64,000 nucleotides of DNA from a virus, in the IMG/VR virus record IMGVR_UViG_3300031857_000053, positions 32,001 to 96,000 of that record. The stretch is one strand, 5' to 3'. Numbering within the stretch: position 1 is the stretch's first letter; each line of letters begins with the position of its first letter. Positions 1-64,000 of the stretch are shown one piece after another. The position numbers were made by a program, and so were the translations under genes. A model generated the notes under the pieces. The model did no database searches. It saw only the letters and a list, made by a program, of their open reading frames with translations, and was not told where the DNA came from.

Positions 1-2
1 TA

Positions 3-299
3 CTTGTTCCAGATCATGACATGCTCAATGAGTATTATGAATATGGTTTAAAGCAAAGAATTGTTGAGAACCTTATTATGAATGATGATGAAAGAGCTAT
101 GAATAAATTACAGCTTATTGAGCAAAGATATAGAGCTGCTAGAAATTCTGCATTATCTATTGTTAATACTCCTAATTTTTCAGAGTTTAGACAAGTTTGG
201 GAAATGAATAGAAGAGCTCAATATGCTAAGTACTATGACATGTTTAAGAGTTTTCCTCAATTTAGAAATGATTATCGAACATTTAGCAGAAGTGTATAA
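3..299 (+). CDS. C-terminal part of crAss-like tail tubular/ring protein (5'-truncated by window)
   Basis: Frame is open upstream of the Met at 21 (LVPDHDMLNEYYEYGLK). It lies directly before the tail stabilization gene with a TAATG overlap, the usual crAss-like gene order. Confidence 0.6.
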   Translation, partial: LVPDHDMLNEYYEYGLKQRIVENLIMNDDERAMNKLQLIEQRYRAARNSALSIVNTPNFSEFRQVWEMNRRAQYAKYYDMFKSFPQFRNDYRTFSRSV

Positions 300-3200
300 T
301 GGCAAATAACTATCAAAATACCTCGTCTCAAGATCCTAAACAACTTAATAAAAGTTTAAATGAGGATACTGCAAGTTCTAACTTAGATCCTAATTCGTGG
401 ACCCATGCTAGAAATGCTATTACAAATTCTGTAACAGGAGATATTGGAAAGATAGGTAATGAACCAGGAAATCTTTTTTGTAATAAAGCTCCTTATCCTA
501 TTATTGGTGTAGTACATCTTACAGCTGATGAATGGGCAATATATTCTACAGATGATGTGGATTCGGAGATCGGATTCTTTAAAGAGAGCACATGTGAATA
601 TAGAAAAATTGTTAATGATAAATGCTTAAATTTTAATAGAGCTAATCTCATTAAAGGAGTCTCAAGATATACTTCAGATTGTTCTTATAAATTATATTGG
701 GCTGATTCTTTAAATCCAGATAGGATATTAGATATCAATGATATTCCTTATATTCAAATTTGTACCGATGAGTTAGGTGTTAATATTGCTACAGCACCTT
801 CAGGTTATGATCCTATTGGTTGTATCACATGTGTAGATACTCCAGATTTAAATTGTGATAAAATAAGATTAGCTTCTTTAATGACTCCTCCTTGTGTAAA
901 AGTTTCAAAAGGAGCTGGTGGAGGAAGTTTACTTAATGGAACTTATATAGTTTCAATAGCTTATTCAGTAAACGGTCAAAAGTTAACTGATTATTTTATG
1001 CCTTCTAATCAGCAACCTTTATTTGAACATGATAATATTGCGGGATCAATTGATATAATAGTTGAATCTATTGATAGAGTAAATTTTGAAGAATTTGAAC
1101 TTGTACTTATATCAATAATTAATCAGCAAACAGTAGCAAGAAAAGTTGGTACTTATAGTACTCGACAAAATTTAATTACTTTAGATGCTATAAGAGATAC
1201 ATGGCCAATAGTTCCTTTATCAGATGTTTCTTTAAGATCTATTGTTTATGAAAAAAGTGATGGAATATTTAATGCTAGTGATTATTTGTTAAGAGTTGGT
1301 CCAAGAAGTAAATTTGATTTTAACTATCAACCTTTAGCTAATCAAATTGTAACTAAGTGGACAGCTGTAGAATATCCTGCTTCTTATTATGTAAATGGTG
1401 GATCTAATACTGGTTACATGAGAGATGAAGTTTATTCATTTTTTATTAGATGGGTTTATGATACAGGAGATAAATCTTCCTCTTATCATATTCCTGGTAG
1501 ACCTCATTTAAATTTTGCTACATTAGGTTATGATGAAACAGCAATTCAAAATACAGATGCTTTACCAGATGAGGCTGGATTTAATTTTACATGGTTAGTA
1601 CAAAATACAGCTACTCATGAATTACCTTTTACACCTACTGTACTTTCTGATGGTGGAGTAGAAGTAGCTAGTGGATATATGGGTTATTGGGAATCTACAG
1701 AAGAGTATCCGGATAATAATCCTGATATGTGGAATGCAAGTGCACATTGTTGGTCATCTTTAAATCCTAGTTCATCTTGTCCAGTAGTACCTGTACCAAT
1801 TATTCCTTATAGTGGTACTCAAATTGATGATTATGATTTATGTGGAGAAAAAATTAGACATCATAGATTTCCAGATAATTTTATAAATGATGCATCTAAC
1901 ACTTTTTCAGATGGTAGTGCTAATCATTTTAATACTAACTCTCCTTATTTTAATGGTGAGGCTGCTATTAGAATTATGGGAGTAAAGTTTGAAAACATTA
2001 TACAACCTAAAGATAACGATGGAAATACTATTAGTGGTATTATTGGTTTCGAGATTCTTCGTGGTACTCGGCAGGGGAATCGCAGCGTGTTGGCGAAAGG
2101 TATCATCAATAATATGGGCGAATACCAAATAGAAAATTTCACTTATCCCGGTTCTAGATTAGGATTATATCCTAACTATCCATATAATGATGTTAGACCA
2201 GATCCTTTTCTTTCAACTACAAAAACTAGAAATACTCCTTGTCTTTTTGGAGCAGGTGGTGAAGTTGATTATAATGCTCAACAAACTTTTAGAAAAGATA
2301 TTTTTTCTTTTCACTCTCCAGATACAAACTTTTTTAAACCTTATCTTTCAGGTAAAGAATTAAAAATATATGAAGAGTTTAGAGGAACTGCTTTAGGTAA
2401 ATTTGAGTTTTCTGAAAAACATCCTAAGCTTAAATTACTTTCTAATAATGGTATAGTATTATCAACTGTATTAGGTATTGCTCTTGGAACAAAGAAAACA
2501 AATGGTGAAAGAAGATACACATGGAAAGGTGGTAATATACCAGGAGTAGTAACAGGAGGAGTAGAAGTAGCAACAGCAGGACTTTCTGATTTACTTCAAC
2601 CACTTTTAGTACCAATTTGGACAGCAGGTAGAACTGCAGCAGCAACTTATCAAGCAGCTGTTGATACAGCTAATAGTACAACTCTAGGTGCTACAGCTGC
2701 AACTTTTGTTGCTAACTTAATTGGTCAATCTTCAAATTTTATATTTAATTCAGGAGTTAGTACAGCTACAATACCAGCTTTTGCTAATTTTTTATCAGAT
2801 TCTCCATATAGAGAATATGAAACTGATTTTGGTGATTTAGATTATCAAAATGGTATATTAGCATTTGCTCAAGGAGCCTTTCAAACTATTTATAATATTA
2901 CTCAATCAGCAGATGTTACTTTAGATCTTATACGAGCTATGATAAGATTTAGAGATTATGCTCTTAAATATAATTCTCATTGTTTATATGATTTTGCAGT
3001 ACCTCCTCCAGGACCTAATAGTAGAAGAAAACAAATTTTAAATCAACAATATACTGGTCCTCAATTAACAGATTTCTCATCTGATTTTACTATTAATAAT
3101 TTATATCGAACTACACATGTTAGTATAGAAATTAATGGTGATTTTCCATTTCCAACTGGAGATAATACAAGACAAAAAGCAAGTGATGTTGCTGATCTTA

Positions 3201-5452
3201 GTGATACAGATGATATAACAAATGGTGTTGATGTATTAAAAGATCCTACTAAATCATCTTTTAAAACTAATTCATCTTGTTTTTATGTAGGATATAAACA
3301 AAGAATAAGAAATCAATATGGCCAAATAGATTCTATTATACAAGTTCCAGTTTCAGTTTGTCCTGTAGTATATGATCCTACAGTTGTAACGGGAAGATTA
3401 ACTAGTAATCAATTATTTAATGGTGATATTTATATAGGTCGATATACAGAAAAAAATACTTTCTTCTTTTTCTATGAGTGGTTATATGATGAGCCAGATG
3501 GATTTGAATATAATTATCTTGCTCATCGAATGTTACCATTTCCTCGTTATTGGTTAGATAGTCAAAAATATGAGATGTCAAATTTCTTTACAGGACTTAT
3601 TGATCAACTTATGGCAGGAACTTTTAATTTTGCTGCAGCATTACCTAGTGGGTTATATAATCTTGATGGTCCTAGTTGTGGAATATTTACTGGTCCATTA
3701 GGAGCAAAATTAAGATTTGGTGTAGCCTATAGTTACTTCTATCTTTTTAATTCAGGGATCAGAGACTTCTATGTAGAGACTGATATCAATATTGCTCTTC
3801 GTGATTGGGGAGAATTAGATACACAAAAGCATTATCCAATTTTAGATGTTAAAACAATATTTGACACTAATATTATTAAGTCCGGTAATTACTTTAAATA
3901 CGATAGAAGCTTAAGTATAGCTAGTAGCTATATAAATTATATTTCTTGGGGTAATACTCAACCTCGAGATTATAATGCGGAAATAGCAGAGAACTGTTAT
4001 GTTTATGATCCTAATCAAATTATTTATTCATTACCGGCACAACTAGAAAGTAAAAGAGATAACTGGCTATTCTTCCTTGTAAACAATTACAAGAAGTTTT
4101 TATCTAGACCAGTATCTATCAAGCCTATTAATAAAAATGGGGTGATGATATTCTTTTACAATGAGAGTCCTGTTCAGTTCTTAGGAGTAGATCAACTTCA
4201 AACTGATGCGGGAACAAAACTTACAATAGGGGATGGTGGATTATTTTCACAACCACAACAAAACATAGTTAGCTCAGATAGACCATATGAGTATGGATCT
4301 TGTCAAGATGGATTAAGTATAAGTAATACCCCAGCTGGTATTTTTTGGGTATCCCAGAATCAAGGTAAGATATTTAAGATGCAGAATGGTATAGAAGAGA
4401 TAACACTGAAAGATCTTAAGTGGTGGTTTGCAGCTTACCTTCCATATCAACTAGTACTAGAGTTTCCTAACTTTGAATTAATAGATAACCCAGTGATTGG
4501 TATCGGGTGTCAATCGGTCTATGACAATGAGTCGATGATAGTATATTTTACCAAGAGAGATTTTGTCAAGAAGCGAGATCTTCCTGATGGCACTACTTTA
4601 ACATATGTGGACAAGGACAACTTCTTGGTTAATCAGTTTCTTCCTGTTAAGCTTGGTGATCCTACTTATTTTGAGGATGCTTCATGGACTGTGTCTTATG
4701 ATATTAAAACTGAGAGTTGGGTTAGTTGGCACGATTGGCATCCTAATCTCTTTATCCCTGGTAAGAACACCTTCATCTCTATAAAGAATACTACTACCGA
4801 TCCGAACTTTGCTAATGGAATGTGGATACACAATAAGCGTTGTGATTTGTATTGTAACTATTATGGTGATAACTTTCCTTTTGAGATTGAGTATGTTGTG
4901 AATACTGGTGTAACAATAAATACATTGCGCAGTATTGAGTATATGATGGAAGTATTTAGATACGGTGATAATTGTTATGATAGATTCCATGTTTTAGATT
5001 TCAACTTTGATGATGCTGTGATTTATAATACTGAGCAGTGTTCCGGTTTATTAAAACTTAATCTTACTCCAAAGAATAATGCTCCATTGATTATTCAGTA
5101 TCCACAGATAACTCCTAATAATATTCAGATACTTTTTTCTAAAGAGGAGAATAAATTTAGGTTTAATCAATTCTGGGATATTACTGACTCGAGAGGAGAG
5201 TTTCCTATTGGATCTCCTTATCCTCCGATATCAATGGTTGGTACTTTTGCTGAAAGATTAATTTGGAATACCGCTGTAAATGGTTATATTAGAACTTTAA
5301 ATCCTAATAATTTGAACTATAATAAAAATGAATTAGAGCGGAAGAAGTTTAGACACTATTCTAATTATGTATTTTTACGTAGAAATATTAGCGGAAATAG
5401 AAAGATGCTATTTATGGTAGCTACAAATAAAAACTTATATTCACCACGATAA
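299..5452 (+). CDS. Tail stabilization / muzzle protein (P22 gp10-like, crAss-like), 1717 aa
   Basis: Recognised crAss-like motifs GYMRDEVYSFFIRW, MGYWESTEEYP, LCGEKIRHHRFPD, WTVSY..W.SWHDWHP, FRFNQFWD. Beta-rich and Cys-rich; located between the ring protein and cargo genes. Confidence 0.8.
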   Translation: MANNYQNTSSQDPKQLNKSLNEDTASSNLDPNSWTHARNAITNSVTGDIGKIGNEPGNLFCNKAPYPIIGVVHLTADEWAIYSTDDVDSEIGFFKESTCEYRKIVNDKCLNFNRANLIKGVSRYTSDCSYKLYWADSLNPDRILDINDIPYIQICTDELGVNIATAPSGYDPIGCITCVDTPDLNCDKIRLASLMTPPCVKVSKGAGGGSLLNGTYIVSIAYSVNGQKLTDYFMPSNQQPLFEHDNIAGSIDIIVESIDRVNFEEFELVLISIINQQTVARKVGTYSTRQNLITLDAIRDTWPIVPLSDVSLRSIVYEKSDGIFNASDYLLRVGPRSKFDFNYQPLANQIVTKWTAVEYPASYYVNGGSNTGYMRDEVYSFFIRWVYDTGDKSSSYHIPGRPHLNFATLGYDETAIQNTDALPDEAGFNFTWLVQNTATHELPFTPTVLSDGGVEVASGYMGYWESTEEYPDNNPDMWNASAHCWSSLNPSSSCPVVPVPIIPYSGTQIDDYDLCGEKIRHHRFPDNFINDASNTFSDGSANHFNTNSPYFNGEAAIRIMGVKFENIIQPKDNDGNTISGIIGFEILRGTRQGNRSVLAKGIINNMGEYQIENFTYPGSRLGLYPNYPYNDVRPDPFLSTTKTRNTPCLFGAGGEVDYNAQQTFRKDIFSFHSPDTNFFKPYLSGKELKIYEEFRGTALGKFEFSEKHPKLKLLSNNGIVLSTVLGIALGTKKTNGERRYTWKGGNIPGVVTGGVEVATAGLSDLLQPLLVPIWTAGRTAAATYQAAVDTANSTTLGATAATFVANLIGQSSNFIFNSGVSTATIPAFANFLSDSPYREYETDFGDLDYQNGILAFAQGAFQTIYNITQSADVTLDLIRAMIRFRDYALKYNSHCLYDFAVPPPGPNSRRKQILNQQYTGPQLTDFSSDFTINNLYRTTHVSIEINGDFPFPTGDNTRQKASDVADLSDTDDITNGVDVLKDPTKSSFKTNSSCFYVGYKQRIRNQYGQIDSIIQVPVSVCPVVYDPTVVTGRLTSNQLFNGDIYIGRYTEKNTFFFFYEWLYDEPDGFEYNYLAHRMLPFPRYWLDSQKYEMSNFFTGLIDQLMAGTFNFAAALPSGLYNLDGPSCGIFTGPLGAKLRFGVAYSYFYLFNSGIRDFYVETDINIALRDWGELDTQKHYPILDVKTIFDTNIIKSGNYFKYDRSLSIASSYINYISWGNTQPRDYNAEIAENCYVYDPNQIIYSLPAQLESKRDNWLFFLVNNYKKFLSRPVSIKPINKNGVMIFFYNESPVQFLGVDQLQTDAGTKLTIGDGGLFSQPQQNIVSSDRPYEYGSCQDGLSISNTPAGIFWVSQNQGKIFKMQNGIEEITLKDLKWWFAAYLPYQLVLEFPNFELIDNPVIGIGCQSVYDNESMIVYFTKRDFVKKRDLPDGTTLTYVDKDNFLVNQFLPVKLGDPTYFEDASWTVSYDIKTESWVSWHDWHPNLFIPGKNTFISIKNTTTDPNFANGMWIHNKRCDLYCNYYGDNFPFEIEYVVNTGVTINTLRSIEYMMEVFRYGDNCYDRFHVLDFNFDDAVIYNTEQCSGLLKLNLTPKNNAPLIIQYPQITPNNIQILFSKEENKFRFNQFWDITDSRGEFPIGSPYPPISMVGTFAERLIWNTAVNGYIRTLNPNNLNYNKNELERKKFRHYSNYVFLRRNISGNRKMLFMVATNKNLYSPR

Positions 5453-8400
5453 TGGGCTATAATAGTAAAGAGTTAAAAGTTAAATCTACGGCTAAGAAAC
5501 TTGCTAAGCCTAAAGACGCTATTGTTTCTCAGGATGGCCAATATAAATATACTGGACAGATTACTAAGATTTTAGGTAATCAATTTGGGACTCCAATTAC
5601 TATGGAAGGAATTTCTTATCCTTTACGTGGAAAAGATAATCTAGGTAATACACAGATGATGTATCCAGGAGCAGAGTATTTTTTTCCAGGTTCTAGTGTT
5701 ACAGAATATCCAATGAAAAGACAGTTAGGAGGTCCTACTCCACCAGAAGATTGGGAAGCTTTTTTAGCATATAATATTACTGCTCCTGAGAATAGACAAG
5801 CTCGTGAAGATTGGACTTATGGAGATCCTAATCAGTATGATCATTACGGGATGTGGGATGCTTTAGGTAAACCTAGTAATTTTGAAGAGGCTTTAAAAAA
5901 CAATCCCGATTGGACACTTAATGAATATGATGATTCGTATCATGGATTTAGTGTTAATCCTAATACTGGTGTTTGGCTTAAAAATTATCAACCAGGAGAA
6001 GGAGTTGCTCCAGGTAGTACAGCATGGATGGAAGCTAATCAACATTATCTTAATCCGGAATCCTATAATAATTTTGATCTTGTTTATGATCCAGAGCTTC
6101 AGAGAATGAGATATATTTCTAAACAAAAAAGAGGTGGATTTATTCCTATTGCTCAAAAGGGTATGCAATCAGAGTCTGGTACATATGTTCAAGTAGATAC
6201 ACCAGAAGGAGTTAAAACTTTAAATACAGATAGTGATGAATATAGAAAATATTATGCTAATCTTTATAGACAAGTAGGTGATGTATTTGAAGCACCAAAC
6301 ATGTTACCTGAAGCTACAGTTACTTCAACAGCAACTAATGCAGTATTGACTCCAGAAGAATTAGCTTATGTATTAGAGACAAGTCCTTCTGTAGATAGAA
6401 ACTCTTTTAGACCAGCTTATGGAGAAGAAGATATTGATCCAGGAATTGGTTATGGAACTCCACAGTGGCAAAGAAGTGGTTCTCAAAGATACCCTAATTG
6501 GGATAGTCTTACTAAAGAAGAAAAAAGACTTATAACTGATTCTGGTTCTATAGGTAGAAGTATTAGAAGTAAAGCAGGTTTTGGAAAAGATTATTATAAA
6601 AAAAATGAGGATGAATCTTTGTTAGGTGCCGCATCAGGTTTAGCACGTTTTATTTATGAAACAAGTCCTTTATCTGCAATTCAAAGAAGAGTATCTGATC
6701 CAATAGGAACACTTGAAGGTTTATATCAAACAGGTGCTGATATTTTAGGATCTGGTATTGCTGCATTAGATTATTCTTTAGGAAGTGGTCAAGGATTCTC
6801 AGGAATTAATCCACTAACAGGAGTAAATTATGGAGAAGGATTAGATGAAGTATTAGATATTGCGGATATTATTCCAGCAGGAGCAATATTTAAAAAAGGA
6901 TATGATGTTAAAAATTTAGTTAAAAGTATAAAAACTGCTGATAATACAATACGTAAAGAAGGTGAAAAATTTGTAAATAGATTGTTATCTCCAGAAGGTC
7001 AAAAAAGATTAAAGAATCAATTTGCAAAAGCAGACCCTACTTTAAATGATAGACAATTAGATTGGTTAGTACAAACAAGAATAAATGAAATAAATGCAGC
7101 AACTGAATATAATCAGGCTAGAGCTCTGGCTACAATTTCAGAAACAGATCCAAAAATTTTAAAAAATAAAGCTATGGTTGAGCATTTTATGCCTAATCAA
7201 AATGCTCATTTTAGTAGAAAACAAGTTTTTGATATAAAAAATGTTGAAGCACCACCTGATTTATTTCCTATAAATAGTACTATTACTAATCTTGATGATC
7301 AATATGGAGACTTTCTTAATCCAAATTTTGAACCAGGAACTATTGCACTTGGAAGTGGATTTGAAACAAATAAAGGTGTAGCTCGTCATGAAATAGGACA
7401 TAGTATTCAAAAAGGAAAAATGCCAATAGATTATGATTTATTAGAAATGATAAAATCTAAAAATCTTGCAGATAAAGCTTGGCGACTAGCTCTTACACGT
7501 CAATCAAAAGGTGATTTAGATTATTTTGAAAATGCTGGTGGTAGAAGTTTAACAAATGAAGCTTATCCTTTTGAAGAAGAACTTAGAAATAGACTATTAA
7601 ATAGAGGTATTATTAAAGATGATTATCAAACAATAACTCCTTGGATGCTTGCTAAAGCTAGATTAGATGCTCTTACTCAATTAAGTTCTACTGGTAAAAA
7701 TTTTAAAGAAGGAACTAGACTTTTAAAATTTACACCTCCTTGGAAATATAAAGAATTAGCAAGATTAATGAATGAAGCTCCTGGATTAATTCCAACAACA
7801 ATAGGAGCTGGAGTATTAGGTGCTGAAGCTTTACAAGAAGAAAAATACGGTGGTGGATTTAAAGATTTAAATTTTAATGAAGAAGATTATATGAAAAAAG
7901 GTGGCTCAAAAAAATTAAAAATAAATAGTAAATTTACAAACAAAAATATACAATCAAGTATCAACGAGTTGTTTAAAAGAAATGAGACGCTATTTGGTCC
8001 AAAGGGTAAAAAATATTACAAGCCTTTTGCAGAAGGTGGGTCAACAAATAATACTAATATGAAAAAGTTAACTGATAAAGAAATTGCATTTCCTCAACAA
8101 CCAACCGCTGCTGAGTTTTATGCTAGAGGTTTTGTACCTAATAGTCCTGTAGGATTCTATCGTCAAGGTGGGATGTCACCTGCAGAGGCATATCCACAAC
8201 AACCACCTGCGGATATGTTCTTTAGTGGTTATCCTTTTCAACCTCAGTATATGAGAGGTGGTATGACAAATGGAATAGCTTTTCCACAACAACCTACTGC
8301 TGAATATTTCTTTAGTGGATTTCCTTGGGAATCTAAATATGAAACAGGAGGACCTAGTTCTAGTGCTCCTCAAGATATGAATTCTATAGATGCTCAAATA

Positions 8401-10176
8401 GGAAATAAAAAAAATAATCTTTTGAAATTTTTACAAAGTAATGCTATGAAAGCTATTGCTAGAGAAGAAGCTCAAAAGGTAAAACAACAGATGATGCCGC
8501 GGATAAAAAACTATTTTAATGAAGGTGGATATTTTGATCAAGCAAAACCAGTATATGAGAAAGATCCTTATATACAAAAAAAGATGAATGTTTATCAAAC
8601 TATGGCAGATGATTCAATGGCTGGTTTAAAATCAGGTATACCACAACTTGGTTTAGATATTTCTGAACCATTGGGTAATGTTTTTGATAAACCACAAGAA
8701 AAAGAAAAAATAGTAAGTGATCAATATACAGGCACAGGTCCTAATGTTTCTACAGAAACACCTTATAAAGGAACTGAAGTTGAAGTTAATCCAAGTGCAG
8801 GAAACTTTGATTGGAATAGTCCCGGTGGATTTGCTTATGGTGGATATCCGTCATACGCACCAGGAGGTGAATGGACATGGGCTGATGAGTGGGAACAAAA
8901 AGATAGACAATCAAAATTAAGAAGTGCACTAGAAGAAAAAATGGGTGTAGCTTTAAATAAAGATATGTCTTATGATGATTTAGTAGCTATGGGTGTTAAA
9001 GAAAATATCATTAAAATGAGTGATATTAATCAAGGAACACAAGCTGGAAATCTTTATCCAGTATCTAGAAGAGGTATTGGATCTGATGGATATGGAGGTT
9101 ATAGATATAATTTTAGAGTTAGAGGAAATAGTTCAAATCCTATATTTTCAAATATAAATCAAGGAACAGGATATCCTAATATGAGTAATCTTACTCCAGA
9201 GCAACAAGCAGCAATGAAAAAAGAATATGCTGATATGGGATTTGATCTTGAGTATTCAGAAAAGAAAGGTTTATTACGTGATGCATTAGGATTAGGTCCT
9301 CGTGTAAAAAAACTTAAAATTACTAAAAGACCTGGTGCTGATAGCGGAAGTAGTTCAAGTATTTCAGGTCGTGAAAAAAATTCTGCTGATTATGATTTAC
9401 CTGTTACTATAGATTATTCAGTATTCCCAAAACAAGAACCAGTATATGATGCTTCTTGGAATACAGCAGAATATTTAGGTCCAGGATGGAAACTAAAAGC
9501 AGAAAAAGAACAACAAAAAAGAGAAATAGAAAAAAAATTACAAAAAATAGAAGCAGCAAAAAGACCTAATTTTTTAGGTTTAAGTAATGCAGCTTCTACT
9601 GTTCCAACAGTATATAATCCTTATCCAGTAAGTACTGCAGCTGATGAACCTTTAAATTTTAATATTGATCCTTCTTTAGAACAAGCAGCAGAAGAAAATG
9701 CTGTTATGCCAAATCAAAAATATGGTGGAGGATTTAATAATCAAGGATTAAAAAGATTCTTTCCAGGTGGTGTTAATAGAGCTGATAAATTGGTAATCAC
9801 TGAAAGAGGACCTAGTATTTTTAATCCTTATGCTACTGAAGCTATTATGCAAGGTCTTACTGGTGTTTTAAATAATGCTCAACAGCGTAAAGCTTCTCAA
9901 GCAATGTTAGCTGGTTTACAAGGAGCTGATGCTACTTTTGTAAAAGATCAACCATATGATCTAGGTAAAAATACTATTAATGAACATAGGTTTGATCCAT
10001 ACAGAGAAGGTGCTAAAACTACAGGTATACAATCTTTTATGGATGCTAATATTAATCCAGGAATACAACAAAGTAAATATGGTGGACAAGGTCAAGATGC
10101 AGAATATATTTATATGACTGAAGAAGATATTAATAACTTCATGGCTATGGGTGGAACATTAGAAATATTTGAATAA
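5452..10176 (+). CDS. Virion cargo/internal protein with many xxGG motifs and an HExxH zincin-like module, 1574 aa
   Basis: N-terminal ITMEGISYPL.G.DNLG...MMYPG.EY.FPG motif typical of crAss-like cargo proteins. HEIGH at 7387-7401; about 14 xxGG motifs; no Cys seen. Confidence 0.65.
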   Translation: MGYNSKELKVKSTAKKLAKPKDAIVSQDGQYKYTGQITKILGNQFGTPITMEGISYPLRGKDNLGNTQMMYPGAEYFFPGSSVTEYPMKRQLGGPTPPEDWEAFLAYNITAPENRQAREDWTYGDPNQYDHYGMWDALGKPSNFEEALKNNPDWTLNEYDDSYHGFSVNPNTGVWLKNYQPGEGVAPGSTAWMEANQHYLNPESYNNFDLVYDPELQRMRYISKQKRGGFIPIAQKGMQSESGTYVQVDTPEGVKTLNTDSDEYRKYYANLYRQVGDVFEAPNMLPEATVTSTATNAVLTPEELAYVLETSPSVDRNSFRPAYGEEDIDPGIGYGTPQWQRSGSQRYPNWDSLTKEEKRLITDSGSIGRSIRSKAGFGKDYYKKNEDESLLGAASGLARFIYETSPLSAIQRRVSDPIGTLEGLYQTGADILGSGIAALDYSLGSGQGFSGINPLTGVNYGEGLDEVLDIADIIPAGAIFKKGYDVKNLVKSIKTADNTIRKEGEKFVNRLLSPEGQKRLKNQFAKADPTLNDRQLDWLVQTRINEINAATEYNQARALATISETDPKILKNKAMVEHFMPNQNAHFSRKQVFDIKNVEAPPDLFPINSTITNLDDQYGDFLNPNFEPGTIALGSGFETNKGVARHEIGHSIQKGKMPIDYDLLEMIKSKNLADKAWRLALTRQSKGDLDYFENAGGRSLTNEAYPFEEELRNRLLNRGIIKDDYQTITPWMLAKARLDALTQLSSTGKNFKEGTRLLKFTPPWKYKELARLMNEAPGLIPTTIGAGVLGAEALQEEKYGGGFKDLNFNEEDYMKKGGSKKLKINSKFTNKNIQSSINELFKRNETLFGPKGKKYYKPFAEGGSTNNTNMKKLTDKEIAFPQQPTAAEFYARGFVPNSPVGFYRQGGMSPAEAYPQQPPADMFFSGYPFQPQYMRGGMTNGIAFPQQPTAEYFFSGFPWESKYETGGPSSSAPQDMNSIDAQIGNKKNNLLKFLQSNAMKAIAREEAQKVKQQMMPRIKNYFNEGGYFDQAKPVYEKDPYIQKKMNVYQTMADDSMAGLKSGIPQLGLDISEPLGNVFDKPQEKEKIVSDQYTGTGPNVSTETPYKGTEVEVNPSAGNFDWNSPGGFAYGGYPSYAPGGEWTWADEWEQKDRQSKLRSALEEKMGVALNKDMSYDDLVAMGVKENIIKMSDINQGTQAGNLYPVSRRGIGSDGYGGYRYNFRVRGNSSNPIFSNINQGTGYPNMSNLTPEQQAAMKKEYADMGFDLEYSEKKGLLRDALGLGPRVKKLKITKRPGADSGSSSSISGREKNSADYDLPVTIDYSVFPKQEPVYDASWNTAEYLGPGWKLKAEKEQQKREIEKKLQKIEAAKRPNFLGLSNAASTVPTVYNPYPVSTAADEPLNFNIDPSLEQAAEENAVMPNQKYGGGFNNQGLKRFFPGGVNRADKLVITERGPSIFNPYATEAIMQGLTGVLNNAQQRKASQAMLAGLQGADATFVKDQPYDLGKNTINEHRFDPYREGAKTTGIQSFMDANINPGIQQSKYGGQGQDAEYIYMTEEDINNFMAMGGTLEIFE
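8083..8352 (+). repeat. Three imperfect ~30-aa tandem repeats (A[FY]PQQP.A..F..G[FY]...GG)
   Basis: PQQP starts at 8092, 8194 and 8284. The closing RQGG/MRGG/ETGG motifs start at 8161, 8251 and 8341 (90-nt period). Confidence 0.85.
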
Positions 10177-10178
10177 TT

Positions 10179-12785
10179 ATGAAAAAAGTTAGAATAATAA
10201 GTTACCCAAAGTTACCAAAGGCAGCAGAGGGTATGGAAGTAAAAGGTTCTTCTAATGCTAAAACTTTAAATTGGCCAGCGCTTCTAGCTCAAAATTCTAA
10301 GAAGCCTATTAGTACTCGTAATACTTTAACTGAAGATCGTAAAGCAAAACCTAATCTTGAAGCTGAATTAGGAGAATATGTAGTAGCTAATCTTGATGGA
10401 TCAGGTTTACCAAGTGGTCATAAAATTGGTGGAAAAAAACATTATAATAATGGAACAAAACTTAATCTTCCAGAAGATAGTTTTATTTTTTCAGCAGCTA
10501 GAGAGATGGCTTTAAAAGGTTCTGAAATCTTAAATGAGTTTGGTATTACAAATAAAAAGCAATTAAAGAAAGGTGTTGTACCAGCTGATATAGCCAAAAA
10601 GCTTCCGGATATGAATAAGTATAGAGCAGTTCTAGCAGATCCAGATAGTGATAAAATGCAAAGGAAAACAGCGGAGATGATGCTTGCTAATATTAGTCTT
10701 AAGATGGCTAAGCTTGGTTTAGCTCAAGAATCATTAAAAGGATTTCCTCAAGGTATACCAAAAATATCTCAGCCATATGTTGATATGATGAACATGAATC
10801 CTGAAGAGTTCTTTACTCAAACTGAAGCTGAACCTGAAGAAGAGGGAGAAGAAGTAGAGGATACAGCAAAATATGGTAAACAAGTTGGACTACCTAAAGC
10901 TCAATTTGGAAGAGCTGTTAGAAGAGGCGGTGTTGCTTATAGATATAATCCGTCTACTAATATGATTGAGATTATAAATGCTCAAGGGAGAATTATAGGA
11001 TATGGTCGACCAGGTACTAATACGCAAGGTACTACTCAAACAACTAGTGGTGGTACTAGAACTGTTAAAACTAAAAAAATAGTTAAGAAACAAAACATAC
11101 CCGCAGATGCTATAATCATTGATCAAACTAATCCAGAATATAAAACAAAAAATGATTATATAAAAGCTAGAGATAAAGCTTTTGCTGAATCTGGTGATAA
11201 GCCTGTTTATACTAAAGATAAAGATGGTAAATATTATCAAGTTAATAAAGGAAAATATCTTAATGCAAAAAATGATCAAGAATTACTTGATCAACAAATA
11301 AAGCTAATTAAAGATAGATTTTCTAATCCTAAAGTAGCTGCAGCATTAAAACAAAAAATGTTAGAGGCATATGATAAAGATAAAGAATTTGGTAAAGATC
11401 AAGGATATCTTGGTAAGCAACCTGGTTTTACAAGAGCTGATATTGAGAACATGACTGAAGAAGAACTTGCTAAAAAGTTTATTGAGCTTAATGAAAGAAA
11501 TCTAAAAACAGCTAAATTATTTAATGTAAACAAAGAAGAATTAAAAAAAGTATATGAATGTTTTGATACTGAAAGTGGTAAATTACTTAGTAATAGTAAG
11601 TGTAAAGATGTTCCATATAAAACTTTAGATGAAGCATTTGCAAAAGCGGGACTACCACTTCCTCAAGAAAAAGCTGCTAGAAATAAAGAAGTTGGTATTC
11701 AACAATTATCTTATATAGGCTTTACCGAGTTATTAAAAGATAGAGATGCGGGTACTATAAAAGATGAAGAAACTAAAGAACTTATAAAACCTTTTATTCA
11801 AGATCAATTAGGAGCAAGTGATGAAAAATTTGGAGGTAAAGAAAAACAAAACTTTTCTAAAGCAGATGGAGTATATACTAATACTACTGCAGGTGAAATA
11901 GCTGGTATAGCTGGAGATGATATTATTGGAGAAGGATTAGTTGCAGAGGAAGATACAGAGATTGAAGAAGATGTTACTGTAAAAGATCCTCAGTATGTTT
12001 CACAATCTGGAGAAGCTCCTATTTTTAAACAAGATTTAATTAAAATAGCAGGTGCTCTTGGTGATGCTGCAAGATTAAAAAAGTATATGGCTTGGCAAGC
12101 TACTCCGGGTACTTTTACTGGGGAGCCTACTTTTTATAGTCCCGAAAGAGAACTAGCAAAGATAGGTGAGCAATCAGCTATGGCTATGAATAGTCTTGCA
12201 ACCTTTGCAGGTCCTCAAGCTTTATCATCTAGATTATCTGGTGTTACTGGACAAGCTGGTGCTGCTGCTGCTGATGTATTAGGAAAATATAATAATCTTA
12301 ATGTTGGTGTTCAGAATCAATTTGAGATGCAAAAAGCTCAAATTTTAAATCAAGCTGCTCAACAGAAAGCTGCTTTAAAGACAGCTCTTTTTGATAAGAA
12401 TACAATAGCTAATCAACAGTTTGATAATAGTAAAGCTTTAGCTCGTCAAAATATAAGACAAGGATATATTGATGCAATTACTAATGCTGTTAATGCGGCT
12501 AATCTAAACTTAGTTTACGATCAATATAAAACTGATCCAAGAAAAGGTGGTCTTGTTAGTTTTACTAATGGTAAACCAGTTACTCCAGAATACAATCCAG
12601 CAGATATGGCTACTCAATTTAATACTCTTAAGAGTAAACTTCCAGGTGTAGATGACGCTACAATCTATAAGTTATTGACTGGAGATAGAGGTACTACAGC
12701 TAGTAACAATAGTCAATACTTAAAAGATCTTAATACTACTATGAACTTTAATGCTGGACCATATGCTCAGCAAGAGGAAGTATAA
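10179..12785 (+). CDS. Virion cargo/ejection protein, 868 aa
   Basis: N-terminal EAE.GE ... GKKH..GT.LNLP..SFIFS domain typical of crAss-like structural proteins; Ala/Gln/Asn-rich helical C-terminus. Confidence 0.6.
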   Translation: MKKVRIISYPKLPKAAEGMEVKGSSNAKTLNWPALLAQNSKKPISTRNTLTEDRKAKPNLEAELGEYVVANLDGSGLPSGHKIGGKKHYNNGTKLNLPEDSFIFSAAREMALKGSEILNEFGITNKKQLKKGVVPADIAKKLPDMNKYRAVLADPDSDKMQRKTAEMMLANISLKMAKLGLAQESLKGFPQGIPKISQPYVDMMNMNPEEFFTQTEAEPEEEGEEVEDTAKYGKQVGLPKAQFGRAVRRGGVAYRYNPSTNMIEIINAQGRIIGYGRPGTNTQGTTQTTSGGTRTVKTKKIVKKQNIPADAIIIDQTNPEYKTKNDYIKARDKAFAESGDKPVYTKDKDGKYYQVNKGKYLNAKNDQELLDQQIKLIKDRFSNPKVAAALKQKMLEAYDKDKEFGKDQGYLGKQPGFTRADIENMTEEELAKKFIELNERNLKTAKLFNVNKEELKKVYECFDTESGKLLSNSKCKDVPYKTLDEAFAKAGLPLPQEKAARNKEVGIQQLSYIGFTELLKDRDAGTIKDEETKELIKPFIQDQLGASDEKFGGKEKQNFSKADGVYTNTTAGEIAGIAGDDIIGEGLVAEEDTEIEEDVTVKDPQYVSQSGEAPIFKQDLIKIAGALGDAARLKKYMAWQATPGTFTGEPTFYSPERELAKIGEQSAMAMNSLATFAGPQALSSRLSGVTGQAGAAAADVLGKYNNLNVGVQNQFEMQKAQILNQAAQQKAALKTALFDKNTIANQQFDNSKALARQNIRQGYIDAITNAVNAANLNLVYDQYKTDPRKGGLVSFTNGKPVTPEYNPADMATQFNTLKSKLPGVDDATIYKLLTGDRGTTASNNSQYLKDLNTTMNFNAGPYAQQEEV

Positions 12786-12823
12786 TATTTTAAATAAACT
12801 TTATAAGTGTAATAAACTTATAA

Positions 12824-12832
12824 TATTTTTGG
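12824..12832 (+). promoter_or_regulatory. Bacteroidota -7 promoter element (TAnnTTTG), TATTTTTGG
   Basis: In the largest intergenic gap of the structural block, 20 nt before the ATG at 12853. The same 9-mer occurs at 57003 and 59532. Confidence 0.55.
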
Positions 12833-12852
12833 ATAAATTTACAACATAAATT

Positions 12853-15800
12853 ATGGCAACTTATATACAAGGTGTAACCGATTATCTTCCACAGATCCAA
12901 CCTTTCCAACCGGATCTAAATTTTCTTGGAAATATTCTTCAAACAAAACAAAGTCGTTACGATGCGGCACATAAACAGTTAAGTAATGTTTACGGAACAA
13001 TGCTTAATTCGCCAATGTTACGTGATAAAAATATAAGTAATAGAGATAATTTTTTTAAGATGATTCAACAGGATATCCATAAGATGTCCGGAGTAGATCT
13101 TTCTTTACAGCAAAATGTAGATTCAGCTCAACAAGTTTTTAAAGCATTATATGATGATCAGGATATAGTTAAAGATATGACCTGGACTCGTAATTATAGA
13201 AATCAAAAAGAAAGAGGAGCTGCTTTTAAACTTTGTACTGATCCAGAAAAGTGTGGTGGTGGATGGTGGGAAGGTGGAGATCAATATCTCGATTATAAAG
13301 CTCAAGAATTTAAAAATGCTACTGATGAAGATGCTAGAAATTTTGGAGATGTAGAATATGTTCCTTATCAAAATTTCCAAAAAGATGCGATGAAGTGGGC
13401 AAAGGATATGGGATTTGAAATTAAGTATGATGATTTTTCAAAAGCACCTGGATATATAACTCATATAAAAAATGGTGAGGCAATGATCCAACCTTTAGCA
13501 AAACATTTTTTATCTGTATTTGGAAGTGATCCTAAGTATACAAAATACTTTGAAGCATTAGCATATAATACAAGAAAAGCTTGGGTTAATGCTAAGATTG
13601 GAGAATATAATAGTGAAGAAGAAGCAAGCTTAGCTTATATGGAGCAATTCTATACTGCTATTAATAATCAAGTAAAAGATGGTAAAAAACAAGCTGATGA
13701 AGATTCAGATGCAGCACAAGCTAAACTTACAATGGCTGAGAAGAATGCTGCAGAACAAGGAATCCAAGGTGATGAAAATGATTGGTTGCGTCAATTAAGC
13801 GGTTATAAAGATGAAGTAGAATCTATTAATAAAGTAAAAGATATTTATACTAATGCTGAGAATACTCTTAGCAATATGAATATTAACGCGAATAACATCA
13901 ATCTTTATCTTTCTAATTTTGATAAGATGATGGGTCTTCAAATGTTGGAGAGAGAATCTATTAATGCTTCTTCTGCTTATGCTAATCTTACTACTGAGGT
14001 TAGCTATGATGTAGATGCTAAACAATTAGCCGCAAGTGAGAGAGCTTACAATGAGCAAAAAGCTATAATGGAAGAAGGTTATGTAAAATATGATGAAAGT
14101 GGTAATCCTATTGAATATGTGCCGGGTAGAAAAGCTATGAAAGAAGCGTGGCTCGAAAGAGAAAAAGCAGGAATTGAAGGAGGTGTTACTACAGAACAAA
14201 GAAAAAGTTTAGCTAGAGAATATTTAGGAGGAGGATCAGAAGATGTTACATTTCTTCCTAAAGTAGCAGGTGCACAAACAGGTGAATTAGTTCCAGATTT
14301 AGCTACTAAAACTAATCTTGCAAAATCTAAAGCATTAGATGAAGAAAGTGTAAATTATAAAGCTAGTGCTAATGATTTTATTTTTACTCATTTTAAAAAT
14401 TATTATCAAAATAGTGCTGAAGCATTACAAAAACCTGATATTCAAAGAACATTAGGACAAGTCCTTTATTTAACTGATAAAAGTATAAAACCATCAGATT
14501 GGAATAAAGTAGTTAAAGGATTTCTTAATGGAGATCCAGAAGCAATGACTAAAGTAGAACAAGCATATAAATCAAATCCTGATATAGTATATAAAGCACT
14601 TTCAAAATTTTCTAGACCTAGTAAAATAAAAGCTTCTGGAAAAGGTCAATATAGTACTTTTTATAGCACAGCTTTTTCTAATATTACTAGTGATCCTGCT
14701 TATTTAGAAAACCTTGGAGCAATTGAAAAAAATATTCAAGAAACTACACAGGCTCAAGAAGGAATGAAGAATCTTCAAAATGAAAATAATAAAGTTGCAA
14801 CAAGTATTTTTAAAGCGCAAAATAAAAATCTTCCTTTTGTAAATCTTATTCCAGAATTAGTTAAAGCTGCAAAATATGGAACTTATAATCCTATTAATTC
14901 TCCATTTACAGAAGGTTCTTTAAATACACCTGCTGCTCATACTATAGATAATTGGACTAGTTTATTATCAAGTTTTTATAAAACAGCAAGAGGAAAAGTT
15001 ATATCTGATTTTGCGGATAAAAGAGCAGAAGCTATTAAAGATAATCCTTTATTAAATCAACTTACTGCAGAAGGTGGAAGATTAGTTTATAAAAGAACTA
15101 ACACTGCTTTAGATGAAGTTAATAAAATTTTCTTAGGAAAAAATACTGGAAAGTGGACACCTATTGATGATAAAGATGGAATAATTAATCAAAGATTAAT
15201 AGCTTTTGAAAAAGCTCAAGCTGATCCAACTTTATATAATAATCCTGATTCAGAAATTAATAATCTTTATAAAGATTGGCGTAAAAGTAAAATAAAAAAT
15301 ATTAGTTGGACAGGTGGTCTTGAAAATTTATTTATCCTTAAGCCAGGAAAAAAGAATCTTTCAGAGATTCAAAATCCTTTAAGAGCAATAAAAGAAGGAT
15401 TTACAGGTTCTATGGATGAGTTTATAGAAACTGAAATTAAACCATATAAATTGGGAACAGTTAAAGATAAAATAGCTTTTGATGTTCTTAAAGTTTATAA
15501 TAATGAAGATACTAAAAAATCTTGGTTATCTGCTTATGCTGAAAAAGCTAATTCTTGGATGGATCCAGATTATCAAGATTACTCAGATAGAAGTACTAGT
15601 TATGCTTCTGCAGTTTTTGAAATGAAGTTTAGTCCTGCAGAACCTACTGCAAATTTAGAAGCTTTAAGTTTAATTAAAGCTATTAATAATGCTAAGTCAC
15701 AAGGAGAATTAAAAATAGCAAGATATGGAGGGTTTCATGATAAAGAAGCTTTTATGACATCTTATGAAGAAAATGGTGAATTTTATGAAGAACAATATAA

Positions 15801-16395
15801 TCAAATTAATAATGATTTGAGAAGACAGCTTCAAGATCCAAAACTTGCAACAAAAGATGATGCTTTAAATTTAGATATAAAAATAGCTCCTAATGTTGCT
15901 TTTGGAGAAAAAGGAATGACAGCTGTTGAGATAAGAGTTCCTCAATCATATATTAATGCTCGTGCAACAAGTAATAAAGAAGGTCGTAATTTATTTACTA
16001 AAGAGTGGGGTAAAAATAAATTAATATTTCTTATGCCAGATACATTTTTACCAGAAGATATTAGAGCTAAAACTACAGGTAATAATGATGATATTGCTAT
16101 GAGAGGTTTACCAAAAACTTCTTATCCAGTGAATGATGGTGGAATAGTTGAATTTACAAAAGTTATTCCTGATCCTAGTCAACCTAATAATTATACATAT
16201 ACTGCACAGGTAACATTTTTTGTACCTGATCCTAATAATCCAGGTAATATAATACCGGTTTATGGTACACCAAAAACAGGTATAGGAAAAGATGTAGATT
16301 TTACAGCTTTAAAAAATGAACAAATAAGAATTCTTGAAGAACAAGCTCGTAAAAATAGACAAGATCCAAATTTTAAAAAAAAATTAAATCAATAA
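12853..16395 (+). CDS. Virion ejection/cargo protein, 1180 aa
   Basis: MATYIQGVTDY.P..QPFQPD.NF start and coiled-coil content; precedes the three giant genes as in crAss-like phages. Confidence 0.6.
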   Translation: MATYIQGVTDYLPQIQPFQPDLNFLGNILQTKQSRYDAAHKQLSNVYGTMLNSPMLRDKNISNRDNFFKMIQQDIHKMSGVDLSLQQNVDSAQQVFKALYDDQDIVKDMTWTRNYRNQKERGAAFKLCTDPEKCGGGWWEGGDQYLDYKAQEFKNATDEDARNFGDVEYVPYQNFQKDAMKWAKDMGFEIKYDDFSKAPGYITHIKNGEAMIQPLAKHFLSVFGSDPKYTKYFEALAYNTRKAWVNAKIGEYNSEEEASLAYMEQFYTAINNQVKDGKKQADEDSDAAQAKLTMAEKNAAEQGIQGDENDWLRQLSGYKDEVESINKVKDIYTNAENTLSNMNINANNINLYLSNFDKMMGLQMLERESINASSAYANLTTEVSYDVDAKQLAASERAYNEQKAIMEEGYVKYDESGNPIEYVPGRKAMKEAWLEREKAGIEGGVTTEQRKSLAREYLGGGSEDVTFLPKVAGAQTGELVPDLATKTNLAKSKALDEESVNYKASANDFIFTHFKNYYQNSAEALQKPDIQRTLGQVLYLTDKSIKPSDWNKVVKGFLNGDPEAMTKVEQAYKSNPDIVYKALSKFSRPSKIKASGKGQYSTFYSTAFSNITSDPAYLENLGAIEKNIQETTQAQEGMKNLQNENNKVATSIFKAQNKNLPFVNLIPELVKAAKYGTYNPINSPFTEGSLNTPAAHTIDNWTSLLSSFYKTARGKVISDFADKRAEAIKDNPLLNQLTAEGGRLVYKRTNTALDEVNKIFLGKNTGKWTPIDDKDGIINQRLIAFEKAQADPTLYNNPDSEINNLYKDWRKSKIKNISWTGGLENLFILKPGKKNLSEIQNPLRAIKEGFTGSMDEFIETEIKPYKLGTVKDKIAFDVLKVYNNEDTKKSWLSAYAEKANSWMDPDYQDYSDRSTSYASAVFEMKFSPAEPTANLEALSLIKAINNAKSQGELKIARYGGFHDKEAFMTSYEENGEFYEEQYNQINNDLRRQLQDPKLATKDDALNLDIKIAPNVAFGEKGMTAVEIRVPQSYINARATSNKEGRNLFTKEWGKNKLIFLMPDTFLPEDIRAKTTGNNDDIAMRGLPKTSYPVNDGGIVEFTKVIPDPSQPNNYTYTAQVTFFVPDPNNPGNIIPVYGTPKTGIGKDVDFTALKNEQIRILEEQARKNRQDPNFKKKLNQ

Positions 16396-16406
16396 ACTAA
16401 AGAGAG

Positions 16407-19400
16407 ATGGCAGATGTAATTTCAGAAGATATTAATTTATCTCTTCCAGATCCAGCAAATCTTGCAGCATCTGTTGCAGGTGGTGTAATGAATCCTCTTC
16501 TTAAAGAGTCTATTGATATTGATTTACCACAACCTCCTCCAAGATATCCAGTTGGTGTATCAGCAACAAATATGATACCTACTCAGACTAATGCATTAAC
16601 TGATTCTAATAGTTTAATAGAGCAAAGTAATAATAGTTTAGCAACAGCAAATCAATGGGCTCGTAATCCATATCAATATGGTAAGTTAAAAACTTATAAT
16701 GCTGATTCTGATGGAGCAAACTTTGCAAGATATGCAGCAGTACCTAGAGTGTTTAAAGAACAAGGCTTTTCTTTATATAGAGATAATGAAGCACTATATA
16801 ATGAGAATGCTACATGGTGGGATTATTTTAAAAGAAGTGCCGGTGCATCTTGGGAACTATTTAAAACAGGGTTTACAGATATGTTACCTTGGAATGCTTG
16901 GGATGGTAAATCATCAGATCTTGTAGCAGCAAAAGAGATGGAAAGATGGCACGCAATTGGTGCCGATAGTAGATCTGGAGTAGGATCTTTTATAAATAAT
17001 ATGACAGTAGATTCTGGATACACTTTTGGTATTCTTGGTGAATTTGCTGCAGAAGAAATAGCTCTTTGGGGAGCAACAGCTCTTTCTGGTGGAGCTCTTG
17101 GTGAAGTTGCTTTAACAAGAACTGGTAAAAAAATAGATGATGTTATAGATGCACTTAGTATAGAAAAATTTAGAGCAAAAGTAAATAAAGCTTATGATTG
17201 GATGAAGAGTCCTGATAAGATGAAAGATATTTATAGTTATGCTAAAGGAACTCTTAAACGTGCTGGTAAAACTTTAATACCTCAAACAGGAAGTTTTATA
17301 GCTAATGATATCATTGCTGCTGGTAAAAAAGGAGATCTTGTTTTTAATATGGCAAAAGCTTCAAAAGGATTTGGCGCTTTTTACCGAGATAGTCGAGCTG
17401 TAGCTGCAGTTTTATCTGAAGCATCTTTAGAAGGTGGTAGTGCAGAACTCATGGTAAGAGATCAATTGATTGATGGATTCTATGATAAAAACGGTAGACT
17501 TCCTAATGATAAAGAGATGTCGGCAATTTACAGTGAAGCAGCTAATGCTGGTAGAGAAACATATCTTTGGAATTTACCAGCTCTTTATATTTCAAATCAA
17601 ATAGTTTTTGAAACAGCTCTTAAAGGATTTAAACCTGCTGCTGTATTTAGAGAGGAATTAAGAACAGGATTAAGTGGACGATTGGCTTTTAATGAAGCTT
17701 GGAAAAAAGCTGGTGTAAAAGCTTGGACTACTGTTGAAGAAGGAGCACTACAAAGTTTTAAAAATATATTTAATCCTACTACATATAAACCTAAAAATCT
17801 TTTAAGAAATACTGTTGGTAAATTTGCTCTTTATACTAAAGAAAATTTAGCAGAAGGTTTACAAGAGGTATATCAAGATGCTGTTCAAAAGACAATGGTA
17901 GATTATTATTCTGCTAGATTTACGCATCCTGCTCTTTCTGGATCTAGATCTGTGTGGGGAGAGTTTGCAAAAAATATTGGTAATCCTAATTTAGAAACTT
18001 TTGCATCTGGATTTTTAATGGGATCTATGGTACAGATTCCACAAAAAATTGCTTTTAATTATTTACCTAAACAATTTTATAAACTTACAAATAGAGCTGA
18101 GTATGATAAAAATATGGCTCTACAACAAGAGCATACCGATAAAGTAGTAGATGCTATGAATTATTTTACTATGGGTGAAAAGTATTATGATTCTATTAAT
18201 GAAAATGCGGTAGTTCAATTAAATGGTAATGCTGAAGCTCAACAAGCTAATATGGCTGGTGATAAAAAAGCTTTTGGTGATATAACAGATGAGACAGAAG
18301 GAAATCACTTTATGACTTTACTTGAAAGTGGTAAATTAGATATTCTTGTAGATCAATTTAAAGATCTTAAAGGTCTTAATAAAGAAGCTTTAGAAGAAGC
18401 TTTTGGTCCAGTAGATAAATCTATAGCTGAAGATTCATATACATTTTATCAAAATAGACTTGATAACATGATTAAGAAATCTGAACAATTAAAAAAATTA
18501 TACGAGACTGCAGAAAGAGAAATAGGTGATGGTCCTTTTCATCCTAGTACAGTTGATGGAAAAAAAGATCCTAAATTATATGAAGCCATGATGCAAGGAG
18601 CTATTGCTCACAAGATGGCTAAAAGAGATTTTGTATTACAAAATTATTCTTTCTATAGAACTCTTCAGAGAGTAGATAGTCTTACTAATAATTTAGTTTC
18701 AAATAGTGAGTTAGCTAAAACATCAGCTTCAGATTTAATGTTAGCTACTTCTCCTCAATTGATGGTCGATGAAATAGCTATTACAAAAAAATTATTAGAA
18801 GGTTATAAAACAATTGAAAAAGATCCTGATAATAAATCAAAGATTCAATCACTTGAAGAAAGATTAGAATATCTAGAAGAATTACAAAGTGCAATAGAAG
18901 GTATTACAGTAGCTCAAAAATTAGAACCTAGTAGAGAATTAGGTACTCAAGTAAAAGAAATAGAAGATGCTGATAAAGCAGCTAGAATAGATGAAGGTAC
19001 TGTAGTTAAAAATAAAAAAGGAAAAGAGCATAAAGTATCTTATGTAAAAAAAGGTGATGCATATAATAGTAAAGGTGAAAAAATTGGAAAGTTAAAAGAT
19101 CTTGATATTGTTAGTCAACCGGAAGGCAAAGAGGAAAAAGATGCTATGACATATGCAACAGAAAGATTATTCAATGCATATTCACAGTGGATGAAATACT
19201 CAGCTAAAGTAAATAACAATGATAATGTAACAGATAGAGCTATTGAAAAATCATTTGCTGATTTCCGAGATATTTATTTATTAAAACAAGATTCTAAATT
19301 TTTAGGTGAAACTATTCAAACTCTTTTAAATCCTAATTATTTTAGAGTATATACTGAAAGATTAAGAAATGTTATTGCTGATATAGATAAATCTCGAAAA

Positions 19401-21911
19401 ACTTTATTAAAAAATTCTTATGAAAGATTTTTAAGATTAAGAAAGATGAATGATTTATTCAATCAGCTTTATGAGATGAAAGTTTTTTTAGATGAGAGAG
19501 GAATGCAAGATGTTTTAAATAATCGTGTTCCATCTATATTTTTTAATATTCCTAAAGCTAAAGATAGTATAACACCAGTATCTTTTGATTCTGAAAAATA
19601 TAGACAGATCTTAGATTTATTTGAAAAATATGAACAAACATCTGGTAAGCAATTTGAAAATAAACCAATTGTTGAAGCAATTCCATTTATTAGTGAGACT
19701 ATCAATTATAATATAGAGAATAGGGAAAAAGGAGAAGATAAAAGAACTTTAGCTGAGCATGCTGCATATTGGGGATTTGATCCTGAGATGAAAACTATAA
19801 CTTCAATTAAAACATTAGATGTTTTAAAAAAGATAGTTGATAGTCCTTATTCTACTTATAAAGAAAAAGCTTTAGCTAGAAGATTACTTACTATTGTTAA
19901 AGCTAATAGTGAAATAAAATTTGAAAAACTTTCACGTCCAAATAAAGCATTATATACCGATGAAGGAAAAATGGGAATGAGTGTAGATCCTAGATATTCA
20001 TCTTCTGATTTTGGAATTACAAAAAACTTTTCATTACCTATTGAAGCAATTATTCTTAATACAGTTATTAAGGATATTACAGCTTATGATATGTCAAAAA
20101 ATCTTGCTTTTAAAAATGATGTTGCTAAATTATTTGAAGCAGCTAAAGAAGAATTTAAAAAGAATAGACCAGCGAATGCTACTTTATTTGGAGATAAAGT
20201 TGATTTTGAATTTTATGGTTTAAGAAATCAAGAAGATTTTGTAGCGGAAGCTCTTACTAATGATCGCTTTGCAACGTGGTTAAAAACTATTGATTATCAA
20301 ACTACCGGTAAATCTGCGTGGCAAGAACTATTAGATATGCTTAGTCAATTCTTTGCAAAGATTTTAGGTATATCAAAAGATAATACTCTTTTAGATGAAG
20401 TAGTATATGTCGTTACTAAACATATTGATAAAATAGAAGGAGTTACTGAAGATAGTTTAGCTCAAGAAGCTAAATACAAAGCAGCAACTCAAGCTGGGAC
20501 AAATGTTCCAGGTGGTATATCTAAAGATAGTACTATTAACGAACTTGCTGCAGCAGGTGTTTTAAAAGAACTTGTTGCTGATTACAAAAGAATTAATAGT
20601 GAGAGACAAGTTGTAGCTCCAGATTCTGTATACGATCCACTTTATGATCAGCGTCCAGAGTCAGAGCTTATTGAAACTGAAGGATTCAAAAGATATCTTG
20701 ACTCTACATCAGCAAGTAATATTATTAGTGCTCACAATAGAAAGAAAGGTATTACTCCATCAACTACAATAACTACTCCTACTACTACTCCTGTTTCTGA
20801 TATAGAAGCTAAGAGAGCTGATATAGAAAAAAGAAGAAAAGAAAGTCTAAATGCTATTAAACAAAGACCTAATGAAACTTTGTTTACAGCTCCTTATTAT
20901 AAAGAAGGATATAATTTTAAACAGCTTCCTACAGACTCAGCTATGAGAACTGAAGCTGAAGAAAAAGAATATTATGAAATATTAAAAAACAATAATGCGT
21001 TAACTGATGTATCTATTCAAGTTAAAACTAGAGAGGAGGCTGAAAAATTAATCAACGCTAAATATGATACAGAACTAGCTGCTTTAGAAAAAGCTCCTGT
21101 TACTACTGTTGATACAACACCAGTTAATAAAAGAACTAAAGAAAGACTTCTTACTAAAGGTTATAATTATTCTGATATTGATAGTATGAATCAGCAACAA
21201 GCTGAAGCATTATTAGTAGAAGGATATACTAAGAAAGAAAAACTAGAAGCTATAGCTGCAGAAGAAGAATTGCAAAAACAAATTAAACGCGAAAAAGAAT
21301 TACTTACTAAGGTTGAATTAATGGCATCTATTATAAAAGATATTAATGAAGCTGAATATTTAACTGACCTTGCTGCTGTACAAAATAGAGTTTCAGATAT
21401 TATTAATCGTACTCCAGGTGTTTTAGATATAAATGCAATAGAAAGAGGAATTGAGTCTAAGAAAAAATCACTTAGTGCTAATATTGCTTTAGATAAAATG
21501 ATTGTTAATGAGTTTATTAGATTAGATAACAATCAATTAGTAAAAGTAATTGAAATAAATAATAATGGTATTAAAGTACAAACTACAGGAAAAATAGAAG
21601 ATGGTGCTTCTCAAGTTGAATTTTGGATTAACAAAAAACAATTTGATAAAGATCAAAGAGAACCAAATAAAAGATATGTTATGTATAAAGATCAACCAGG
21701 TATAGAAGAAGTCACAGGTATACCGGTAACTTCACAAGAAGATGTTGAATCTACAAAAGAGAATGTTACTAGTGCTAGAACATTAGTTTCTGATGAAGAT
21801 TTACAAAATGAATTTAAAGAAGTAGAATCTCAAGAAATAGTTGATCTAGAAAAGGATTTTCTTGATACCTTAGATCAGTGTTTACCGGGTAGTCAACTTT
21901 CCATTTTTTAA
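16407..21911 (+). CDS. Giant ejected protein 1 (RNAP-associated) with degenerate zincin-like domain, 1834 aa
   Basis: Gly/Ala-rich N-terminal region with an E...EGLQEV.Q motif; YGLRNQEDFVAEALTN zincin C-terminal helix at 20214-20261; single Cys near the C-terminus. Confidence 0.7.
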   Translation: MADVISEDINLSLPDPANLAASVAGGVMNPLLKESIDIDLPQPPPRYPVGVSATNMIPTQTNALTDSNSLIEQSNNSLATANQWARNPYQYGKLKTYNADSDGANFARYAAVPRVFKEQGFSLYRDNEALYNENATWWDYFKRSAGASWELFKTGFTDMLPWNAWDGKSSDLVAAKEMERWHAIGADSRSGVGSFINNMTVDSGYTFGILGEFAAEEIALWGATALSGGALGEVALTRTGKKIDDVIDALSIEKFRAKVNKAYDWMKSPDKMKDIYSYAKGTLKRAGKTLIPQTGSFIANDIIAAGKKGDLVFNMAKASKGFGAFYRDSRAVAAVLSEASLEGGSAELMVRDQLIDGFYDKNGRLPNDKEMSAIYSEAANAGRETYLWNLPALYISNQIVFETALKGFKPAAVFREELRTGLSGRLAFNEAWKKAGVKAWTTVEEGALQSFKNIFNPTTYKPKNLLRNTVGKFALYTKENLAEGLQEVYQDAVQKTMVDYYSARFTHPALSGSRSVWGEFAKNIGNPNLETFASGFLMGSMVQIPQKIAFNYLPKQFYKLTNRAEYDKNMALQQEHTDKVVDAMNYFTMGEKYYDSINENAVVQLNGNAEAQQANMAGDKKAFGDITDETEGNHFMTLLESGKLDILVDQFKDLKGLNKEALEEAFGPVDKSIAEDSYTFYQNRLDNMIKKSEQLKKLYETAEREIGDGPFHPSTVDGKKDPKLYEAMMQGAIAHKMAKRDFVLQNYSFYRTLQRVDSLTNNLVSNSELAKTSASDLMLATSPQLMVDEIAITKKLLEGYKTIEKDPDNKSKIQSLEERLEYLEELQSAIEGITVAQKLEPSRELGTQVKEIEDADKAARIDEGTVVKNKKGKEHKVSYVKKGDAYNSKGEKIGKLKDLDIVSQPEGKEEKDAMTYATERLFNAYSQWMKYSAKVNNNDNVTDRAIEKSFADFRDIYLLKQDSKFLGETIQTLLNPNYFRVYTERLRNVIADIDKSRKTLLKNSYERFLRLRKMNDLFNQLYEMKVFLDERGMQDVLNNRVPSIFFNIPKAKDSITPVSFDSEKYRQILDLFEKYEQTSGKQFENKPIVEAIPFISETINYNIENREKGEDKRTLAEHAAYWGFDPEMKTITSIKTLDVLKKIVDSPYSTYKEKALARRLLTIVKANSEIKFEKLSRPNKALYTDEGKMGMSVDPRYSSSDFGITKNFSLPIEAIILNTVIKDITAYDMSKNLAFKNDVAKLFEAAKEEFKKNRPANATLFGDKVDFEFYGLRNQEDFVAEALTNDRFATWLKTIDYQTTGKSAWQELLDMLSQFFAKILGISKDNTLLDEVVYVVTKHIDKIEGVTEDSLAQEAKYKAATQAGTNVPGGISKDSTINELAAAGVLKELVADYKRINSERQVVAPDSVYDPLYDQRPESELIETEGFKRYLDSTSASNIISAHNRKKGITPSTTITTPTTTPVSDIEAKRADIEKRRKESLNAIKQRPNETLFTAPYYKEGYNFKQLPTDSAMRTEAEEKEYYEILKNNNALTDVSIQVKTREEAEKLINAKYDTELAALEKAPVTTVDTTPVNKRTKERLLTKGYNYSDIDSMNQQQAEALLVEGYTKKEKLEAIAAEEELQKQIKREKELLTKVELMASIIKDINEAEYLTDLAAVQNRVSDIINRTPGVLDINAIERGIESKKKSLSANIALDKMIVNEFIRLDNNQLVKVIEINNNGIKVQTTGKIEDGASQVEFWINKKQFDKDQREPNKRYVMYKDQPGIEEVTGIPVTSQEDVESTKENVTSARTLVSDEDLQNEFKEVESQEIVDLEKDFLDTLDQCLPGSQLSIF
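20788..21101 (+). mobile_element. Putative in-frame insertion module (SDIEAKRADIEKRR...INAKYDTELAALE) bounded by 8-bp direct repeat CTCCTGTT
   Basis: CTCCTGTT at 20788-20795 and 21094-21101, 306 nt apart (in frame), within a Thr/Pro linker. Confidence 0.45.
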
Positions 21912-21929
21912 TTAAAAAACTATAAAGAC

Positions 21930-24900
21930 ATGATTTGTAATTTAGCTAATAATGAATCTTATAAACCTTTCCGAAAATATATCTTTAAAAAGTTATCTCT
22001 AGCTCCAGAAGGTTTTACATTAGAATCTTTTACTAAAGATATCTATAGAAAAGTATATGATAATACTACTGGTACTCCTGAAGATAAACATGCTAATGCT
22101 ATTAATCATGTTGCAATAGGAACTATATTTTTAAATCGTATTCAAGCATTAGAACCTTCAGTTTATGATACTATTAAAGATATAGATTTTAATAAATTTA
22201 TAAAACTTGTAAATAATATTAGTAAATCAGAACCTGATTTTTCTTCATTAGAAGAAATGTTAGGTTTGAAAAATAATCCTGTTGAAGAACTTAAAGAACT
22301 TAATGCTGCAGCTGCTGAATCTAGAGATAACAGTACAGCGGGTATACAGATGACATTATTTGAAGGTAGCGATATTAAAGTTAACGAAGAAGATGAACCA
22401 GCTGATACCACAAATAATAATATGGTAACTGCTACTGAAGAATATCAAGGTAAAGATACTGTTCAAGCGGATCAAGATAGAGAAACTATAAATATAGATA
22501 ATCCTAAATCTCCAGATTATTATAAAGCGAATCCTTTATATAGATTTTATTATAAAGTTAAAAGAGGTGTTTTAAAATTATTACAAAGACCAGGAACTAA
22601 TTTTGATAGTTCTCAAATTACTATTCCTTATAATGGAAAGAAAGGTGTATACTTAACAGTAATGAGTTCTAGTAAATTAAGTAGAGATGATTTTAAAGAA
22701 GATCCTACAATAGGAGGTAGCAATGATAAAAAGTTTATTTACGATGCTGGTGAACCAGTGTTTGTTTTAACTGATGTAGATGGTATTCCAGTTAAGTTTA
22801 ATGAAGAAGGTCAATTTGATGAAAATGGTAAATTATCTTATCATAAATTTAGAAATATTTATTCAACTCAAGTAAAAGATGGTAAAGTTTCTTTATACAA
22901 AAGTGCTAATCTAAATGCTTTAGATGATGTAAAAAGAGTAGATCTTTTAAAACAAAAATTAATGAAGCTTAATCCAGGGCTTAGTGAAAAAAATGCTAAA
23001 GCTCAAGCTGAAAAAACAATACTTGATCAACTTCAAATTATATATGATATTAGACAAGCTCTTAAAGCTAATCCAAATTTAATAGTTAAGACTGTTATAA
23101 ATGGTGGTTCAATGGGAGCTGTAAAAAAAGATATGAGTGTCAAAACACCTCTTGAGAATTTAACAATAGGTAATAGAGATTTTACTATTTATGCTGTAAA
23201 AAGTGATAGCGAAAATTCTGGATACACTTATACTAACACTGATGCTACAGGTTCTTATGATGTTGAAATAACTCGTCCTGATATTAGTCAAGTTGAAGGA
23301 TTAACAGATACAATTGTTTCTATATTATTTGATAAAGGTATAAGTAAAGATAAAGGAGTTTCAAAAGCTATTACTGCTGAAACTAGAAAAGAATTATTAC
23401 AAAATTATATATTTACTAGAACTGAAGGTTTAGATATGTTTGTTAATGAAGATGGTGGGTATACTGTTAAAATAGGAGGACAAGAAATTTATAGATTAAA
23501 AAATAAAAATTATACTTCAGTTGAAGAAGCTGCTCTTCTTGAAAAAAGAAAAAGTGCTGAAAAATTAGTTCGAGAATATTTTACTACGCTTGCTCCTCAA
23601 GCTGAGATCTTAGAAAAAGATCTTAATGATGTTGACATGAAAAATATAATTGAAGGAACTATTGATAAAGTTAGAGATCAATTTAAAAAAGGATATGTTT
23701 TTTATAATACAGAAAATAAAAAGTATTATAGAATAGGTTATCCTATACATCATATTAATGCTAAATATCAAAATGCTACTTATCCTGGTTTAACTCTTTC
23801 TAAAGAAGGAAACAATACAATATTTACAATTGATCGTAATGCTTCATATAATAACTATATAAAGAAAAATTTTACAATACCTTTTGAGTTAAATGAGAGT
23901 GGAGAGATTCCATCTCTTAATGCTTTTTATACTTATGAGTATGCTGAGGGTGAATTAAATAAAATATATAAGCCAGCTGAATCTACATCAGCTCAACCAT
24001 CTACTAGTGTTAAACCTGCTACTAGAAAAACATACTCTGGGAAAGTAACTAAGTTGACACTTAATCAAATATTTGTATTTGGAAGTAATCCTGAAGGAAG
24101 ACATGGTGCTGGTGCTGCTAAAGATGCTAAAGATTTATTTGGTGCAAAGTATGGACAAGGAAGAGGGATGCAAGGTCAATCTTATGCACTTGTAACTAAG
24201 AATCTTAAAGCTGGATTTGTTGAACCTAGCACAGGTATAACATATAAAAAAGCAGGAGAAAAGAGTGTTTCAAAAGAACAAATAATTGAAAACATAAAAG
24301 AGCTATATTCAGTTGCTAAAGAAAATACAAATAAAGAATTTTTAATACCTGATTACTCTAAAAGCAATCTTAATGGTTATACAGGTCAAGAAATGGCAGA
24401 TATGTTTAGTGCTGCTGGACCTATACCAAATAATATTGTGTTTCATAAAAACTTTGATAAATTAATTACTACTCAACCATCTACTAGTGTTAATCCATTA
24501 GTAGAAGCAGGAATTAAACCTTCTGATATGTTTGGTAATGCTGCTAAAGATATTCAGATGGCATCTGAATCTACTCAGTTTATTGGATTTGGTACAATAA
24601 TGAAAGAAGGTAATGTATCTTCTACAGATAAATATGCTAAAGCTTGGGGTACTAAAGCTAATACAGGAGTGTATACAGCTGGTGATACTATAATGGTATC
24701 AGGAAGTGGTAACTTTGGTAGAGGAGGTGTTGATAAAACTGTTGAAGCACAAGCTATTAGAAAAACACTTAGTGAAAAATATAAACCTTTATTAGATAAG
24801 GCTATAGAAGCAGGTGCATCTTTTAGAATTGGTAATCAATATGCAAAAGGTAATTTGTCAGATCAATTAGTTGCAGATTATTTACAAAAAAAGGGTTATA

Positions 24901-27900
24901 CTGAAGAAAAACTTAATGGTTATTCTAGATGGGTATCTCCTACCAAAACTACTCAACCATCTACTAGTGTTAATAAAGGTGTAGAAATATCTTCTAATGC
25001 TAAAGGTTTAGCAGCGGCACTCACTAATCCTACAGAGTTAGCTAAATCAAAAGGTAATATTAAACAATCTTATCCTATATATTTTCAATGGTTAGATAAA
25101 AATGGAGAAGTAAGAGATTCAAACTTTAAAGATGTTGAACAAGCTTATCAAAAATTAAAAGATAATTCTGAAGCTAAAACAAAACCTACTAAAGAAAATA
25201 GTAATAATTATAAACTAATGGTAGATTTGATAAAAGCTAAATTAGAACAACATCCCAGATTAGTTTTAGAAATAACTAAACAAGGAGGTTCAGCTTGGAT
25301 ATTATCTTCTACACATCAACCAACTAAACAAAATACTGTTTGGGAAACAGGTGGACAAAACTGGTTTATTCAAGCTCTCAATGATGCTTATTTATCTACA
25401 CAACCATCTACTAGTGTTTCTGTAGATACTAAAGCTGATATTACTTTACCTACTACACCTGATCAACAAAATACTAATTCTATTGATCAAGCTCTTAATA
25501 TTATTGATGATGCAATTAATAATTTTGATAAACTTAAAGCTTTAAAACTTATTGATCAAAAAGCTACAGTAGAACAAATAGAAGCAGCTAAAAAGTGGTG
25601 GGAAAACCATCCTATGTCTAGTAAAATTCCGCTCTATGTTTTATTCAATGCTGTTAATACTAAAAATCCAACATCAATTGCTAATTGGACATTAGATGGT
25701 ATTACACTATATCAAGGTGCTGATTACTCTGATTTGTATCACGAAGCATGGCACGGGTTTACTCAGATGTTTTTAACTAAAGAACAGAAAGAAAATCTTT
25801 ATAAAGAAGTAGGAAAAAAATCTGGTGGTTTTACAGATTATAAAGGAAACTATACTTTATTTAAAGATGCTAAACCAAAACAACTAGAAGAATATTTAGC
25901 TGAAGATTTTAGAAATTATATGTTATCTGGAGGTAAGAAGATTGCTGGTAAAGCTCCTGTTAGAAATAAAATTTTTAAGTTTATTGCTGATATATTAGAA
26001 TGGTTATTTGGAAATCTTACAAGAGAACAAATAGCTAATGGTACAGAAAGCTTAAGCACTATTCATGACTTATATGAAAAACTTCGTGTAGGTAATCTTA
26101 GTGAGTATACTTTCTCTCAAAGCAATGCTCAATATGATAAGCTTAGTAAAGGAGAGATTTTAGCTACAAGAAATACTGATAAACCTGTTGACGATATAGA
26201 TACTAAAAACTATATCTTAAATATGGTTGATTCTTTTTTATCTCAATATGTTGATAGAGTTTCTGAAGGAAAAAGAAAAAAATATATTGCTAATGCTAGA
26301 CTTCAAGCTGAAGCTAGAGGAGAAACTTTTGTAGAATCTACAGCAGAACTTTCATATAAATATACCGCAACATTATTAAAAACAGCAGAAGGTAGAAAGT
26401 TAGCTTATGGTTATGCTCAAGAAATGATTAAAGCTATTCATGATGGACTTGTATTATTACAACAAAATGAAAGTAGTGAAATTATTCGTGCTAATAGAAA
26501 AAAAATAATTGATACTTTAAGTTGGACTTATAATAACTTTGGAGATATAAATAATCTTAAAAATAATAAGATAGATAAGGAGGGTAGATTTCAAAATGTT
26601 ATTGCGTTTCATACTGCTAAAAGTAGATTATTTACTAAACAAGAAAAAGAACTTTTCTTTAGTGAAGATGCGCTTAATGAAGAAGATTTATTTTTAATTG
26701 GAAGAGATGGTTTAGGAAGTGTAGGTGGTAATGAAAAATCATCTAAAGAATTAGCATCAGAAGATATCCTTATTATGATGAATAGTTTACATGAGGTAGA
26801 TGCTAAAGGTAATACTATATATGTAGAAGGAACTGAAGTTGAAATAGAAACTAAACAAGGTGTTAAGCTTAAGATAGGTGTACCTAAGCTTCAAGATTTT
26901 GATGTTACTTGGAATATTCTATCTAAGAAATTAGAAAATAATCAAGATGCTGAGAACATGTACGCGATCTTAAGTGATCTTGCAAAGTCAAAACCTAATC
27001 TTCCATTTAAACAATTATTAAATAAACTTGGTCCAATAAAAACTGCGGGATCAGCAGAGTTTAGATTATGGACTAATTTTTGGCAAACTTTTAATTTATC
27101 TAGAGTTGGTTTAGTATATACTAAAGTTAATATAACAACTAAAACAGAGAGTAAAGGTGAGGTTAAAGAATTAAATTTTGATAATTGGGAATTTACAGCT
27201 AGACCTACTAAAGCTACCACTAGTATAAATACAATTAAAAAAAATTGGGATTATGCTTTTAGAATGAAAGATAAAGGTGATTATATCGGTAAAGATTCTC
27301 TTGGACAAAATTATCTTTTATTAGATAAGATTTTAGAAGATTTTAAAGATAATATAAAAGGAAAAGAATTTGAGTTTTTTAAAGCAATAGGTATAGATTT
27401 TGATACAAATAATGAAGATATTCTTAAAGAAGTTTCTTCTAAAAATTCTTTAGATACAGCTAAAAGAATTTATAATATTATTAAAGCTTTATCTAATGCT
27501 AAATATAAAGAAGAACCTCTTATAGGAAAACCTAAATATACTATATATGCTCCATCTCAATTATTTAAAGAAATATATGAAATAGGTGAAGATAAACAAT
27601 ATGTTTGGAAAGATAAATTTGAAATAGATTCTCAAGGTAATAGACGTAAAGTAGGAACTGAAAAAAAATTTTTAGTAGATATAGGTTATAAAACATCAGG
27701 AGAAGGAACAAGATTTGATAACTTAGCTGAAATTCAAGCTGAGTATTCTGATAAATGGGGAACTAATCAAGTTACAAATGCAGAAGGTAATACTCAATTT
27801 GATTTAACATTAAATAATTTTCTTACTGTTTTAAAGAATACACTTAATCAAGTACAAGATGTAAAAGATGCTAACGGCAAAGTTATTATACCTGCATATA

Positions 27901-30900
27901 AAGTTTTAATTAGTCTTCCATGGATGAGTAATTTAGATGTAGATAAAAATCCAGATGCTGAGTCTTCTATTTTATTAAATTCTTTATTTGATCTTAATAA
28001 AAATAGTACAAAATATGGTGAAAGAATAAAAGATGAAAAAACTAAATCTGGATATGTAGAAGTACAATTAAAAAATCTTAGTGGAGTAGCATTTAATAAA
28101 GATGATGTTTATGATGAAAAGAAATCTACTTCTTTATTTAATTCAGATCCTTTAACAAAACTAGTAGCAGATTTTCATACTGGTTTGATGAATGGAAATT
28201 TTGAGTTAATGCGTCACTCAGATAAAGGAACATCTTTTAGTTTCTTTACTACTTCTTTAGATAAAAAGAATATTAATAATAGAAATAAATATTTATATGT
28301 TGATACTGCAGATTTTGTTACAAGTTTAGGAACAAAGAATGCTATTAATAAATATATTTTTCCAACTTTAAATTCAGAATTTAAGCGAATAAAAAAGTTT
28401 AGAAATATTAAACAAGCAGTAGAAGATGCTAGAAAAGAAACTGATCCGGAAAAAAAGAAGGATATGTTTAAAGCAATTGGTAATACTGATTTTAATTATA
28501 TAGAAAAAGGATCTTCTTTTGTAACATTTCAAGGTGTTTTATCTCCAGAAACTAAAGTAAAAATACTTAAGCAACTAGATAAAAATAGTTTAACAGAATA
28601 CTTAAATACTCCAGAAGGTTTTGAATTAAAAGTTGAAATTGGAAAAGATATTCAAAATTATTTTAATAATCAAATTGAAGCTGTAAGTAAAAAGTTTCCT
28701 GTTAGAAGAAGTGGTGTTAAACTTATAAGTGGTGATATTATTAAAAAAATAAAAGATCATGTTACAGCTAATTATACTGAAGGATTAGGTCTTTCACAAA
28801 CAGGAAAAGATATACTTAGAAATACTGATTTTAATAAAGTAGCTTTAAGATCTTTTGTAATTAATTCTTGGATACATAATACTGAAAGTATCAAATTAGT
28901 TTATGGAAACCTTGCTCAATATAATATGGCTAAGGAAGAATTTCATAAGAGAAATGCTGGTTCAAGTTCTACTGGTACACTTTATAGAACTGATAAAGCT
29001 GCAATGGATTATGTAAATAATATTCTTAATGGTGGTGATACATATGCTAAATCAATAGGACAAACTAATAGATATTATGATGGAACTCTTAATACAGCAA
29101 TTGTACAAGATAGTGTTCAAAGATCTGTTTATATAGAAGATTATTCTAAAGACTTAATTGCTGAACAATTAAAAAGAAATGGTGGAAATCAACGAGAAGC
29201 TGAGAAAAAAGTTTTTGGTTACGATGAAAAAAATAATAAAGTTGGTACTCTAGAAAAACCAATTAAGGGTGGATTAATTACAGCATATACTGATATGAAA
29301 GAAGGAGATGGTCAAGGTTGGGTAACTTTTGATTCATATAGAATGCTATTAAACTTAGAAGGTAAGTGGTCAGATTCACAAGAAAATTTATATCAAAAAA
29401 TAGTAAAAGGTGAACAAGTTTCTAGTGCTGATATAGCTTTCTTTTTTCCTCCACAAAAGTTACAATACTGGGGACCTCTTGGTAACAGATTATCTGGTAA
29501 AGCTGCAATAGGACAAAAGATTAATTCTGATGTACAGCTTACAGCTATGCACAAGTTTTCTTTAGTACCACTTATTCCTACTGTAATTAAAGATAAAAGA
29601 ATTCAAAAGCTCCACGATAAGATGGTTCGAGAGCAAGTGGATTATGTAACATTTGAATCCGGATCAAAGATTAGTAATATTACAAGTGCTGAAAAGTTTG
29701 GAGAGAATGGCAAACAAACTTTTGATCTTTTTTACGCAGATAATAAGCGTAATATTAGTGAGGAACCATTTACAATCAATCCTATTTATGTAAACTATTT
29801 AAAGAATCAGTTAGAGATAGCACCTAAGTTTAAAAAGAAAGTAACTTTTTCTACTCAGCTTAGAAAACTTATTGAAGATGGTTTAGTAGAGAATGGTGTG
29901 CCAATTGATTTTGGAAGAAATTTATCTCGTGAAAAAAGAATTGAAGCTTGGGATGCTATTACAACAGAAGATGCTAAGATGGCCGCATCTCCTAAGTATA
30001 AGATCTATAAAACATATGAGAATAAATTAAAGAAACTTACCGAGCTTAAAAGAGATCAACTTTTAGAAGAGATGGGTTGGAAGATGGTGAATGGTAAACC
30101 AGTTGGTACAATAGAGAACTTAGTTAGATTTGTTAAAGCTGAATTAGAAAGACAAAATTTAGGAGATCATGAAATAGATTTCTTAGATGTAGTTGATGGT
30201 GGTACAAAGCTTAAAACAGATGCTTCATTTTCTTTGTCTGCAGATAAGATTGAAAAGTTACTTAATTCTATTGTAGTAAATAGATTGATCAAACAAAAAA
30301 TTAATGGTGAAGCTTTAATCCAAGTATCTACTGCTGGTTATGAAAATAATGAAGCTTGGGATGCAGCAAGAGGTGCTACTGAAGAAGAGTTAGAAAAGTG
30401 GGGAACAGATGATCTTCCTACTTATAGAAAAGGAAAAGATGGAATTACTAAAGCAATGAAAGTGAAAGTTGCTTTACAAGGAAAGTTTTTATCTCTACTT
30501 AATCTTAATCATAATGATGGTCAAACTATAGCTGTTTATGATATTGTTAATGGTAAAAAAGTTCTTAATCTAGAATCATCTAGAACAAGACTTAATTCCA
30601 TGATTAAAAATGAAGAGTGGTTAAATAAAGAAAATCATCGTAAGATGATTACTATGGTTGGTGTTCGTATTCCAGTACAAGGATTAAATTCTATGGAGTT
30701 TATGGAAGTATACGAATTCTTACCAGAGGAAGCAGGTAATATTATTATACCTCCAACAGAGATTGTAGCTAAATCAGGAGCTGACTTCGATATCGATAAG
30801 CTTACAGTGATGATGCCTAATATAAAAACCAAAATAAATAAAGCTAAAATTACTAATGCTTTATTAAGAGAACTTGGTGAAAAAAATCCAACTTTAGATT

Positions 30901-33900
30901 TTAGTAGAGATAATATTAATATGCTACTTGATTTTGAAAAAGGATCTGGTGGCGCATATACTCTTACCGAAGAAGATTTAAATACACTTCGTATTCTAGA
31001 AGAAACTAGTGAAGTAAGTGTAGTTTATCCTACTGGAGATAATTCTATAGAAGGATTAGAGAATGATCTTATTTGGAATATAAAAGATATTTTAGCATTG
31101 CCGGAAAACTTTGTTAATCTTATTACACCTAATAGTACTGATACAGTTCAACCAATTGCTACTAAACTTGCACCTTTAGTTAAAGATTATGATCAGATGC
31201 AGAAAACAGCTGGTGATATTACTACTTTATCTAAAGAAGATCAAGCTTTATTAAATGAGAATCCTAATGTGATGGAAGGAACTAGAGTATTGGAAATACT
31301 TTATAATATTTCTAAGCAACAGTATAATCAGATTGGTAAAGAGACTTTAGGTATTGGAGCTGTAGATAATACTTTCAATATTCTATTGAATAGAATTGGA
31401 GCTTATATGAATGCTTATGCTACTGTAAAATCATTTAATGGTAAAAATAAAACTACAATTAGACAAACATTAAAGTTTAAACATAATACTCTTAATATAA
31501 ATGGTCAAGATGTTATTTCTTTATCGCATTTATACGATAATAATGATTTAAATAGAGTTTCAGATATTATCTCTCAAATGATGAATGGTTGGGTGGACGT
31601 TGCAAAAGATGCTTGGATTTTTGATATTCAAGGTAACAAGGATCTTTCTCCTACACTTTTGTTTATGATTCAAGCGGGTGTCTCAATAGAGAATGCTATT
31701 TATATGGTTTCTCAACCTATGGTAAGAGAATATATAAGATTAAAGAAGACCGCTCAAAGTAGTGTATCAGATGTTATTACTGATGTTGATACTAAATATC
31801 CAGGTTTTGCAGCAAAGAAAATGATCATTGATAAATACTTTTCACAAGATGCAGATTTTGGTTCTCAAATTGCTGCAGCAAATGATATTATAAATGATGA
31901 AGTACGTGAAAAAAAATTAAATGCGATCTATGGTAATGTTAATGTCGCTAATACTAGTGCTGAAATTATAAATAGAGTTTTTGGTGATAATGATATTGAT
32001 ACTAAAAAGATGGAAGAGAATATTCAAAAATATTCTGCTGCTGAAAAAAATGGAGAAGATACTAATAAATTATTGTTTAATGATGAATATCAAAAAGCTA
32101 TATTTTTACATTTCTTACAGATAGAACAGATGGGATCTGCTCTTACTAATGTTAAAAAGAATATGAATTTTGACACTAAAAAAGATGCTAGTATCTATGA
32201 GGCACAAAATAGAATGGTTATGATTGATGCTCTTTCAAAAGAAGATCGATTCCCATCAAAGATGATAGATAAACTTATTACAGATTCTCCTATATCAAGT
32301 TTCTATATACAAGAATTTCAAACACAGATTTGGGAAAAATTATTACCACTTCGAACTAATGAAGTATTTAATAAATGGTTAAGTGGTAAGATGGGTGATC
32401 AAGACTTTAAAAATTATGTTGAAGAGAATTTTGGAGAAAATATGATGGAAAAAGCTATTCTTTCTTTGAGAAATAATCTTGTACCATATATATTTCAAAA
32501 TGAACTTAAACAATTTGATTTAAGAACTTTAGATGGATATAAAGGAAACATAGTTGAAATAAGTGAAAAAGGAGAAACAGAACAAGAAAATCTTACTAAA
32601 AAACAACAAAAAGAAGGAGTTAGTGTTCTAAGTATTGGAGCTTTCTTTAAAGATGGAAAAATGTTTATTGATAAAAAAAGTTTAGATAATCAATATAACA
32701 ATGCTTCTTATTTAGGTAATGAAAATAGCACTTATAAAGAATTAGGATTAGCACCAGTTAGTGTTGGAACTTTTAGTTCTTTAAGCGAATATCATCACTT
32801 TGTAGTAGAGAGAGAATATCTTAGAAATCTATATAAGAATACAGATAATGTTAAAGATAATATAGAATACAAAGAAGCTCTTAATGATGCTTTTGAAAAA
32901 AATCCAAAAGGAGAAGAAAGTGAAGATGCGTATAAAAAAAGAATAAGTAAAATTGCTTTTGAAAGTTTCTTAAGAGATAAAGCTTTAGATAATATATTTA
33001 ATAATACAAAATTATTTACAGGGAATAAAACAGCTGCAGATAAATTAGGTTATATAAAATCTCAGTATAAAGATCTTTTACAAACATATCCTGTATTACA
33101 AGTTCTTAATCCTTTATCTACAATATCTGCCGGTAAACTTTATTCTAATATACAATTACAAGATAACTTAGATGATTCAGAAAAAGTTAATTCTTATTAT
33201 AAAAATATTAGAGATCTAGCAGATCCTACCGTGGTAAAAGTTCCTGGAGATCCTGAAGCTAATAAATATATAAGTGATTTCTTTACTAGTTTACCTATTA
33301 TTGGAACATTACAATCAGGTTCTAATACTAAAACTAGATCTTCTTTTACTAGATTAATGCCTTATGATTTATATCTAAGATTAATTGAAAAACCTGCTCA
33401 AAAATATGTTGAAAATATGAGTGATCTTTTATTAGATGTTTATTATTATAAGTGGTCTCAGCAAAATTCAATCTTAAATAAAAATAAAAATAAGTTTGAA
33501 GATTATTATATTACTGAAATTACTTTAGATCGTCTTTTAAAAAGTTCTAGAAAAAATCTTGATAAAGTAGAAATAGAAAAACAAATTAGAGGTTTACAAG
33601 ATAAAAATCAAAGATTTGGATTAAGAGAAACTGAAGATATTTTTTATAAACAACCTAGTGGAGCAAGTATACTTGATACATATAAACTACTTAAAAGAGA
33701 TGATAAAGAAACTGATGAAAGCTATAATCCTAGAAAAGTTAAATATATGCGCGAGTTATTAGAAGCTAATCCTGATAAGATTTTTGTTTATAATAATGAG
33801 AAAGGTCTTGATAGATCTATACCTAAACAGGGAACATCAGATAGGTTATTTAGAAATCAAGGGCAATCTAATGCTTTTGGATTGAATACTTATAATCAAT

Positions 33901-34304
33901 ATAATCTTACAGAAACTACTTTTATTAAAGATGTTGATGGTGATGTTAATCCTAATTTTAAAATAGATTTTGATGCTCAAGTAAAAGAATTACTTCGTCT
34001 TCAAAATGAAGAAGGAAAAGAAATAGTTTTTCCATCATCTGGATTTTTACAAGAACAAATGGGTTATCAATTAGAAGAATCTAATTCTTTAGGTAAGAAT
34101 ACTTATAGTTCTATAGTAGAAAAAAAATTAGGACAAAAAACTTACGAATATGCTTCTCAAGTTTTATTTGAGAAATTTGGCTACGTTAATAGAAATTACG
34201 ATATTACACCCATTGGAAAATTAGTAATAGGAGCTAAACAAAAAGAAAGTAAATCTATTAGTGATGAAATGGTTAGAGATTTAATGTCACATTGTTATTC
34301 ATAA
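21930..34304 (+). CDS. Virion-packaged DNA-dependent RNA polymerase polyprotein (crAss-like/phi14:2 gp66-type) with zincin peptidase and accessory modules, 4124 aa
   Basis: Catalytic GADFDIDKL (DFDID at 30783-30797) preceded by RIPVQG; also DGQGW, FESGSK, STQLRK and VDVAKD motifs; HEAWH zincin at 25740-25754. Confidence 0.9.
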   Translation: MICNLANNESYKPFRKYIFKKLSLAPEGFTLESFTKDIYRKVYDNTTGTPEDKHANAINHVAIGTIFLNRIQALEPSVYDTIKDIDFNKFIKLVNNISKSEPDFSSLEEMLGLKNNPVEELKELNAAAAESRDNSTAGIQMTLFEGSDIKVNEEDEPADTTNNNMVTATEEYQGKDTVQADQDRETINIDNPKSPDYYKANPLYRFYYKVKRGVLKLLQRPGTNFDSSQITIPYNGKKGVYLTVMSSSKLSRDDFKEDPTIGGSNDKKFIYDAGEPVFVLTDVDGIPVKFNEEGQFDENGKLSYHKFRNIYSTQVKDGKVSLYKSANLNALDDVKRVDLLKQKLMKLNPGLSEKNAKAQAEKTILDQLQIIYDIRQALKANPNLIVKTVINGGSMGAVKKDMSVKTPLENLTIGNRDFTIYAVKSDSENSGYTYTNTDATGSYDVEITRPDISQVEGLTDTIVSILFDKGISKDKGVSKAITAETRKELLQNYIFTRTEGLDMFVNEDGGYTVKIGGQEIYRLKNKNYTSVEEAALLEKRKSAEKLVREYFTTLAPQAEILEKDLNDVDMKNIIEGTIDKVRDQFKKGYVFYNTENKKYYRIGYPIHHINAKYQNATYPGLTLSKEGNNTIFTIDRNASYNNYIKKNFTIPFELNESGEIPSLNAFYTYEYAEGELNKIYKPAESTSAQPSTSVKPATRKTYSGKVTKLTLNQIFVFGSNPEGRHGAGAAKDAKDLFGAKYGQGRGMQGQSYALVTKNLKAGFVEPSTGITYKKAGEKSVSKEQIIENIKELYSVAKENTNKEFLIPDYSKSNLNGYTGQEMADMFSAAGPIPNNIVFHKNFDKLITTQPSTSVNPLVEAGIKPSDMFGNAAKDIQMASESTQFIGFGTIMKEGNVSSTDKYAKAWGTKANTGVYTAGDTIMVSGSGNFGRGGVDKTVEAQAIRKTLSEKYKPLLDKAIEAGASFRIGNQYAKGNLSDQLVADYLQKKGYTEEKLNGYSRWVSPTKTTQPSTSVNKGVEISSNAKGLAAALTNPTELAKSKGNIKQSYPIYFQWLDKNGEVRDSNFKDVEQAYQKLKDNSEAKTKPTKENSNNYKLMVDLIKAKLEQHPRLVLEITKQGGSAWILSSTHQPTKQNTVWETGGQNWFIQALNDAYLSTQPSTSVSVDTKADITLPTTPDQQNTNSIDQALNIIDDAINNFDKLKALKLIDQKATVEQIEAAKKWWENHPMSSKIPLYVLFNAVNTKNPTSIANWTLDGITLYQGADYSDLYHEAWHGFTQMFLTKEQKENLYKEVGKKSGGFTDYKGNYTLFKDAKPKQLEEYLAEDFRNYMLSGGKKIAGKAPVRNKIFKFIADILEWLFGNLTREQIANGTESLSTIHDLYEKLRVGNLSEYTFSQSNAQYDKLSKGEILATRNTDKPVDDIDTKNYILNMVDSFLSQYVDRVSEGKRKKYIANARLQAEARGETFVESTAELSYKYTATLLKTAEGRKLAYGYAQEMIKAIHDGLVLLQQNESSEIIRANRKKIIDTLSWTYNNFGDINNLKNNKIDKEGRFQNVIAFHTAKSRLFTKQEKELFFSEDALNEEDLFLIGRDGLGSVGGNEKSSKELASEDILIMMNSLHEVDAKGNTIYVEGTEVEIETKQGVKLKIGVPKLQDFDVTWNILSKKLENNQDAENMYAILSDLAKSKPNLPFKQLLNKLGPIKTAGSAEFRLWTNFWQTFNLSRVGLVYTKVNITTKTESKGEVKELNFDNWEFTARPTKATTSINTIKKNWDYAFRMKDKGDYIGKDSLGQNYLLLDKILEDFKDNIKGKEFEFFKAIGIDFDTNNEDILKEVSSKNSLDTAKRIYNIIKALSNAKYKEEPLIGKPKYTIYAPSQLFKEIYEIGEDKQYVWKDKFEIDSQGNRRKVGTEKKFLVDIGYKTSGEGTRFDNLAEIQAEYSDKWGTNQVTNAEGNTQFDLTLNNFLTVLKNTLNQVQDVKDANGKVIIPAYKVLISLPWMSNLDVDKNPDAESSILLNSLFDLNKNSTKYGERIKDEKTKSGYVEVQLKNLSGVAFNKDDVYDEKKSTSLFNSDPLTKLVADFHTGLMNGNFELMRHSDKGTSFSFFTTSLDKKNINNRNKYLYVDTADFVTSLGTKNAINKYIFPTLNSEFKRIKKFRNIKQAVEDARKETDPEKKKDMFKAIGNTDFNYIEKGSSFVTFQGVLSPETKVKILKQLDKNSLTEYLNTPEGFELKVEIGKDIQNYFNNQIEAVSKKFPVRRSGVKLISGDIIKKIKDHVTANYTEGLGLSQTGKDILRNTDFNKVALRSFVINSWIHNTESIKLVYGNLAQYNMAKEEFHKRNAGSSSTGTLYRTDKAAMDYVNNILNGGDTYAKSIGQTNRYYDGTLNTAIVQDSVQRSVYIEDYSKDLIAEQLKRNGGNQREAEKKVFGYDEKNNKVGTLEKPIKGGLITAYTDMKEGDGQGWVTFDSYRMLLNLEGKWSDSQENLYQKIVKGEQVSSADIAFFFPPQKLQYWGPLGNRLSGKAAIGQKINSDVQLTAMHKFSLVPLIPTVIKDKRIQKLHDKMVREQVDYVTFESGSKISNITSAEKFGENGKQTFDLFYADNKRNISEEPFTINPIYVNYLKNQLEIAPKFKKKVTFSTQLRKLIEDGLVENGVPIDFGRNLSREKRIEAWDAITTEDAKMAASPKYKIYKTYENKLKKLTELKRDQLLEEMGWKMVNGKPVGTIENLVRFVKAELERQNLGDHEIDFLDVVDGGTKLKTDASFSLSADKIEKLLNSIVVNRLIKQKINGEALIQVSTAGYENNEAWDAARGATEEELEKWGTDDLPTYRKGKDGITKAMKVKVALQGKFLSLLNLNHNDGQTIAVYDIVNGKKVLNLESSRTRLNSMIKNEEWLNKENHRKMITMVGVRIPVQGLNSMEFMEVYEFLPEEAGNIIIPPTEIVAKSGADFDIDKLTVMMPNIKTKINKAKITNALLRELGEKNPTLDFSRDNINMLLDFEKGSGGAYTLTEEDLNTLRILEETSEVSVVYPTGDNSIEGLENDLIWNIKDILALPENFVNLITPNSTDTVQPIATKLAPLVKDYDQMQKTAGDITTLSKEDQALLNENPNVMEGTRVLEILYNISKQQYNQIGKETLGIGAVDNTFNILLNRIGAYMNAYATVKSFNGKNKTTIRQTLKFKHNTLNINGQDVISLSHLYDNNDLNRVSDIISQMMNGWVDVAKDAWIFDIQGNKDLSPTLLFMIQAGVSIENAIYMVSQPMVREYIRLKKTAQSSVSDVITDVDTKYPGFAAKKMIIDKYFSQDADFGSQIAAANDIINDEVREKKLNAIYGNVNVANTSAEIINRVFGDNDIDTKKMEENIQKYSAAEKNGEDTNKLLFNDEYQKAIFLHFLQIEQMGSALTNVKKNMNFDTKKDASIYEAQNRMVMIDALSKEDRFPSKMIDKLITDSPISSFYIQEFQTQIWEKLLPLRTNEVFNKWLSGKMGDQDFKNYVEENFGENMMEKAILSLRNNLVPYIFQNELKQFDLRTLDGYKGNIVEISEKGETEQENLTKKQQKEGVSVLSIGAFFKDGKMFIDKKSLDNQYNNASYLGNENSTYKELGLAPVSVGTFSSLSEYHHFVVEREYLRNLYKNTDNVKDNIEYKEALNDAFEKNPKGEESEDAYKKRISKIAFESFLRDKALDNIFNNTKLFTGNKTAADKLGYIKSQYKDLLQTYPVLQVLNPLSTISAGKLYSNIQLQDNLDDSEKVNSYYKNIRDLADPTVVKVPGDPEANKYISDFFTSLPIIGTLQSGSNTKTRSSFTRLMPYDLYLRLIEKPAQKYVENMSDLLLDVYYYKWSQQNSILNKNKNKFEDYYITEITLDRLLKSSRKNLDKVEIEKQIRGLQDKNQRFGLRETEDIFYKQPSGASILDTYKLLKRDDKETDESYNPRKVKYMRELLEANPDKIFVYNNEKGLDRSIPKQGTSDRLFRNQGQSNAFGLNTYNQYNLTETTFIKDVDGDVNPNFKIDFDAQVKELLRLQNEEGKEIVFPSSGFLQEQMGYQLEESNSLGKNTYSSIVEKKLGQKTYEYASQVLFEKFGYVNRNYDITPIGKLVIGAKQKESKSISDEMVRDLMSHCYS
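23994..25418 (+). repeat. Four identical 18-bp direct repeats CAACCATCTACTAGTGTT (QPSTSV) delimiting three in-frame domain cassettes
   Basis: Copies at 23994, 24474, 24954 and 25401 (spacing 480, 480, 447 nt). Copies 2 and 3 share 27 bp (ACTACTCAACCATCTACTAGTGTTAAT). Confidence 0.95.
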
Positions 34305-34307
34305 GAT

Positions 34308-37300
34308 ATGTTAGTTTGCCCAAATAAAAACACAACTGAGTGGAAAGATCTTGTAGCCACCGTAGGAGAATTTGAAGCTTTTAGAGACTTCATAGAAAGT
34401 GATTATAATATTAGAGATCCTAAAGTAGTTTTAGAAAAACTTATTAAAAGAGGTATAACTACTACTTCTGAAAAAGTTATTGAATCTTCTATTCAAGAAG
34501 TAAAACCAGGAGTACCAGAACTATTTGATTCTAATCCTGAATTAGCTAATGTTGTATATGAAGCTTTAGGGTTTATTGCAAACATTAATAAATTAAAAAT
34601 TCAAGATTTTAAAACTAAAATAGGCAACTCTGAAAATATTCAAGATGTAGTAGAAAAACTTAAAAAGTATGTAGAAGAATTTAAAGATGCTTATTTTGTA
34701 AATTCCACAAATGAAGATATTCAATCTGATATTTATTTTATAAAAAAAGAAGCAGAAGATAAGTTAAAACAATTTCAAAAAATAGACGACAATATTAAAT
34801 TTGAACTTGTTACAACAAAAGGATTATCTAATAAACAAATAGATGTATATAAATCTGTTATTGATTTTATAAGTAAAAATCCTACGGCTAACCCAAATTC
34901 TGAAAACTATAATCCTAAAGTAATAGAATCATATTTAAAATATGAGCATGAACTAACAGACAAAGAATTAAGAAATATATTTAAAGGCAAAGAAAAACAA
35001 AGGCTTTTAGATTTTATATTTTCACAATTAAGTTTAGCTCAAGCAAGTACAGAAGAAGGAATAAGTGAGTTGCCTGAAAATTTAGTAGAAAAAGAACTAT
35101 CTAAAGTAACCCCACAACAAAAACAACAAGCTCTACAACTCTACTCTCAATATCTTGATTCTATATTTCCTCAAAATACCATAGTATATAGAGGTAGTGA
35201 AAAAGGAAGAACACAATTTAATACAAGAGGATTTTTCACAGAAAAACTATCTTATGCTAAAGAATATGCCTTCGATAAGGGATTTGTTGCTAAATCTGGT
35301 GAAGGTATAGTTAATACATTCTTGATTAATACAGCTAATGTAAAGAATGTAGGAGAAATGAATACTAAATCTATAGAAAATGAAACACAAGATTCTGTGT
35401 TAAAAGGTGTAGACAAAGGTAGAGCTAGAGAATCAGGTGTAGTATATGCAACTACTTCAAAGAACTTACATGAATTAGGTGGTAAACAAGATATAGAAGG
35501 ATTTAAAGAGTTTGTTAATGAACCACAAACTATTATTAAAGAAAGTGTATCAAATCCTTTAGTAGAAGATTTTTTTAAAATTAATGAGCAGGAGATGACC
35601 ATTACTCCATTAGATACTAATAATGCTAATGCAGTAGGGGCACTAACAGCTTTAGCTACTCAATTATCAGAACAATTAGTAGTAGATGGTGAAAAATTTA
35701 AATATCAATTTATAACAGAAGAACAAGCTGCTGCTTTACTTGCTGATAGAAATGAAGAGTGGGATCCAAGTAAAAAAGCTTTTTTCGTTGGCGATACTGT
35801 TTATTTAGTTGGAACAAACCTTAATCTAAATGATGTATTCCACGAGTTCTCTCATCCTTTCCTTAGAAGTATAGCTAAAGCTAATCCACAATTATTTGAA
35901 AAACTTTATCAAACTTTAGCATCTACTCCAGAAGGACAACTTATTATAGATTTTGTAAAAAATAATTATAATGTAGAAGAAGGTAGTATCTATTTTAAAG
36001 AAGAAGTATTAGTACAAGCTCTTACTGCTATTGCAGATATAAATAGAAACAACTTAGTTCCTAGTTCAGGATTCTCAAACTTTATTAAAAATCTATTATA
36101 CCAAATAAAGCAATTTATTAGAAAAGTATTTGGATCTAAAGCTGATGCTAAATCTCCAATAAAAATATCCAGCTTAAATGAAAATACAACTTTGAGAGAA
36201 TTATCTGAAATGCTTAAGGGTGGTACCAAGTTTGAGATTGTAGAAGATAGTTTAACGGAAGAAGATTTTGTAGCTTATAATAAATCGCGTGATGAGATTC
36301 TTACAGATTTAATGAAGCTAAAACAATCAGATAAGATAGCATTAACAGTTCTTGCTCATGATACAGCTCTAAAACAAATTGAGACAGTAATGAGAAGTGG
36401 GAATTATGCTGAGATAGCTAACCTATTAGCTGATGAATTTAAGCGAGGAGATCTTAATGAGATTAAGCGTAACTTAGTAAAGTTTGCTAAGCCTATGGAG
36501 GATATGCTTCTTGATAAAAAGAATGCTATCGAATATACCAAAGCTCATGTTGAAGCTTTCATGGCTTCTCTTTTAAGGATGGATAAAATGCTTAAGACAA
36601 TAGAGAAGCATTTAGAAAGTTTGAGATCAGATATGGATAATATTGATAATCTTCAAAAAGCTTTTTATTATGATTATCTTCTTTCAGATTGGAAAAAATT
36701 TGTTGATCAATTAAGAGAAGCTGCAGATGGAGCAAGGATACCATCTGATTCCGCATTAGAAAGTTTAATATCTAGTCTTGATGGTTCAATTAGAAAAGCT
36801 AAAACATTAACTGGAGAATTTTATCAAGAAGGATCTAAAGATGTTTTATATGCTCAGTTATTACCAATGGCAGAAAAACTAGCTGAGAAGTATAGTAAAA
36901 TTTTTGAAAGTTTAAATAAACCGGGTAAGGTTGCTTCTGATAAAATACAAAATATGTACTATAAAGAGTACTATGGTATGACAAAAGCAGAACACGAGAG
37001 ACATACAACACTCGAAGATCTTAATAGAAAAGGTACTTTAGGAACACAAGAACTTAAAGAGCTTGAAGGTTTAAGATTGTTATCGATGAATGGTGCCCAG
37101 ATTACAAAATATAAAATTGAGATGGCGCTTAAGGGTACATATCGCGATGCTAATGTTTGGAACTCTTTCTTCGAAGGATATACTTTTAATACCGATCCTG
37201 TAATAGGTGGTTTTGCAACTTTTGTTAAAGATGCTATGTCGGATGCTATAGCTAATGCTATGGATAAGATGAATAATTATGCTGCAGATATGAGTGGTCT

Positions 37301-40300
37301 ATTAACAGCAGCTGGTTATAATCCTTCTAATCCAACAGGTCTTATTGATAAAATAGGAAGACCAGAACTTATAGGTAGAGTAAATCCGGATACAAAAGAA
37401 TGGGAAGAAAAACCAGTTTGGACTTTGATGAGTTTACATAAAAATTGGAAAATTGAATTAGATAGAAAGCGTAGAGATATAGATAATGCTCAAAGAGATT
37501 ATATAGAAAATGGTACTGATGAAAATAAGAAAAAACTTTCTGATGCTATTGCTTCTAGAAAAAAATTAATGCGAGATTATTTTTATCAAGAGTATGATCA
37601 AAAAGTTTATTTACGTGAAAGATTATTAGAAGATCCTTTAGGTAGAGCTGCAGCTTATGAGATAGAAAAAGTAATGGATGAGATTACTAAATTAAATCGT
37701 TTAGCTATAAATCAACTTGAAGAAATTAAAATTGCTGAAAAATTAGATTTATTATGGCAAGATTATAATCAATTATTTTCTGAGATTGATCTTAATGGTA
37801 ATCGTAAAACAGGTGAAGCTTTATTAATTGCAAAAAGATTAAAAGAATATCGTGCTGCAGATATTGATCCAGCTACAGGTAAATCTTTTAGAGAATCTAA
37901 ATTAATTCGTGGATTATTTGAAAATACATTAGCTCAATTTGAACAAGAACTTATAGATATTGAAAAGCTTGTTCCAGGTTCTGATGAATTTAAATTAAGA
38001 CGTAGCGAGTGGATAAGAAAAAATACTCGTGTAGTTGTTAAACCAGAATTTTATGAGCAAATAAAAATTTGGACTGCTGCTGTTGCTGAGATCTTAGCTA
38101 AGTTACCTGATGCAGAAAGAAAAAAAGTTACTATTGCTCAGATCATGAGTGATATTACTGATTTAACATCTGGTAATAGAGATGAAAGTGGACAAATAAA
38201 TGGTACTAATTTTACTCCAGATGCTGCTTCTTTTATTAAAGGGCAACAAGAGAAAATGATTAAAGCTCAAGAAGAATTTGATGGTATCAATGGTTTAACT
38301 AAAAAAGAATCTAAATATCTTTCTTATCTATTTGATATCATTAATGAAGGTGGTGTATTAGATGCTGATGAAAAAGCTGATATGAAAGCTCTTTTAGAAA
38401 AGAAAAAAGATGGATTAAGTTTCTTTGATAAACAAACTTTATACGCTTTATTTGCTAAACTTAGAGATTTTAAAAAGAAAGATGCTACTTCTTATTATAC
38501 AGCTATTTTTAATAATCATTTAAGTAAACTTGATACTAATATACTTCAACCATTATTAGAAGGAAGAAATATAAATAGTGCTACAGCTAATTTAGTTTTA
38601 GAAGAGTATATAGTTAATAATTTAATTAATCAAAATACTCCGGAAGGACAACAATTTAAAGATTGGTTTTTAAAAAACCATATACAAAAAGAAGTCTATG
38701 ATAAAGATTTAGGGGAAACAAAAAAAGTTTGGGAAAGAATTTATATTTGGAATATAAATAAACCAGTTGATGAAAATTATTATGATAAACATACTTTTGT
38801 AAATTCTAATGGAGAGTCAGAAACATTACCTGGATTACCAGCTTATAAATATTATAAGAGTGTTGTAAAATCTCAATATAGAACAGAAAGAATAATTGGT
38901 AAAACAGTGGATAATATGAGAAACTGGTTACCAAGAGAAGATGTTCCAAATAGTCCATATATCAATGAAGATTATTTAAGATTACAAAAAGAAGATCCTG
39001 CGCATTTTGCTGTTCTTGAAAAGATGAAAGAACATCATATAAAAAATCAAGAGGGATTAGGTTATAAAAGTCGTCTTTATTTAGATGTTCCACGTTATAG
39101 AAAAAATAATGCAGAGTTACTTAAGACTAGAAGTATAAAACAACTTTCTAAATTAGCTGCTCAAGGTAATCTACCTTTTCTTTCAATTATAATGGAAAGA
39201 GCTAGAGATTTCTTTAGAAGAGCTAAAGATGAATATGGTTCTCAATATGGTTGGGATGATACTAAGATGTTAGTTAGAGCTGATATGTTTAGCAATGATG
39301 TAATTAGTGTTCCTATTACAGGTTTATATGATCTTAATATTGATGATGTATCTACAGATCTTAATGAGTCTATTAATAGATATATGTTTTCTGCAGAAAG
39401 ACAAAAAAAATTAATTGAGATTAGTCCTATTGCTAAAGCTTTAAGACAAACACTTAATGATCCAAAAAACATGCTTGATGATACCACTAAATTAGATAAG
39501 TGGAATTTTCTTAATAGAGGAATGATGACCTATATAAAAAAGAAAGGTTATTATGTTAGAAAAAGCGCTGTAAATAATTTTATTGAAAGAGAGTTTGAAG
39601 GTAAAACAACTGCTGGTTGGAGTAAGGATATTCCTTGGATGCAAAATTTAGCTAATCTAGTATTAGGAAGAGCTTCTTTTGCTTTTTTTGCTTTGAATAT
39701 TCCATCAGCTTTAAAGAATGTTTTTAGTGCTAAATATCAATCTATGATTGAATCATCTGGTGGACAATATGTAGATAGGATGAGTCTTCTTAGAGGTGAA
39801 GGATGGGGTTTTAAAACTATGATGCAAGTTTCATCAGAGATATATAAACGTGGAGTTAAGCCTTTGAATATGCAAATTGCAGATAGCTTTGATATTGTTT
39901 CTGATAGAGCTGAACAAAAGTTACCAGAGTCTATGTCTAGAAACTTTACTGAAGATGTAGCTAGTATGACTTGGTTATATAATTTTAGAAAGTGGACTGA
40001 AGATGAGGCTCAAATGCAATTGGGATCATCTATGTTATACAAGAGAAAGATTATGATGGCGGGTAAAGAAGTTAGTTATATGGAAGCTTGGCAGCTTAAA
40101 GATAATAAACTTGCTCTTAAAGATGGTATAGATATTAGATATGCAAATAAGCCTACTGAATATTTAGTTCAAGAAGGAGATACACTTTCTTCACTTGCTA
40201 AAAAATTCAATATGCCAGAGGATGCTATTAAGAGATTATATGAAGAAGAAGATCTTTACGAAGGTAAAAAAATCAAAATAAACAATATCTACTTTAAAGA

Positions 40301-41189
40301 GATGCGTAACCAGATCAATACTGTGAAGGTTAAGCTTAATGGTGCCTATGGTCAATTTGATCAACCAGAAGCTCAGCGTTACCTTGCTTATCGTATGATC
40401 TCTTTCTTAAAGAGATATTTTACTCCTATGTTAATCAATCGTTGGGGATATAGTAGCCAAGGAGGACAAATACGTGGTAGGATGAACTATGGTCTTAATG
40501 ATCTAGATACAGGTTTCTATACTAGTAGTATCCGATCTGTTTATCGTATTGCTAGAACAGGTGGAGAATATTGGCACTATATGACACCTGAAGAAAGAGG
40601 AGCTTGGGCTAAGTGGGTTACTGAGATTGGTGGAATTATAGCTATCTCAATATTACTAGGGCCTCTATTTGGATGGGATCCAGAAGATGAGGAGAGATTT
40701 GAAAAGCTTAGACAAAAGAGTGGTGCTATGCCATTACTAGGTCTTACTGAAGATGATCCTGATCATCCATTTAAAGTAGGTGGATGGTTAGAGACACAAG
40801 GATTGATGTTAGCTTTAGGTGTTAAAGCCGAAGCACAAGCTTTTGTTCCTTGGCCAGGTATGGGATTAAATCAATATTATGGTACCCTTACCGATGCTAG
40901 TTCAATAGGATTTGGTGCTACTCTTAAATCATATATGGAGATGTTAGAGTTTGCTTATTATGATATGACAGGTAGCTCAAAAGGTACCTACGCGAAAGAT
41001 GCTGGTGCATATAGATGGCAACAAGAAGGAGGATCTAAGTTTATTACAACACTAATGAAAACAATAGGATTTACTGGTGGTACTGTTGAACCTTGGAGAT
41101 CAATTAAGAATAATCCTCAGATGAATCCGGGTGGTGGTAAAAAGAAAGATGAAGATGAAAATCAAAGTGAGAAAAGTGGTGAAAAATAA
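34308..41189 (+). CDS. Giant ejected polyvalent protein with ART-like module, zincin peptidase, LysM-like domain and C-terminal hydrophobic helices, 2293 aa
   Basis: MxxCPN....W..L start; IVYRG..GFF...A..YA ART-like segment (35181-35516); HEFSH at 35841-35855; YLVQEGDTLSSLAKKF LysM-like segment at 40161-40280; hydrophobic IGGIIAISILLGPLF. Confidence 0.75.
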   Translation: MLVCPNKNTTEWKDLVATVGEFEAFRDFIESDYNIRDPKVVLEKLIKRGITTTSEKVIESSIQEVKPGVPELFDSNPELANVVYEALGFIANINKLKIQDFKTKIGNSENIQDVVEKLKKYVEEFKDAYFVNSTNEDIQSDIYFIKKEAEDKLKQFQKIDDNIKFELVTTKGLSNKQIDVYKSVIDFISKNPTANPNSENYNPKVIESYLKYEHELTDKELRNIFKGKEKQRLLDFIFSQLSLAQASTEEGISELPENLVEKELSKVTPQQKQQALQLYSQYLDSIFPQNTIVYRGSEKGRTQFNTRGFFTEKLSYAKEYAFDKGFVAKSGEGIVNTFLINTANVKNVGEMNTKSIENETQDSVLKGVDKGRARESGVVYATTSKNLHELGGKQDIEGFKEFVNEPQTIIKESVSNPLVEDFFKINEQEMTITPLDTNNANAVGALTALATQLSEQLVVDGEKFKYQFITEEQAAALLADRNEEWDPSKKAFFVGDTVYLVGTNLNLNDVFHEFSHPFLRSIAKANPQLFEKLYQTLASTPEGQLIIDFVKNNYNVEEGSIYFKEEVLVQALTAIADINRNNLVPSSGFSNFIKNLLYQIKQFIRKVFGSKADAKSPIKISSLNENTTLRELSEMLKGGTKFEIVEDSLTEEDFVAYNKSRDEILTDLMKLKQSDKIALTVLAHDTALKQIETVMRSGNYAEIANLLADEFKRGDLNEIKRNLVKFAKPMEDMLLDKKNAIEYTKAHVEAFMASLLRMDKMLKTIEKHLESLRSDMDNIDNLQKAFYYDYLLSDWKKFVDQLREAADGARIPSDSALESLISSLDGSIRKAKTLTGEFYQEGSKDVLYAQLLPMAEKLAEKYSKIFESLNKPGKVASDKIQNMYYKEYYGMTKAEHERHTTLEDLNRKGTLGTQELKELEGLRLLSMNGAQITKYKIEMALKGTYRDANVWNSFFEGYTFNTDPVIGGFATFVKDAMSDAIANAMDKMNNYAADMSGLLTAAGYNPSNPTGLIDKIGRPELIGRVNPDTKEWEEKPVWTLMSLHKNWKIELDRKRRDIDNAQRDYIENGTDENKKKLSDAIASRKKLMRDYFYQEYDQKVYLRERLLEDPLGRAAAYEIEKVMDEITKLNRLAINQLEEIKIAEKLDLLWQDYNQLFSEIDLNGNRKTGEALLIAKRLKEYRAADIDPATGKSFRESKLIRGLFENTLAQFEQELIDIEKLVPGSDEFKLRRSEWIRKNTRVVVKPEFYEQIKIWTAAVAEILAKLPDAERKKVTIAQIMSDITDLTSGNRDESGQINGTNFTPDAASFIKGQQEKMIKAQEEFDGINGLTKKESKYLSYLFDIINEGGVLDADEKADMKALLEKKKDGLSFFDKQTLYALFAKLRDFKKKDATSYYTAIFNNHLSKLDTNILQPLLEGRNINSATANLVLEEYIVNNLINQNTPEGQQFKDWFLKNHIQKEVYDKDLGETKKVWERIYIWNINKPVDENYYDKHTFVNSNGESETLPGLPAYKYYKSVVKSQYRTERIIGKTVDNMRNWLPREDVPNSPYINEDYLRLQKEDPAHFAVLEKMKEHHIKNQEGLGYKSRLYLDVPRYRKNNAELLKTRSIKQLSKLAAQGNLPFLSIIMERARDFFRRAKDEYGSQYGWDDTKMLVRADMFSNDVISVPITGLYDLNIDDVSTDLNESINRYMFSAERQKKLIEISPIAKALRQTLNDPKNMLDDTTKLDKWNFLNRGMMTYIKKKGYYVRKSAVNNFIEREFEGKTTAGWSKDIPWMQNLANLVLGRASFAFFALNIPSALKNVFSAKYQSMIESSGGQYVDRMSLLRGEGWGFKTMMQVSSEIYKRGVKPLNMQIADSFDIVSDRAEQKLPESMSRNFTEDVASMTWLYNFRKWTEDEAQMQLGSSMLYKRKIMMAGKEVSYMEAWQLKDNKLALKDGIDIRYANKPTEYLVQEGDTLSSLAKKFNMPEDAIKRLYEEEDLYEGKKIKINNIYFKEMRNQINTVKVKLNGAYGQFDQPEAQRYLAYRMISFLKRYFTPMLINRWGYSSQGGQIRGRMNYGLNDLDTGFYTSSIRSVYRIARTGGEYWHYMTPEERGAWAKWVTEIGGIIAISILLGPLFGWDPEDEERFEKLRQKSGAMPLLGLTEDDPDHPFKVGGWLETQGLMLALGVKAEAQAFVPWPGMGLNQYYGTLTDASSIGFGATLKSYMEMLEFAYYDMTGSSKGTYAKDAGAYRWQQEGGSKFITTLMKTIGFTGGTVEPWRSIKNNPQMNPGGGKKKDEDENQSEKSGEK

Positions 41190-41214
41190 CAATAAAGAAA
41201 TTTACAAGCTTTGG

Positions 41215-41254
41215 AAAAAAAAGAAGAGAGGGAATAAACCCTCTCTTTCTTTTT
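41215..41254. terminator. Bidirectional intrinsic terminator between convergent gene blocks
   Basis: Stem AGAGAGGG (41225-41232) / CCCTCTCT (41239-41246) with a 6-nt loop, an A-tract on the left and a T-tract on the right. Confidence 0.85.
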
Positions 41255-41261
41255 AACTTAA

Positions 41262-42071
41262 TTACACTTGAGCTTCTGAACTAAATTCGATTTCTTGTTG
41301 ATTAGGTTCTTCTGTTTGAGGTTCAGCAATTGGTGTTGGTTGTATGTAGCCTGGGGTGATATTATACATATCACATAGGAACCAGTGTATAAGTCTTTGT
41401 TGATCTAGCCAGCTCTTAGGATGAGACCTTTGTAAGCTAAAGATAATATGACAATATAAAATCCATAAGCTATCCTTATTAGCCGTGTATTTGTAAGTAG
41501 GTTTTTTGATCTCACTACAAACAATGTTAAGCTGTTCTGATGATAGTAAATTGTGCTCAACATAAAGCACTCCCATAATCTCGGCTCTAGTTCGAGTTGT
41601 TAGGATTATATTCTTCATAGCCTCCTTGTCTTGCACTAGTATATCATAATATTTTTGGGCTGATTGTATTTGGTTTTTGATTGTTGTTATTGTTTCTGTA
41701 TCGGCATCCCCTGTGTGTTTTCTTCCCCATGTTCCTAGGTTTCCAGATAAAACAATACTCCCCGATGTTGGCAAATATCCACCTGTTGCACATTTGAATC
41801 TCATCGATTTATCATATGAATTTGCCCAAGCAAACATCATCTTCATTTCTTGATCTTCTCCTCCTTTTAGGTGTATACGACCCGAGGCTACTTGGCATTC
41901 GTGAGAAGCTTTATACTCCTCACTTTCTATTGAAAATCCCGCGTCTGTTAACGCTTTATTTACTTCATCAATAACAAACTGATGTGGTATTACTGTGTAG
42001 GTACTAGCATGATTTGGTAGAGCAGCATTTATTAGTGTGCTCTTAGGTACAATGTTTATTCTTCTTGACAT
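41262..42071 (-). CDS. DUF932/DUF945-family protein
   Basis: TYTVIPH, WANSYDKSMRF..ATG, RKHTG and SLW.LY..I...L...HP motifs. Confidence 0.65.
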   Translation of the reverse strand: MSRRINIVPKSTLINAALPNHASTYTVIPHQFVIDEVNKALTDAGFSIESEEYKASHECQVASGRIHLKGGEDQEMKMMFAWANSYDKSMRFKCATGGYLPTSGSIVLSGNLGTWGRKHTGDADTETITTIKNQIQSAQKYYDILVQDKEAMKNIILTTRTRAEIMGVLYVEHNLLSSEQLNIVCSEIKKPTYKYTANKDSLWILYCHIIFSLQRSHPKSWLDQQRLIHWFLCDMYNITPGYIQPTPIAEPQTEEPNQQEIEFSSEAQV

Positions 42072-42075
42072 AAGA

Positions 42076-43995
42076 TTAATTATAGATTATTTCTATTTGA
42101 TTATTTTTCTTGGGGATGACACTAGCTATCTCTTTATAGATACTTTTTAGATAGTAGCTTTCATCTATAGAATACTCTTCCCAATTTTTATTTTCTACTT
42201 TATTAAATACTTCTTGCATCCACTGACCAGCTTCTAATTGGATCTCTCGCTTATCGGTTTTATTTACTTTAATTATCTTACAACCTTTAGATGTTATATA
42301 ATATCTTAAAGTATTTTGTAAATCTCCGTAAACAATTTCTTGATTAACTACACAAGTTTGTTTGAAGCCCCAATCTCCTTTTATTTTTACACCAGCACAG
42401 TAGTCAAAAATATTTTTGTTTTCTGTTAGTGTTTTCTCAGGTGGGATATCATAGACTAGATAATTATATACAGCTTTTCTTACTACTAGAAAACTTTTAT
42501 TTTTATGTAAAGCGATATCTTCAAATTCAAATCTACCTTTACATTTTGGTTTCTTATTTGGATCCTCAAATACTGCGATATAATTATTTACATCAGCTAG
42601 AAATATCTTTTTATATTGTTCATGTTCTAGTTCTAAACTAGTCATATTCTCCCATTGCTTACATATCTCTAGATACTTTTCCTTTTTATCTTTAGGTATC
42701 ATCATCTCTAGACCATCTGTATTTTGCATTACTGGTATACTTCCAGGGATACCTTCTGATAACATCTCATATAGCATAGTTAATAATAGCTGACCATTAA
42801 TTGTGATCTGCATACCAAATTGCGCATCATATAGAAAAGATGTAGGATCGATACTTAATCCATATGTACTATTCAGGATGATTTTGTAGACATAGTTCTT
42901 TGGATCTTTCTTGGGGATTTTTTTCCTCTCTTCGAAAAACCATTCATATAAACTACAAAAGTGATCCTTTGGTAAATGAGCCGGAGCCCAACCATTGCGG
43001 ATGGCTAAATTAGGATAGAAGCTTGTTACATCAGAGCTCATGATAATCATATCCTCTGTTGCTTCATAGATTCCATTTTTATTGGCACCGTGTAGTCCGC
43101 CAAGACCATATTCTGTTAGCATATTCTTATGCTTAAGCTTAAACTTAAATGCTCCTTTTATATTTCTAGGATCTATTATAAGATTCTCATAAGCTCTAAG
43201 AAGTGGTTTGAATTCTGGTTGATTAAATTTGACATATGGTAATAGTATATCTTTTACCTTAATTTCTTTTCTATTTGTTTTGAGTTGTTTGAGATCATAC
43301 TTTGACTCTCCTAGTTTTTTACTTAGAAAATGTAAAAATAGTTCTTTGGATATTTTTGGTTCAGAGGCGCTGTATAAGTTGATCTTGTATTCATCAGTAA
43401 GGGTAGCTCTAAGGTTTACTTGTGAAGAAGATCTGTGAAGTATTTCTTTAGTTGATTTTACATCATTACAACAATAATCTATTATTAGATTAATCTCTTT
43501 CATTGTTGTTATCTCAGTTGTGTGATGTATAGGCATCTCTTGAATATTCATCCAATCCATAGAATACTGTATCCACTTTAGTCCCGATCTTTTAGCAGCA
43601 TTGTCCCAGTGATTTAGTTTAAAAACATCTACTTGTTTTATTGATAGATTTTTTTCACTATACTCAGGAAACTCTCCTGTATTAGATCTTTCAATTGTTT
43701 TCTGAGCTTGTTTATAAATATCTTTTGCTATGTCTTCTGCGTGAGACTCTAGTAAGATAGTTTTATTTTTTAATATATATTCCGTGATTTGCGAGTCAAA
43801 GGATAATCCATTAAAGGATACATGCCACTCTTGCTCACTAATATTTTTTTCTAAAAATTTTATTAATTCAGCTATATGATTAGCTTTTTTATGGACAATA
43901 AATATCATCCTATTTGTGCTTGATACTTCTTCAAACACTGCTACAAAACAATTACTAAGTGTTTCGTAGTCCATTACCCAATGTGTTTTTTCCAT
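42076..43995 (-). CDS. polB: Family B DNA polymerase with 3'-5' exonuclease
   Basis: ExoI DYE, ExoII FNGLSFD, ExoIII YCCND; polymerase motifs DVTSFYPN, KIILNSTYG and NTDG; uninterrupted frame. Confidence 0.92.
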   Translation of the reverse strand: MEKTHWVMDYETLSNCFVAVFEEVSSTNRMIFIVHKKANHIAELIKFLEKNISEQEWHVSFNGLSFDSQITEYILKNKTILLESHAEDIAKDIYKQAQKTIERSNTGEFPEYSEKNLSIKQVDVFKLNHWDNAAKRSGLKWIQYSMDWMNIQEMPIHHTTEITTMKEINLIIDYCCNDVKSTKEILHRSSSQVNLRATLTDEYKINLYSASEPKISKELFLHFLSKKLGESKYDLKQLKTNRKEIKVKDILLPYVKFNQPEFKPLLRAYENLIIDPRNIKGAFKFKLKHKNMLTEYGLGGLHGANKNGIYEATEDMIIMSSDVTSFYPNLAIRNGWAPAHLPKDHFCSLYEWFFEERKKIPKKDPKNYVYKIILNSTYGLSIDPTSFLYDAQFGMQITINGQLLLTMLYEMLSEGIPGSIPVMQNTDGLEMMIPKDKKEKYLEICKQWENMTSLELEHEQYKKIFLADVNNYIAVFEDPNKKPKCKGRFEFEDIALHKNKSFLVVRKAVYNYLVYDIPPEKTLTENKNIFDYCAGVKIKGDWGFKQTCVVNQEIVYGDLQNTLRYYITSKGCKIIKVNKTDKREIQLEAGQWMQEVFNKVENKNWEEYSIDESYYLKSIYKEIASVIPKKNNQIEIIYN

Positions 43996-44035
43996 AATGG
44001 ATTGTTCAGTTAAGCTGTTCCCCCGATTATAGATA

Positions 44036-44066
44036 GAAAAAGCGAGACATTATATCTCGCTTTATC
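44036..44066 (-). terminator. Intrinsic terminator-like hairpin upstream of polB
   Basis: AAAGCGAGA (44039-44047) / TCTCGCTTT (44055-44063), with a U-tract on the - strand. Confidence 0.65.
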
Positions 44067-44083
44067 TTCTGAGTTATTTTTGA

Positions 44084-44464
44084 TTATTGTTCTACTTCTT
44101 CTTTTACTTTCATATCAATGAAGTATTTTTTATAATCAAATGAATCTAAATTAATAGCAAAGAGTTCGATTATATTACTAATCTCTTCTTTATTAATCAT
44201 AAAGTATTCATATTCTACATTGACAAGTTTTCTTTCTTGTGCTGGTTGGTTGGTTCCCTTAACCATGACGATATTACCTTTATCATCCACCTTATCGATA
44301 AACTTAAACATTTGTTTAGCTTGTTTATTCATGATACCAAGTCCTTGATGACGCGGCATGAAAATCATTTCTAGGTAAGGACAATCCGAGGTTATCGGCA
44401 TTAGTCTAAAAGTTGGGATACCTTCCCAATCTGATGAATAGAGTAACATTGATTTAGCTGACAT
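44084..44464 (-). CDS. Hypothetical phage protein
   Basis: 126-aa ORF co-oriented in the replication operon, A-rich leader. Confidence 0.7.
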   Translation of the reverse strand: MSAKSMLLYSSDWEGIPTFRLMPITSDCPYLEMIFMPRHQGLGIMNKQAKQMFKFIDKVDDKGNIVMVKGTNQPAQERKLVNVEYEYFMINKEEISNIIELFAINLDSFDYKKYFIDMKVKEEVEQ

Positions 44465-44491
44465 ATACTTTTTTTTATTGGTTTTTACAAA

Positions 44492-45073
44492 TTAAGATAA
44501 TCCCTTTATCATATGCAAATCTTTTATTTCTGCAAATAGATTTTCTTTTTCTAAATCTGGTTTGGAACATAATTCTTTTACATTTTTCAATATGTTGTAC
44601 ATCTCTTTATAATCTTTTTGATCAACAATCAATAGCTCAACATATAGAGTATGAAATCTTTCAGGGTATAAATAGCTATCTATTATTCCTCTATTATTTA
44701 CTCCAAAAAAGTTTCTAATCTTTTGTTTAAGATCATTACTTAATTTTGAGTATTTACCATTTATAAAATTATCCCAATCATTTTGCATATGACTAAAATC
44801 AAATGTATAAATCCCCATACCATCTTTTGTAATTTTGAAATCGTGAAACATTTTATGTCCCATCAGCTTATCCTTTTCGAATCTTTTAAATTCTTCATCA
44901 TCTCGTAAATGATACACACACGATAGTTTTCTATCCTCCAATTTGTATCTATCGTTCCAACTTGTATAAGTTTGGATTGGTGTAACACTACTACCTCTTT
45001 TCAATTCTAGAGCAGGATATAGAAATAACCTGCTCTTTTGAATATAATCTTTGTATACGGATAAACCTCCCAT
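44492..45073 (-). CDS. Conserved hypothetical phage protein
   Basis: 193-aa ORF with KSRLFLYP and F..GKYSKLS motifs, next to the nuclease gene. Confidence 0.7.
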   Translation of the reverse strand: MGGLSVYKDYIQKSRLFLYPALELKRGSSVTPIQTYTSWNDRYKLEDRKLSCVYHLRDDEEFKRFEKDKLMGHKMFHDFKITKDGMGIYTFDFSHMQNDWDNFINGKYSKLSNDLKQKIRNFFGVNNRGIIDSYLYPERFHTLYVELLIVDQKDYKEMYNILKNVKELCSKPDLEKENLFAEIKDLHMIKGLS

Positions 45074-45088
45074 GGTTTTTAAAATATT

Positions 45089-46126
45089 TTAAAGTAAGAC
45101 ATTGGTTGTTGCTAGCTCGTATGGAAGATCATATCTATTATTTGAATAGTGCCAATCTGCTTTCTTAAGTTCTTTCTCTAGGTTCTCCTCCCAAGCTTTC
45201 ATTGTATTCTCTGATACACCAAAGCAATAACTTTGTTTGTATTTATCAATAACAATAAAAGTAAACTTTATATCCCACTCATTAGGATCAAGACCATTTG
45301 CTAATAGAAATGTTTCCGTGACTAGTTTTTTATACAATGCTGCTTGTATCCATAGTTTGTAAAACTCTACGGTTTCAGGAAACTCGGATAATGTTTTAGA
45401 TGTGGTTTTTAAGTCATTAATCTTAATGCTTTTATTTGTGCTATCTATAACTAGATTATCTAGAATTCCTTTTAATCCGGTATTGCGAGACTCTTCCTTT
45501 TCTATTTGGATACCAAACTCATTGAATACTTGGCTATTTTCTCCAAGATTTAATTTTCCTAAGAGGGTCATTATTTCTTCATTTTCTTTGAGTTGCTCTA
45601 CAATATCTACACATGCACTATGAGTTGGAAGATCTACGATACTTTTATCTTGCCGATTAAATAAAAATTCGAAGTATTCTTGATGAGAGTCTGTTATAAT
45701 TTTTTCTATTCTTTGCTCATCTGTTTTGAGTGATTGATAAAGGTTTACTTCTTTGAGGATATCAATAATAGCATCTTTGTGATCTGATAATTGATTCTTT
45801 GCGGGCTCTTCGAATCCACCTACAGTAGTAAGATTAAGTTGAAGTTGGAATACTTGTTCGATAACTTTTTTTGGATTTTCGCTTGGTTGATTTCCCGGTA
45901 GAAGTATAAACTGATTTTTAAAATTATCAGGATCCAACAACAAGCAATGGATAAGTTTACCCATTAGCGTTGCTGAAGTTTCTACATCTTCCTTTTGTCC
46001 TAATATATAATGGTTATAAAATAGATTAGGTGAGTATAAAAGTTTATTTAAACTTGAATAACTAAAATAAAAATCTTTTAGATAAAAGTTTTCTTCTGCT
46101 GTTTTTTGTTCTATTGTTTTATTCAT
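45089..46126 (-). CDS. PD-(D/E)XK exonuclease (RecE/exonuclease VIII, DUF3799-like)
   Basis: FSYSSL, G.LIH..LL, LKGILD, INDLKTT and IQAALY motifs. Confidence 0.8.
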   Translation of the reverse strand: MNKTIEQKTAEENFYLKDFYFSYSSLNKLLYSPNLFYNHYILGQKEDVETSATLMGKLIHCLLLDPDNFKNQFILLPGNQPSENPKKVIEQVFQLQLNLTTVGGFEEPAKNQLSDHKDAIIDILKEVNLYQSLKTDEQRIEKIITDSHQEYFEFLFNRQDKSIVDLPTHSACVDIVEQLKENEEIMTLLGKLNLGENSQVFNEFGIQIEKEESRNTGLKGILDNLVIDSTNKSIKINDLKTTSKTLSEFPETVEFYKLWIQAALYKKLVTETFLLANGLDPNEWDIKFTFIVIDKYKQSYCFGVSENTMKAWEENLEKELKKADWHYSNNRYDLPYELATTNVLL

Positions 46127-46134
46127 AATTTAAT

Positions 46135-47265
46135 TTAAAATAGATAATCTTCTGTTTCATTTTCATCATCATCATTATCTTCAATATCTTCTTCTTTTTT
46201 TTCTTCATCATTTACAAAACATCCTTTTTCCATAGCTTTTTGTAATTCTTCAGTAGGAGTAATTACATCAGCTACAAAATAATCACTATTAGTATTTACT
46301 CTAATTGAATCATCTTTTTTACCAAGTGCTAAAACAATATCCATATTTTCTTTAGTGATTTGTTTATGGTCTGATAATATTTGAATTACATGATCAATAT
46401 TTAAATAATACCAATTACGTTTTATATTTAAAAATTCTAGGAGTGATTTGAAGTTTACGTGACTACACTCTTTTTTGTATTTAAGTGTATTTCCGTGGTT
46501 CTTGAGTAGGAAGAGCAAATATACTAAAGAAGTTTCATAATCACAATTTGCCATAAGCTCAATTGCTAACACATTATTGTTATCATCTGAAGATTCTAGC
46601 ATCTCACTTATTTCTTCATAGCCTTTTTCATCTATAGTAACAGCGTTTGAAATATACTTTTGTAATTCTTTATCTTGTATAAAAGGTTTATCAGTATTTA
46701 CTAAAAAATCTAATAACTCTAGATGAGTTTCTTTAACTGTCCAATAATGTTTACCATTATATCTACTTCTATCTTCAGAAGATAACATCCACCAATCAAG
46801 ATCAATAAAATCATTAGGATGTTCTATTGTTAAATTAAGAACATCTTTAATTTTATCTGTTGAAATATTTGGATTATCTTCTTTTGCTTCAATTATTTTT
46901 TCTTTTATAATTGGTGTATAATCTTCACACTGTATATAGTAAGAATATTTTTTGCTTATAAGTTTATCTATAGCATTTTCATTATACACTATTACATCAG
47001 CTGATTTTATATTCTTTACTATACTTATAAAATCAGCTTCTTTTATTTTATTTAATTTAAATCTTGGTAAGATACAATTAGGAATAAAATATATTTTCTC
47101 TCCACCTTTTAATGTTGTTATTGATTTAGTTGCAAATAAATCTCTAAAGCAATCATCATTAAATGTTTTAGCTGGAACTATATATTTTGTTTTTTCTTTG
47201 CTAAGCGTCAACTGAAGATTATAACCTGTTGTTGCATGAGCTTTTTTAAAAAGTTCTTTTATCAT
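46135..47265 (-). CDS. Hypothetical protein with possible BRCT-like N-terminus and shared ML.S.D..N motif
   Basis: 376-aa ORF; IYF.P....PRFKL..IV...K.AD.IV segment; YEEISEMLESSDDNNNVLAIELMANCD; acidic tail. Confidence 0.6.
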   Translation of the reverse strand: MIKELFKKAHATTGYNLQLTLSKEKTKYIVPAKTFNDDCFRDLFATKSITTLKGGEKIYFIPNCILPRFKLNKIKEADFISIVKNIKSADVIVYNENAIDKLISKKYSYYIQCEDYTPIIKEKIIEAKEDNPNISTDKIKDVLNLTIEHPNDFIDLDWWMLSSEDRSRYNGKHYWTVKETHLELLDFLVNTDKPFIQDKELQKYISNAVTIDEKGYEEISEMLESSDDNNNVLAIELMANCDYETSLVYLLFLLKNHGNTLKYKKECSHVNFKSLLEFLNIKRNWYYLNIDHVIQILSDHKQITKENMDIVLALGKKDDSIRVNTNSDYFVADVITPTEELQKAMEKGCFVNDEEKKEEDIEDNDDDENETEDYLF

Positions 47266-47747
47266 ATATCTTTTTTTAAATGAGGATATTCATCTTTAGC
47301 ATCATATGTAATATTAAATAATTTTGTTATTATTAAATCTTTCATTCGGTTTTCTATATGATTATGTAGTGCTTCTTTATAGTTCTTTTGTATAAAATCA
47401 TCTACAAAATTTATATCTTTTTCTAATAATTTTCTTACAAATTGTAATTCACTCCAGGAATATACTTCTCTATAAGAGAATACTTTATTTAGATCTCTTC
47501 CTTTTTTTGTTCTAAGATTTGCAAAATTAGTAACTACTGTATAGTTATAATGTATCATTTGATATAAATAATGCCAATTAGATGGGATAGTAAGATTAAC
47601 ATTTAATATTAAATTTTGACCCATTATAATATTTTCGGTATCTCTACTAGTTAACATACCTTTTATTGTATCAGCTTGTTCTTGTGTTAACACTAAGCTC
47701 CCAATAGGGAGCTCAGTATTAGGATAACATTTTACTTCTTTTATCAT
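47262..47747 (-). CDS. Hypothetical protein with ML.S.D.EN motif
   Basis: 161-aa ORF with an ATGA overlap to the downstream gene; TIKGMLTSRDTENIIMG. Confidence 0.65.
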   Translation of the reverse strand: MIKEVKCYPNTELPIGSLVLTQEQADTIKGMLTSRDTENIIMGQNLILNVNLTIPSNWHYLYQMIHYNYTVVTNFANLRTKKGRDLNKVFSYREVYSWSELQFVRKLLEKDINFVDDFIQKNYKEALHNHIENRMKDLIITKLFNITYDAKDEYPHLKKDI

Positions 47748-47753
47748 ATAAAA

Positions 47754-49235
47754 TTATTTTACGGCCATCTTGATAACTTCAGGATTAACCATTATCTTTT
47801 GAAACTTTTGTTTGTTACCATTTAAGATTTTCTTTACCATATGATATTTTAAATCATTAGTAAATAGATCTGGTTCAGTTACTAGGAAAGTGATTCTATC
47901 AATAATCTTTTGTGTAATACTATTCTTCTCAGCATAGAATAAACTATAGTTGATAATTCTTGTAGCCATGATTGCAGCAATATCTGCGCGATAGTTATCT
48001 CCACTACCAATAGATGACATGAGCTTATCACTAATTGTTTTATTATTATCACCAAGTAAGATCTCTTTTGGCTCAATTAATTTATCAAGTTTATTATGAA
48101 TAAAGCTTGTAAACATTGTAGTAAATTCTGTACCAACACTACCTTCTCCAATATTCTGAATTAGTGGTAGATTGTTTTCAAAATCTTTAATTGAGCTAAT
48201 CGAGTTATAGAAGTTTACAATACTACGAGCATTGGTATTATGTGTAACAAGTTCTGGGTGCATCAACATAAAATTGATACAACGAGTATCTATCTGATCA
48301 TTCTCAGCCCATGTTCCCCATACTTCCATATCAAACTTTAGATTAACACTAATGAATCTGGTTCTTTGCGCAGTGTCAATACTGTTTACTAAATAGTCTC
48401 CATTATCTGGATTAGCGGTTAAAACAATATGCCAATCTTTTGGTAACTTCCAAGAGATATATTCTTGTCTATCTACAAGCTCCATTACAGCTTGGATAAA
48501 TCTTACATCTGCTCTATTCCAGTCATCAAGAATTAGGATACCACCACCTTGCTTATCAGCAATCCACTCTGGTGGGCAATAACTCATTCTCTTTTTTCCG
48601 GTAAACTTATATCCTCTTTTTACATATTCATCAATAGCTTGTTCATCAATCCATAGATAGTCTCCTTCTTCAGCACTTGGTTCTTCAATAACAGATACTA
48701 TTTCATCAACGGTCTCTATAACTTCAACCTCTTCTTCTACTTCGCGCTCAACTTCTACTTCTTTTGGAACCATCTTTGCAATCTTAGTTTCAACTTCTTT
48801 GGTAACAAATTTGCCATTTTCAAGTACTTGTTTCTTAGAAATCTGTACATCAAACTCTTCTACCATTTGAGTCTCAAGTTCTGTAATCATTTTCTTTACA
48901 ACTTTCTTTACCATACGAGTAGTTGGTGCACTTACTTTCTTTACAGCAGGAGCTACTTGAATAGATCCTTCTTTAGACAATTGAAATTGTCTTACAGGAA
49001 ATCCTACAAGATCTCCTAACTCTTCTATCTGTGCTAAGTTTAACTTTACACAGTTTAAACCTGTCTCGTTTGCTAATTGCAATATAGAACTTGTCTTACC
49101 AATACCTGAATCACCGATTACTTCTACGGCTACTGGTTTCTTTCCAGAAGCTTGAAGAAATCTATTGTTACTAATAATGTGATTCATGAAGCTTTTTAGA
49201 TCTTCAATGTTTAAGTTTACTTGATTATTATTCAT
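47754..49235 (-). CDS. MoxR-like AAA+ ATPase with large insertion
   Basis: Walker A GDSGIGKT, Walker B ILILDDWNRA, sensor I LTANP, Arg finger AQRTRF; adjacent to a vWA gene. Confidence 0.85.
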   Translation of the reverse strand: MNNNQVNLNIEDLKSFMNHIISNNRFLQASGKKPVAVEVIGDSGIGKTSSILQLANETGLNCVKLNLAQIEELGDLVGFPVRQFQLSKEGSIQVAPAVKKVSAPTTRMVKKVVKKMITELETQMVEEFDVQISKKQVLENGKFVTKEVETKIAKMVPKEVEVEREVEEEVEVIETVDEIVSVIEEPSAEEGDYLWIDEQAIDEYVKRGYKFTGKKRMSYCPPEWIADKQGGGILILDDWNRADVRFIQAVMELVDRQEYISWKLPKDWHIVLTANPDNGDYLVNSIDTAQRTRFISVNLKFDMEVWGTWAENDQIDTRCINFMLMHPELVTHNTNARSIVNFYNSISSIKDFENNLPLIQNIGEGSVGTEFTTMFTSFIHNKLDKLIEPKEILLGDNNKTISDKLMSSIGSGDNYRADIAAIMATRIINYSLFYAEKNSITQKIIDRITFLVTEPDLFTNDLKYHMVKKILNGNKQKFQKIMVNPEVIKMAVK

Positions 49236-49237
49236 TT

Positions 49238-50449
49238 TTAGTTTAATTTAATTGTTACACCTGGTAGGTGATCTGTTTCTTTTGATTTACTTGATAATAC
49301 CCATAATACTTTATTTGCTTTAGTAGAGGGAGCGGGTGCTTCTCCATCTGTAAGATAGATTAAACAAGAATATTTTTTAGTATTCTCTGCATAATAATCC
49401 ATAACAGGATCAAAACTAGTTCCTCCTCGGCCATATATTTTCTTTTCAGCTTTTGGATTATACTTTTCAATCTTTTGTATAGCAACATCAGCATGTGCAA
49501 CAGTAACTTCAGCACCTGTTTTAAAGATATGATGGATCTCTTGCATAAACTCAGTGAGCTCATCATCACTAACTGATCCTGAAGTGTCAACACCTACAAG
49601 AACATGCTTTTTATATTTTATCTTCAGACCTGGATTATCTTCATATCTTTTATTGAATTTTCTCCGTGTCTTTTTAGTGTAGGTTTTGATATTACCACCA
49701 GCAAATCTTCTAAGGTAACCTCTCCAATCAAACTTAGGTGGTTCCGTATAATTAATTTCATCTAGTATATTACATATCTCACCTGGGATTGTTCCTCTAC
49801 TTTTTTCTATCTGTTCTTTTAACTCATTTAAAAGAGTTTGAGTATGTTTATTTAGAAGCTTCTTTGTAGCTTCATCCATAGGTTTACCATCTTTATTTTC
49901 CCAGTCATGTTGTGGTAGATTTACTTCTGTTTCATCTCCATTCCCATCGCTTAACACTATTGTTACTCCTTGAGACTCTAACATTGAATTTAGATTAGGA
50001 CAACTTTTATTCTTTGAAGCTTTCATAAGCTCATCATAATAATAGTGTGTACCTTTTTTCTTTTCTAGATTTAACTCAGGAAATAAACTAAGGAGCATGC
50101 CACCCGGAGGTAACCAATCTTCATCTATATACTGATTAATTTCTAAATCCATTGCTATGTTTCTTACTTTAGCATCTCTTAATCCTTCATAGTTGGTAAG
50201 GTGAAAGAAAGCAATATGTAATAGCTCATGTTTTAATAATCCTTTTCTATGGTCACTTGATAAAGTTTTCCAAAACTCAGGATTAATTTCAAGATTATAT
50301 GTAATACCATTTATATATACACCAGCTGTTTCTAGCTTATTATTAAACTTTCTTTGTAACATAATTAAGAATAGTCCATAGAAAGGTTCCTTAAGCATAA
50401 GGTCTTTAGATGTCTTTGCTAAACTATCTACTAGTTCTTGATTTGTCAT
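49238..50449 (-). CDS. HExxH metallopeptidase-like plus vWA domain protein (DUF2201-like)
   Basis: LKHELLH, NIAMDLEIN, MIDAS DTSGS, GRGGT and YLTDG. Confidence 0.85.
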   Translation of the reverse strand: MTNQELVDSLAKTSKDLMLKEPFYGLFLIMLQRKFNNKLETAGVYINGITYNLEINPEFWKTLSSDHRKGLLKHELLHIAFFHLTNYEGLRDAKVRNIAMDLEINQYIDEDWLPPGGMLLSLFPELNLEKKKGTHYYYDELMKASKNKSCPNLNSMLESQGVTIVLSDGNGDETEVNLPQHDWENKDGKPMDEATKKLLNKHTQTLLNELKEQIEKSRGTIPGEICNILDEINYTEPPKFDWRGYLRRFAGGNIKTYTKKTRRKFNKRYEDNPGLKIKYKKHVLVGVDTSGSVSDDELTEFMQEIHHIFKTGAEVTVAHADVAIQKIEKYNPKAEKKIYGRGGTSFDPVMDYYAENTKKYSCLIYLTDGEAPAPSTKANKVLWVLSSKSKETDHLPGVTIKLN

Positions 50450-50853
50450 TATATTTTAATTTTAATTTTTATATCTTCAATAAAAACCCAACCTAATCCA
50501 GCACTATTTATAAAAGATTTTTTAATTATTTCTTCTATTTCTTCAGTAAATAATTTTATTTTTTCTTTTGAAAAATATCCAGGAACAATTTCATCTTTAT
50601 TCTTCATAAAATCATATATAGCTTTTAGATTCATTTGAATATCTAGATTTTCTTTTTTCAAAATACTCATAAGATTAGGCGCATGAGTAGTCCAATATTT
50701 AGCATTAAGATTTGCTTTTCTTTTTATTAATAATATTTGTAATAAATTTTCTTCTATATCACAATTATTAATTAATGTTAATCCTACTATATAACTTTCT
50801 TCATCATTGCCATATAAGAGTTCTTCTATTTTTTTTAATGTTTCTTTTTCCAT
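50449..50853 (-). CDS. Hypothetical protein with a variant of the same ML.S.D motif
   Basis: 134-aa ORF starting with KIEELLYGNDEESYIVGLTLINNCD; TAATG-coupled to both neighbours. Confidence 0.65.
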   Translation of the reverse strand: MEKETLKKIEELLYGNDEESYIVGLTLINNCDIEENLLQILLIKRKANLNAKYWTTHAPNLMSILKKENLDIQMNLKAIYDFMKNKDEIVPGYFSKEKIKLFTEEIEEIIKKSFINSAGLGWVFIEDIKIKIKI

Positions 50854-51194
50854 TAATCTTCTAGGTTTAATGTTTTAATCATCCACAGTTCAGGTTTTTC
50901 TAAACCTTTTAACCATTCTTTTGCTGAAGGAATATATCCATTACAATCTTCTTTTACATGTTGTTCACCAACATAGCGAGTGTATACTGTTTTACCTTCA
51001 CTATTCTTAAAGCTTTTTCCAAATACTCTTTCACATTCGAAGATACCTTCTGAGTGATGACGAAAGAGTCTGTGATTAGAGTGACCTATCCAAGCTTTAG
51101 TTTCATCAAACCAATTATGGATATCTATATAATCTTCGGGTATACCTCCGAATTTTTTTACAGAACTTTTACAGTGTACTAATGGATGTGCCAT
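50853..51194 (-). CDS. DUF6915-like His-rich protein
   Basis: MAHP..H..SS.KKFGG..EDY..IH.WFDETK, HR..RHH.EGIF and GEQHV.ED motifs. Confidence 0.7.
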   Translation of the reverse strand: MAHPLVHCKSSVKKFGGIPEDYIDIHNWFDETKAWIGHSNHRLFRHHSEGIFECERVFGKSFKNSEGKTVYTRYVGEQHVKEDCNGYIPSAKEWLKGLEKPELWMIKTLNLED

Positions 51195-51196
51195 AA

Positions 51197-51619
51197 TTAA
51201 TCTTCTATTTTACCTTCTGAGGAACAATCATGTATATCGGTATATCTAGTATAATGATAAGAGTCATAGGAACTATCTTCTGTTGAGATATATAATTGAC
51301 CATATCCACCATCATTATTACACCAGTCTTCTAAATCATTTAGTACTTTATTATATGCTTGATTTGCTATTAAATTATATAATTCTGTATCTAATTCTAT
51401 TCGATCTTCTATATCGTAACAAGTATTATAACTAATTACATTTTCTAAATCTCTAGGTATTGGAATTATGTCTTCAATATCTCCACTATCTCCACTACCA
51501 TCATATACTATACATATATGAGAATAACCTTGGGCTGCAAGGTTAAATAAAATGTGACTAAATGTGCTATCTAAAGGGATTGTTACATTAAGTTTTTCTT
51601 TTTTTTCTGTTGTCTCCAT
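51197..51619 (-). CDS. DUF6878-like acidic protein
   Basis: YDGSGDSGDIE and DWCNNDGGYG motifs. Start reassigned to METTEKK (51619) to avoid overlap with the upstream gene. Confidence 0.65.
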   Translation of the reverse strand: METTEKKEKLNVTIPLDSTFSHILFNLAAQGYSHICIVYDGSGDSGDIEDIIPIPRDLENVISYNTCYDIEDRIELDTELYNLIANQAYNKVLNDLEDWCNNDGGYGQLYISTEDSSYDSYHYTRYTDIHDCSSEGKIED

Positions 51620-51629
51620 AGTTATTATA

Positions 51630-52142
51630 TTATAAATTATTTCTTCTAGCATATTCTGCCATTAATACTGCGTCTATTAAACCATCGTGAGGAACTGTGG
51701 ATCTATCTCCAAAAGTTAATTTAAGCTCAGGAAAAATCCTTTTAATAGCCATTAAAGCCATTGCTTTAGTATCTCTTACTTGTTTCTTTCCTGTCTTACT
51801 TGATTTGGTAATTTGATCAATACCTTGAAACATTTGTTTTTGCCAATCTACTGCTCTTACTTTAGTGTAAGGTATACTTTGACAAATACAACTCATTTCT
51901 ACAGCACCGGATTGTTCACCCATAGAAAATGCTGTTTGCTTTGAGCTACCAAAGATTACTCCTAGCTTTTCAAATACAACATATGATTGATATCCTACTT
52001 GATTTAATGCACCGGGTATAGAAGAATAATCAAGTTCTGTTTTAATCATTGGCATTTTTTCTACTATTATTTTACCATCAGGAAATATAGAAGCTATTGC
52101 TCCGTGTTTTCCTATATCGATTCCGATATATACTTTACTCAT
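51630..52142 (-). CDS. ruvC: RuvC-like Holliday junction resolvase
   Basis: YIGIDIG..GAI, VFEK, WQK and DG..DA.L.A.Y RNase H-fold catalytic residues. Confidence 0.8.
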   Translation of the reverse strand: MSKVYIGIDIGKHGAIASIFPDGKIIVEKMPMIKTELDYSSIPGALNQVGYQSYVVFEKLGVIFGSSKQTAFSMGEQSGAVEMSCICQSIPYTKVRAVDWQKQMFQGIDQITKSSKTGKKQVRDTKAMALMAIKRIFPELKLTFGDRSTVPHDGLIDAVLMAEYARRNNL

Positions 52143-52147
52143 AGTTT

Positions 52148-53143
52148 TTATTTAATATTTAGTGTCTCTCTTAGCATAGGAGTTATTATACTTTTTACTT
52201 CTTCTATACCTATTTTTTTAACAGCATCTGACAAATCTTTTTCTATCTCTAGATGAAGAAATGGGATGTTGTATTTTTCTTTATACTTATTCATAGCTTT
52301 TATACCTGCTTCATCATTGTCGAAAAGAGTACAAATATTTTTATACTTATGTTTATAAGCTTCAATAACTTGTTCTCCAATTAAAGTATTCTCGCTATCT
52401 GGTGCAACACACTCTACATTATTATATCCAAGAGCTCTAAGAGACATCATATCTTTAAGTGAACTACATATTACAAGATATTCTGCTTGATAAGTTAGTT
52501 GTTCAGTTCCCTGGATATATTCTTTTATCTTAATAAACTTGCTATCTTTTACTTTAGGTTGATAGATCTTATATAAAGTTCCATCAGTTCTAAAATATCC
52601 ATAGATAAAACTTCCTTTGATATTTAGTTCTTTTGTTTCACCATCTTCTTCTTTAATCATCTTATAAGAGTCTAATGCAGAAACATCATAAAATTTCAAG
52701 AGCTTTGATCCTATACCATAACTCATCCAATAGTTTTTATCTAAAGTGTTCCATCCCCGTGTAGTAAATTCTTTTACTTGATATCGAGTTCTTACTTTAA
52801 ATTCTCTTAGGTTATAATCTTCTTGGTTATTTAGAGACCATTGATTATAATCTTCTATTATTTTATGTGCTGCTTCACCACGATCTTTTAGATTAAAGAT
52901 CAATTCTACTAATCTAATTGCATCACCCGATTTATCCTGAGAGGAAAAATCTTTAAACTTATAGCTACCTGCTGAACTTGCATAATAAATAAACATCGAG
53001 GGATTCTTTTCCCCCGGATTAAATATCGATGCAATCTTTACATCTTGTCCAGTTAATTTTTCATCTAGCTTTAAGTAATATTCAAAGACCCATTCTCTAG
53101 GTATTTCTGTTAGTTTTGATATGAGGGATTTGGTTCTTAACAT
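52148..53143 (-). CDS. dnaG: DNA primase (TOPRIM, crAss-like)
   Basis: S.F....NPSM..Y....FKDFS N-terminal domain; ICSSLKD, FDNDEAG and KDLSD TOPRIM motifs. Confidence 0.85.
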   Translation of the reverse strand: MLRTKSLISKLTEIPREWVFEYYLKLDEKLTGQDVKIASIFNPGEKNPSMFIYYASSAGSYKFKDFSSQDKSGDAIRLVELIFNLKDRGEAAHKIIEDYNQWSLNNQEDYNLREFKVRTRYQVKEFTTRGWNTLDKNYWMSYGIGSKLLKFYDVSALDSYKMIKEEDGETKELNIKGSFIYGYFRTDGTLYKIYQPKVKDSKFIKIKEYIQGTEQLTYQAEYLVICSSLKDMMSLRALGYNNVECVAPDSENTLIGEQVIEAYKHKYKNICTLFDNDEAGIKAMNKYKEKYNIPFLHLEIEKDLSDAVKKIGIEEVKSIITPMLRETLNIK

Positions 53144-53145
53144 AA

Positions 53146-53173
53146 ATAAAAAAGGGAGACTCTCGCCTCCCCG
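53146..53173 (-). terminator. Intrinsic terminator after ssb
   Basis: The - strand reads GGGAGGC-GAGA-GTCTCCC-TTTTTT (GNRA tetraloop plus U-tract). Confidence 0.8.
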
Positions 53174-53189
53174 CTTATTTGATTAAACA

Positions 53190-53858
53190 TTATAGTTTGA
53201 ATCCACCTGTTGAATCATCATTAGATCCGAAGTCAGGAAGATTTTCTTCTTTCTTTTTTCTTATGTGATCAGCTTCTTTGAACTTTATTAGTTTGGTCTG
53301 TGGTTTAATAGCAGATTCAAACGGAACACCAGTCTTAGAATACTTTGGTAGAAAAAGATCATAAGAAGTATAACCTTCTTTATTAAGATATTCTTTTGCA
53401 GCTAAACAAATATTTAACCATTTATCTTTAAATACTTTATCGTCATTAAACTTTTCAACTAAAGAATTAATTGTTTTATGTTTACCATCTTGACTATCTA
53501 GCCAACTATCTAATCCTATTTCATTACAAAGATTTTTCAAGAATTTTAAGATCTCTGTATCTCTGTTAATTTTAATACCGCTTTTAGTTTCACCATCAAC
53601 ATAAGCCCATTCACTTGCTCTTACCTTTCCTACTTGTCCTTTGTGACGACCTAAAGATTCATTATCTTTATTAATCCAAAAACCTTCGAAATCATCTCCT
53701 TGGTTTTCTCCTTCGAGATGAAGTATAAGATTTAAGGCTCCTGGTTTGAACTTAAATTCTTCTAGCGTTACCGCATTAATTTTAACTTTTAAATTTCCTG
53801 GTTGTAGAGTCTTCGGTGTACCACCGCCTCCTGTTTTGATGTCTTTTGTGCTTAACAT
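53190..53858 (-). CDS. ssb: Putative single-stranded DNA-binding protein
   Basis: Between the Sak4-like ATPase and primase; OB-fold-like beta pattern; acidic/aromatic C-terminal tail; own terminator. Confidence 0.6.
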   Translation of the reverse strand: MLSTKDIKTGGGGTPKTLQPGNLKVKINAVTLEEFKFKPGALNLILHLEGENQGDDFEGFWINKDNESLGRHKGQVGKVRASEWAYVDGETKSGIKINRDTEILKFLKNLCNEIGLDSWLDSQDGKHKTINSLVEKFNDDKVFKDKWLNICLAAKEYLNKEGYTSYDLFLPKYSKTGVPFESAIKPQTKLIKFKEADHIRKKKEENLPDFGSNDDSTGGFKL

Positions 53859-53873
53859 TTTTTTTAATTTTAA

Positions 53874-54635
53874 TTAGTCAATATAAATTTTATCCCAATA
53901 AGTTATTAATCCTTCATCTGTCATCTCAGAGACAACAATTTCTTTGTTCCGTAAATGTTCTGGTCTTGCTCCACAAGATACTTCATCTGTAGTTTTAAAA
54001 CTCAAAATATTTTGATCACCTTTTCTGTAAAGATAACCAATAGCATCAGATTGTGAACTGGTAATTCTTTTAAGTTTACCTGTTAGATCTAGATCCATAC
54101 TATTAAAATCAGTTCCATTTTTCTCTAATAATACATCTTTGATATGTCCTATTAGAATTATTCTTGGAGCTAATGTTTTAATATACTCTATGATCTTGGT
54201 AAAAGCTTCTCTTAGCCATGGATATCCTGCTCCGTTGGGCATATTAAGTATTGTTCCATACTTAGGTTTCCCTTCTGTGAGCCAATTCTTTCCCATTGGT
54301 GTAGCTTGATATAACTTTTCAGCATAAGGAAGACACATTTCTTCTAAAGCAGTAATAGTATCTACCGCAATATATTTATATGGATTTCCACTTGCTTTGA
54401 TTTCTTCTCCGTAATCTCTTATATCTTCCCAACTATTGATTTCTACCTTGAGTGCGTCTAAATACTTGGTTCCTTTTTCAAGATCCATTATTAAACAATT
54501 ATCAAGTTGAGAAAATAAACTTGTTTTACCAACTTTTGGCTTGGAGAATATAATAAGATTAGAAGGACTCTTTTGAGAAGCTGCTATCTTTGCTTTTGGT
54601 AATTCTATTACCCGTTTTTTTTCTTTTTCACTCAT
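53874..54635 (-). CDS. AAA_24/Sak4-like ATPase (recombination)
   Basis: FSKPKVGKTS, DLEKG, IAVDTIT, GAGY..LRE, LIGH and DAIGY motifs. Confidence 0.8.
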   Translation of the reverse strand: MSEKEKKRVIELPKAKIAASQKSPSNLIIFSKPKVGKTSLFSQLDNCLIMDLEKGTKYLDALKVEINSWEDIRDYGEEIKASGNPYKYIAVDTITALEEMCLPYAEKLYQATPMGKNWLTEGKPKYGTILNMPNGAGYPWLREAFTKIIEYIKTLAPRIILIGHIKDVLLEKNGTDFNSMDLDLTGKLKRITSSQSDAIGYLYRKGDQNILSFKTTDEVSCGARPEHLRNKEIVVSEMTDEGLITYWDKIYID

Positions 54636-55165
54636 GATTTATTGATTAGATTATTTAGCCAATTTTTATTGCTGATTGGTTTCTTCCACATAATAGCTGC
54701 ATAATCTCTTATTGTAATCTCATTCATAGAAGCATCTTCATCAGCATTAGCAAAGCTAAATTCTTTAACCTTACTTGTTTCTTTGTACTTTTGATCAATG
54801 ATTATTTCGGGTGCATTATTTTTCACTAAGATTAATTCTGATACTGGTATCATATATCTTACTGTACCATCTTTTTCTAAAGCTTCATACTCTTCTTGAT
54901 AATTAGGATTAAATCTCCATTTATAAAGAGTTCTTTCAGGATCTTCTGGTAATAGATCTGATGAAGTTAACTCTGTATATATATCCATACCTTTACCTAT
55001 TTCACTAGGAAAAAATCCTACGTGTTTTTCAGTAACTCCCGGATATTTATACGCAAGTTTTGGAATAAAATTAGGATCTGCAATACCTAATGATTTAAAA
55101 GTTTCTTGGTGAAAATCTTTAAGGGCTTTTAATCTTTCCCTTCTTTCTTCTGGGTTTAGACTCAT
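54632..55165 (-). CDS. Hypothetical phage protein
   Basis: 177-aa ORF with C-terminal TIRDYAAI....P.S...WLN.LI motif. Confidence 0.7.
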   Translation of the reverse strand: MSLNPEERRERLKALKDFHQETFKSLGIADPNFIPKLAYKYPGVTEKHVGFFPSEIGKGMDIYTELTSSDLLPEDPERTLYKWRFNPNYQEEYEALEKDGTVRYMIPVSELILVKNNAPEIIIDQKYKETSKVKEFSFANADEDASMNEITIRDYAAIMWKKPISNKNWLNNLINKS

Positions 55166-55167
55166 AG

Positions 55168-56172
55168 TTATACTTTTACATTTGTTACTATTCTTTTTTC
55201 TTGTGTTGGTGGTGTATCCATTTCACTAACTTTCATTCTATCAAACTCTGCTTTCATAAAGCTCAACCTTGTATCTCCATTTCTAGCTTTTAGAAAATGA
55301 AATACTAGAGTATTTATATCATCAATGATATAGCGATCGGGTCCATAAAATCTTATCTTTTGTTTACCTGGTCTATTAACTCCTACAACAGTGTCGGCAT
55401 GTTGCAATAGAGCATCAGCTCCATAGATATCAGAATCTAAAATATAGTTCCCATATTTACCATCTTCATTTCTTTCAGGTTTATCCATATTTCTATTAAG
55501 CTGACTAAGAATGATGAAAGCAATTGGATATTTTCTTTTGAGTGCTGTGAGTGCTTCTCCGAGTGCAAATAGTGTTTCGTGTTTGTCTTTTTCGAATGAT
55601 GCTTTGTTGATTAACAATGAGTGGTCAAGAGTGATAATTGTGTTGGTGTATTGCCTAAATATGTTTCCTTTCTCATCTTTTATTTGAGTTGAATGGGCTT
55701 CCATATACTCAGCAATTGTTTCACGGAACTCGTTAACAGTAAGTGATTCTTCTACTACATCTATTGGATATTTGGTCATGGTTTTAGCATAATCAAAACA
55801 CTTTACTAGATCTTCGTTTGTAATCTTACCATCTGCGCTACATAAATACTTGTAAGGTCTACCAACAAAAGCTGAGAAAGATCTCATTGCTGATACTCTT
55901 CCAACCATTTCTAAACTAAATTCTAGTACTCTAAAATTTTGATTAGGATTAAGGTTAAAAGATTCTCTGACGATCTGATCTTTTATTAGTGTCTTACCAG
56001 TACCTGGTCTAGCGCCTATGACTGTGGTCGAGTTCCATTCTATTCCATCAGCAATAGCATCATTGAATTTATACCAAGGTGTTTTAAGACTAGTAATTTT
56101 ACCGTCTCTTCTACCTTGCATATAGTCGATAGCTTGCTGATAAGAATTTTTAAGTTCTTTCCACTTTTTCAT
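55168..56172 (-). CDS. dnaB: Replicative SF4/DnaB-like helicase
   Basis: GARPGTGKT, FSLEM, LDH, ILSQLNR and KARNG. Start reassigned to MKKWKEL, which follows an A-rich leader. Confidence 0.88.
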   Translation of the reverse strand: MKKWKELKNSYQQAIDYMQGRRDGKITSLKTPWYKFNDAIADGIEWNSTTVIGARPGTGKTLIKDQIVRESFNLNPNQNFRVLEFSLEMVGRVSAMRSFSAFVGRPYKYLCSADGKITNEDLVKCFDYAKTMTKYPIDVVEESLTVNEFRETIAEYMEAHSTQIKDEKGNIFRQYTNTIITLDHSLLINKASFEKDKHETLFALGEALTALKRKYPIAFIILSQLNRNMDKPERNEDGKYGNYILDSDIYGADALLQHADTVVGVNRPGKQKIRFYGPDRYIIDDINTLVFHFLKARNGDTRLSFMKAEFDRMKVSEMDTPPTQEKRIVTNVKV

Positions 56173-56257
56173 TTTGTTTTTTTTAGAGGTGACTATTCCC
56201 CGGCTTGTTATTATCAAGCTTAACTAAGGGATCTAAAATTGCTGATTGAATTGTCTA

Positions 56258-56288
56258 CAAATCTAACATTGCTTTTTTATATTTCCAA
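56258..56288 (-). promoter_or_regulatory. Bacteroidota-type promoter for the helicase operon
   Basis: The - strand has TTG (56288-56286), a 20-nt spacer, then TAGATTTG (56265-56258), matching TAnnTTTG. Confidence 0.5.
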
Positions 56289-56360
56289 GAAAAAAAGGGA
56301 AATAATTTCTTACATATCTTACATAGATTTCAACACTAAGATATTAGAATATGGTCTTAG

Positions 56361-56993
56361 CTATACTACTTTATCTTTGAAACTTATTGGGGTTTCATCT
56401 TCCATATCTCCATCTTCTAATAGTGCACAATAATCAGCTAGATCCGAGCCAATTACATTACCATCTTTCTTTCTAATAAAATACATAGATGTTCTTGTGT
56501 ATTTATAATTTTCTTGCTCTTGTTTATCTAAGTAAAAAGCGGTTGCTTTAAGAACTGTTTCCCAGCTATATTCAAAATTTTCAAAAAACCATCTAAAGTT
56601 TTGTTCTAAATTATTTATAGAAGATCTAAGATATTTTCCGTGCCCACCTTTCTTTTTAGGAAAGGTATCATTATAAGTTTTTAAATTTTCTGTGTATTCT
56701 TTCCCCATTAACTGGCTACTTGTTTTCTTTTTATGGATTTTAAAATAGCTATCAACTTTTGCTATTAAACTAATAGCTTTTGGTTGGAGTTCATAAGAAA
56801 TGTTATCATCAGTAGAAATATTCTTTACCCAGAAATTATCTTCTAAAATTTTTAAATCTTGATGAACATTAATAATACTAGGAGATATACTTTCTTTCAT
56901 AGAACAGAGTAGATAGAACTGATTAGGAGTTATTTTCTCTATAACTATTTGATTAAAGAGTTCTAATATGTGTATTGATGTTTTTTCTTTCAT
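56361..56993 (-). CDS. Hypothetical protein, possible replication initiator/helicase loader
   Basis: 210-aa ORF just upstream of the helicase; wHTH-like N-terminus. Function inferred from position only. Confidence 0.5.
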   Translation of the reverse strand: MKEKTSIHILELFNQIVIEKITPNQFYLLCSMKESISPSIINVHQDLKILEDNFWVKNISTDDNISYELQPKAISLIAKVDSYFKIHKKKTSSQLMGKEYTENLKTYNDTFPKKKGGHGKYLRSSINNLEQNFRWFFENFEYSWETVLKATAFYLDKQEQENYKYTRTSMYFIRKKDGNVIGSDLADYCALLEDGDMEDETPISFKDKVV

Positions 56994-57002
56994 ATATTTT
57001 AG

Positions 57003-57011
57003 TATTTTTGG
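57003..57011 (+). promoter_or_regulatory. -7 promoter element TATTTTTGG
   Basis: 17 nt upstream of the isolated + strand gene pair; identical to the motifs at 12824 and 59532. Confidence 0.55.
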
Positions 57012-57028
57012 TTTTATAAAATCTTATT

Positions 57029-57346
57029 ATGTTTAAAGCTATTCATATACTCATTGTAATCTTACTAATTGTAATAGCAATATTATCATGGAAACTTATT
57101 AATGATTCAGATGAGGTTACTACAGAATTGGGTGATCAAAATCTTAAGGATTCTATTGCTGTTTTGAATGACAAACTTAATAAAAGTTTTGCTAAAGAAC
57201 TAGAATTAATAAAAGAAAATGATAGCTTAGAGTCGATTGAACAACAAGTAATATATAGAACCAATGAGAAAATTAAATTTATTTTTTCTACTACTGATCC
57301 TTCAGTACTCGACTCAATTATTCGCGCAGGTTGGAAAACCAAATAG
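57029..57346 (+). CDS. Membrane-anchored coiled-coil protein (i-spanin-like)
   Basis: N-terminal TM ILIVILLIVIAILSW followed by a coiled coil; overlaps the next gene by 83 nt. Confidence 0.55.
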   Translation: MFKAIHILIVILLIVIAILSWKLINDSDEVTTELGDQNLKDSIAVLNDKLNKSFAKELELIKENDSLESIEQQVIYRTNEKIKFIFSTTDPSVLDSIIRAGWKTK

Positions 57347-57674
57347 TGATACTATAAGATGTTATGGTATAAAAGAATTACAAAAGATTGCAGCTACAGT
57401 GGAGTATGCTAACAGTTGTGATACTTTGCTTTCTAATGCTAATCTTAAGATAGCTAATAGAGATAAACATATTCAAGAGAAAATCTTTCAAGTAAAGAAT
57501 CTGCAGGATCAGATAGCTTATAAGGATACACTTATTGTGAATAGAGAAAAAAAAATAGGAGAACTTGGTAGTGAGATAATCGAACTAAATGAGCATAAAA
57601 AAATGCTTAAGTTAGCTTGGGCATCTACTACGGCTCTCCTTTCGGGTATCTTAATTAGTTTTATTTTATTCTGA
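57264..57674 (+). CDS. Signal-peptide, coiled-coil, C-terminal TM protein (spanin-partner-like)
   Basis: Signal peptide MRKLNLFFLLLILQYSTQLFA, two Cys, coiled coil, C-terminal hydrophobic helix. Confidence 0.55.
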   Translation: MRKLNLFFLLLILQYSTQLFAQVGKPNSDTIRCYGIKELQKIAATVEYANSCDTLLSNANLKIANRDKHIQEKIFQVKNLQDQIAYKDTLIVNREKKIGELGSEIIELNEHKKMLKLAWASTTALLSGILISFILF

Positions 57675-57675
57675 T

Positions 57676-57897
57676 TTAAAGATTATTGATTTCTTCTTTA
57701 ACATCTTTCCAATAATAATACATATCCTTTTCTATATTCCAATTATCTGGATGTAGTATATCTATTATCTCATCCACAGCAATAAGTGCACACTTCTTAG
57801 CATTTGACTTTATTGTTTTAATACTATTATCTATTCCGCTTTCTGAATACTTAGTAAAACTGTTTACAAGTTCTCTTGCTTTATCTCTAGGTGCCAT
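57676..57897 (-). CDS. Small conserved phage protein
   Basis: P.DKA.ELV..F...AK.CALIAVDEI...YW..VK.EI pattern, which I recognise as common in Bacteroidota phages. Confidence 0.7.
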   Translation of the reverse strand: MAPRDKARELVNSFTKYSESGIDNSIKTIKSNAKKCALIAVDEIIDILHPDNWNIEKDMYYYWKDVKEEINNL

Positions 57898-58472
57898 AGC
57901 TTATTTTAGTTTAAGTTTACCATCTACTATTTCTACTTCCCACTTTGTTTTAAGTTGGAGGGATTGGATATATTTATCAAGCTCAACAACAGCTGAACTA
58001 CAAGACATATTTGTTATAGCTCCTTCTACAAGTATTTGTCTTATTTTATTTATATCCTTCTCCGTGTATTTCTTTTCCTTGTTATCTTCAAGAGCTTGGT
58101 TATAACCTTCTATCCAATTTGTAGTTTTACATACATTTGGATTAGCTAAATTAGCTGCTAATATTTCTAAATCCACCTCACCAATTAGTTCTTTTACTTC
58201 AAAAATATTCAATGGTCTAACTTTACTAAATCCCATTCCTGATAATCCATTTTCACTTAATAGTTCAAGTGGTTGTGTTGAGTGGGTGATTTTTTTATAC
58301 TCTCTATCGTATGGTCTATATTGCCAGTATACCTCATCAGATACAACAAATTTCCTTATCTGTTTGGCATCTTCAATATACCAGTCATCTACCTCTATCT
58401 TTGAATCATCCACTACTACATAGTGGTCTTCTTTTATCTTAATTAGTTTCTGCATAGCTTATTTTAGTTTAA
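57895..58472. repeat. 20-bp direct repeat CATAGCTTATTTTAGTTTAA flanking gene 57901..58455
   Basis: Exact copies at 57895-57914 and 58453-58472; on the - strand each reads TTAAACTAAAATAAGCTATG and ends in a start codon. Confidence 0.9.
57901..58455 (-). CDS. Hypothetical accessory phage protein
   Basis: 184-aa ORF with KKITHSTQPL and GYNQALEDNKEKKYTE motifs. Confidence 0.7.
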   Translation of the reverse strand: MQKLIKIKEDHYVVVDDSKIEVDDWYIEDAKQIRKFVVSDEVYWQYRPYDREYKKITHSTQPLELLSENGLSGMGFSKVRPLNIFEVKELIGEVDLEILAANLANPNVCKTTNWIEGYNQALEDNKEKKYTEKDINKIRQILVEGAITNMSCSSAVVELDKYIQSLQLKTKWEVEIVDGKLKLK

Positions 58473-58510
58473 AGTGTTTAAAGTACAATATAAAAATTCA
58501 TATGTTACTT

Positions 58511-58786
58511 TTATAGTCCTTCTTGATCATAAATTTCATCTTCAGATTCTTCCATCATTCCTATAACTACTTTATAAGCTTGATACATGCCTATAAAAAT
58601 AAGTAATATACCAATATACATCATTATATTTACTGCAGTATCTATATATGATGTGATTTCTTTATTTGGTGTGTCACCAATAATTTCAATAAATAAATAA
58701 GATAAGGTTTTTATTATCCAGGTAACGGATCCCCAAAATAAAAAGAACATACCTAATCTATTATAAGATTTAATAATTTTTACCAT
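58511..58786 (-). CDS. Small two-TM membrane protein
   Basis: Two hydrophobic stretches and an acidic C-terminus. Confidence 0.6.
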   Translation of the reverse strand: MVKIIKSYNRLGMFFLFWGSVTWIIKTLSYLFIEIIGDTPNKEITSYIDTAVNIMMYIGILLIFIGMYQAYKVVIGMMEESEDEIYDQEGL

Positions 58787-59493
58787 GTGATTTGTTGTTT
58801 ATTGTTGCTAATTAATATTTCATTTATTTTTCCGAAGATGTTTCCAGATTCCCAAACTTGTAGATTATTTTGACTAGCTGATGCTGGATGAGTACAAAAT
58901 AGTTTATAATTATTATCTGGTATAGAGCTTTCCCATTCGCGGGATTTTTTACCTAGAAAAACATATATCATATCTTTCTTCTTGTGTGAAAGGATATCAA
59001 ATAGATATGCGATAAAGGGGCTCCATAGATTTTGGTGTTGATCTATTTTATTAATAGTAGTAGTAAGAGAGAGATTAAGAAGTAATACTCCTTGGTTAGC
59101 CCAACATTTTAAATCAGTAATAATCTCTTTGTCCTCTTCCTGGTAGATGTTTTGATTAATATCTCGTAGCATATAACGTAATGAAGCTTGGAGTTTATGG
59201 TTATTACTACAGGAAAAAGCTAGACCATCAGCTACATCAGGGTAGGGATAAGGTTCGGGTGATAGTAAAACCACCTTGAGACTATTGTAAGGACACTCCT
59301 CGAAACATCTAAAGACTTGTTTAAGAACGGGAGTGAATCTTTTGTTGTCTTTGGCTTGTTCTAATAGAGTGTTTAAGATGTTTGTAAAATCACCACTTAG
59401 GATGAATCCTTTGAGTGGGTCACTCCATCCCGAGGGTACTAATCTTTGATAGAGTTTCTTTTGTACATCTTGTATGTTTACTCTTTCTAGCAT
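58780..59493 (-). CDS. ung: Uracil-DNA glycosylase family 1 with atypical catalytic loop
   Basis: LKVVLL-SPEPY, ADGLAFS, WANQGVLLLN, VFLGK and HPAS. Confidence 0.85.
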   Translation of the reverse strand: MLERVNIQDVQKKLYQRLVPSGWSDPLKGFILSGDFTNILNTLLEQAKDNKRFTPVLKQVFRCFEECPYNSLKVVLLSPEPYPYPDVADGLAFSCSNNHKLQASLRYMLRDINQNIYQEEDKEIITDLKCWANQGVLLLNLSLTTTINKIDQHQNLWSPFIAYLFDILSHKKKDMIYVFLGKKSREWESSIPDNNYKLFCTHPASASQNNLQVWESGNIFGKINEILISNNKQQITW

Positions 59494-59508
59494 ATGTAAA
59501 TTTAAACT

Positions 59509-59540
59509 TTTGTTATTTAAATAAAAAATTGTATTTTTGG
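59509..59540 (+). promoter_or_regulatory. Consensus Bacteroidota promoter (TTTG-N19-TAnnTTTG)
   Basis: TTTG at 59509-59512, 19-nt spacer, TATTTTTG at 59532-59539; ATG at 59544. Confidence 0.7.
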
Positions 59541-59543
59541 TAT

Positions 59544-59885
59544 ATGAAAATAAAGGTACCAGCGTTTGAGACCAAGTCTCTTGTAAAGTTAGAAATCCCA
59601 GGGGTTTTCTATCAAAGGATTCAGAGTTTAATGTTTTACTTTATTAGTCTACACTCGAAGGAAGAGTTTGAAGTTTCTTTCAATAAGCTTACTGCGGGTA
59701 ATAAACCTGAGAATGCTTTAGACTTACACCTTCAAACTCTTCTTACTCTTGTTTCTGAGACCGAGCAAGCTATGCAAAAGCAAAACTTAACTACTATGGA
59801 AGTGGTGGATATTGATGAGAGTTCTTTATCTGAACAATCTTTAGCTGATATCAAATCTAAGTTTGAGGTTGTTGATGGAAATTAA
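59544..59885 (+). CDS. Hypothetical protein (113 aa), isolated + strand gene
   Basis: Start reassigned to MKIKVPAF right after the promoter; the 59415 start would overlap ung on the opposite strand. Confidence 0.65.
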   Translation: MKIKVPAFETKSLVKLEIPGVFYQRIQSLMFYFISLHSKEEFEVSFNKLTAGNKPENALDLHLQTLLTLVSETEQAMQKQNLTTMEVVDIDESSLSEQSLADIKSKFEVVDGN

Positions 59886-60267
59886 TTCCAACAGTTTCTC
59901 CAATTTGATTAATAGCTTCTATTACTAAACCTAGTTCATCTTTTGAACAGTCTCCTAAAGATTTACATATCATAAACATTTCATCTCCTATCTGTTTTTT
60001 TATACAAAGACCAGCTTGTCTTTTTACTTCAAGTTTCATATCTTCGAAGGTATATCCTAATTCTTTTGCTAGTTCTCGAATACACACATGTATTTTAGCT
60101 AATTGAGGCACGGTGCCATTATCTTCATTAGCTTCCATGAATACTTCTACTTGTTGACTCTCGCTTATTCCATCTAGAAAAAGCTTATACTTTTCTGGAG
60201 AAATAGGAGTTAATGTTCCAAGTAAATTCTTTATAAATTTACCATGATAGATATTATGTTTACTCAT
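59857..60267 (-). CDS. NinB-like recombination accessory protein
   Basis: QLAKIH..IRELA.E.G.TFE.MK..VK and KS....SK.EL...IE pattern. Confidence 0.5.
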   Translation of the reverse strand: MSKHNIYHGKFIKNLLGTLTPISPEKYKLFLDGISESQQVEVFMEANEDNGTVPQLAKIHVCIRELAKELGYTFEDMKLEVKRQAGLCIKKQIGDEMFMICKSLGDCSKDELGLVIEAINQIGETVGINFHQQPQT

Positions 60268-60269
60268 AA

Positions 60270-60410
60270 CTATTTATTTTTACCTAGTAATCTTTGTTTC
60301 TTTTTATACTCAGCAATTGCTTTCTTTACTTCAAGTTTTTCTTCAGCAGTTTTTTTAAAAGTTTGCATACCCCCAACTTGAGGTCTATTTTCTATTGTAA
60401 TATTTTCCAT
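60270..60410 (-). CDS. Small basic hypothetical protein (46 aa; not in ORF track)
   Basis: MENITIENRPQVGGMQTFKK...RLLGKNK-TAG fills the gap between co-oriented genes and has an A-rich leader. Confidence 0.55.
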   Translation of the reverse strand: MENITIENRPQVGGMQTFKKTAEEKLEVKKAIAEYKKKQRLLGKNK

Positions 60411-60431
60411 TTTTTATTATAATTTTATTAG

Positions 60432-60683
60432 TTATATATCATCAGCATTATTAAGAAACCCAAGCATCTTGTTGCGCTCTTCAATTTCTTCTAATCTTCC
60501 ACCTTTAAGTTCAATAATAGATTCTGTTCCTAATTCTAAATCAGTCTCTACTTCTTCATAAAAGCGTATTACTTTCTCAAGCTTATTAGCAAATCCTTTG
60601 GTCACTGGTTGATCTCTAAGGATAGACTGGAGATACTTAAGCATCTCCTTGTCTTTACATATATCTTTAAGACTTACTTTCAT
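60432..60683 (-). CDS. Hypothetical protein
   Basis: 83-aa ORF tightly packed in the operon. Confidence 0.6.
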   Translation of the reverse strand: MKVSLKDICKDKEMLKYLQSILRDQPVTKGFANKLEKVIRFYEEVETDLELGTESIIELKGGRLEEIEERNKMLGFLNNADDI

Positions 60684-60685
60684 GA

Positions 60686-60967
60686 TTAATCTTTTTTCCA
60701 GATTATTGATATGTCTCTATCTGGGACCATAAAGAAGTAGTCTTTCTCTATTTGGATTACTTCAGCGCGTTCTAATGCTGTACCAATATATACGCGATCA
60801 CCTACTACAACATTGGTAACTTCATCACCAACATGTGTAACCTCAAGCGCAGTATAACTTTTCATTAGATCTGCATCAATAGAAGCTTTATCTGCTTCAC
60901 TTAATTCAATCTTTGATTCTTTTCTTGCTGGTTTCTTTACCAGTACTCTTTTACCTAGTAGTTTCAT
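60686..60967 (-). CDS. groES: GroES-like co-chaperonin
   Basis: MKLLGKRVLV, EV..VGDEV..V.VGD.V and DI..I motifs; start reassigned to 60967. Confidence 0.8.
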   Translation of the reverse strand: MKLLGKRVLVKKPARKESKIELSEADKASIDADLMKSYTALEVTHVGDEVTNVVVGDRVYIGTALERAEVIQIEKDYFFMVPDRDISIIWKKD

Positions 60968-60993
60968 ATTTATTTGTTTTGGGTTTATGTAAT

Positions 60994-61857
60994 TTAAAAT
61001 ATATATCTTATCGTGTTCCAAGGGATAATTTGATCATGTAACTCAGTCCATTCTTTTATATACTGAGCTTTGAGATTGTATTTATACCTTATGTTTTCAC
61101 CACCATACTGTGATACTTTATCCTCTTGGATCTCTGGGTTCCATAGTAGATGTTCTCCTGGTAGATTGTTAGCTACGTTATACTGATGTTTAGCTTCATT
61201 GTGTGTAAGGAAAATTACCTCAGCTTTGACCTTGTCTTTGTGGTCTTCTTTAACAAAGTAATTGATAATGTTAAACAAGTTTCTGTAGCTGTCTAACCAA
61301 CCATCTGTTACTATTACCGGAGAGAAGTTTATATGCACATCATACCCAGCATAAATGAATTTGTCTATAGCTTTTATTCTGTCTAAGATAAGACTTGTAT
61401 TAGGCTCTAGATAATCTGCATATACTTGTGGCATGAGACTAAATCTTATCCTGATTTTACCTTGTGGGTGTACATAGTACAACAAGTTCTCATTTACATA
61501 CTTGGTAGCAAAGGATCCCATCGCTCTAGGATGATTCTTAAAGAAGTCAAATATCTTTTGCCACTCGTGATACTTAGCATGTAAAGCAAAATCTTCATTG
61601 CAGGATATATCATAAGTGATATATTCTGGGTGAGTTTGATTAGGTTTTTCTACATCGGCAAAGGTACAATGATTATTTATCTCTGTAAGAATATCCATAG
61701 TGTTTGTGGCTATATCTAATCCCTCAGATTTATGTCTTTTCATATAACAGTAAGTACAGTTATATAAACAACCATGACCAAAGGAAGGGCTGATATAATC
61801 AGTTGACCTTCCCGATGATCTTATGGTCATAGACTTTCTAGTTACGTGTGTTACCAT
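60994..61857 (-). CDS. splB: Spore photoproduct lyase-like radical SAM enzyme
   Basis: GCLYNCTYCYM (CxxxCxxC), DISCNED, SFATK, RIRFSLMP and H.NFSPVI motifs. Confidence 0.8.
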   Translation of the reverse strand: MVTHVTRKSMTIRSSGRSTDYISPSFGHGCLYNCTYCYMKRHKSEGLDIATNTMDILTEINNHCTFADVEKPNQTHPEYITYDISCNEDFALHAKYHEWQKIFDFFKNHPRAMGSFATKYVNENLLYYVHPQGKIRIRFSLMPQVYADYLEPNTSLILDRIKAIDKFIYAGYDVHINFSPVIVTDGWLDSYRNLFNIINYFVKEDHKDKVKAEVIFLTHNEAKHQYNVANNLPGEHLLWNPEIQEDKVSQYGGENIRYKYNLKAQYIKEWTELHDQIIPWNTIRYIF

Positions 61858-62050
61858 CCTGTTTTATTTTATCAGCATAATCTTCTAAAGCTTGTCTATA
61901 ACCAGCTTCAAAAGCTTCTTTTATTTCTTCATATCTTTCATATTTAGAAATATGATCACCCTTTTCCATGTGATACTTATTGTCTGCATATTTATGAGCA
62001 TCAGCCCATGGATTGTTTGCTAACTCTTTGATTGTTAATTCTTTACTCAT
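61838..62050 (-). CDS. Small hypothetical protein
   Basis: 70-aa ORF with YA....AFEAGY motif. Confidence 0.6.
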   Translation of the reverse strand: MSKELTIKELANNPWADAHKYADNKYHMEKGDHISKYERYEEIKEAFEAGYRQALEDYADKIKQDGNTRN

Positions 62051-62084
62051 AGGTTTAATTTATTGAAGTGTACTTAGCGACAAG

Positions 62085-62454
62085 TTACCAGCAATGCTAC
62101 AACCATTGTCCAGTAAGTAAATCTGCATCTCCGTTCATAAAATCTTCGTCAGTTGGCTCTCTGCTTTCTCCGAATGTTTCTTTTTCGGCATCCCAACCGC
62201 ATTTACTACAACTTTGATAATCAAAATCAATATCATCGTAGTGTCTGCCACATTTAGGGCAATCCTTATGCGGTTGGTTTTCGTAGTATTCATCATCGTA
62301 GAAATCATCTTCCAAATCCGCACTGCTGGTAACAGCACCTTGTTGCAATGCGGGATTTTTCGGTTCATTTAAGTTTTCTGCTTCCATTGAAATTTTATTT
62401 TAAGTTGATAATTATAGGTTTCAAAATCCCGCACTGACAACAAGCTGCGGAACG
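62085..62454 (+). mobile_element. Integron-type gene cassette (core site G|TTACCA to attC end G|TTAGCA)
   Basis: Cassette start GTTACCAGCAATGC (62084-62097) is the reverse complement (13/14) of GCACTGCTGGTAAC (62320-62333), which opens a 134-bp imperfect palindrome. Confidence 0.75.
62097..62387 (-). CDS. Cassette-borne acidic zinc-ribbon protein
   Basis: CPKC...CSKC; start codon in the attC loop; the N-terminal peptide NPALQQGAVTSSA is encoded by the attC left arm. Confidence 0.7.
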   Translation of the reverse strand: MEAENLNEPKNPALQQGAVTSSADLEDDFYDDEYYENQPHKDCPKCGRHYDDIDFDYQSCSKCGWDAEKETFGESREPTDEDFMNGDADLLTGQWL

Positions 62455-62460
62455 TTAGCA
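62327..62460 (+). other. attC-like recombination site
   Basis: Left arm TAAC-A-GCA-C-CTTGTTG-CA-A-TGCGGGATTTT; right arm AAAATCCCGCA-C-TG-A-CAACAAG-C-TGC-GGAAC-GTTA; extra unpaired bases on one arm; AT-rich loop. Confidence 0.75.
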
Positions 62461-62466
62461 CCAATT

Positions 62467-62667
62467 TTAAGAAGTGCTATTACTAACAATTTCATCATTC
62501 AAAAACTTTTCTACGCTTTCTCTTCTTGGTGTTTTCAAAATTATAATTTGACTCCCATCGGTGTCGTGCAAATGAAATAACACTTGTGCTTCAAATTTCA
62601 TACCCACATCACCATTTTTAGGTGAAATAGTTACTACTTTTAATTCTGTATCTTTAAATTTATTCAT
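62467..62667 (-). CDS. Small hypothetical protein, possibly the remnant of a second cassette
   Basis: 66-aa ORF whose stop lies 13 nt from the G of GTTAGCA, the same offset as the first cassette gene. Confidence 0.55.
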   Translation of the reverse strand: MNKFKDTELKVVTISPKNGDVGMKFEAQVLFHLHDTDGSQIIILKTPRRESVEKFLNDEIVSNSTS

Positions 62668-62977
62668 AGTTTAAGTTAATATGTTTAAGTTTCCAGATGT
62701 ATTTAGGATCTTCAGCATAGCCAATTTTAGTTAAGAAAGTATAGTAATTTCCTCTTTTATATCGCGAATATATTTGTTTTGCATATTCTTCACAAGCTTG
62801 TTCTACAGATTCAAATTCTTGTATTTTTCCTTTGTAACTTAATCCAAAAGGATTACACTTGTTTATAAAAGCATCAGATTTTAACCATCCAGTTTCTAAT
62901 ACAGCTTGCTTAGTAACAATTTCTGCGTGTTCACACGGCATATACTGGCACATAAGTGTAAAAATAAATTTTAGCAT
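62660..62977 (-). CDS. Minimal GH73/glucosaminidase-like peptidoglycan hydrolase
   Basis: QAVLETGW (catalytic Glu), NPFGL and GYAEDPKY motifs. Confidence 0.75.
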   Translation of the reverse strand: MLKFIFTLMCQYMPCEHAEIVTKQAVLETGWLKSDAFINKCNPFGLSYKGKIQEFESVEQACEEYAKQIYSRYKRGNYYTFLTKIGYAEDPKYIWKLKHINLNYE

Positions 62978-62988
62978 AAGCTATTAGT

Positions 62989-63309
62989 TTATTTATTTCT
63001 TCTTTCTTCATTAATTAGATATAAAGCATAACCTACTGAATCAGTTTCAGCCACCTTTTGGATTGCTTGTTTCTCACTTAATCCTGCTTCTGTAAATCTA
63101 ATTGCGCGATCATAAAATTCTTCTAGATGAACACGTGCTTCATGAGTAGAGTCTGCTAATCTATTAAGTGAGTCAGAGCTTTTTCTTAATCTTTGGATTT
63201 TTTCTCTAGATTCTTTTTCCTCTTTTGTTTCGGTTGGTTGTTCTTCTTTAGGAGAACAAGAGAAAATTAATAAAGCTAATGCTGCAATAGTTAAAGTTGT
63301 TTTTTTCAT
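62989..63309 (-). CDS. Predicted lipoprotein
   Basis: MKK, hydrophobic stretch and lipobox-like IFSC. Confidence 0.7.
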   Translation of the reverse strand: MKKTTLTIAALALLIFSCSPKEEQPTETKEEKESREKIQRLRKSSDSLNRLADSTHEARVHLEEFYDRAIRFTEAGLSEKQAIQKVAETDSVGYALYLINEERRNK

Positions 63310-63402
63310 GTTGTTTTTTATTTATTTATTTATTTTAGTAAAGCAAGAATTGATATGATTAAGCTCATACAAGCTATAAGTAATGCAATAGTGCTACGAT
63401 TA

Positions 63403-63873
63403 CTATATCTTTTTTTCATATTTAATTTTATTTAATTTTCTAATATAGATTAGTTGTTCATCAATTGATTTGAATGTATTATTTGATTCTATCTTTTGAA
63501 TTAATCTTTCTTTATAAGATCTAGATTCAGTGTGTTGATAGAACCTTTCTCTTTCAATATCTTTTAATGAATAATCTAATTTTTTTATTACACCATCATT
63601 ACAAAACTTTTCTAAATCATCTTCTGTTAATTCAGTATAATATCCTGTAAACTTAGATTTAAGTTTTGCTTTTGGTTGATTATATTTATCAGTAGCCGGC
63701 ATTACTTTTATCCTTTCGGTATAATCTGAAAATACAATATAGATAACATCTCTTACTACTTCAGATGGTAATTGAAGCAACCTTGCTGTATGTAATATTG
63801 TTCTATTTTCTTTGATACAATAGCGATAAATTTTTTTACGCAATGTCAAAGACATACGAGTACATGGTGTCAT
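63403..63873 (-). CDS. Hypothetical protein (possible N-terminal HTH)
   Basis: 156-aa ORF; TILHTARLLQLPSEVVRDVI. Confidence 0.55.
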   Translation of the reverse strand: MTPCTRMSLTLRKKIYRYCIKENRTILHTARLLQLPSEVVRDVIYIVFSDYTERIKVMPATDKYNQPKAKLKSKFTGYYTELTEDDLEKFCNDGVIKKLDYSLKDIERERFYQHTESRSYKERLIQKIESNNTFKSIDEQLIYIRKLNKIKYEKKI

Positions 63874-63890
63874 GATATTTTAATTATTAT

Positions 63891-63998
63891 TTATACTGCT
63901 TCTGGGAATTCTACTGCTTCTTTTTCAGCTTCTCTCATTATTTTTTCTAATTTCTCTTCTACCCAAGCATCTTCTACAAATTGATCTACAATAATACC
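63891..63998 (-). CDS. 3' end of a gene truncated by the window edge
   Basis: Open frame GIIVDQFVEDAWVEEKLEKIMREAEKEAVEFPEAV-TAA. Confidence 0.5.
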   Translation of the reverse strand, partial: GIIVDQFVEDAWVEEKLEKIMREAEKEAVEFPEAV

Positions 63999-64000
63999 AA

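Follow-up and report, generated by a model that had tools for sequence, protein, structure and literature searches.

Gene content and cysteine distribution

The window analyzed here comprises 64,000 nucleotides of IMG/VR record IMGVR_UViG_3300031857_000053 (positions 32,001 to 96,000). It encodes three giant proteins in gene order, A, B and C, and three further Cys-poor proteins upstream of them (Table 1). We found no near-identical DNA in the phage collection. At positions 8057–16091 of G000, PHROG matches were obtained to terminase (5e-67), portal (1e-87) and major head protein (1.5e-31). The block thus lies downstream of the terminase, portal and major capsid protein genes, the genome context of a tailed phage.

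Table 1. Positions of genes, codons and motifs in the window
Feature	Position	Strand	Remark
Three upstream Cys-poor proteins, 1574/868/1180 aa	5452..16395	+	0/2/2 Cys
Protein A, 1834 aa, first chain member	16407..21911	+	single Cys, C1825
TGT codon, A Cys1825, tail Cys of junction A/B	21879..21881	+	
Protein B, 4124 aa, crAss-like virion RNA polymerase with further domains fused to it	21930..34304	+	
TGT codon, B Cys3, head Cys of junction A/B	21936..21938	+	
HEAWH (HExxH, zincin-like motif), B residues 1271–1275	25740..25754	+	motif level only
DFDID, catalytic motif of RNA polymerase, B residues 2952–2956	30783..30797	+	
B tail SDEMVRDLMSHCYS, short helix ending two residues past Cys4122	34260..34301	+	
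TGT codon, B Cys4122, tail Cys of junction B/C	34293..34295	+	
Protein C, 2293 aa, last chain member, HExxH and LysM	34308..41189	+	sole Cys, C4
C head domain, residues 1–50, M-x-x-C-P-N-x-N-x-x-E-W then three short helices	34308..34457	+	
TGC codon, C Cys4, head Cys of junction B/C	34317..34319	+	
HEFSH (HExxH) motif, C residues 512–516	35841..35855	+	
LysM domain, C residues 1952–1977	40161..40238	+	Pfam PF01476, E=1.3e-5, above curated cut-off

Sequence comparison identifies protein B as the virion RNA polymerase of a crAss-like phage. A profile built from B together with six homologues matched PDB 6VR4 (phi14:2 gp66) at E=6e-34, and BLASTP recovered phi14:2 g066 (1.6e-25) and crAss001 gp50 (4e-24). 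When A, B and C were each compared with PDB as single sequences, nothing useful came back, and the B profile alone reached 6VR4. By tblastn, B matched 94 phage records, which among the matches listed were mostly crAss-like or Flavobacterium phages; a search for relatives with the B N-terminus alone found none. The stretch SGADFDIDKL at about residues 2950–2958 of B contains the pattern G-x-D-F-D-x-D-K-L, invariant in alignment A3, and its homologue phi14:2 gp66 carries the same motif as 1361-DFDID-1365 (bioRxiv 10.1101/2020.03.07.982082); DFDID is likewise common to B and crAss001 gp50. The proteins of the block are highly divergent and much larger than their phi14:2 and crAss001 counterparts (4124 vs 2180 aa for B), and their domains are apportioned differently: the HExxH region of B, in which H1271, E1272 and H1275 are invariant in A3, matches crAss001 gp47 by BLASTP.

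Protein C is weakly homologous to crAss001 gp49 (BLASTP, 3e-7) and phi14:2 g065 (1.5e-4). Within its HEFSH motif, E513 is invariant in A1, an alignment of 40 highly divergent sequences, and H512, E513 and H516 are all invariant in A2. Homologues of C are 1300–3800 aa long and carry varied effector domains, among them, by Pfam, ART-PolyVal (PF18760), NADAR (PF08719), zeta/AAA_33 kinases, PDDEXK and LysM. By these labels, they resemble the polyvalent proteins of phages and conjugative elements, reportedly described by Iyer, Burroughs, Aravind and co-workers in 2017, which likewise combine varied effector domains. To our knowledge, no obligately N-terminal Cys head domain or terminal-Cys pairing has been described for polyvalent proteins. 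Protein A belongs to no PHROG or Pfam family and contains no HExxH motif. It has no BLASTP match to phi14:2 g067 or crAss001 gp47, to which it corresponds by position and Cys pattern alone. The phi14:2 and crAss001 orthologues are giant neighboring proteins, known from the literature to occur in virions and to reach the host. The genome studied here is a metagenomic contig.

Translation of all ORFs of at least 150 aa showed that A, B and C together contain four Cys in 8251 residues. Protein A has one, tenth from its C-terminus; B has two, one at residue 3 and one third from its C-terminus; and C has one, at residue 4. The preliminary description had placed all Cys of these proteins at their facing termini, with codons at 21879, 21936, 34293 and 34317, and had read the two outer ends, the N-terminus of A and the C-terminus of C, as Cys-free. 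Both statements are exact, and the computational count returned no additional internal Cys in A, B or C. In the rest of the 107-kb genome, Cys makes up 1.67% of residues (317/18,993), so that ∼138 would be expected in the three proteins (Poisson P(≤4) ∼2e-53). If the total of four is taken as given, they would all fall no more than 10 residues from the four facing termini with a probability of ∼5.5e-10. Chance is thus excluded as the source of both the depletion and the placement.

Depletion extends beyond protein A. The upstream 1574-aa protein (5452–10176) has no Cys, and the 868- and 1180-aa proteins have two each, arranged as internal pairs (C461 and C475, CX13C; C128 and C134, CX5C) and none terminal. 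Overall, the six-gene block contains 8 Cys in 11,873 aa, or 0.067%, as against 1.67% elsewhere in the genome. The three upstream proteins, which stand outside the terminal-Cys chain, probably also serve as cargo or ejection proteins.

Conservation of terminal cysteines in related phages

The succession of a protein with a tail Cys only, one with both and one with a head Cys only is repeated in three related lineages and in phi14:2. The chain of G001 consists of proteins of 3029, 3514 and 2103 aa, the first with C3026 as its single Cys, and that of G003/4/5 consists of 2232, 4674 and 1150 aa, the single Cys of the first protein being C2231 in G003. Our own counts recovered the A-B-C pattern in the characterized phages as well. 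In phi14:2, the only Cys of g067 is its last residue, C1797, g066 has C3 and C2179, and g065 has C3. In crAss001, C2339 is the sole Cys of gp47 and C5 that of gp49, and gp50 combines C5 and C2404 with an internal C1334; gp47 is encoded on the opposite strand from gp50 and is not adjacent to it.

Across 80 viral contigs, both a tail Cys (in the last 1–9 residues) and a head Cys (at residues 3–6) were present at 61 of 68 distinct same-strand junctions. Neighboring segments are passed on as a unit, and many of the 61 junctions are therefore not independent events. The remaining seven are accounted for by a frameshifted B, a mis-called start and five junctions at which the genes are ordinary downstream ones. 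Each of the seven complete B homologues begins M-x-C or M-x-x-C, and the ORF upstream of it ends in ..GC or ..GCK. Some chains include extra link proteins of 252–689 aa, which have a head Cys and a tail Cys and none between, and the chain of L098 numbers five proteins. A tail Cys is missing from the last protein of every chain, and a head Cys from the first protein wherever a complete chain was examined (G000, G001, G003, phi14:2 and crAss001). In 120 homologues (257,706 aa), 126 of 162 Cys are terminal. The suggestion that terminal Cys would prove conserved among relatives is thus borne out at 61 of 68 junctions, in phi14:2 and in three lineages, and in crAss001 bar one internal Cys.

Which termini are joined is a separate question, because Cys counts alone leave the topology undefined in chains of three or more proteins. 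The Cys could instead link outside the gene order, to the portal, the inner wall of the capsid or the tail; B could close on itself while A joins C; or copies of the same protein could be joined like with like. The published structure of the crAss001 tail contains many inter-protein disulfides, and some proteins have no obvious neighboring partner: gp30 of Fpv3 carries an unpaired Cys5, and Intestiviridae (crAss002 and a p-crAssphage relative) have two tail-Cys proteins per head. Against these arrangements, heads equal tails in number in most genomes, and the Cys-free outer ends of the complete chains examined are unexpected under independent anchoring. Among phages retaining only two terminal Cys, Fpv3 keeps C4286 of gp32 and C3 of gp33, and G002 keeps C5022 and C4, in each case exactly the upstream tail and the downstream head. 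This points to pairing across the junction and not to self-closure of B or an A-C bond. Link insertions tell the same story, since the old tail and old head stay neighbors while a new tail-head pair arrives with the insert (L081 vs L080; likewise L049 vs L055). We consider a topology other than the gene order unlikely. The proposed joining of A (C-end) to B (N-end) and of B (C-end) to C (N-end) is strongly supported by this comparison, by the link proteins, by the two-Cys phages and by the A4 analogue described below.

The pair L049 and L055 was considered as a test of splitting versus fusion and set aside, as B had not been split: the 583-aa link is an insertion that captured the old 27-residue tail of B. 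The rule has exceptions; besides gp30 of Fpv3 and the Intestiviridae, G002 has its tail motif, Cys included, 397 residues short of the C-terminus.

Constraint on the protein ends

The terminal Cys are written with both codons (TGT 96 times, TGC 26), the spacing of genes at the junctions varies from −13 to +19 nt, the position of the Cys is itself variable, and crAss001 gp47 lies on the other strand. The constraint therefore acts on the protein, and codon, spacing and strand data rule out a nucleotide-level cause, for example translational coupling or a motif at the junction.

Schitoviridae, like the phage studied here, have a giant virion RNA polymerase, which they eject into the host. The N4 enzyme is of the T7-like single-subunit kind, whereas the polymerase of crAss-like phages is of the two-barrel type. 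Their ejection proteins, encoded in an operon (N4 gp50–52, DEV gp71–73), also contain Cys far below the proteome level, being almost Cys-free (0.00075% in gp71 homologues) against ∼0.9% for the proteome, a loss for which passage past disulfide-forming enzymes of the periplasm has been proposed (PMC11445570). By analogy, such passage through an oxidizing compartment offers a published alternative cause for the purge of internal Cys in A, B and C. It could further be argued from the suppression documented in Schitoviridae (N4 gp50, DEV gp71–73; PMC11445570) that depletion alone is selected, and that the terminal Cys are tolerated leftovers or a by-product of gene boundaries. Leftovers would fall at random, yet C4 forms an invariant column and the termini hold 126 of the 162 homologue Cys; a boundary by-product fits poorly with the use of both codons, the variable spacing and a rule that holds for the non-adjacent crAss001 gp47. 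Moreover, Schitoviridae homologues are almost without Cys, unlike A, B and C, which retain one per facing terminus, and depletion by itself thus yields no terminal Cys. The conservation data already contradict this explanation, and we find it hardly credible.

Each junction appears to bring together two small modules. On the tail side, 40-odd homologues share the consensus [ST]D..V.D.M..C. On the head side, Cys4 of C is invariant in alignments A1, A2, A5 and A7, and an AF2 model of C residues 1–350 was confident only for residues 1–50 (pLDDT 89–97), the folded head domain of C. A Foldseek search of PDB with this N-terminal model, poor beyond residue 50, gave no match at E≤0.001. A head-domain profile run against 1.84 billion proteins returned 726 matches. 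In 144 of the 147 matches examined, the domain begins at residues 1–6 and residues 1–9 of the protein include a Cys; the other three are internal (fused) copies, one with Tyr in place of Cys and one Cys-bearing in a doubtful ORF. As a stand-in for a multimer, the B tail, the TAA read as Q, a D and the C head were modeled by AF2 as one chain, the natural in-frame read-through, for which no coordinates were returned; the tail helix and junction had pLDDT of ∼77–84, the predicted helix itself ∼84.

The HExxH motifs of B and C raise another possibility, namely that the terminal Cys are regulatory or processing residues, as in a cysteine switch on a latent HExxH zincin, or relics of cleavage sites in an ancestral polyprotein. 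The literature does propose cleavage of fused polyproteins, with a zincin domain that may activate the RNA polymerase. Terminal Cys also occur, however, in protein A, which has no HExxH motif, and in the link proteins of 252–689 aa, and neither version explains the strict end-specific pattern or the matching numbers of heads and tails. Relics would not be expected to stay invariant at 20–50% sequence identity, and no fused internal head copy among the matches examined bears a Cys, bar the one in the doubtful short ORF. These explanations are very improbable.

A proposed reducible head-to-tail chain and its precedent

A structural precedent comes from the pre-ejectosome of cyanopodophage A4 (A-4L), solved by cryo-EM (PDB 9K2V and 9K3A), in which one protein attaches to the next through its C-terminal helix, stapled in place by a disulfide between gp27 Cys1715 and gp26 Cys5 (PMC12002296). 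Our own check showed that gp27 and gp26 are products of consecutive genes with one Cys each, three residues from the C-terminus in gp27 and at residue 5 in gp26, and that five gp26 homologues also have one Cys each, at residue 3–5. As in A-B-C, consecutive large internal or ejection proteins thus carry a sole upstream tail Cys and a sole downstream head Cys. A4 differs in having one link and not a chain, in lacking an RNA polymerase and in being a T7-like podophage of a cyanobacterium, and its authors treat the bond as a detail of a single structure and not as a general rule (PMC12002296). None of A, B and C showed sequence or profile similarity to gp27 or gp26, and homology of C to gp26 and of A to gp27 was rejected (BLASTP E>1); a local motif seen by hhalign between C and gp26 (GDAN..., DPV.G) had a probability of 7.6% against the single sequence and disappeared in a profile-to-profile comparison with five gp26 sequences (0.6%). 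A4 is, as far as these comparisons go, an analogue of A-B-C and not a homologue.

That the A4 bond connects products of consecutive genes adds to the case against the other topologies considered above. It also bears on the chemistry of the link. The facing Cys might share a bound metal (Zn, Cu or Fe) instead of a disulfide, with the bridge lost in the cell, an option already raised in the preliminary description. A His precedes the tail Cys in the window (MSHCYS) and in a few relatives, and the HExxH motifs make it probable that zinc is present in both B and C. However, each terminus has one conserved residue: the His beside the tail Cys is not kept (KKCF, NKCF, KNCK), the head offers no second ligand (C-P-N), and a Zn ion would be poorly served by a pair of thiolates with no other ligand. 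The metal option thus finds no support in conserved extra ligands, and A4, the sole solved example, is a disulfide. We judge a metal bridge to be distinctly unlikely.

Our preferred reading, to which we assign a probability of roughly two in three, is that A, B and C are tied end to end by reducible head-to-tail links, most likely disulfides. The three proteins would be cargo packed inside the capsid. At each junction, a short C-terminal tail with one Cys would dock onto the N-terminal head of the next protein, which also has one Cys, and the two Cys would form a covalent, reducible link. The product, A-S-S-B-S-S-C, would amount to a virtual polyprotein of ∼8250 residues with a single N-to-C polarity. 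Other Cys would be selected against, as their absence would avoid thiol mispairing or trapping by periplasmic oxidoreductases during ejection. With links 1–10 residues from the chain ends, the joined chain could be thin enough to traverse the tail in a partly unfolded state, with every protein pulling its successor along. The reducing cytoplasm would then open the links, and the three proteins would separate without a protease. For this phage, we infer the disulfide chemistry, the 1:1:1 chaining, the threading through the tail and the release by reduction. Searches for a phage thiol oxidase or thioredoxin found none, although the Erv1 search was blank in the control genomes too, which makes that negative weak. 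As the cytoplasm in which the virion assembles is reducing, the bond would have to arise after lysis or within the capsid.

A plausible, if tentative, generalization is that crAss-like phages join three to five giant cargo proteins by single disulfides, the virion RNA polymerase among them, with dedicated tail and head modules setting their order. The result would be a megadalton thread of one polarity that exits as a unit and separates by itself in the cytoplasm, and the A4 link would then be convergent or very ancient among podophages. The proposal bears on how megadalton cargo that includes a polymerase of 2000–4000 residues leaves a podophage capsid in an ordered manner; according to the paper on the crAss001 structure, ejection order is probably set by packing and mutual interactions. 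If true, the proposed tether would explain co-packaging at fixed stoichiometry, ordered threading and protease-free release. The published accounts of the phi14:2 and crAss001 proteins that we consulted make no mention of their cysteines, and we did not find the rule for crAss-like phages in the literature searched. For these two phages, four predicted tail-head peptide pairs are now defined.

The terminal-Cys rule also gives annotators a mark of the true starts and ends of giant genes. In Intestiviridae, whose RNA polymerase retains 6–7 internal Cys, the head becomes visible only when the start of the polymerase is shifted to an internal MSC, which suggests that two Intestiviridae records place the start of the RNA polymerase gene too far upstream.

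Cysteine content of the giant proteins and their surroundings

The three consecutive giant proteins A, B (the crAss-like virion RNA polymerase), and C had been described as containing only four cysteines, all at facing termini. Translation of every window ORF of at least 150 aa, together with a codon check, matched these four positions exactly and gave no further internal Cys in A, B, or C (see table). The outer ends of the chain, the N-terminus of A and the C-terminus of C, contain none in the translated ORFs. The remaining window genes encode 0.6%–2.6% Cys, save one small Cys-free ORF, and the value for the whole 107-kb record is 1.67% (317/18,993 residues) outside a six-gene block made up of A, B, C, and three Cys-poor upstream proteins of 1574, 868, and 1180 aa. 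At this background A, B, and C together would be expected to contain ∼138 cysteines, and the probability of four or fewer is ∼2e-53. The probability that all four would by chance fall no more than 10 residues from the four facing ends is ∼5.5e-10. The Cys pattern of A, B, and C is confirmed, far beyond chance.

Coordinates and cysteines of the giant proteins, their counterparts in related phages, and other features
Feature	Record	Positions	Strand	Cysteines or remarks
Protein A, 1834 aa	window	16407-21911		C1825 (sole)
Protein B, 4124 aa	window	21930-34304		C3, C4122 only
Protein C, 2293 aa	window	34308-41189		C4 (sole)
Cys codons of A/B/C	window	21879, 21936, 34293, 34317
Zincin-like HExxH motif of B (HEAWH)	window	25740-25754		conserved
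Zincin-like HExxH motif of C (HEFSH)	window	35841-35855		conserved
A 3029 aa, B 3514 aa, C 2103 aa	G001			A C3026; B C3, C3512; C C4
A 2232 aa, B 4674 aa, C 1150 aa	G003/4/5			A C2231; B C4, C4674 (last residue); C C4
g067, g066, g065	phi14:2			g067 C1797 (last residue, sole Cys); g066 C3, C2179; g065 C3
gp47, gp50, gp49	crAss001			gp47 C2339 only; gp50 C5, C1334, C2404; gp49 C5 only
5419-aa ORF	G002 (IMGVR_UViG_3300021167_000098)	28029-44288	minus	Cys tail motif internal
RNAP of p-crAssphage relative C0531BW4	L110	15774-28049		annotated start upstream of internal M-S-C
crAss002 gp33	L111	16074-28811		annotated start upstream of internal M-S-C

Cys depletion also spans the three upstream proteins (5452–16395; 0, 2, and 2 Cys). 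The only cysteines of the 868-aa and 1180-aa proteins (10179–16395 region) are close internal pairs, C461/C475 (CX13C) and C128/C134 (CX5C), respectively, so that each Cys of the six-gene block has an obvious partner. C128 and C134 recur at identical positions in the homologue from the related phage G001, and in G003 the 868-aa protein's homologue has CxC...CxC instead (C444, 446, 463, 465). Depletion sets in sharply at 5452, in the gene after a 1717-aa protein (299–5452) with 24 Cys (1.4%) and PHROG matches to virion structural proteins. Terminase, portal, and major head protein genes lie upstream of the block. N4-like phages similarly suppress Cys in their ejected proteins, for which passage past the periplasm is the proposed cause (PMC11445570). 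ARAGORN reported no tRNA or tmRNA genes in window 1–64000, and the GC skew changes sign at ∼41–44 kb, the point of the gene-orientation flip.

Conservation and anatomy of the junctions

We refer to a Cys near the C-terminus of an upstream protein as a tail Cys, to one near the N-terminus of the following protein as a head Cys, and to both facing ends as a junction. The terminal cysteines are kept in the whole records of relatives G001 and G003/4/5 and in phi14:2 and crAss001. The database homologues of C examined numbered 120 and totalled 257,706 residues. Exactly one Cys is present in 90 of them; a Cys lies within the first 11 residues in 108 and within the last 10 in 18, and internal Cys number just 36 (0.014%). 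A survey of same-strand ORFs in 80 viral contigs yielded 68 distinct junctions. In 61 of these a tail Cys (last 1–9 residues, the third-last position being commonest) faces a head Cys (residues 3–6, position 4 being commonest). Of the seven exceptions, five join ordinary downstream genes, one involves a frameshifted B, and one a wrongly called start. An ORF ending in ..GC or ..GCK precedes B in all seven complete B homologues. Small proteins inserted in the block (252–689 aa) always have a Cys at head and tail alike and none internally, and one contig (L098) has a chain of five proteins.

The C head reads M-x-x-C-P-N-x-N-x-x-E-W, followed by three short helices, and AF2 models residues 1–50 with pLDDT 89–97, with low confidence further on. 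Its profile matched 726 of 1.84 billion proteins. The domain begins at residues 1–6, with Cys in the first nine, in 144 of 147 examined matches; it is therefore found almost exclusively as a free N-terminus. The one match with 26 residues ahead of the domain, the 128-aa protein P0180, has Tyr in the Cys position (MVYPNKNLKEW). It may be an ORF with a wrongly called start in which Cys has become Tyr, or a genuine internal, Cys-less head. For the B tail the consensus is [ST]D..V.D.M..C with 0–4 residues after it, and a helix is predicted. A-to-B junctions have different motifs, with tail ..N.GC(K) and head M-x-C-x-L..QQ; the A tail of the window (LDQCLPGSQLSIF) is atypical of these.

Probable pairing across junctions

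Both Cys codons are in use, the Cys position shifts by several residues, gene spacing ranges from −13 to +19 nt, and crAss001 gp47 keeps its tail Cys on the strand opposite to gp50. Thus, a nucleotide signal is excluded and the constraint is on the protein.

Phages that keep only two terminal Cys bear on which ends pair. In each, one sits in the tail of the upstream protein and the other in the head of the downstream protein: gp32 C4286 and gp33 C3 in Fpv3, C5022 and C4 in the related record G002, and gp27 and gp26 in the unrelated cyanopodophage A4. These pairs agree with linkage across a junction and disagree with self-closure of B or A–C pairing. Link insertion can be followed by comparing contigs L049 and L055 (IMGVR_UViG_3300005758_000578 and 3300043470_000217), where a 583-aa link gene is placed 27 codons before the RNAP gene end. 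B's old 27-residue tail remains beside C's head, now on the link, and B has gained a new Cys tail opposite the link's Cys head. L081 and L080 look like the same arrangement. Junction cassettes (tail, stop, head) seem to be units of exchange.

A4 offers a solved precedent. By cryo-EM, gp27 Cys1715 and gp26 Cys5 form a disulfide, and the gp27 C-terminal helix inserts into gp26 (PMC12002296). In the A-4L genome these genes are consecutive, C1715 is the only Cys of gp27 (1717 aa) and C5 the only Cys of gp26 (1114 aa); five gp26 homologues have a single Cys each, at residue 3–5. BLASTP and hhalign found no homology of A, B, or C to these proteins, and A4 is therefore an analogue.

The preliminary description had proposed that the terminal cysteines join A, B, and C into one chain threaded through the tail. 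Comparison and the A4 analogue strongly support the link; its disulfide chemistry and the threading are what we infer. With a probability of roughly two in three, each tail docks onto the following protein's head and the paired cysteines are covalently joined by a reducible bond, most probably a disulfide. The linked chain would be a virtual polyprotein of single N-to-C polarity. Because the links sit at the very ends, the chain would be thin, which would permit ordered, partly unfolded passage through the tail, and its members would separate in the reducing cytoplasm. The three cargo proteins are one fused polyprotein in some phages, the three counterparts were detected in phi14:2 and crAss001 virions, and phi14:2 gp66 is translocated into the host (PMC10172136; phi14:2 RNAP preprint). 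The crAss001 virion contains disulfides (PMC10172136). Neither the crAss001 atlas (PMC10172136) nor the phi14:2 RNAP preprint mentions cargo cysteines, and full-text literature searches, whose scope excluded most subscription journals, returned no proposal of terminal-Cys linking in crAss phages. No phage oxidase was found, a weak negative since the Erv1 search was also blank in control genomes.

Exceptions and domain content

In G002, the Cys tail motif (..SDIFNDLEIKKC; ..LEIKKC-GPGGG..) lies inside the 5419-aa protein, which continues through a GPGGG linker into an extension of 397 aa. This protein has no head Cys and its upstream neighbour no tail Cys; the next protein (584 aa) is Cys-free, and the last retains Cys4. 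Fpv3 gp30 has Cys5 without a partner. In crAss002 and the p-crAssphage relative there are two tail-Cys proteins per single head, the RNAP retains 6–7 internal Cys, and an MSC head emerges only on shifting the annotated RNAP start inward. A head partner is not obvious for the second tail-Cys protein (1304 aa, C1303; gp30, C550). The annotated starts lie 21–32 codons 5′ of the internal M-S-C, one of them non-ATG (ILLYIS...); if the terminal-Cys rule holds, the MSC methionines would therefore be the true starts.

B contains the invariant G-x-DFDxDKL motif (DFDID, residues 2952–2956), and a profile built from B plus six homologues matched PDB 6VR4 (E=6e-34), which is gp66, the virion RNA polymerase of the crAss-like phage phi14:2. 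BLASTP aligned B with phi14:2 g066 (1.6e-25) and crAss001 gp50 (4e-24), and C weakly with crAss001 gp49 and phi14:2 g065. Protein A belongs to no family recognisable in PHROG, Pfam, or BLASTP against its phi14:2 and crAss001 counterparts. Both B and C contain a conserved HExxH motif. C also has a LysM domain, and effector domains vary among its homologues (ART-PolyVal, NADAR, kinases, PDDEXK). The stretch of B that surrounds HEAWH shows weak similarity to the C-terminal region of crAss001 gp47 (E=6e-4), and domains are therefore apportioned differently among the three proteins across phages. A ∼140-aa module (C residues 265–405, window 35100–35522) is 81%–87% identical between otherwise divergent phages. 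It lies in C here, in the last protein of G002, and, in G003, towards the C-terminus of the RNAP protein (4021–4161); it is a highly conserved domain moving between chain members.

Follow-up and report, generated by a model that had tools for sequence, protein, structure and literature searches.

The mosaicism of phage genomes is debated between conserved linkers (Botstein) and random illegitimate joins followed by selection, mostly at gene boundaries. According to the modular theory of Botstein, phages reportedly exchange modules at short conserved linker sequences. Conserved junction motifs are also used to swap parts of T-even tail-fibre genes and of the CdiA/Rhs polymorphic toxins.

The polyvalent proteins described in phages and conjugative elements include N4-type virion RNA polymerases (RNAPs) with an MPTase domain (Iyer, Burroughs, Anand, de Souza, and Aravind, 2017, PMC5512222); linkers, NADAR domains, and crAss-like phages go unmentioned in that paper. 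Earlier work has already put forward the general concept of polyvalent virion RNAP proteins that carry an autoprocessing metallopeptidase (PMC5512222; bioRxiv 10.1101/2020.03.07.982082). The crAss-like phages eject their virion RNAP into the host cell; gp65 orthologues reportedly contain a zincin, and certain phages carry gp65 (zincin), gp66, and gp67 as a fusion (bioRxiv 10.1101/2020.03.07.982082). NADAR hydrolases include DarG1 and T4 AdfN, gp30.3 (PMC11543638, PMC11825919); AdfN, a free-standing phage NADAR protein, strips ADP-ribose from DNA and counters DarTG1 (PMC11825919).

We analysed a 64,000-nucleotide stretch of a viral genome (the window; positions 32,001 to 96,000 of IMG/VR record IMGVR_UViG_3300031857_000053), in which a single ORF of 4124 aa (21930..34304, + strand) encodes a putative zincin and RNA polymerase polyprotein hosting an array of cassettes. 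Judging from its relatives, this ORF probably joins a zincin part resembling gp65 to a crAss-type RNA polymerase resembling gp66. The earlier note had placed the array inside a virion RNAP, and several results identify the carrier as a virion polymerase polyprotein of crAss type, in which an HExxH region is conserved. [quoted passage not shown] Moreover, a crassvirus muzzle protein gene (299..5452, + strand; Pfam PF25731 crAss_MUZ, 3.2e-23) is the first in the block of genes for giant virion proteins. The genome is 91% complete, and among its 89 ORFs profiled at E <= 1e-4 the crass-type genes are crAss_MUZ, Crass_capsid, and CrAss_Ring_2; AAA_24 and PDDEXK_1 are both encoded, and this set contained no detectable integrase, transposase, or HNH gene. 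IMG/VR holds 113 relatives of the 4124-aa protein, and a search of PDB returned no sequence match of the polymerase protein to any solved chain. By analogy with its relatives, the polyprotein is likely packaged in the virion and ejected.

The locus resembles phi14:2 gp66/gp65/gp67 (Drobysheva et al., bioRxiv 10.1101/2020.03.07.982082) in its DFDxD motif, giant protein, putative zincin-RNAP fusion, and muzzle/capsid context; unlike gp66, the 4124-aa protein has an internal three-cassette insertion that is absent from its closest relatives. As in polyvalent proteins, unrelated enzymatic domains and a putative zincin-like peptidase are combined in one giant protein, which would be delivered together with DNA if phi14:2 gp65-gp67 are a guide, and domain architecture varies between relatives. 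Macro-fold, Rossmann-like, and NADAR-like domains, the zincin-like region, and the RNAP all lie in one ORF. In contrast to the described polyvalent proteins, the carrier here is a crAss-type two-barrel DFDxD polymerase, and one DNA-identical in-frame joint marks the apparent exchange breakpoints.

The zincin-like region is a conserved part of the backbone (25419..26189, + strand). Its HEAWH motif (25740-25754; aa 1271), with EE..AE..R downstream, lies 108 aa past the last joint, close to the approximately 110 aa claimed beforehand. The region was found in nearly all relatives, and no variation was seen in 32 relatives at H, E, W, H, or the downstream E residues. It has no significant Pfam or PDB sequence match; one family member matches Tox-MPTase2, with an E value of 0.0016 only. 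Release of the modules through cleavage by this putative zincin is plausible.

The joint, CAACCATCTACTAGTGTT, encodes QPSTSV and is present in four exact in-frame copies on the + strand: joint 1 at 23994..24011 (aa 689), joint 2 at 24474..24491 (aa 849), joint 3 at 24954..24971 (aa 1009), and joint 4 at 25401..25418 (aa 1158). The joint-to-joint spacing is 480, 480, and 447 nt, i.e., 160, 160, and 149 codons, which confirms the initial description of a gene cut by four DNA-identical copies into modules of 160, 160, and 149 aa. These modules had been called unrelated to one another; indeed, they match different families, and hhalign of module 2 against module 1 gave a Prob of 0.4%. No further copy with <= 3 mismatches was found in the window, for a chance expectation of 0.03, and the identity between copies 2 and 3 extends to 27 nt. 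Based on codon usage in the seven giant ORFs, the probability of this 18-mer given QPSTSV is 0.013, and that of all six codons being common to four copies is ~1e-6. This chance value and the near absence of synonymous diversity agree with the proposal that codon identity points to conservation at the DNA level. The ACTAGT palindrome, pointed out in the earlier note, proved to be ordinary: the window has 24 such sites versus ~20 expected, and no inverted repeat or structure was detected in the joint beyond this chance-level 6-bp sequence.

The closest relatives (L050, L051, and L126) lack the array, their upstream region being joined to the zincin region by a P/T/S/E-rich stretch of 40-50 aa. 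As these relatives have only that stretch in between, the three-cassette array is an insertion. Nucleotide homology of modules 2 and 3 begins and ends at the joints; cassette relatives are 76-90% identical at the amino acid level, and the polymerase backbones of the same contigs are 26-41% identical. Other relatives carry different cassettes at other positions. L131, for example, has seven joints between AlkB-like, A1S_2505, NADAR, module 2-family, and helicase modules, and six joint copies with one identical single-letter variant, which hint at within-genome copying or conversion. Modules adjoining the joint elsewhere include 2OG-FeII_Oxy_2 (eight times), DUF7831 (six), ART-PolyVal (three), NADAR and cpYpsA (two each), PARP, and a zeta-like kinase.

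Across other genomes, the exact 18-mer was present in 43 IMG/VR contigs, in frame within giant ORFs every time, and the 21-mer in 66 metagenome stretches and 0 of 185,579 prokaryote genomes. We found no paper describing the PSTSV joint in the literature. Among viral and metagenome contigs, the 18-24 nt joint occupies 135 distinct junction contexts, which yielded 214 site pairs with one flank in common versus 4 with both; the first set of contexts had given 48 one-flank pairs versus 0 two-flank pairs. Common flanks are often 95-100% identical in nucleotide sequence, and 35 of the 214 one-flank pairs are at least 95% identical on one side and < 50% on the other. In the alignments, identity stops at the joint, conservation around which is limited to ~24-27 nt. 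Three junction contexts had identical assemblies in two metagenomes each. Instead of a fixed module order with synonymously diverged linkers, the 18-mer search in related phages returned the same joint beside many different modules, in no fixed order.

Only 2 of the 13 types of joint variant are synonymous. Furthermore, single-nucleotide joint variants in an unbiased 1.56-Mb sample were synonymous in 4 cases and non-synonymous in 7, with no synonymous change in the last four joint codons. Because variants are mostly non-synonymous, it is the joint DNA rather than the peptide that appears to be conserved. In 65 contexts, T at -1 and the residues Q, S, T, S, and V are nearly fixed, with K/E/N favoured at +1. 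Selection on any single genome leaves the identity of the joint across very divergent phages unexplained. These data suggest that the joint is probably a recombination site through which the domains of a polyvalent, presumably injected protein are shuffled, and the sequence-level break of homology at the joint supports the idea, put forward in the earlier note, that independent cassettes form an in-frame array and are exchanged at an 18-bp site.

In the model that we favour, a disordered stretch between domains, immediately before the zincin region, would have taken in three single-domain cassettes, and the joint, ~18-24 nt long and of the form (ACT)ACT CAACCATCTACTAGTGTT (RAA), would act as a DNA recombination site, a Botstein-type linker for domains. 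Co-infecting members of a large group of freshwater and marine crAss-like phages may swap, insert, and delete domains via short-homology recombination in the joint; every such exchange would be translatable because the joint keeps the frame and its product is a flexible Q/P/S/T/V linker. The phage's own machinery, with the Sak4-like AAA_24 ATPase and the PD-(D/E)XK nuclease as candidates, would probably carry out the recombination. The 18-27 nt of homology is short for efficient homologous recombination and counts against exchange by this route. The cassettes would belong to the polyvalent-protein repertoire (ART-PolyVal, NADAR, macro-like, AlkB-like, SLOG, and helicase domains) and would most likely serve, soon after ejection, as counter-defence enzymes that remove ADP-ribose or repair nucleic acids, either within the polyprotein or once cleaved. 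An anti-defence role through ADP-ribose removal is plausible.

It could be argued that the joint is chiefly a protein signal, TQPSTSV, which the embedded zincin or a head protease cuts to free the domains, the DNA identity being a by-product of recent duplication; such a signal is compatible with exchange at the joint. The nearly fixed residues and the favoured +1 position in the 65 contexts would suit a cleavage site, as would the conserved HExxH region 108 aa downstream, and cleavage of fused polyproteins has been proposed (bioRxiv 10.1101/2020.03.07.982082; PMC5512222). However, mostly non-synonymous variation is the opposite of peptide selection, the same cassettes occur in other phages with TTQEST, TQPQVTV, TQPTVQSV, or no linker, and one-flank sharing across genomes is left without account, so that we find a mainly proteolytic role doubtful. 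Alternatively, the joint could be the substrate of active, sequence-specific exchange, an "integron for protein domains" mobilised by a phage or host site-specific recombinase or nuclease or by target-site duplication. An enzyme recognising the 18-24-mer would then copy cassettes between co-infecting genomes, and this copying would keep the joint letter-identical despite ~30% backbone protein identity. Consistent with such mobilisation, n cassettes come with n+1 joints, the exact sequence stands at > 100 sites in very divergent genomes, and L131 carries six identical variant joints. We nonetheless regard it as quite improbable: none of the 89 ORFs of the 91%-complete genome matched an integrase, transposase, or HNH family at E <= 1e-4, inverted repeats or structure are absent from the joint apart from the chance-level palindrome, C-type and T-type joints are often mixed per contig with a within-contig concordance weakly above shuffles, and the junctions resemble plain homologous exchange.

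As a mere flexible spacer that plays no part in exchange between phages and whose copies are alike via recent tandem duplication or gene conversion, the linker would fit the 27 nt common to copies 2 and 3 and the Q/P/T/S/V-rich inter-domain spacers common in relatives; however, tandem duplication is ruled out because the modules between joint copies are unrelated, and the same DNA recurs in 135 contexts of other phages, with breakpoints there, which makes this reading extremely improbable. One-flank sharing might also reflect an assembler joining different phages at a short repeat, as the comparison data are all metagenome assemblies and the repeat is common to co-occurring phages. Yet a repeat of 18-27 nt is shorter than usual final assembly k-mers, the frame is kept throughout in ORFs of thousands of codons, the sites come from > 100 contigs and many samples, and the three identically assembled junction contexts each stem from two independent metagenomes. 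An artefact of this kind is hardly credible.

Recombination at the joint, the reading that we prefer, places this locus beside Botstein linkers and the T-even and CdiA/Rhs junctions, with which it shares short conserved DNA between non-homologous modules and homology breakpoints on that DNA. It differs from them in that the QPSTSV joint is intra-coding, at domain boundaries, 18-24 nt long, and in frame, with as many as seven copies per gene, and in that it is common to phages with ~30% backbone protein identity. Clean breakpoints at one in-frame joint, in > 100 contexts and within coding sequence, make the mosaicism debate directly testable. In addition, joint boundaries alone suffice to catalogue the single-domain cargo that probably enters the host together with the polymerase of crAss-like phages: macro-like, NADAR, ART, AlkB-like, SLOG, kinase, and helicase domains and uncharacterised families such as module 2. 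This catalogue is a list of candidate counter-defence enzymes, and the joint offers a natural design rule for in-frame domain arrays.

Cassette 1 (24012..24473, + strand) is an A1S_2505-family domain, matching NCBIfam NF049995 (A1S_2505_Nterm; 2.9e-28) and phrog_2072 (4.8e-30), with no Pfam match at E <= 1, Pfam Macro included. Its AF2 model (pLDDT 95.5) is predicted to fold as a macrodomain, in keeping with the earlier macrodomain-like call: the best Foldseek and VIA matches are all macrodomains, as are nearly all of the 24 chains with Z >= 8. The modelled fold is nearest the DarG/TARG1/alphavirus type, with an alphavirus macrodomain at Z 10.2 (rmsd 3.3, 133 aligned), Mycobacterium tuberculosis DarG at Z 10.1 (rmsd 3.0, 127 aligned), and TARG1 at Z 9.4; by eye, its FGSN.xGrHGaGAA resembles the macro NAAN..GGG loop. 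Cassette 3 (24972..25400, + strand) is probably a divergent NADAR relative, a previous suggestion that is moderately supported. Like NADAR hydrolases, it has a putative E...Q..K catalytic motif, here E-x3-Q-x2-K (E1070 at 25137-25139, Q1074, and K1077), whose spacing equals that of the NADAR motif (T4 AdfN E36/K43) and whose E and K are retained in >= 90% of 25 homologues. Moreover, hhalign against six Pfam-positive NADAR modules gave a Prob of 85.8% (E 5e-6, 81 columns), the top ESM Atlas cluster was NADAR (0.89), and the match to YbiA 2b3w was weak (E 0.13) with co-linear motifs. PF08719 (Pfam NADAR) was matched by 0 of the 25 family members at E <= 1, and unlike canonical NADAR domains module 3 lacks ~35 residues of the middle region. 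In contrast to DarG and NADAR enzymes, modules 1 and 3 are embedded in a putative virion polyprotein and score under the Pfam thresholds.

Cassette 2 (24492..24953, + strand) is an uncharacterised domain that has no Pfam, PHROG, NCBIfam, or PDB match. Its AF2 model (pLDDT 92.2) suggests a Rossmann-like alpha/beta domain, as anticipated, and returned no Foldseek match at E <= 1e-3 in PDB or BFVD. The proposed likeness to SLOG found no support: the fold matches are generic, with methyltransferases, HAD, and flavodoxin at Z 5.3 to 4.0, and hhalign against cpYpsA-like modules, the one SLOG family compared, gave a Prob of 0.05%. The module 2 family comprises 183 clusters among 1.84 G representatives and is almost confined to giant phage proteins; most members sit within proteins that reach 6057 aa.

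The 18-nucleotide joint CAACCATCTACTAGTGTT, which encodes QPSTSV, is present in the whole window as four exact plus-strand copies, at 23994, 24474, 24954 and 25401, and no further match with up to three mismatches was found in the window (chance expectation, 0.03). All four copies are in frame in one 4,124-aa open reading frame (ORF; 21930..34304), hereafter the polyprotein, with QPSTSV at residues 689, 849, 1009 and 1158, and the identity between copies 2 and 3 reaches 27 nt. Given how the window's seven giant ORFs use codons, the probability of these six codons for QPSTSV is 0.013, and that of all six agreeing in four copies is ~1e-6. Thus, the four identical in-frame copies described in an earlier note were borne out in position, frame and codons. 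The ACTAGT palindrome that it saw in the joint was rejected as meaningful: the window contains 24 such sites against ~20 expected, a chance frequency.

Exchange at the 18-bp site, which the same note had proposed, was supported by comparison of other contigs, which carry the same joint between differing flanks. The exact 18-mer occurs at 49 sites in 43 IMG/VR contigs, always as in-frame QPSTSV in giant ORFs, and a 21-mer composed of the preceding ACT and the 18-mer was detected in 66 freshwater and marine metagenome stretches and in 0 of 185,579 prokaryote genomes. The conserved stretch is limited to ~24 to 27 nt, (C)TACT plus the 18-mer plus RAA, and in alignments of junction contexts identity stops at the joint. 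Among 135 distinct contexts, one flank alone is common to 214 pairs and both flanks to 4; in 35 pairs, one flank is at least 95% identical and the other at background. A first set of 66 contexts gave 48 one-flank pairs versus 0 two-flank pairs. Moreover, three junction contexts were assembled identically, each in two independent metagenomes, which argues against chimeras. Modules directly 3' of the joint include 2OG-FeII_Oxy_2 (eight times), DUF7831 (six), ART-PolyVal (three), NADAR and cpYpsA, a SLOG family (two each), as well as PARP and a zeta-toxin-like kinase. In the contig IMGVR_UViG_3300035182_001043 (L131:1663-5067), a single gene has seven joints where its polymerase ends C-terminally; six of them share one single-letter variant, CAATCATCTACTAGTGTT (QSSTSV), and the modules between the joints are two unknown domains, an AlkB-like, an A1S_2505 and an M2-family domain, a canonical NADAR and a helicase.

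The 1.56 Mb of relatives gathered by protein similarity provide a sample unbiased as to the joint. It contains ten copies of QPSTSV, six of them exact and four varying solely in the third position of the Pro codon; none of the ten has a synonymous change in TCT ACT AGT GTT, and seven more copies are each one non-synonymous base off. In the large set, 2 of 13 joint variant types are synonymous, with a neutral expectation of 26%. Since this paucity of synonymous variants is the reverse of the pattern of peptide selection, the joint copies look, from these comparisons, like one young DNA sequence that is still spreading or homogenised, rather than a peptide under conservation. C-type (Pro) and T-type (Ser) joints commonly occur together in one contig, which favours a pool of joints common to the genomes over a "writer" specific to each. 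Within-contig concordance is only weakly above shuffles, and genome-specific homogenisation of the joint is only weakly supported.

The in-frame sequence is likely a recombination joint, which we regard as the best explanation. TQPSTSV would also be compatible with a cleavage site, but such a role cannot account for the DNA-level pattern of the joint. A dedicated site-specific recombination system acting on the joint seems improbable, as neither a recombinase gene nor a structured site was found. For a recombination joint, co-infecting phages would recombine by short homology at the in-frame sequence, and Botstein's linker model would here operate at the level of domains, in a polyvalent virion protein. 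Candidate machinery, as judged by gene presence only, would be the Sak4-like and PD-(D/E)XK genes that the phage itself carries. A 2017 paper (PMC5512222) described polyvalent proteins, among them carriers of virion RNA polymerase with an autoprocessing metallopeptidase; it makes no mention of linkers, NADAR or crAss phages, and no paper in our literature search contained QPSTSV in connection with phages.

The array represents inserted mobile cassettes. It is internal to the polyprotein and upstream of the putative zincin region; in the three closest relatives, the upstream region is followed by a P/T/S/E-rich spacer of 40 to 50 aa and then the zincin region, without modules. In other contigs, relatives of the second and third cassettes (M2 and M3) show 76 to 90% protein and 68 to 90% DNA identity, with nucleotide homology beginning and ending at the joints, and the polymerase backbones of these contigs show 26 to 41% protein identity. 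Elsewhere, the same cassettes follow other linkers (QSSTSV, QPSTIV, TTQEST, TQPQVTV and TQPTVQSV). Adjacent A1S_2505 and M2-family domains, in the order of the window array, were also observed in a contig with ~45% polymerase identity (L059:13520-14428); there, the pair is on the C-terminal side of the polymerase, and its separator is ATQPTVQSV instead of the exact joint.

The first cassette, M1 (24012-24473), matched NCBIfam A1S_2505_Nterm (2.9e-28) and phrog_2072 (4.8e-30) and no Pfam model. Its family has >1,100 free-standing homologues and is also found, at other positions, within the "putative RNA polymerase" of Kolpuevirus and cr112_1. Foldseek matches of its AF2 model (pLDDT, 95.5) include alphavirus nsP3, TARG1, DarG and Poa1p, and VIA gave Z scores of 10.2 for an alphavirus macrodomain, 10.1 for Mycobacterium tuberculosis DarG (rmsd, 3.0 over 127 residues) and 9.4 for TARG1, with Z of at least 8 for 24 chains. 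Therefore, the model assigns M1 a macro fold, in agreement with its earlier description as macrodomain-like. Matches of M1 to designed helical repeats were dismissed as low-complexity noise.

Neither M2 nor M3 had a significant match in Pfam, PHROGs, NCBIfam, PADLOC or PDB sequences. M2 (24492-24953) has relatives in 183 clusters among 1.84 billion representatives, nearly all inside giant proteins (up to 6,057 aa) at varied positions, where its fusion partners are helicases, DUF7831, cpYpsA, RNase H, NADAR, AlkB-like domains and DUF4326, the last in 2 of 50 M2-containing proteins scanned. The M2 model (pLDDT, 92.2) has a generic three-layer alpha/beta fold with a best Z of 5.3; searches of PDB (Foldseek and VIA wide) and BFVD returned generic Rossmann-like matches alone, none significant by Foldseek. 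The M2 profile is unrelated to that of M1 and to those of cpYpsA-type SLOG modules; given this and the generic fold matches, the SLOG-like label once attached to M2 is unsupported. In one free-standing protein of 259 aa (P0211), an M2-family domain is joined to a C-terminal part that shows a CxC...CH pattern.

Homologues of M3 (24972-25400) are both free-standing and embedded. The M3 profile aligned motif for motif with six Pfam-positive NADAR modules from related loci (85.8% probability; E, 5e-6), its nearest ESM Atlas cluster is NADAR (0.89), and YbiA was a weak match. E1070, Q1074 and K1077 are spaced as in the NADAR catalytic E36/K43 of T4 AdfN. The proposed NADAR likeness of M3 thus has moderate support from profile and residue spacing but none from Pfam, which matched 0 of 25 family members; on these sequence features, M3 probably belongs to the NADAR superfamily.

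The IMG/VR virus record is 107 kb and 91% complete. The genome encodes a crassvirus muzzle protein (299-5452; PF25731), major capsid protein and ring protein 2, together with DnaB, Toprim, UDG, an AAA_24 (Sak4-like) ATPase and a PD-(D/E)XK nuclease. In the polyprotein, GADFDIDK is at residue 2950; the surrounding region matched exclusively crAss-like phages in GenBank (22 to 25% identity) and 113 IMG/VR relatives (37 to 54%). Megablast found no close relative of the gene among GenBank phages, and the polyprotein matched no PDB sequence. HEAWH lies 108 aa downstream of the fourth joint, close to the ~110 aa estimated previously; the HEaWH...EE..AE..R region was found in nearly all relatives and is invariant in 32, and its profile had no significant match in PDB or Pfam that would confirm a zincin. 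In crAss-like phages, the DFDxD protein serves as a virion RNA polymerase and is ejected into the host, and gp65 (zincin-like protease), gp66 (RNA polymerase) and gp67 are fused as one polyprotein in some phages (Drobysheva et al., bioRxiv 10.1101/2020.03.07.982082); the 4,124-aa ORF is a fusion polyprotein of this kind. By analogy with DarG/TARG1 macrodomain and NADAR work, including that on the phage anti-DarTG1 enzyme AdfN (PMC11543638, PMC11825919), the chances are evenly balanced that the cassettes would be counter-defence enzymes that remove ADP-ribose or repair nucleic acids and arrive together with the polymerase. That the putative zincin releases them is rather doubtful.

The polyprotein has two cysteines in all, at positions 3 and 4122, each third from one end. 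Its C-terminal ~280 aa (33450-34301; ...IFVYNNEKG...AFGLNTY...) look like a separate small domain without a QPSTSV joint; the C-terminal 284 aa had no Pfam match and are unrelated to the M1 profile. The next giant ORF (34308-41189; 2,293 aa) occupies a gp67-like position; close to the C terminus of its product is a LysM motif (PF01476; 1.3e-5), which would fit a peptidoglycan-binding ejection protein.

Follow-up and report, generated by a model that had tools for sequence, protein, structure and literature searches.

The integration of CTX phage by XerCD takes place at a site that is formed by folding one DNA strand. In attI1, the ORF-11 translation initiation region is an example of a recombination site that supplies start signals for cassette genes, and Arbiol et al. 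in 2010 reportedly described the PeSL regulatory cassettes of T4-type phages. The presence of attC clusters in phages is already published, as Qi et al. 2023 reported them in 17 phages and found that IntI1 recombined 5 of the 6 sites tested (PMC9892861). The tested site that IntI1 did not recombine, P12002L_attC1 from a Polaribacter phage, had been called by HattCI; the phage sites were read as divergent attCs, and a flipped cassette logic is not described (PMC9892861). Classical integrons are almost absent from the Bacteroidetes, where IntegronFinder 2.0 identified a single complete integron (PMC9024848). Our literature search found no paper describing the site family presented here.

The window analyzed in this work is a stretch of 64,000 nucleotides contained in a 107-kb IMG/VR virus record with a completeness estimate of 91%. 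Seven of its ORFs are 868 to 4124 aa long, which fits the crAss-like label given by the initial annotation. In the ORF list, the final 2 kb of the window are made up of small minus-strand genes. The genes around the locus are given below in their order of transcription, from first to last:

62660-62977, minus strand: glucosaminidase-like gene (ORF list)
62467-62667, minus strand: 66-aa gene (ORF list)
62097-62387, minus strand: 96-aa gene (ORF list)
61838-62050, minus strand: 70-aa gene (ORF list)
60994-61857, minus strand: spore-photoproduct-lyase-like (SPL-like) radical SAM gene (Pfam)

The SPL-like radical SAM gene is conserved in no fewer than 80 viral contigs (L004-L083; 69-81% aa identity), and since the genes upstream of it are different in nearly all 80, this is a hypervariable accessory region. 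A blastn search of window positions 61000-64000 against GenBank phages gave no match, and the glucosaminidase and 70-aa neighbor genes have no relatives among the viral contigs scanned. A related-phage contig from the wetland metagenome run X13 has 321 other bases instead of window 61858-62648, a replaced block that comprises the 70-aa gene, the cassette discussed below and most of the 66-aa gene, and it retains the flanks 61795-61857 and 62649-62900.

Positions 62085-62454 of this crAss-like phage accessory region are, with good confidence, an integron-type cassette that lies beside the 3' remnant of a second cassette. The intact unit is 370 bases long. The proposed parts of both cassettes are as follows, with a slash marking the point of cutting:

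62085-62454, minus strand: intact mobile cassette from G/TT to G/TT, made up of folded site, gene and 3' tail (blastn against L096)
62323-62462, minus strand: attC-like folded recombination site (covariance model R1, folds, 22-site alignment)
62423-62448, minus strand: hairpin 5' arm, gene-sense (inverted repeats I5 and I12)
62360-62422, minus strand: loop with A/T-rich leader, ATG and codons 1-9 (sequence, ORF list, centroid folds)
62335-62359, minus strand: hairpin 3' arm, codons 10-18 (inverted repeats, folds, reading frame)
62320-62333, minus strand: inner core box, GTTACCAGCAGTGC on the sense strand, codons 19-23 (13/14 pairing with 62084-62097)
62097-62387, minus strand: gene for the 96-aa acidic zinc-ribbon protein (ORF list)
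62084-62097, minus strand: 3' tail, GCATTGCTGGTAAC on the sense strand, 14 nt, terminating at the crossover (repeat finder, end of L096 homology)
62455-62654, minus strand: second-cassette remnant, most of the 66-aa gene (ORF 62467-62667) and the tail AATTGGTGCTAA(C) (homology to L167 and L168)

Read along the gene-sense strand, the folded site consists of TGCTAAC, a G with a 4-nt bulge, the 5' arm, the 63-nt loop, the 3' arm, a T and GTTACCA. In general form, a site of this kind reads, on one strand, G, a bulge of 4-5 nt, a long imperfect stem with a large loop, T and GTTA..., and the 14-nt tail of each cassette ends in AAC. The repeat finder returns the inner arms as two pairings, 62346-62359 with 62423-62436 (14 nt, 93%) and 62335-62345 with 62438-62448 (11 nt, 91%), which enclose the 63-nt loop. 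The outer boxes are ...GGTAAC at 62328-62333 and GTTAGCA at 62454-62460. The initial annotation had described an imperfect palindrome at 62327-62460 with AAC and GTT ends, and its arms, boxes and GTT sites are all present. The gene's ATG is at 62385-62387, inside the hairpin loop, and the 3' arm supplies codons 10-18, as expected from the earlier proposal that the start codon sits in an attC loop with one arm encoding the N-terminus. The GTT box encodes codons 19-23 (VTSSA). With GTT at both 62084-62086 and 62454-62456, a cut at G/TT would yield cassette 62085-62454. The stop codons at 62097-62099 and 62467-62469 are each located 13 nt from their own GTT, an offset that had been pointed out before and is confirmed from the sequence. 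The base following the right-hand AAC is T, instead of the G that is invariant in sites, and the cassette is accordingly not followed by another site. The junction without a further downstream site reads AAC/TTGT in the window (62084) and also at the 3' end of L087, which may reflect a preferred secondary target or may be chance.

The 3' tail at 62084-62097 pairs with the inner core box at 62320-62333 at 13 of 14 positions (repeat finder). By itself, a 13/14 long-range pair is within chance for a 107-kb genome: the strict GTT...AAC pair occurs once, against a mean of 0.45 over 40 shuffles. Genome-wide, GTT...AAC long-range pairs are not enriched (29, with about 33 in shuffles), and none of the four other candidate long-range pairs in the genome has an adjacent hairpin. 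The pair is considered real because the same pairing, with other letters, is kept in 14/14 homologous cassettes. In all 14, the tail-box helix is 14 nt in length, built from six different cores, with a G.T at helix position 11 and a tail that is constantly 13 nt from the stop codon. The inverse core of the window pairs at 13/14 with its own end and at 7/9 with the adjacent half-site. In 34 cassettes whose genes are unrelated, the box matches its own tail at 9.2 of 11 positions versus 5.9 of 11 for the adjacent half-site, and the claim that the inverse core fits its own far end better than its neighbor is therefore upheld beyond this locus. Own-end complementarity of this kind is what classically identifies an integrated integron cassette; the R helix is longer in the present case. 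The position-11 G.T wobble is found in 27 of the 34 cassettes with unrelated genes, and a second G.T adjoins the crossover in 22/22 sites.

A simple scan of the loci of homologous cassettes reveals that such hairpins occur in rows and always on the gene strand, and 22 of these sites were aligned for a structure count and for the covariance model R1. RNAalifold on a MAFFT alignment gave only 8 pairs, and the structure was therefore set by hand. With the hand-set structure, 74% of cells in the 22 sites are paired, compared with 61% in shuffles and 33-52% when the structure is slid, and 102 double-change cells are observed versus 47 in shuffled alignments. AACG and TGTT are invariant in 22/22 aligned sites, and about 8 nt are conserved between sites. 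R1 scores 124.2 bits at 62323-62462 on the minus strand, which is its sole match in the 107-kb phage genome. It finds 38 sites in the homologue loci, every one on the gene strand, and zero in 562 kb around the SPL-like gene of the 80 related phages. An Rfam search gave chance-level matches only, and the palindrome is unique within the 107-kb genome. The hairpin folds at -26.5 kcal/mol as DNA (z -3.8 versus shuffles) and at -43.3 kcal/mol as RNA (z -3.7 versus shuffles), and both strands form a long stem with a 63-nt open loop that has no pairs in either the DNA or the RNA centroid fold. In the fold check that had been recommended, either strand thus does better than shuffles, at z about -4.

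These data bear on the simplest alternative, that of a chance palindrome without function. The 13/14 pair alone would be compatible with it, being within chance for a 107-kb genome, but covariation in 14 homologues and 22 sites, a fold z of about -4, and R1 matches elsewhere with zero in 562 kb of control phage DNA are not, and we give this alternative practically no weight. It was rejected on the covariation in the 22 sites and the homologues and on the R1 matches in homologue loci. Homologous repeats of the PeSL type were also rejected, as the site is unique in the genome and conservation between sites is limited to those roughly 8 nt.

The 96-aa protein has 73 metagenomic relatives, and loci were retrieved for many of them. 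The loci of these homologues have nothing else in common with this phage. L096 is 95.7% identical to the window over 62084-62457 and has unrelated flanks (blastn). The left homology boundary is identical in L097, L136 and L096, and one X13 contig diverges from the window at 62457. Since homology is confined to 62084-62457 with unrelated flanks, the unit of inheritance is the hairpin, the gene and the tail, from GTT to GTT. The hairpin arms in L086, L101 and L137 differ in their letters yet pair, and stem and tail-box complementarity is kept with different letters in L086, L098, L101, L137, L102, L111 and L109. A short-form subfamily, whose entire hairpin is upstream of the ATG, keeps it as well. 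The L097 copy, which is 98% identical, drops homology about 27 nt before the gene's stop codon (L097 1238-1286), a pattern that recombination or a chimeric assembly may explain. In the contigs of four public runs, there is no empty site, no circular junction and no contig joining precisely across the cassette; the coverage gaps on the stretch in these contigs are low-depth assembly breaks. The 80 SPL-like-gene loci contain no cassette and are too diverged for an empty-site test at the nucleotide level. No recombination event has been observed for the cassette.

The 66-aa gene next to it had been suggested to be a second, eroded cassette, and its relatives bear this out. Homologues at 85-86% aa identity are found in the viral contigs L167 and L168, where the gene is part of an intact cassette with an R1 match directly upstream (L167:1356-1491); in both contigs, GTTAGCACCAGTT precedes the ATG and AATTGGTGCTAAC comes after the stop codon. 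The homology of the window to L167 and L168 is limited to 62654-62454, which indicates that the copy in the window has lost its hairpin and first codons and has been joined to the glucosaminidase gene. The hairpin of the 96-aa gene takes its outer half-site from the tail of the 66-aa gene. A partner box for this tail was not found in the window because the cassette is 5'-truncated. The boundaries in relatives, which were predicted to fall at G/TT, map to both GTT sites (L096, L167).

Beyond phages, R1 matches Flavobacterium and Chitinophagaceae MAGs that carry homologues of the 96-aa protein. The initial annotation had proposed a search for similar sites in the rest of the genome and in hosts; this yields the one R1 match in the phage genome and, in host-type genomes, matches in 67 of the 81 sampled from the family of the Flavobacterium MAG. 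On contig C4 of this MAG, four sites are followed by a 361-aa tyrosine recombinase (L162:6345-7430). The enzyme passes the NCBIfam model NF040815 "tyrosine recombinase/integron integrase" (227 bits, cut-off 220) and fails TIGR02249 (204 bits versus a cut-off of 265), matching the latter in two separate stretches. The IntI-specific insert is absent, with about 18 residues where TIGR02249 has about 75 positions. Counting this enzyme and its homologues in three further genomes, a recombinase is located within 6 kb of arrays in four genomes (G004:C4, G046:C29, G040:C1 and G048:C2). The co-oriented arrays beside this Xer/IntI-like tyrosine recombinase in Flavobacterium-type chromosomes are shown to use the same site family, and phage and Flavobacterium-type host appear to have one pool of swappable genes in common. 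One cassette of a Flavobacterium chromosomal array encodes a SLATT-domain protein (L162 2702-3586). One R1 site in the Flavobacterium MAG (L163, G004:C64:33160-33694) has a Y1 transposase gene of the IS200/IS605 type at a distance of 140 nt.

The last of these sites is relevant to a second alternative, in which the hairpin belongs to another kind of single-strand element, for example an HUH/Y1 (IS200/IS605-type) element cutting 3' of a TAAC-like target. Such elements likewise rely on single strands that fold and on short pairings as guides, and the site beside a Y1 gene would be in keeping with them. The arrays in four genomes, however, adjoin a tyrosine recombinase and not a Y1 transposase, and the four phage records tested for PF01797 gave no match. 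There is also one hairpin per unit, the other end being a pairing partner instead of a second hairpin, and co-oriented single-gene arrays with AAC and GTT cores are integron traits. An HUH/Y1 element is very unlikely on this evidence.

Phage-like and bacterial arrays differ in how the gene is oriented relative to the fold. When the longest ORF of each interval between sites is taken, it is opposite the folding strand in 41/44 intervals of bacterial arrays and on the folding strand in 27/27 intervals of phage-like arrays. The phage-like polarity set was reached via two flipped cassettes, and the array neighbors are unrelated genes. The fold is more stable on the sense strand in 28/33 sites (p = 1e-5), and the G.T pairs on this strand are biased in direction, the G belonging to the 5' arm in 73 cases and to the 3' arm in 10. 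No extrahelical bases are conserved on the 3' arm, and the stem bulges vary in position; unpaired bases form a bulge of 4-5 nt on the 5' side, compared with 0-1 nt on the 3' side. The gene in the window is on the folding ("bottom") strand with its start in the loop, in agreement with the earlier description of a gene antisense to the normal cassette orientation.

It is on this point that a third alternative has to be weighed, namely that the hairpin is mainly an mRNA element (acting in translation control, RNA stability or processing) and that the gene moves by ordinary or illegitimate recombination. The coincidence of folding strand and sense strand in 27/27 phage-like intervals would be expected of such an element, G.T pairs would become G.U in RNA, and the ATG is within an open loop. 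The bacterial arrays fold on the antisense strand in 41/44 intervals, however, so the structure is not tied to mRNA. An mRNA element would also leave own-end complementarity without a role, and the unit ends on the same nucleotide across unrelated contexts. We regard this alternative as improbable.

The initial annotation noted that no integrase is encoded in the window, and this absence extends to the whole 107-kb record, in which no tyrosine recombinase was found. A search of nine other phage records, P12002L and eight from IMG/VR, found no recombinase either. Four of these IMG/VR records have model-confirmed sites (G001, G086, G087 and G088) and four have only the gene homologue; the search set also includes G002, G003 and G089, while G001 is complete and G086 has terminal repeats. 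With no recombinase in the phage, the enzyme would have to act in trans, and its identity is inferred. The earlier proposal of "an IntI in trans" can be kept as far as the lack of a phage recombinase is concerned. The naming of IntI cannot, since the linked bacterial enzyme is Xer/IntI-like without the IntI-specific insert, and "integron-like tyrosine recombinase in trans" is the better wording.

A mechanism can be proposed for the integron-type cassette, although no recombination has been shown. A recombinase from the host or a co-infecting phage is inferred to have inserted the cassettes in trans, acting on the folded sense strand. Strand exchange would take place at AA/C (G/TT on the opposite strand), as in integrons. 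In a circular cassette, the tail and the box would close into a 14-bp R-type helix beneath the stem. In mRNA, judging from its anatomy, the site would act as a stem presenting the A-rich leader and the ATG in an open loop. The first 23 codons would then be recombination-site sequence translated as a disordered N-terminal extension. In the AlphaFold model of the 96-aa protein, residues 1-30 have low pLDDT and the core has about 82, and short homologues without the N-terminal extension exist. The protein itself is an acidic zinc ribbon (CPKCG...CSKCG). Pfam and PHROGs gave only weak zinc-ribbon matches below the cut-off, no PDB structure was matched by Foldseek at E <= 0.001, and an Atlas search returned only unnamed viral clusters.

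Taken more broadly, we lean somewhat toward the view that Bacteroidota and their phages share an integron-like exchange system. It would be set apart from classical integrons by an Xer-like recombinase that has no IntI insert, an R helix of 14 bp in which one G.T is fixed, and a bulge on the 5' side, and would comprise two cassette pools of opposite polarity; in phages, the site would be transcribed as a 5' stem with the start codon in its loop and would be partly translated. Classical integrons are nearly absent from the Bacteroidetes, yet 67/81 of the genomes sampled from one family, and several phages as well, carry the site family. If active, the system would allow lytic phages of abundant freshwater and marine bacteria to gain single accessory genes from a shared pool without a recombinase of their own, which would explain in concrete terms how the hypervariable "moron" regions of such phages arise. 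The flipped polarity raises the question of what a recombination hairpin does inside an mRNA and a protein N-terminus.

Many features are shared with classical integrons. These include single-gene units bounded at G/TT, an imperfect hairpin with AAC and GTT cores, an inverse core that matches its own other end, and one strand that folds better than the other. Co-oriented arrays beside a tyrosine recombinase are also shared, as is the location of bacterial-array genes on the non-folding strand. The differences are found in both the enzyme and the site. The recombinase beside these arrays is without the IntI-specific insert. A classical attC has an R helix of 7 bp; in the present site family it extends to 14 bp, and position 11 is a fixed G.T. 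Classical attCs also have an unpaired central spacer and, on the bottom strand, extrahelical bases in the 3' arm, in place of which a 4-5-nt bulge on the 5' side is found here. In a classical cassette, the gene is opposite the folding strand with the site behind it, whereas the gene of a phage cassette is on the folding strand with the site in front. The window also differs from a CALIN, an attC cluster without integrase, in having a single intact site and a truncated cassette, which is below the two-site CALIN rule.

More distant systems resemble the locus in single respects. In CTX, an Xer-type tyrosine recombinase likewise works on a folded single-strand site, but a whole phage genome is integrated at dif, in contrast to the single genes, AAC and GTT cores and arrays found here. 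PeSLs are similar in that small phage accessory genes are bracketed by stem-loop intergenic modules in hyperplastic regions; they are sequence repeats that recombine by homology, whereas the site in the window is unique in its genome. In attI1, the translation signal belongs to the platform, while that of the window is part of the site of the cassette itself and moves together with the gene.

A published site of the same family as that of the window, P12002L_attC1, is in the Polaribacter phage P12002L. The sequence published as P12002L_attC2 is present twice in this phage (L146), at 29197-29225, where it overlaps the tail of the gp35 cassette, and at 37223-37251, near the Mom-like gp53. P12002L is like the window phage in that an integrase was not found. 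P12002L_attC1 has the same format as the site in the window, TGCTAAC G...hairpin...T GTTAGGC, and precedes gp35 on the sense strand. The tail that matches it, GTGCCTAAC, comes after the gp35 stop codon, giving the same flipped layout as the cassette in the window.
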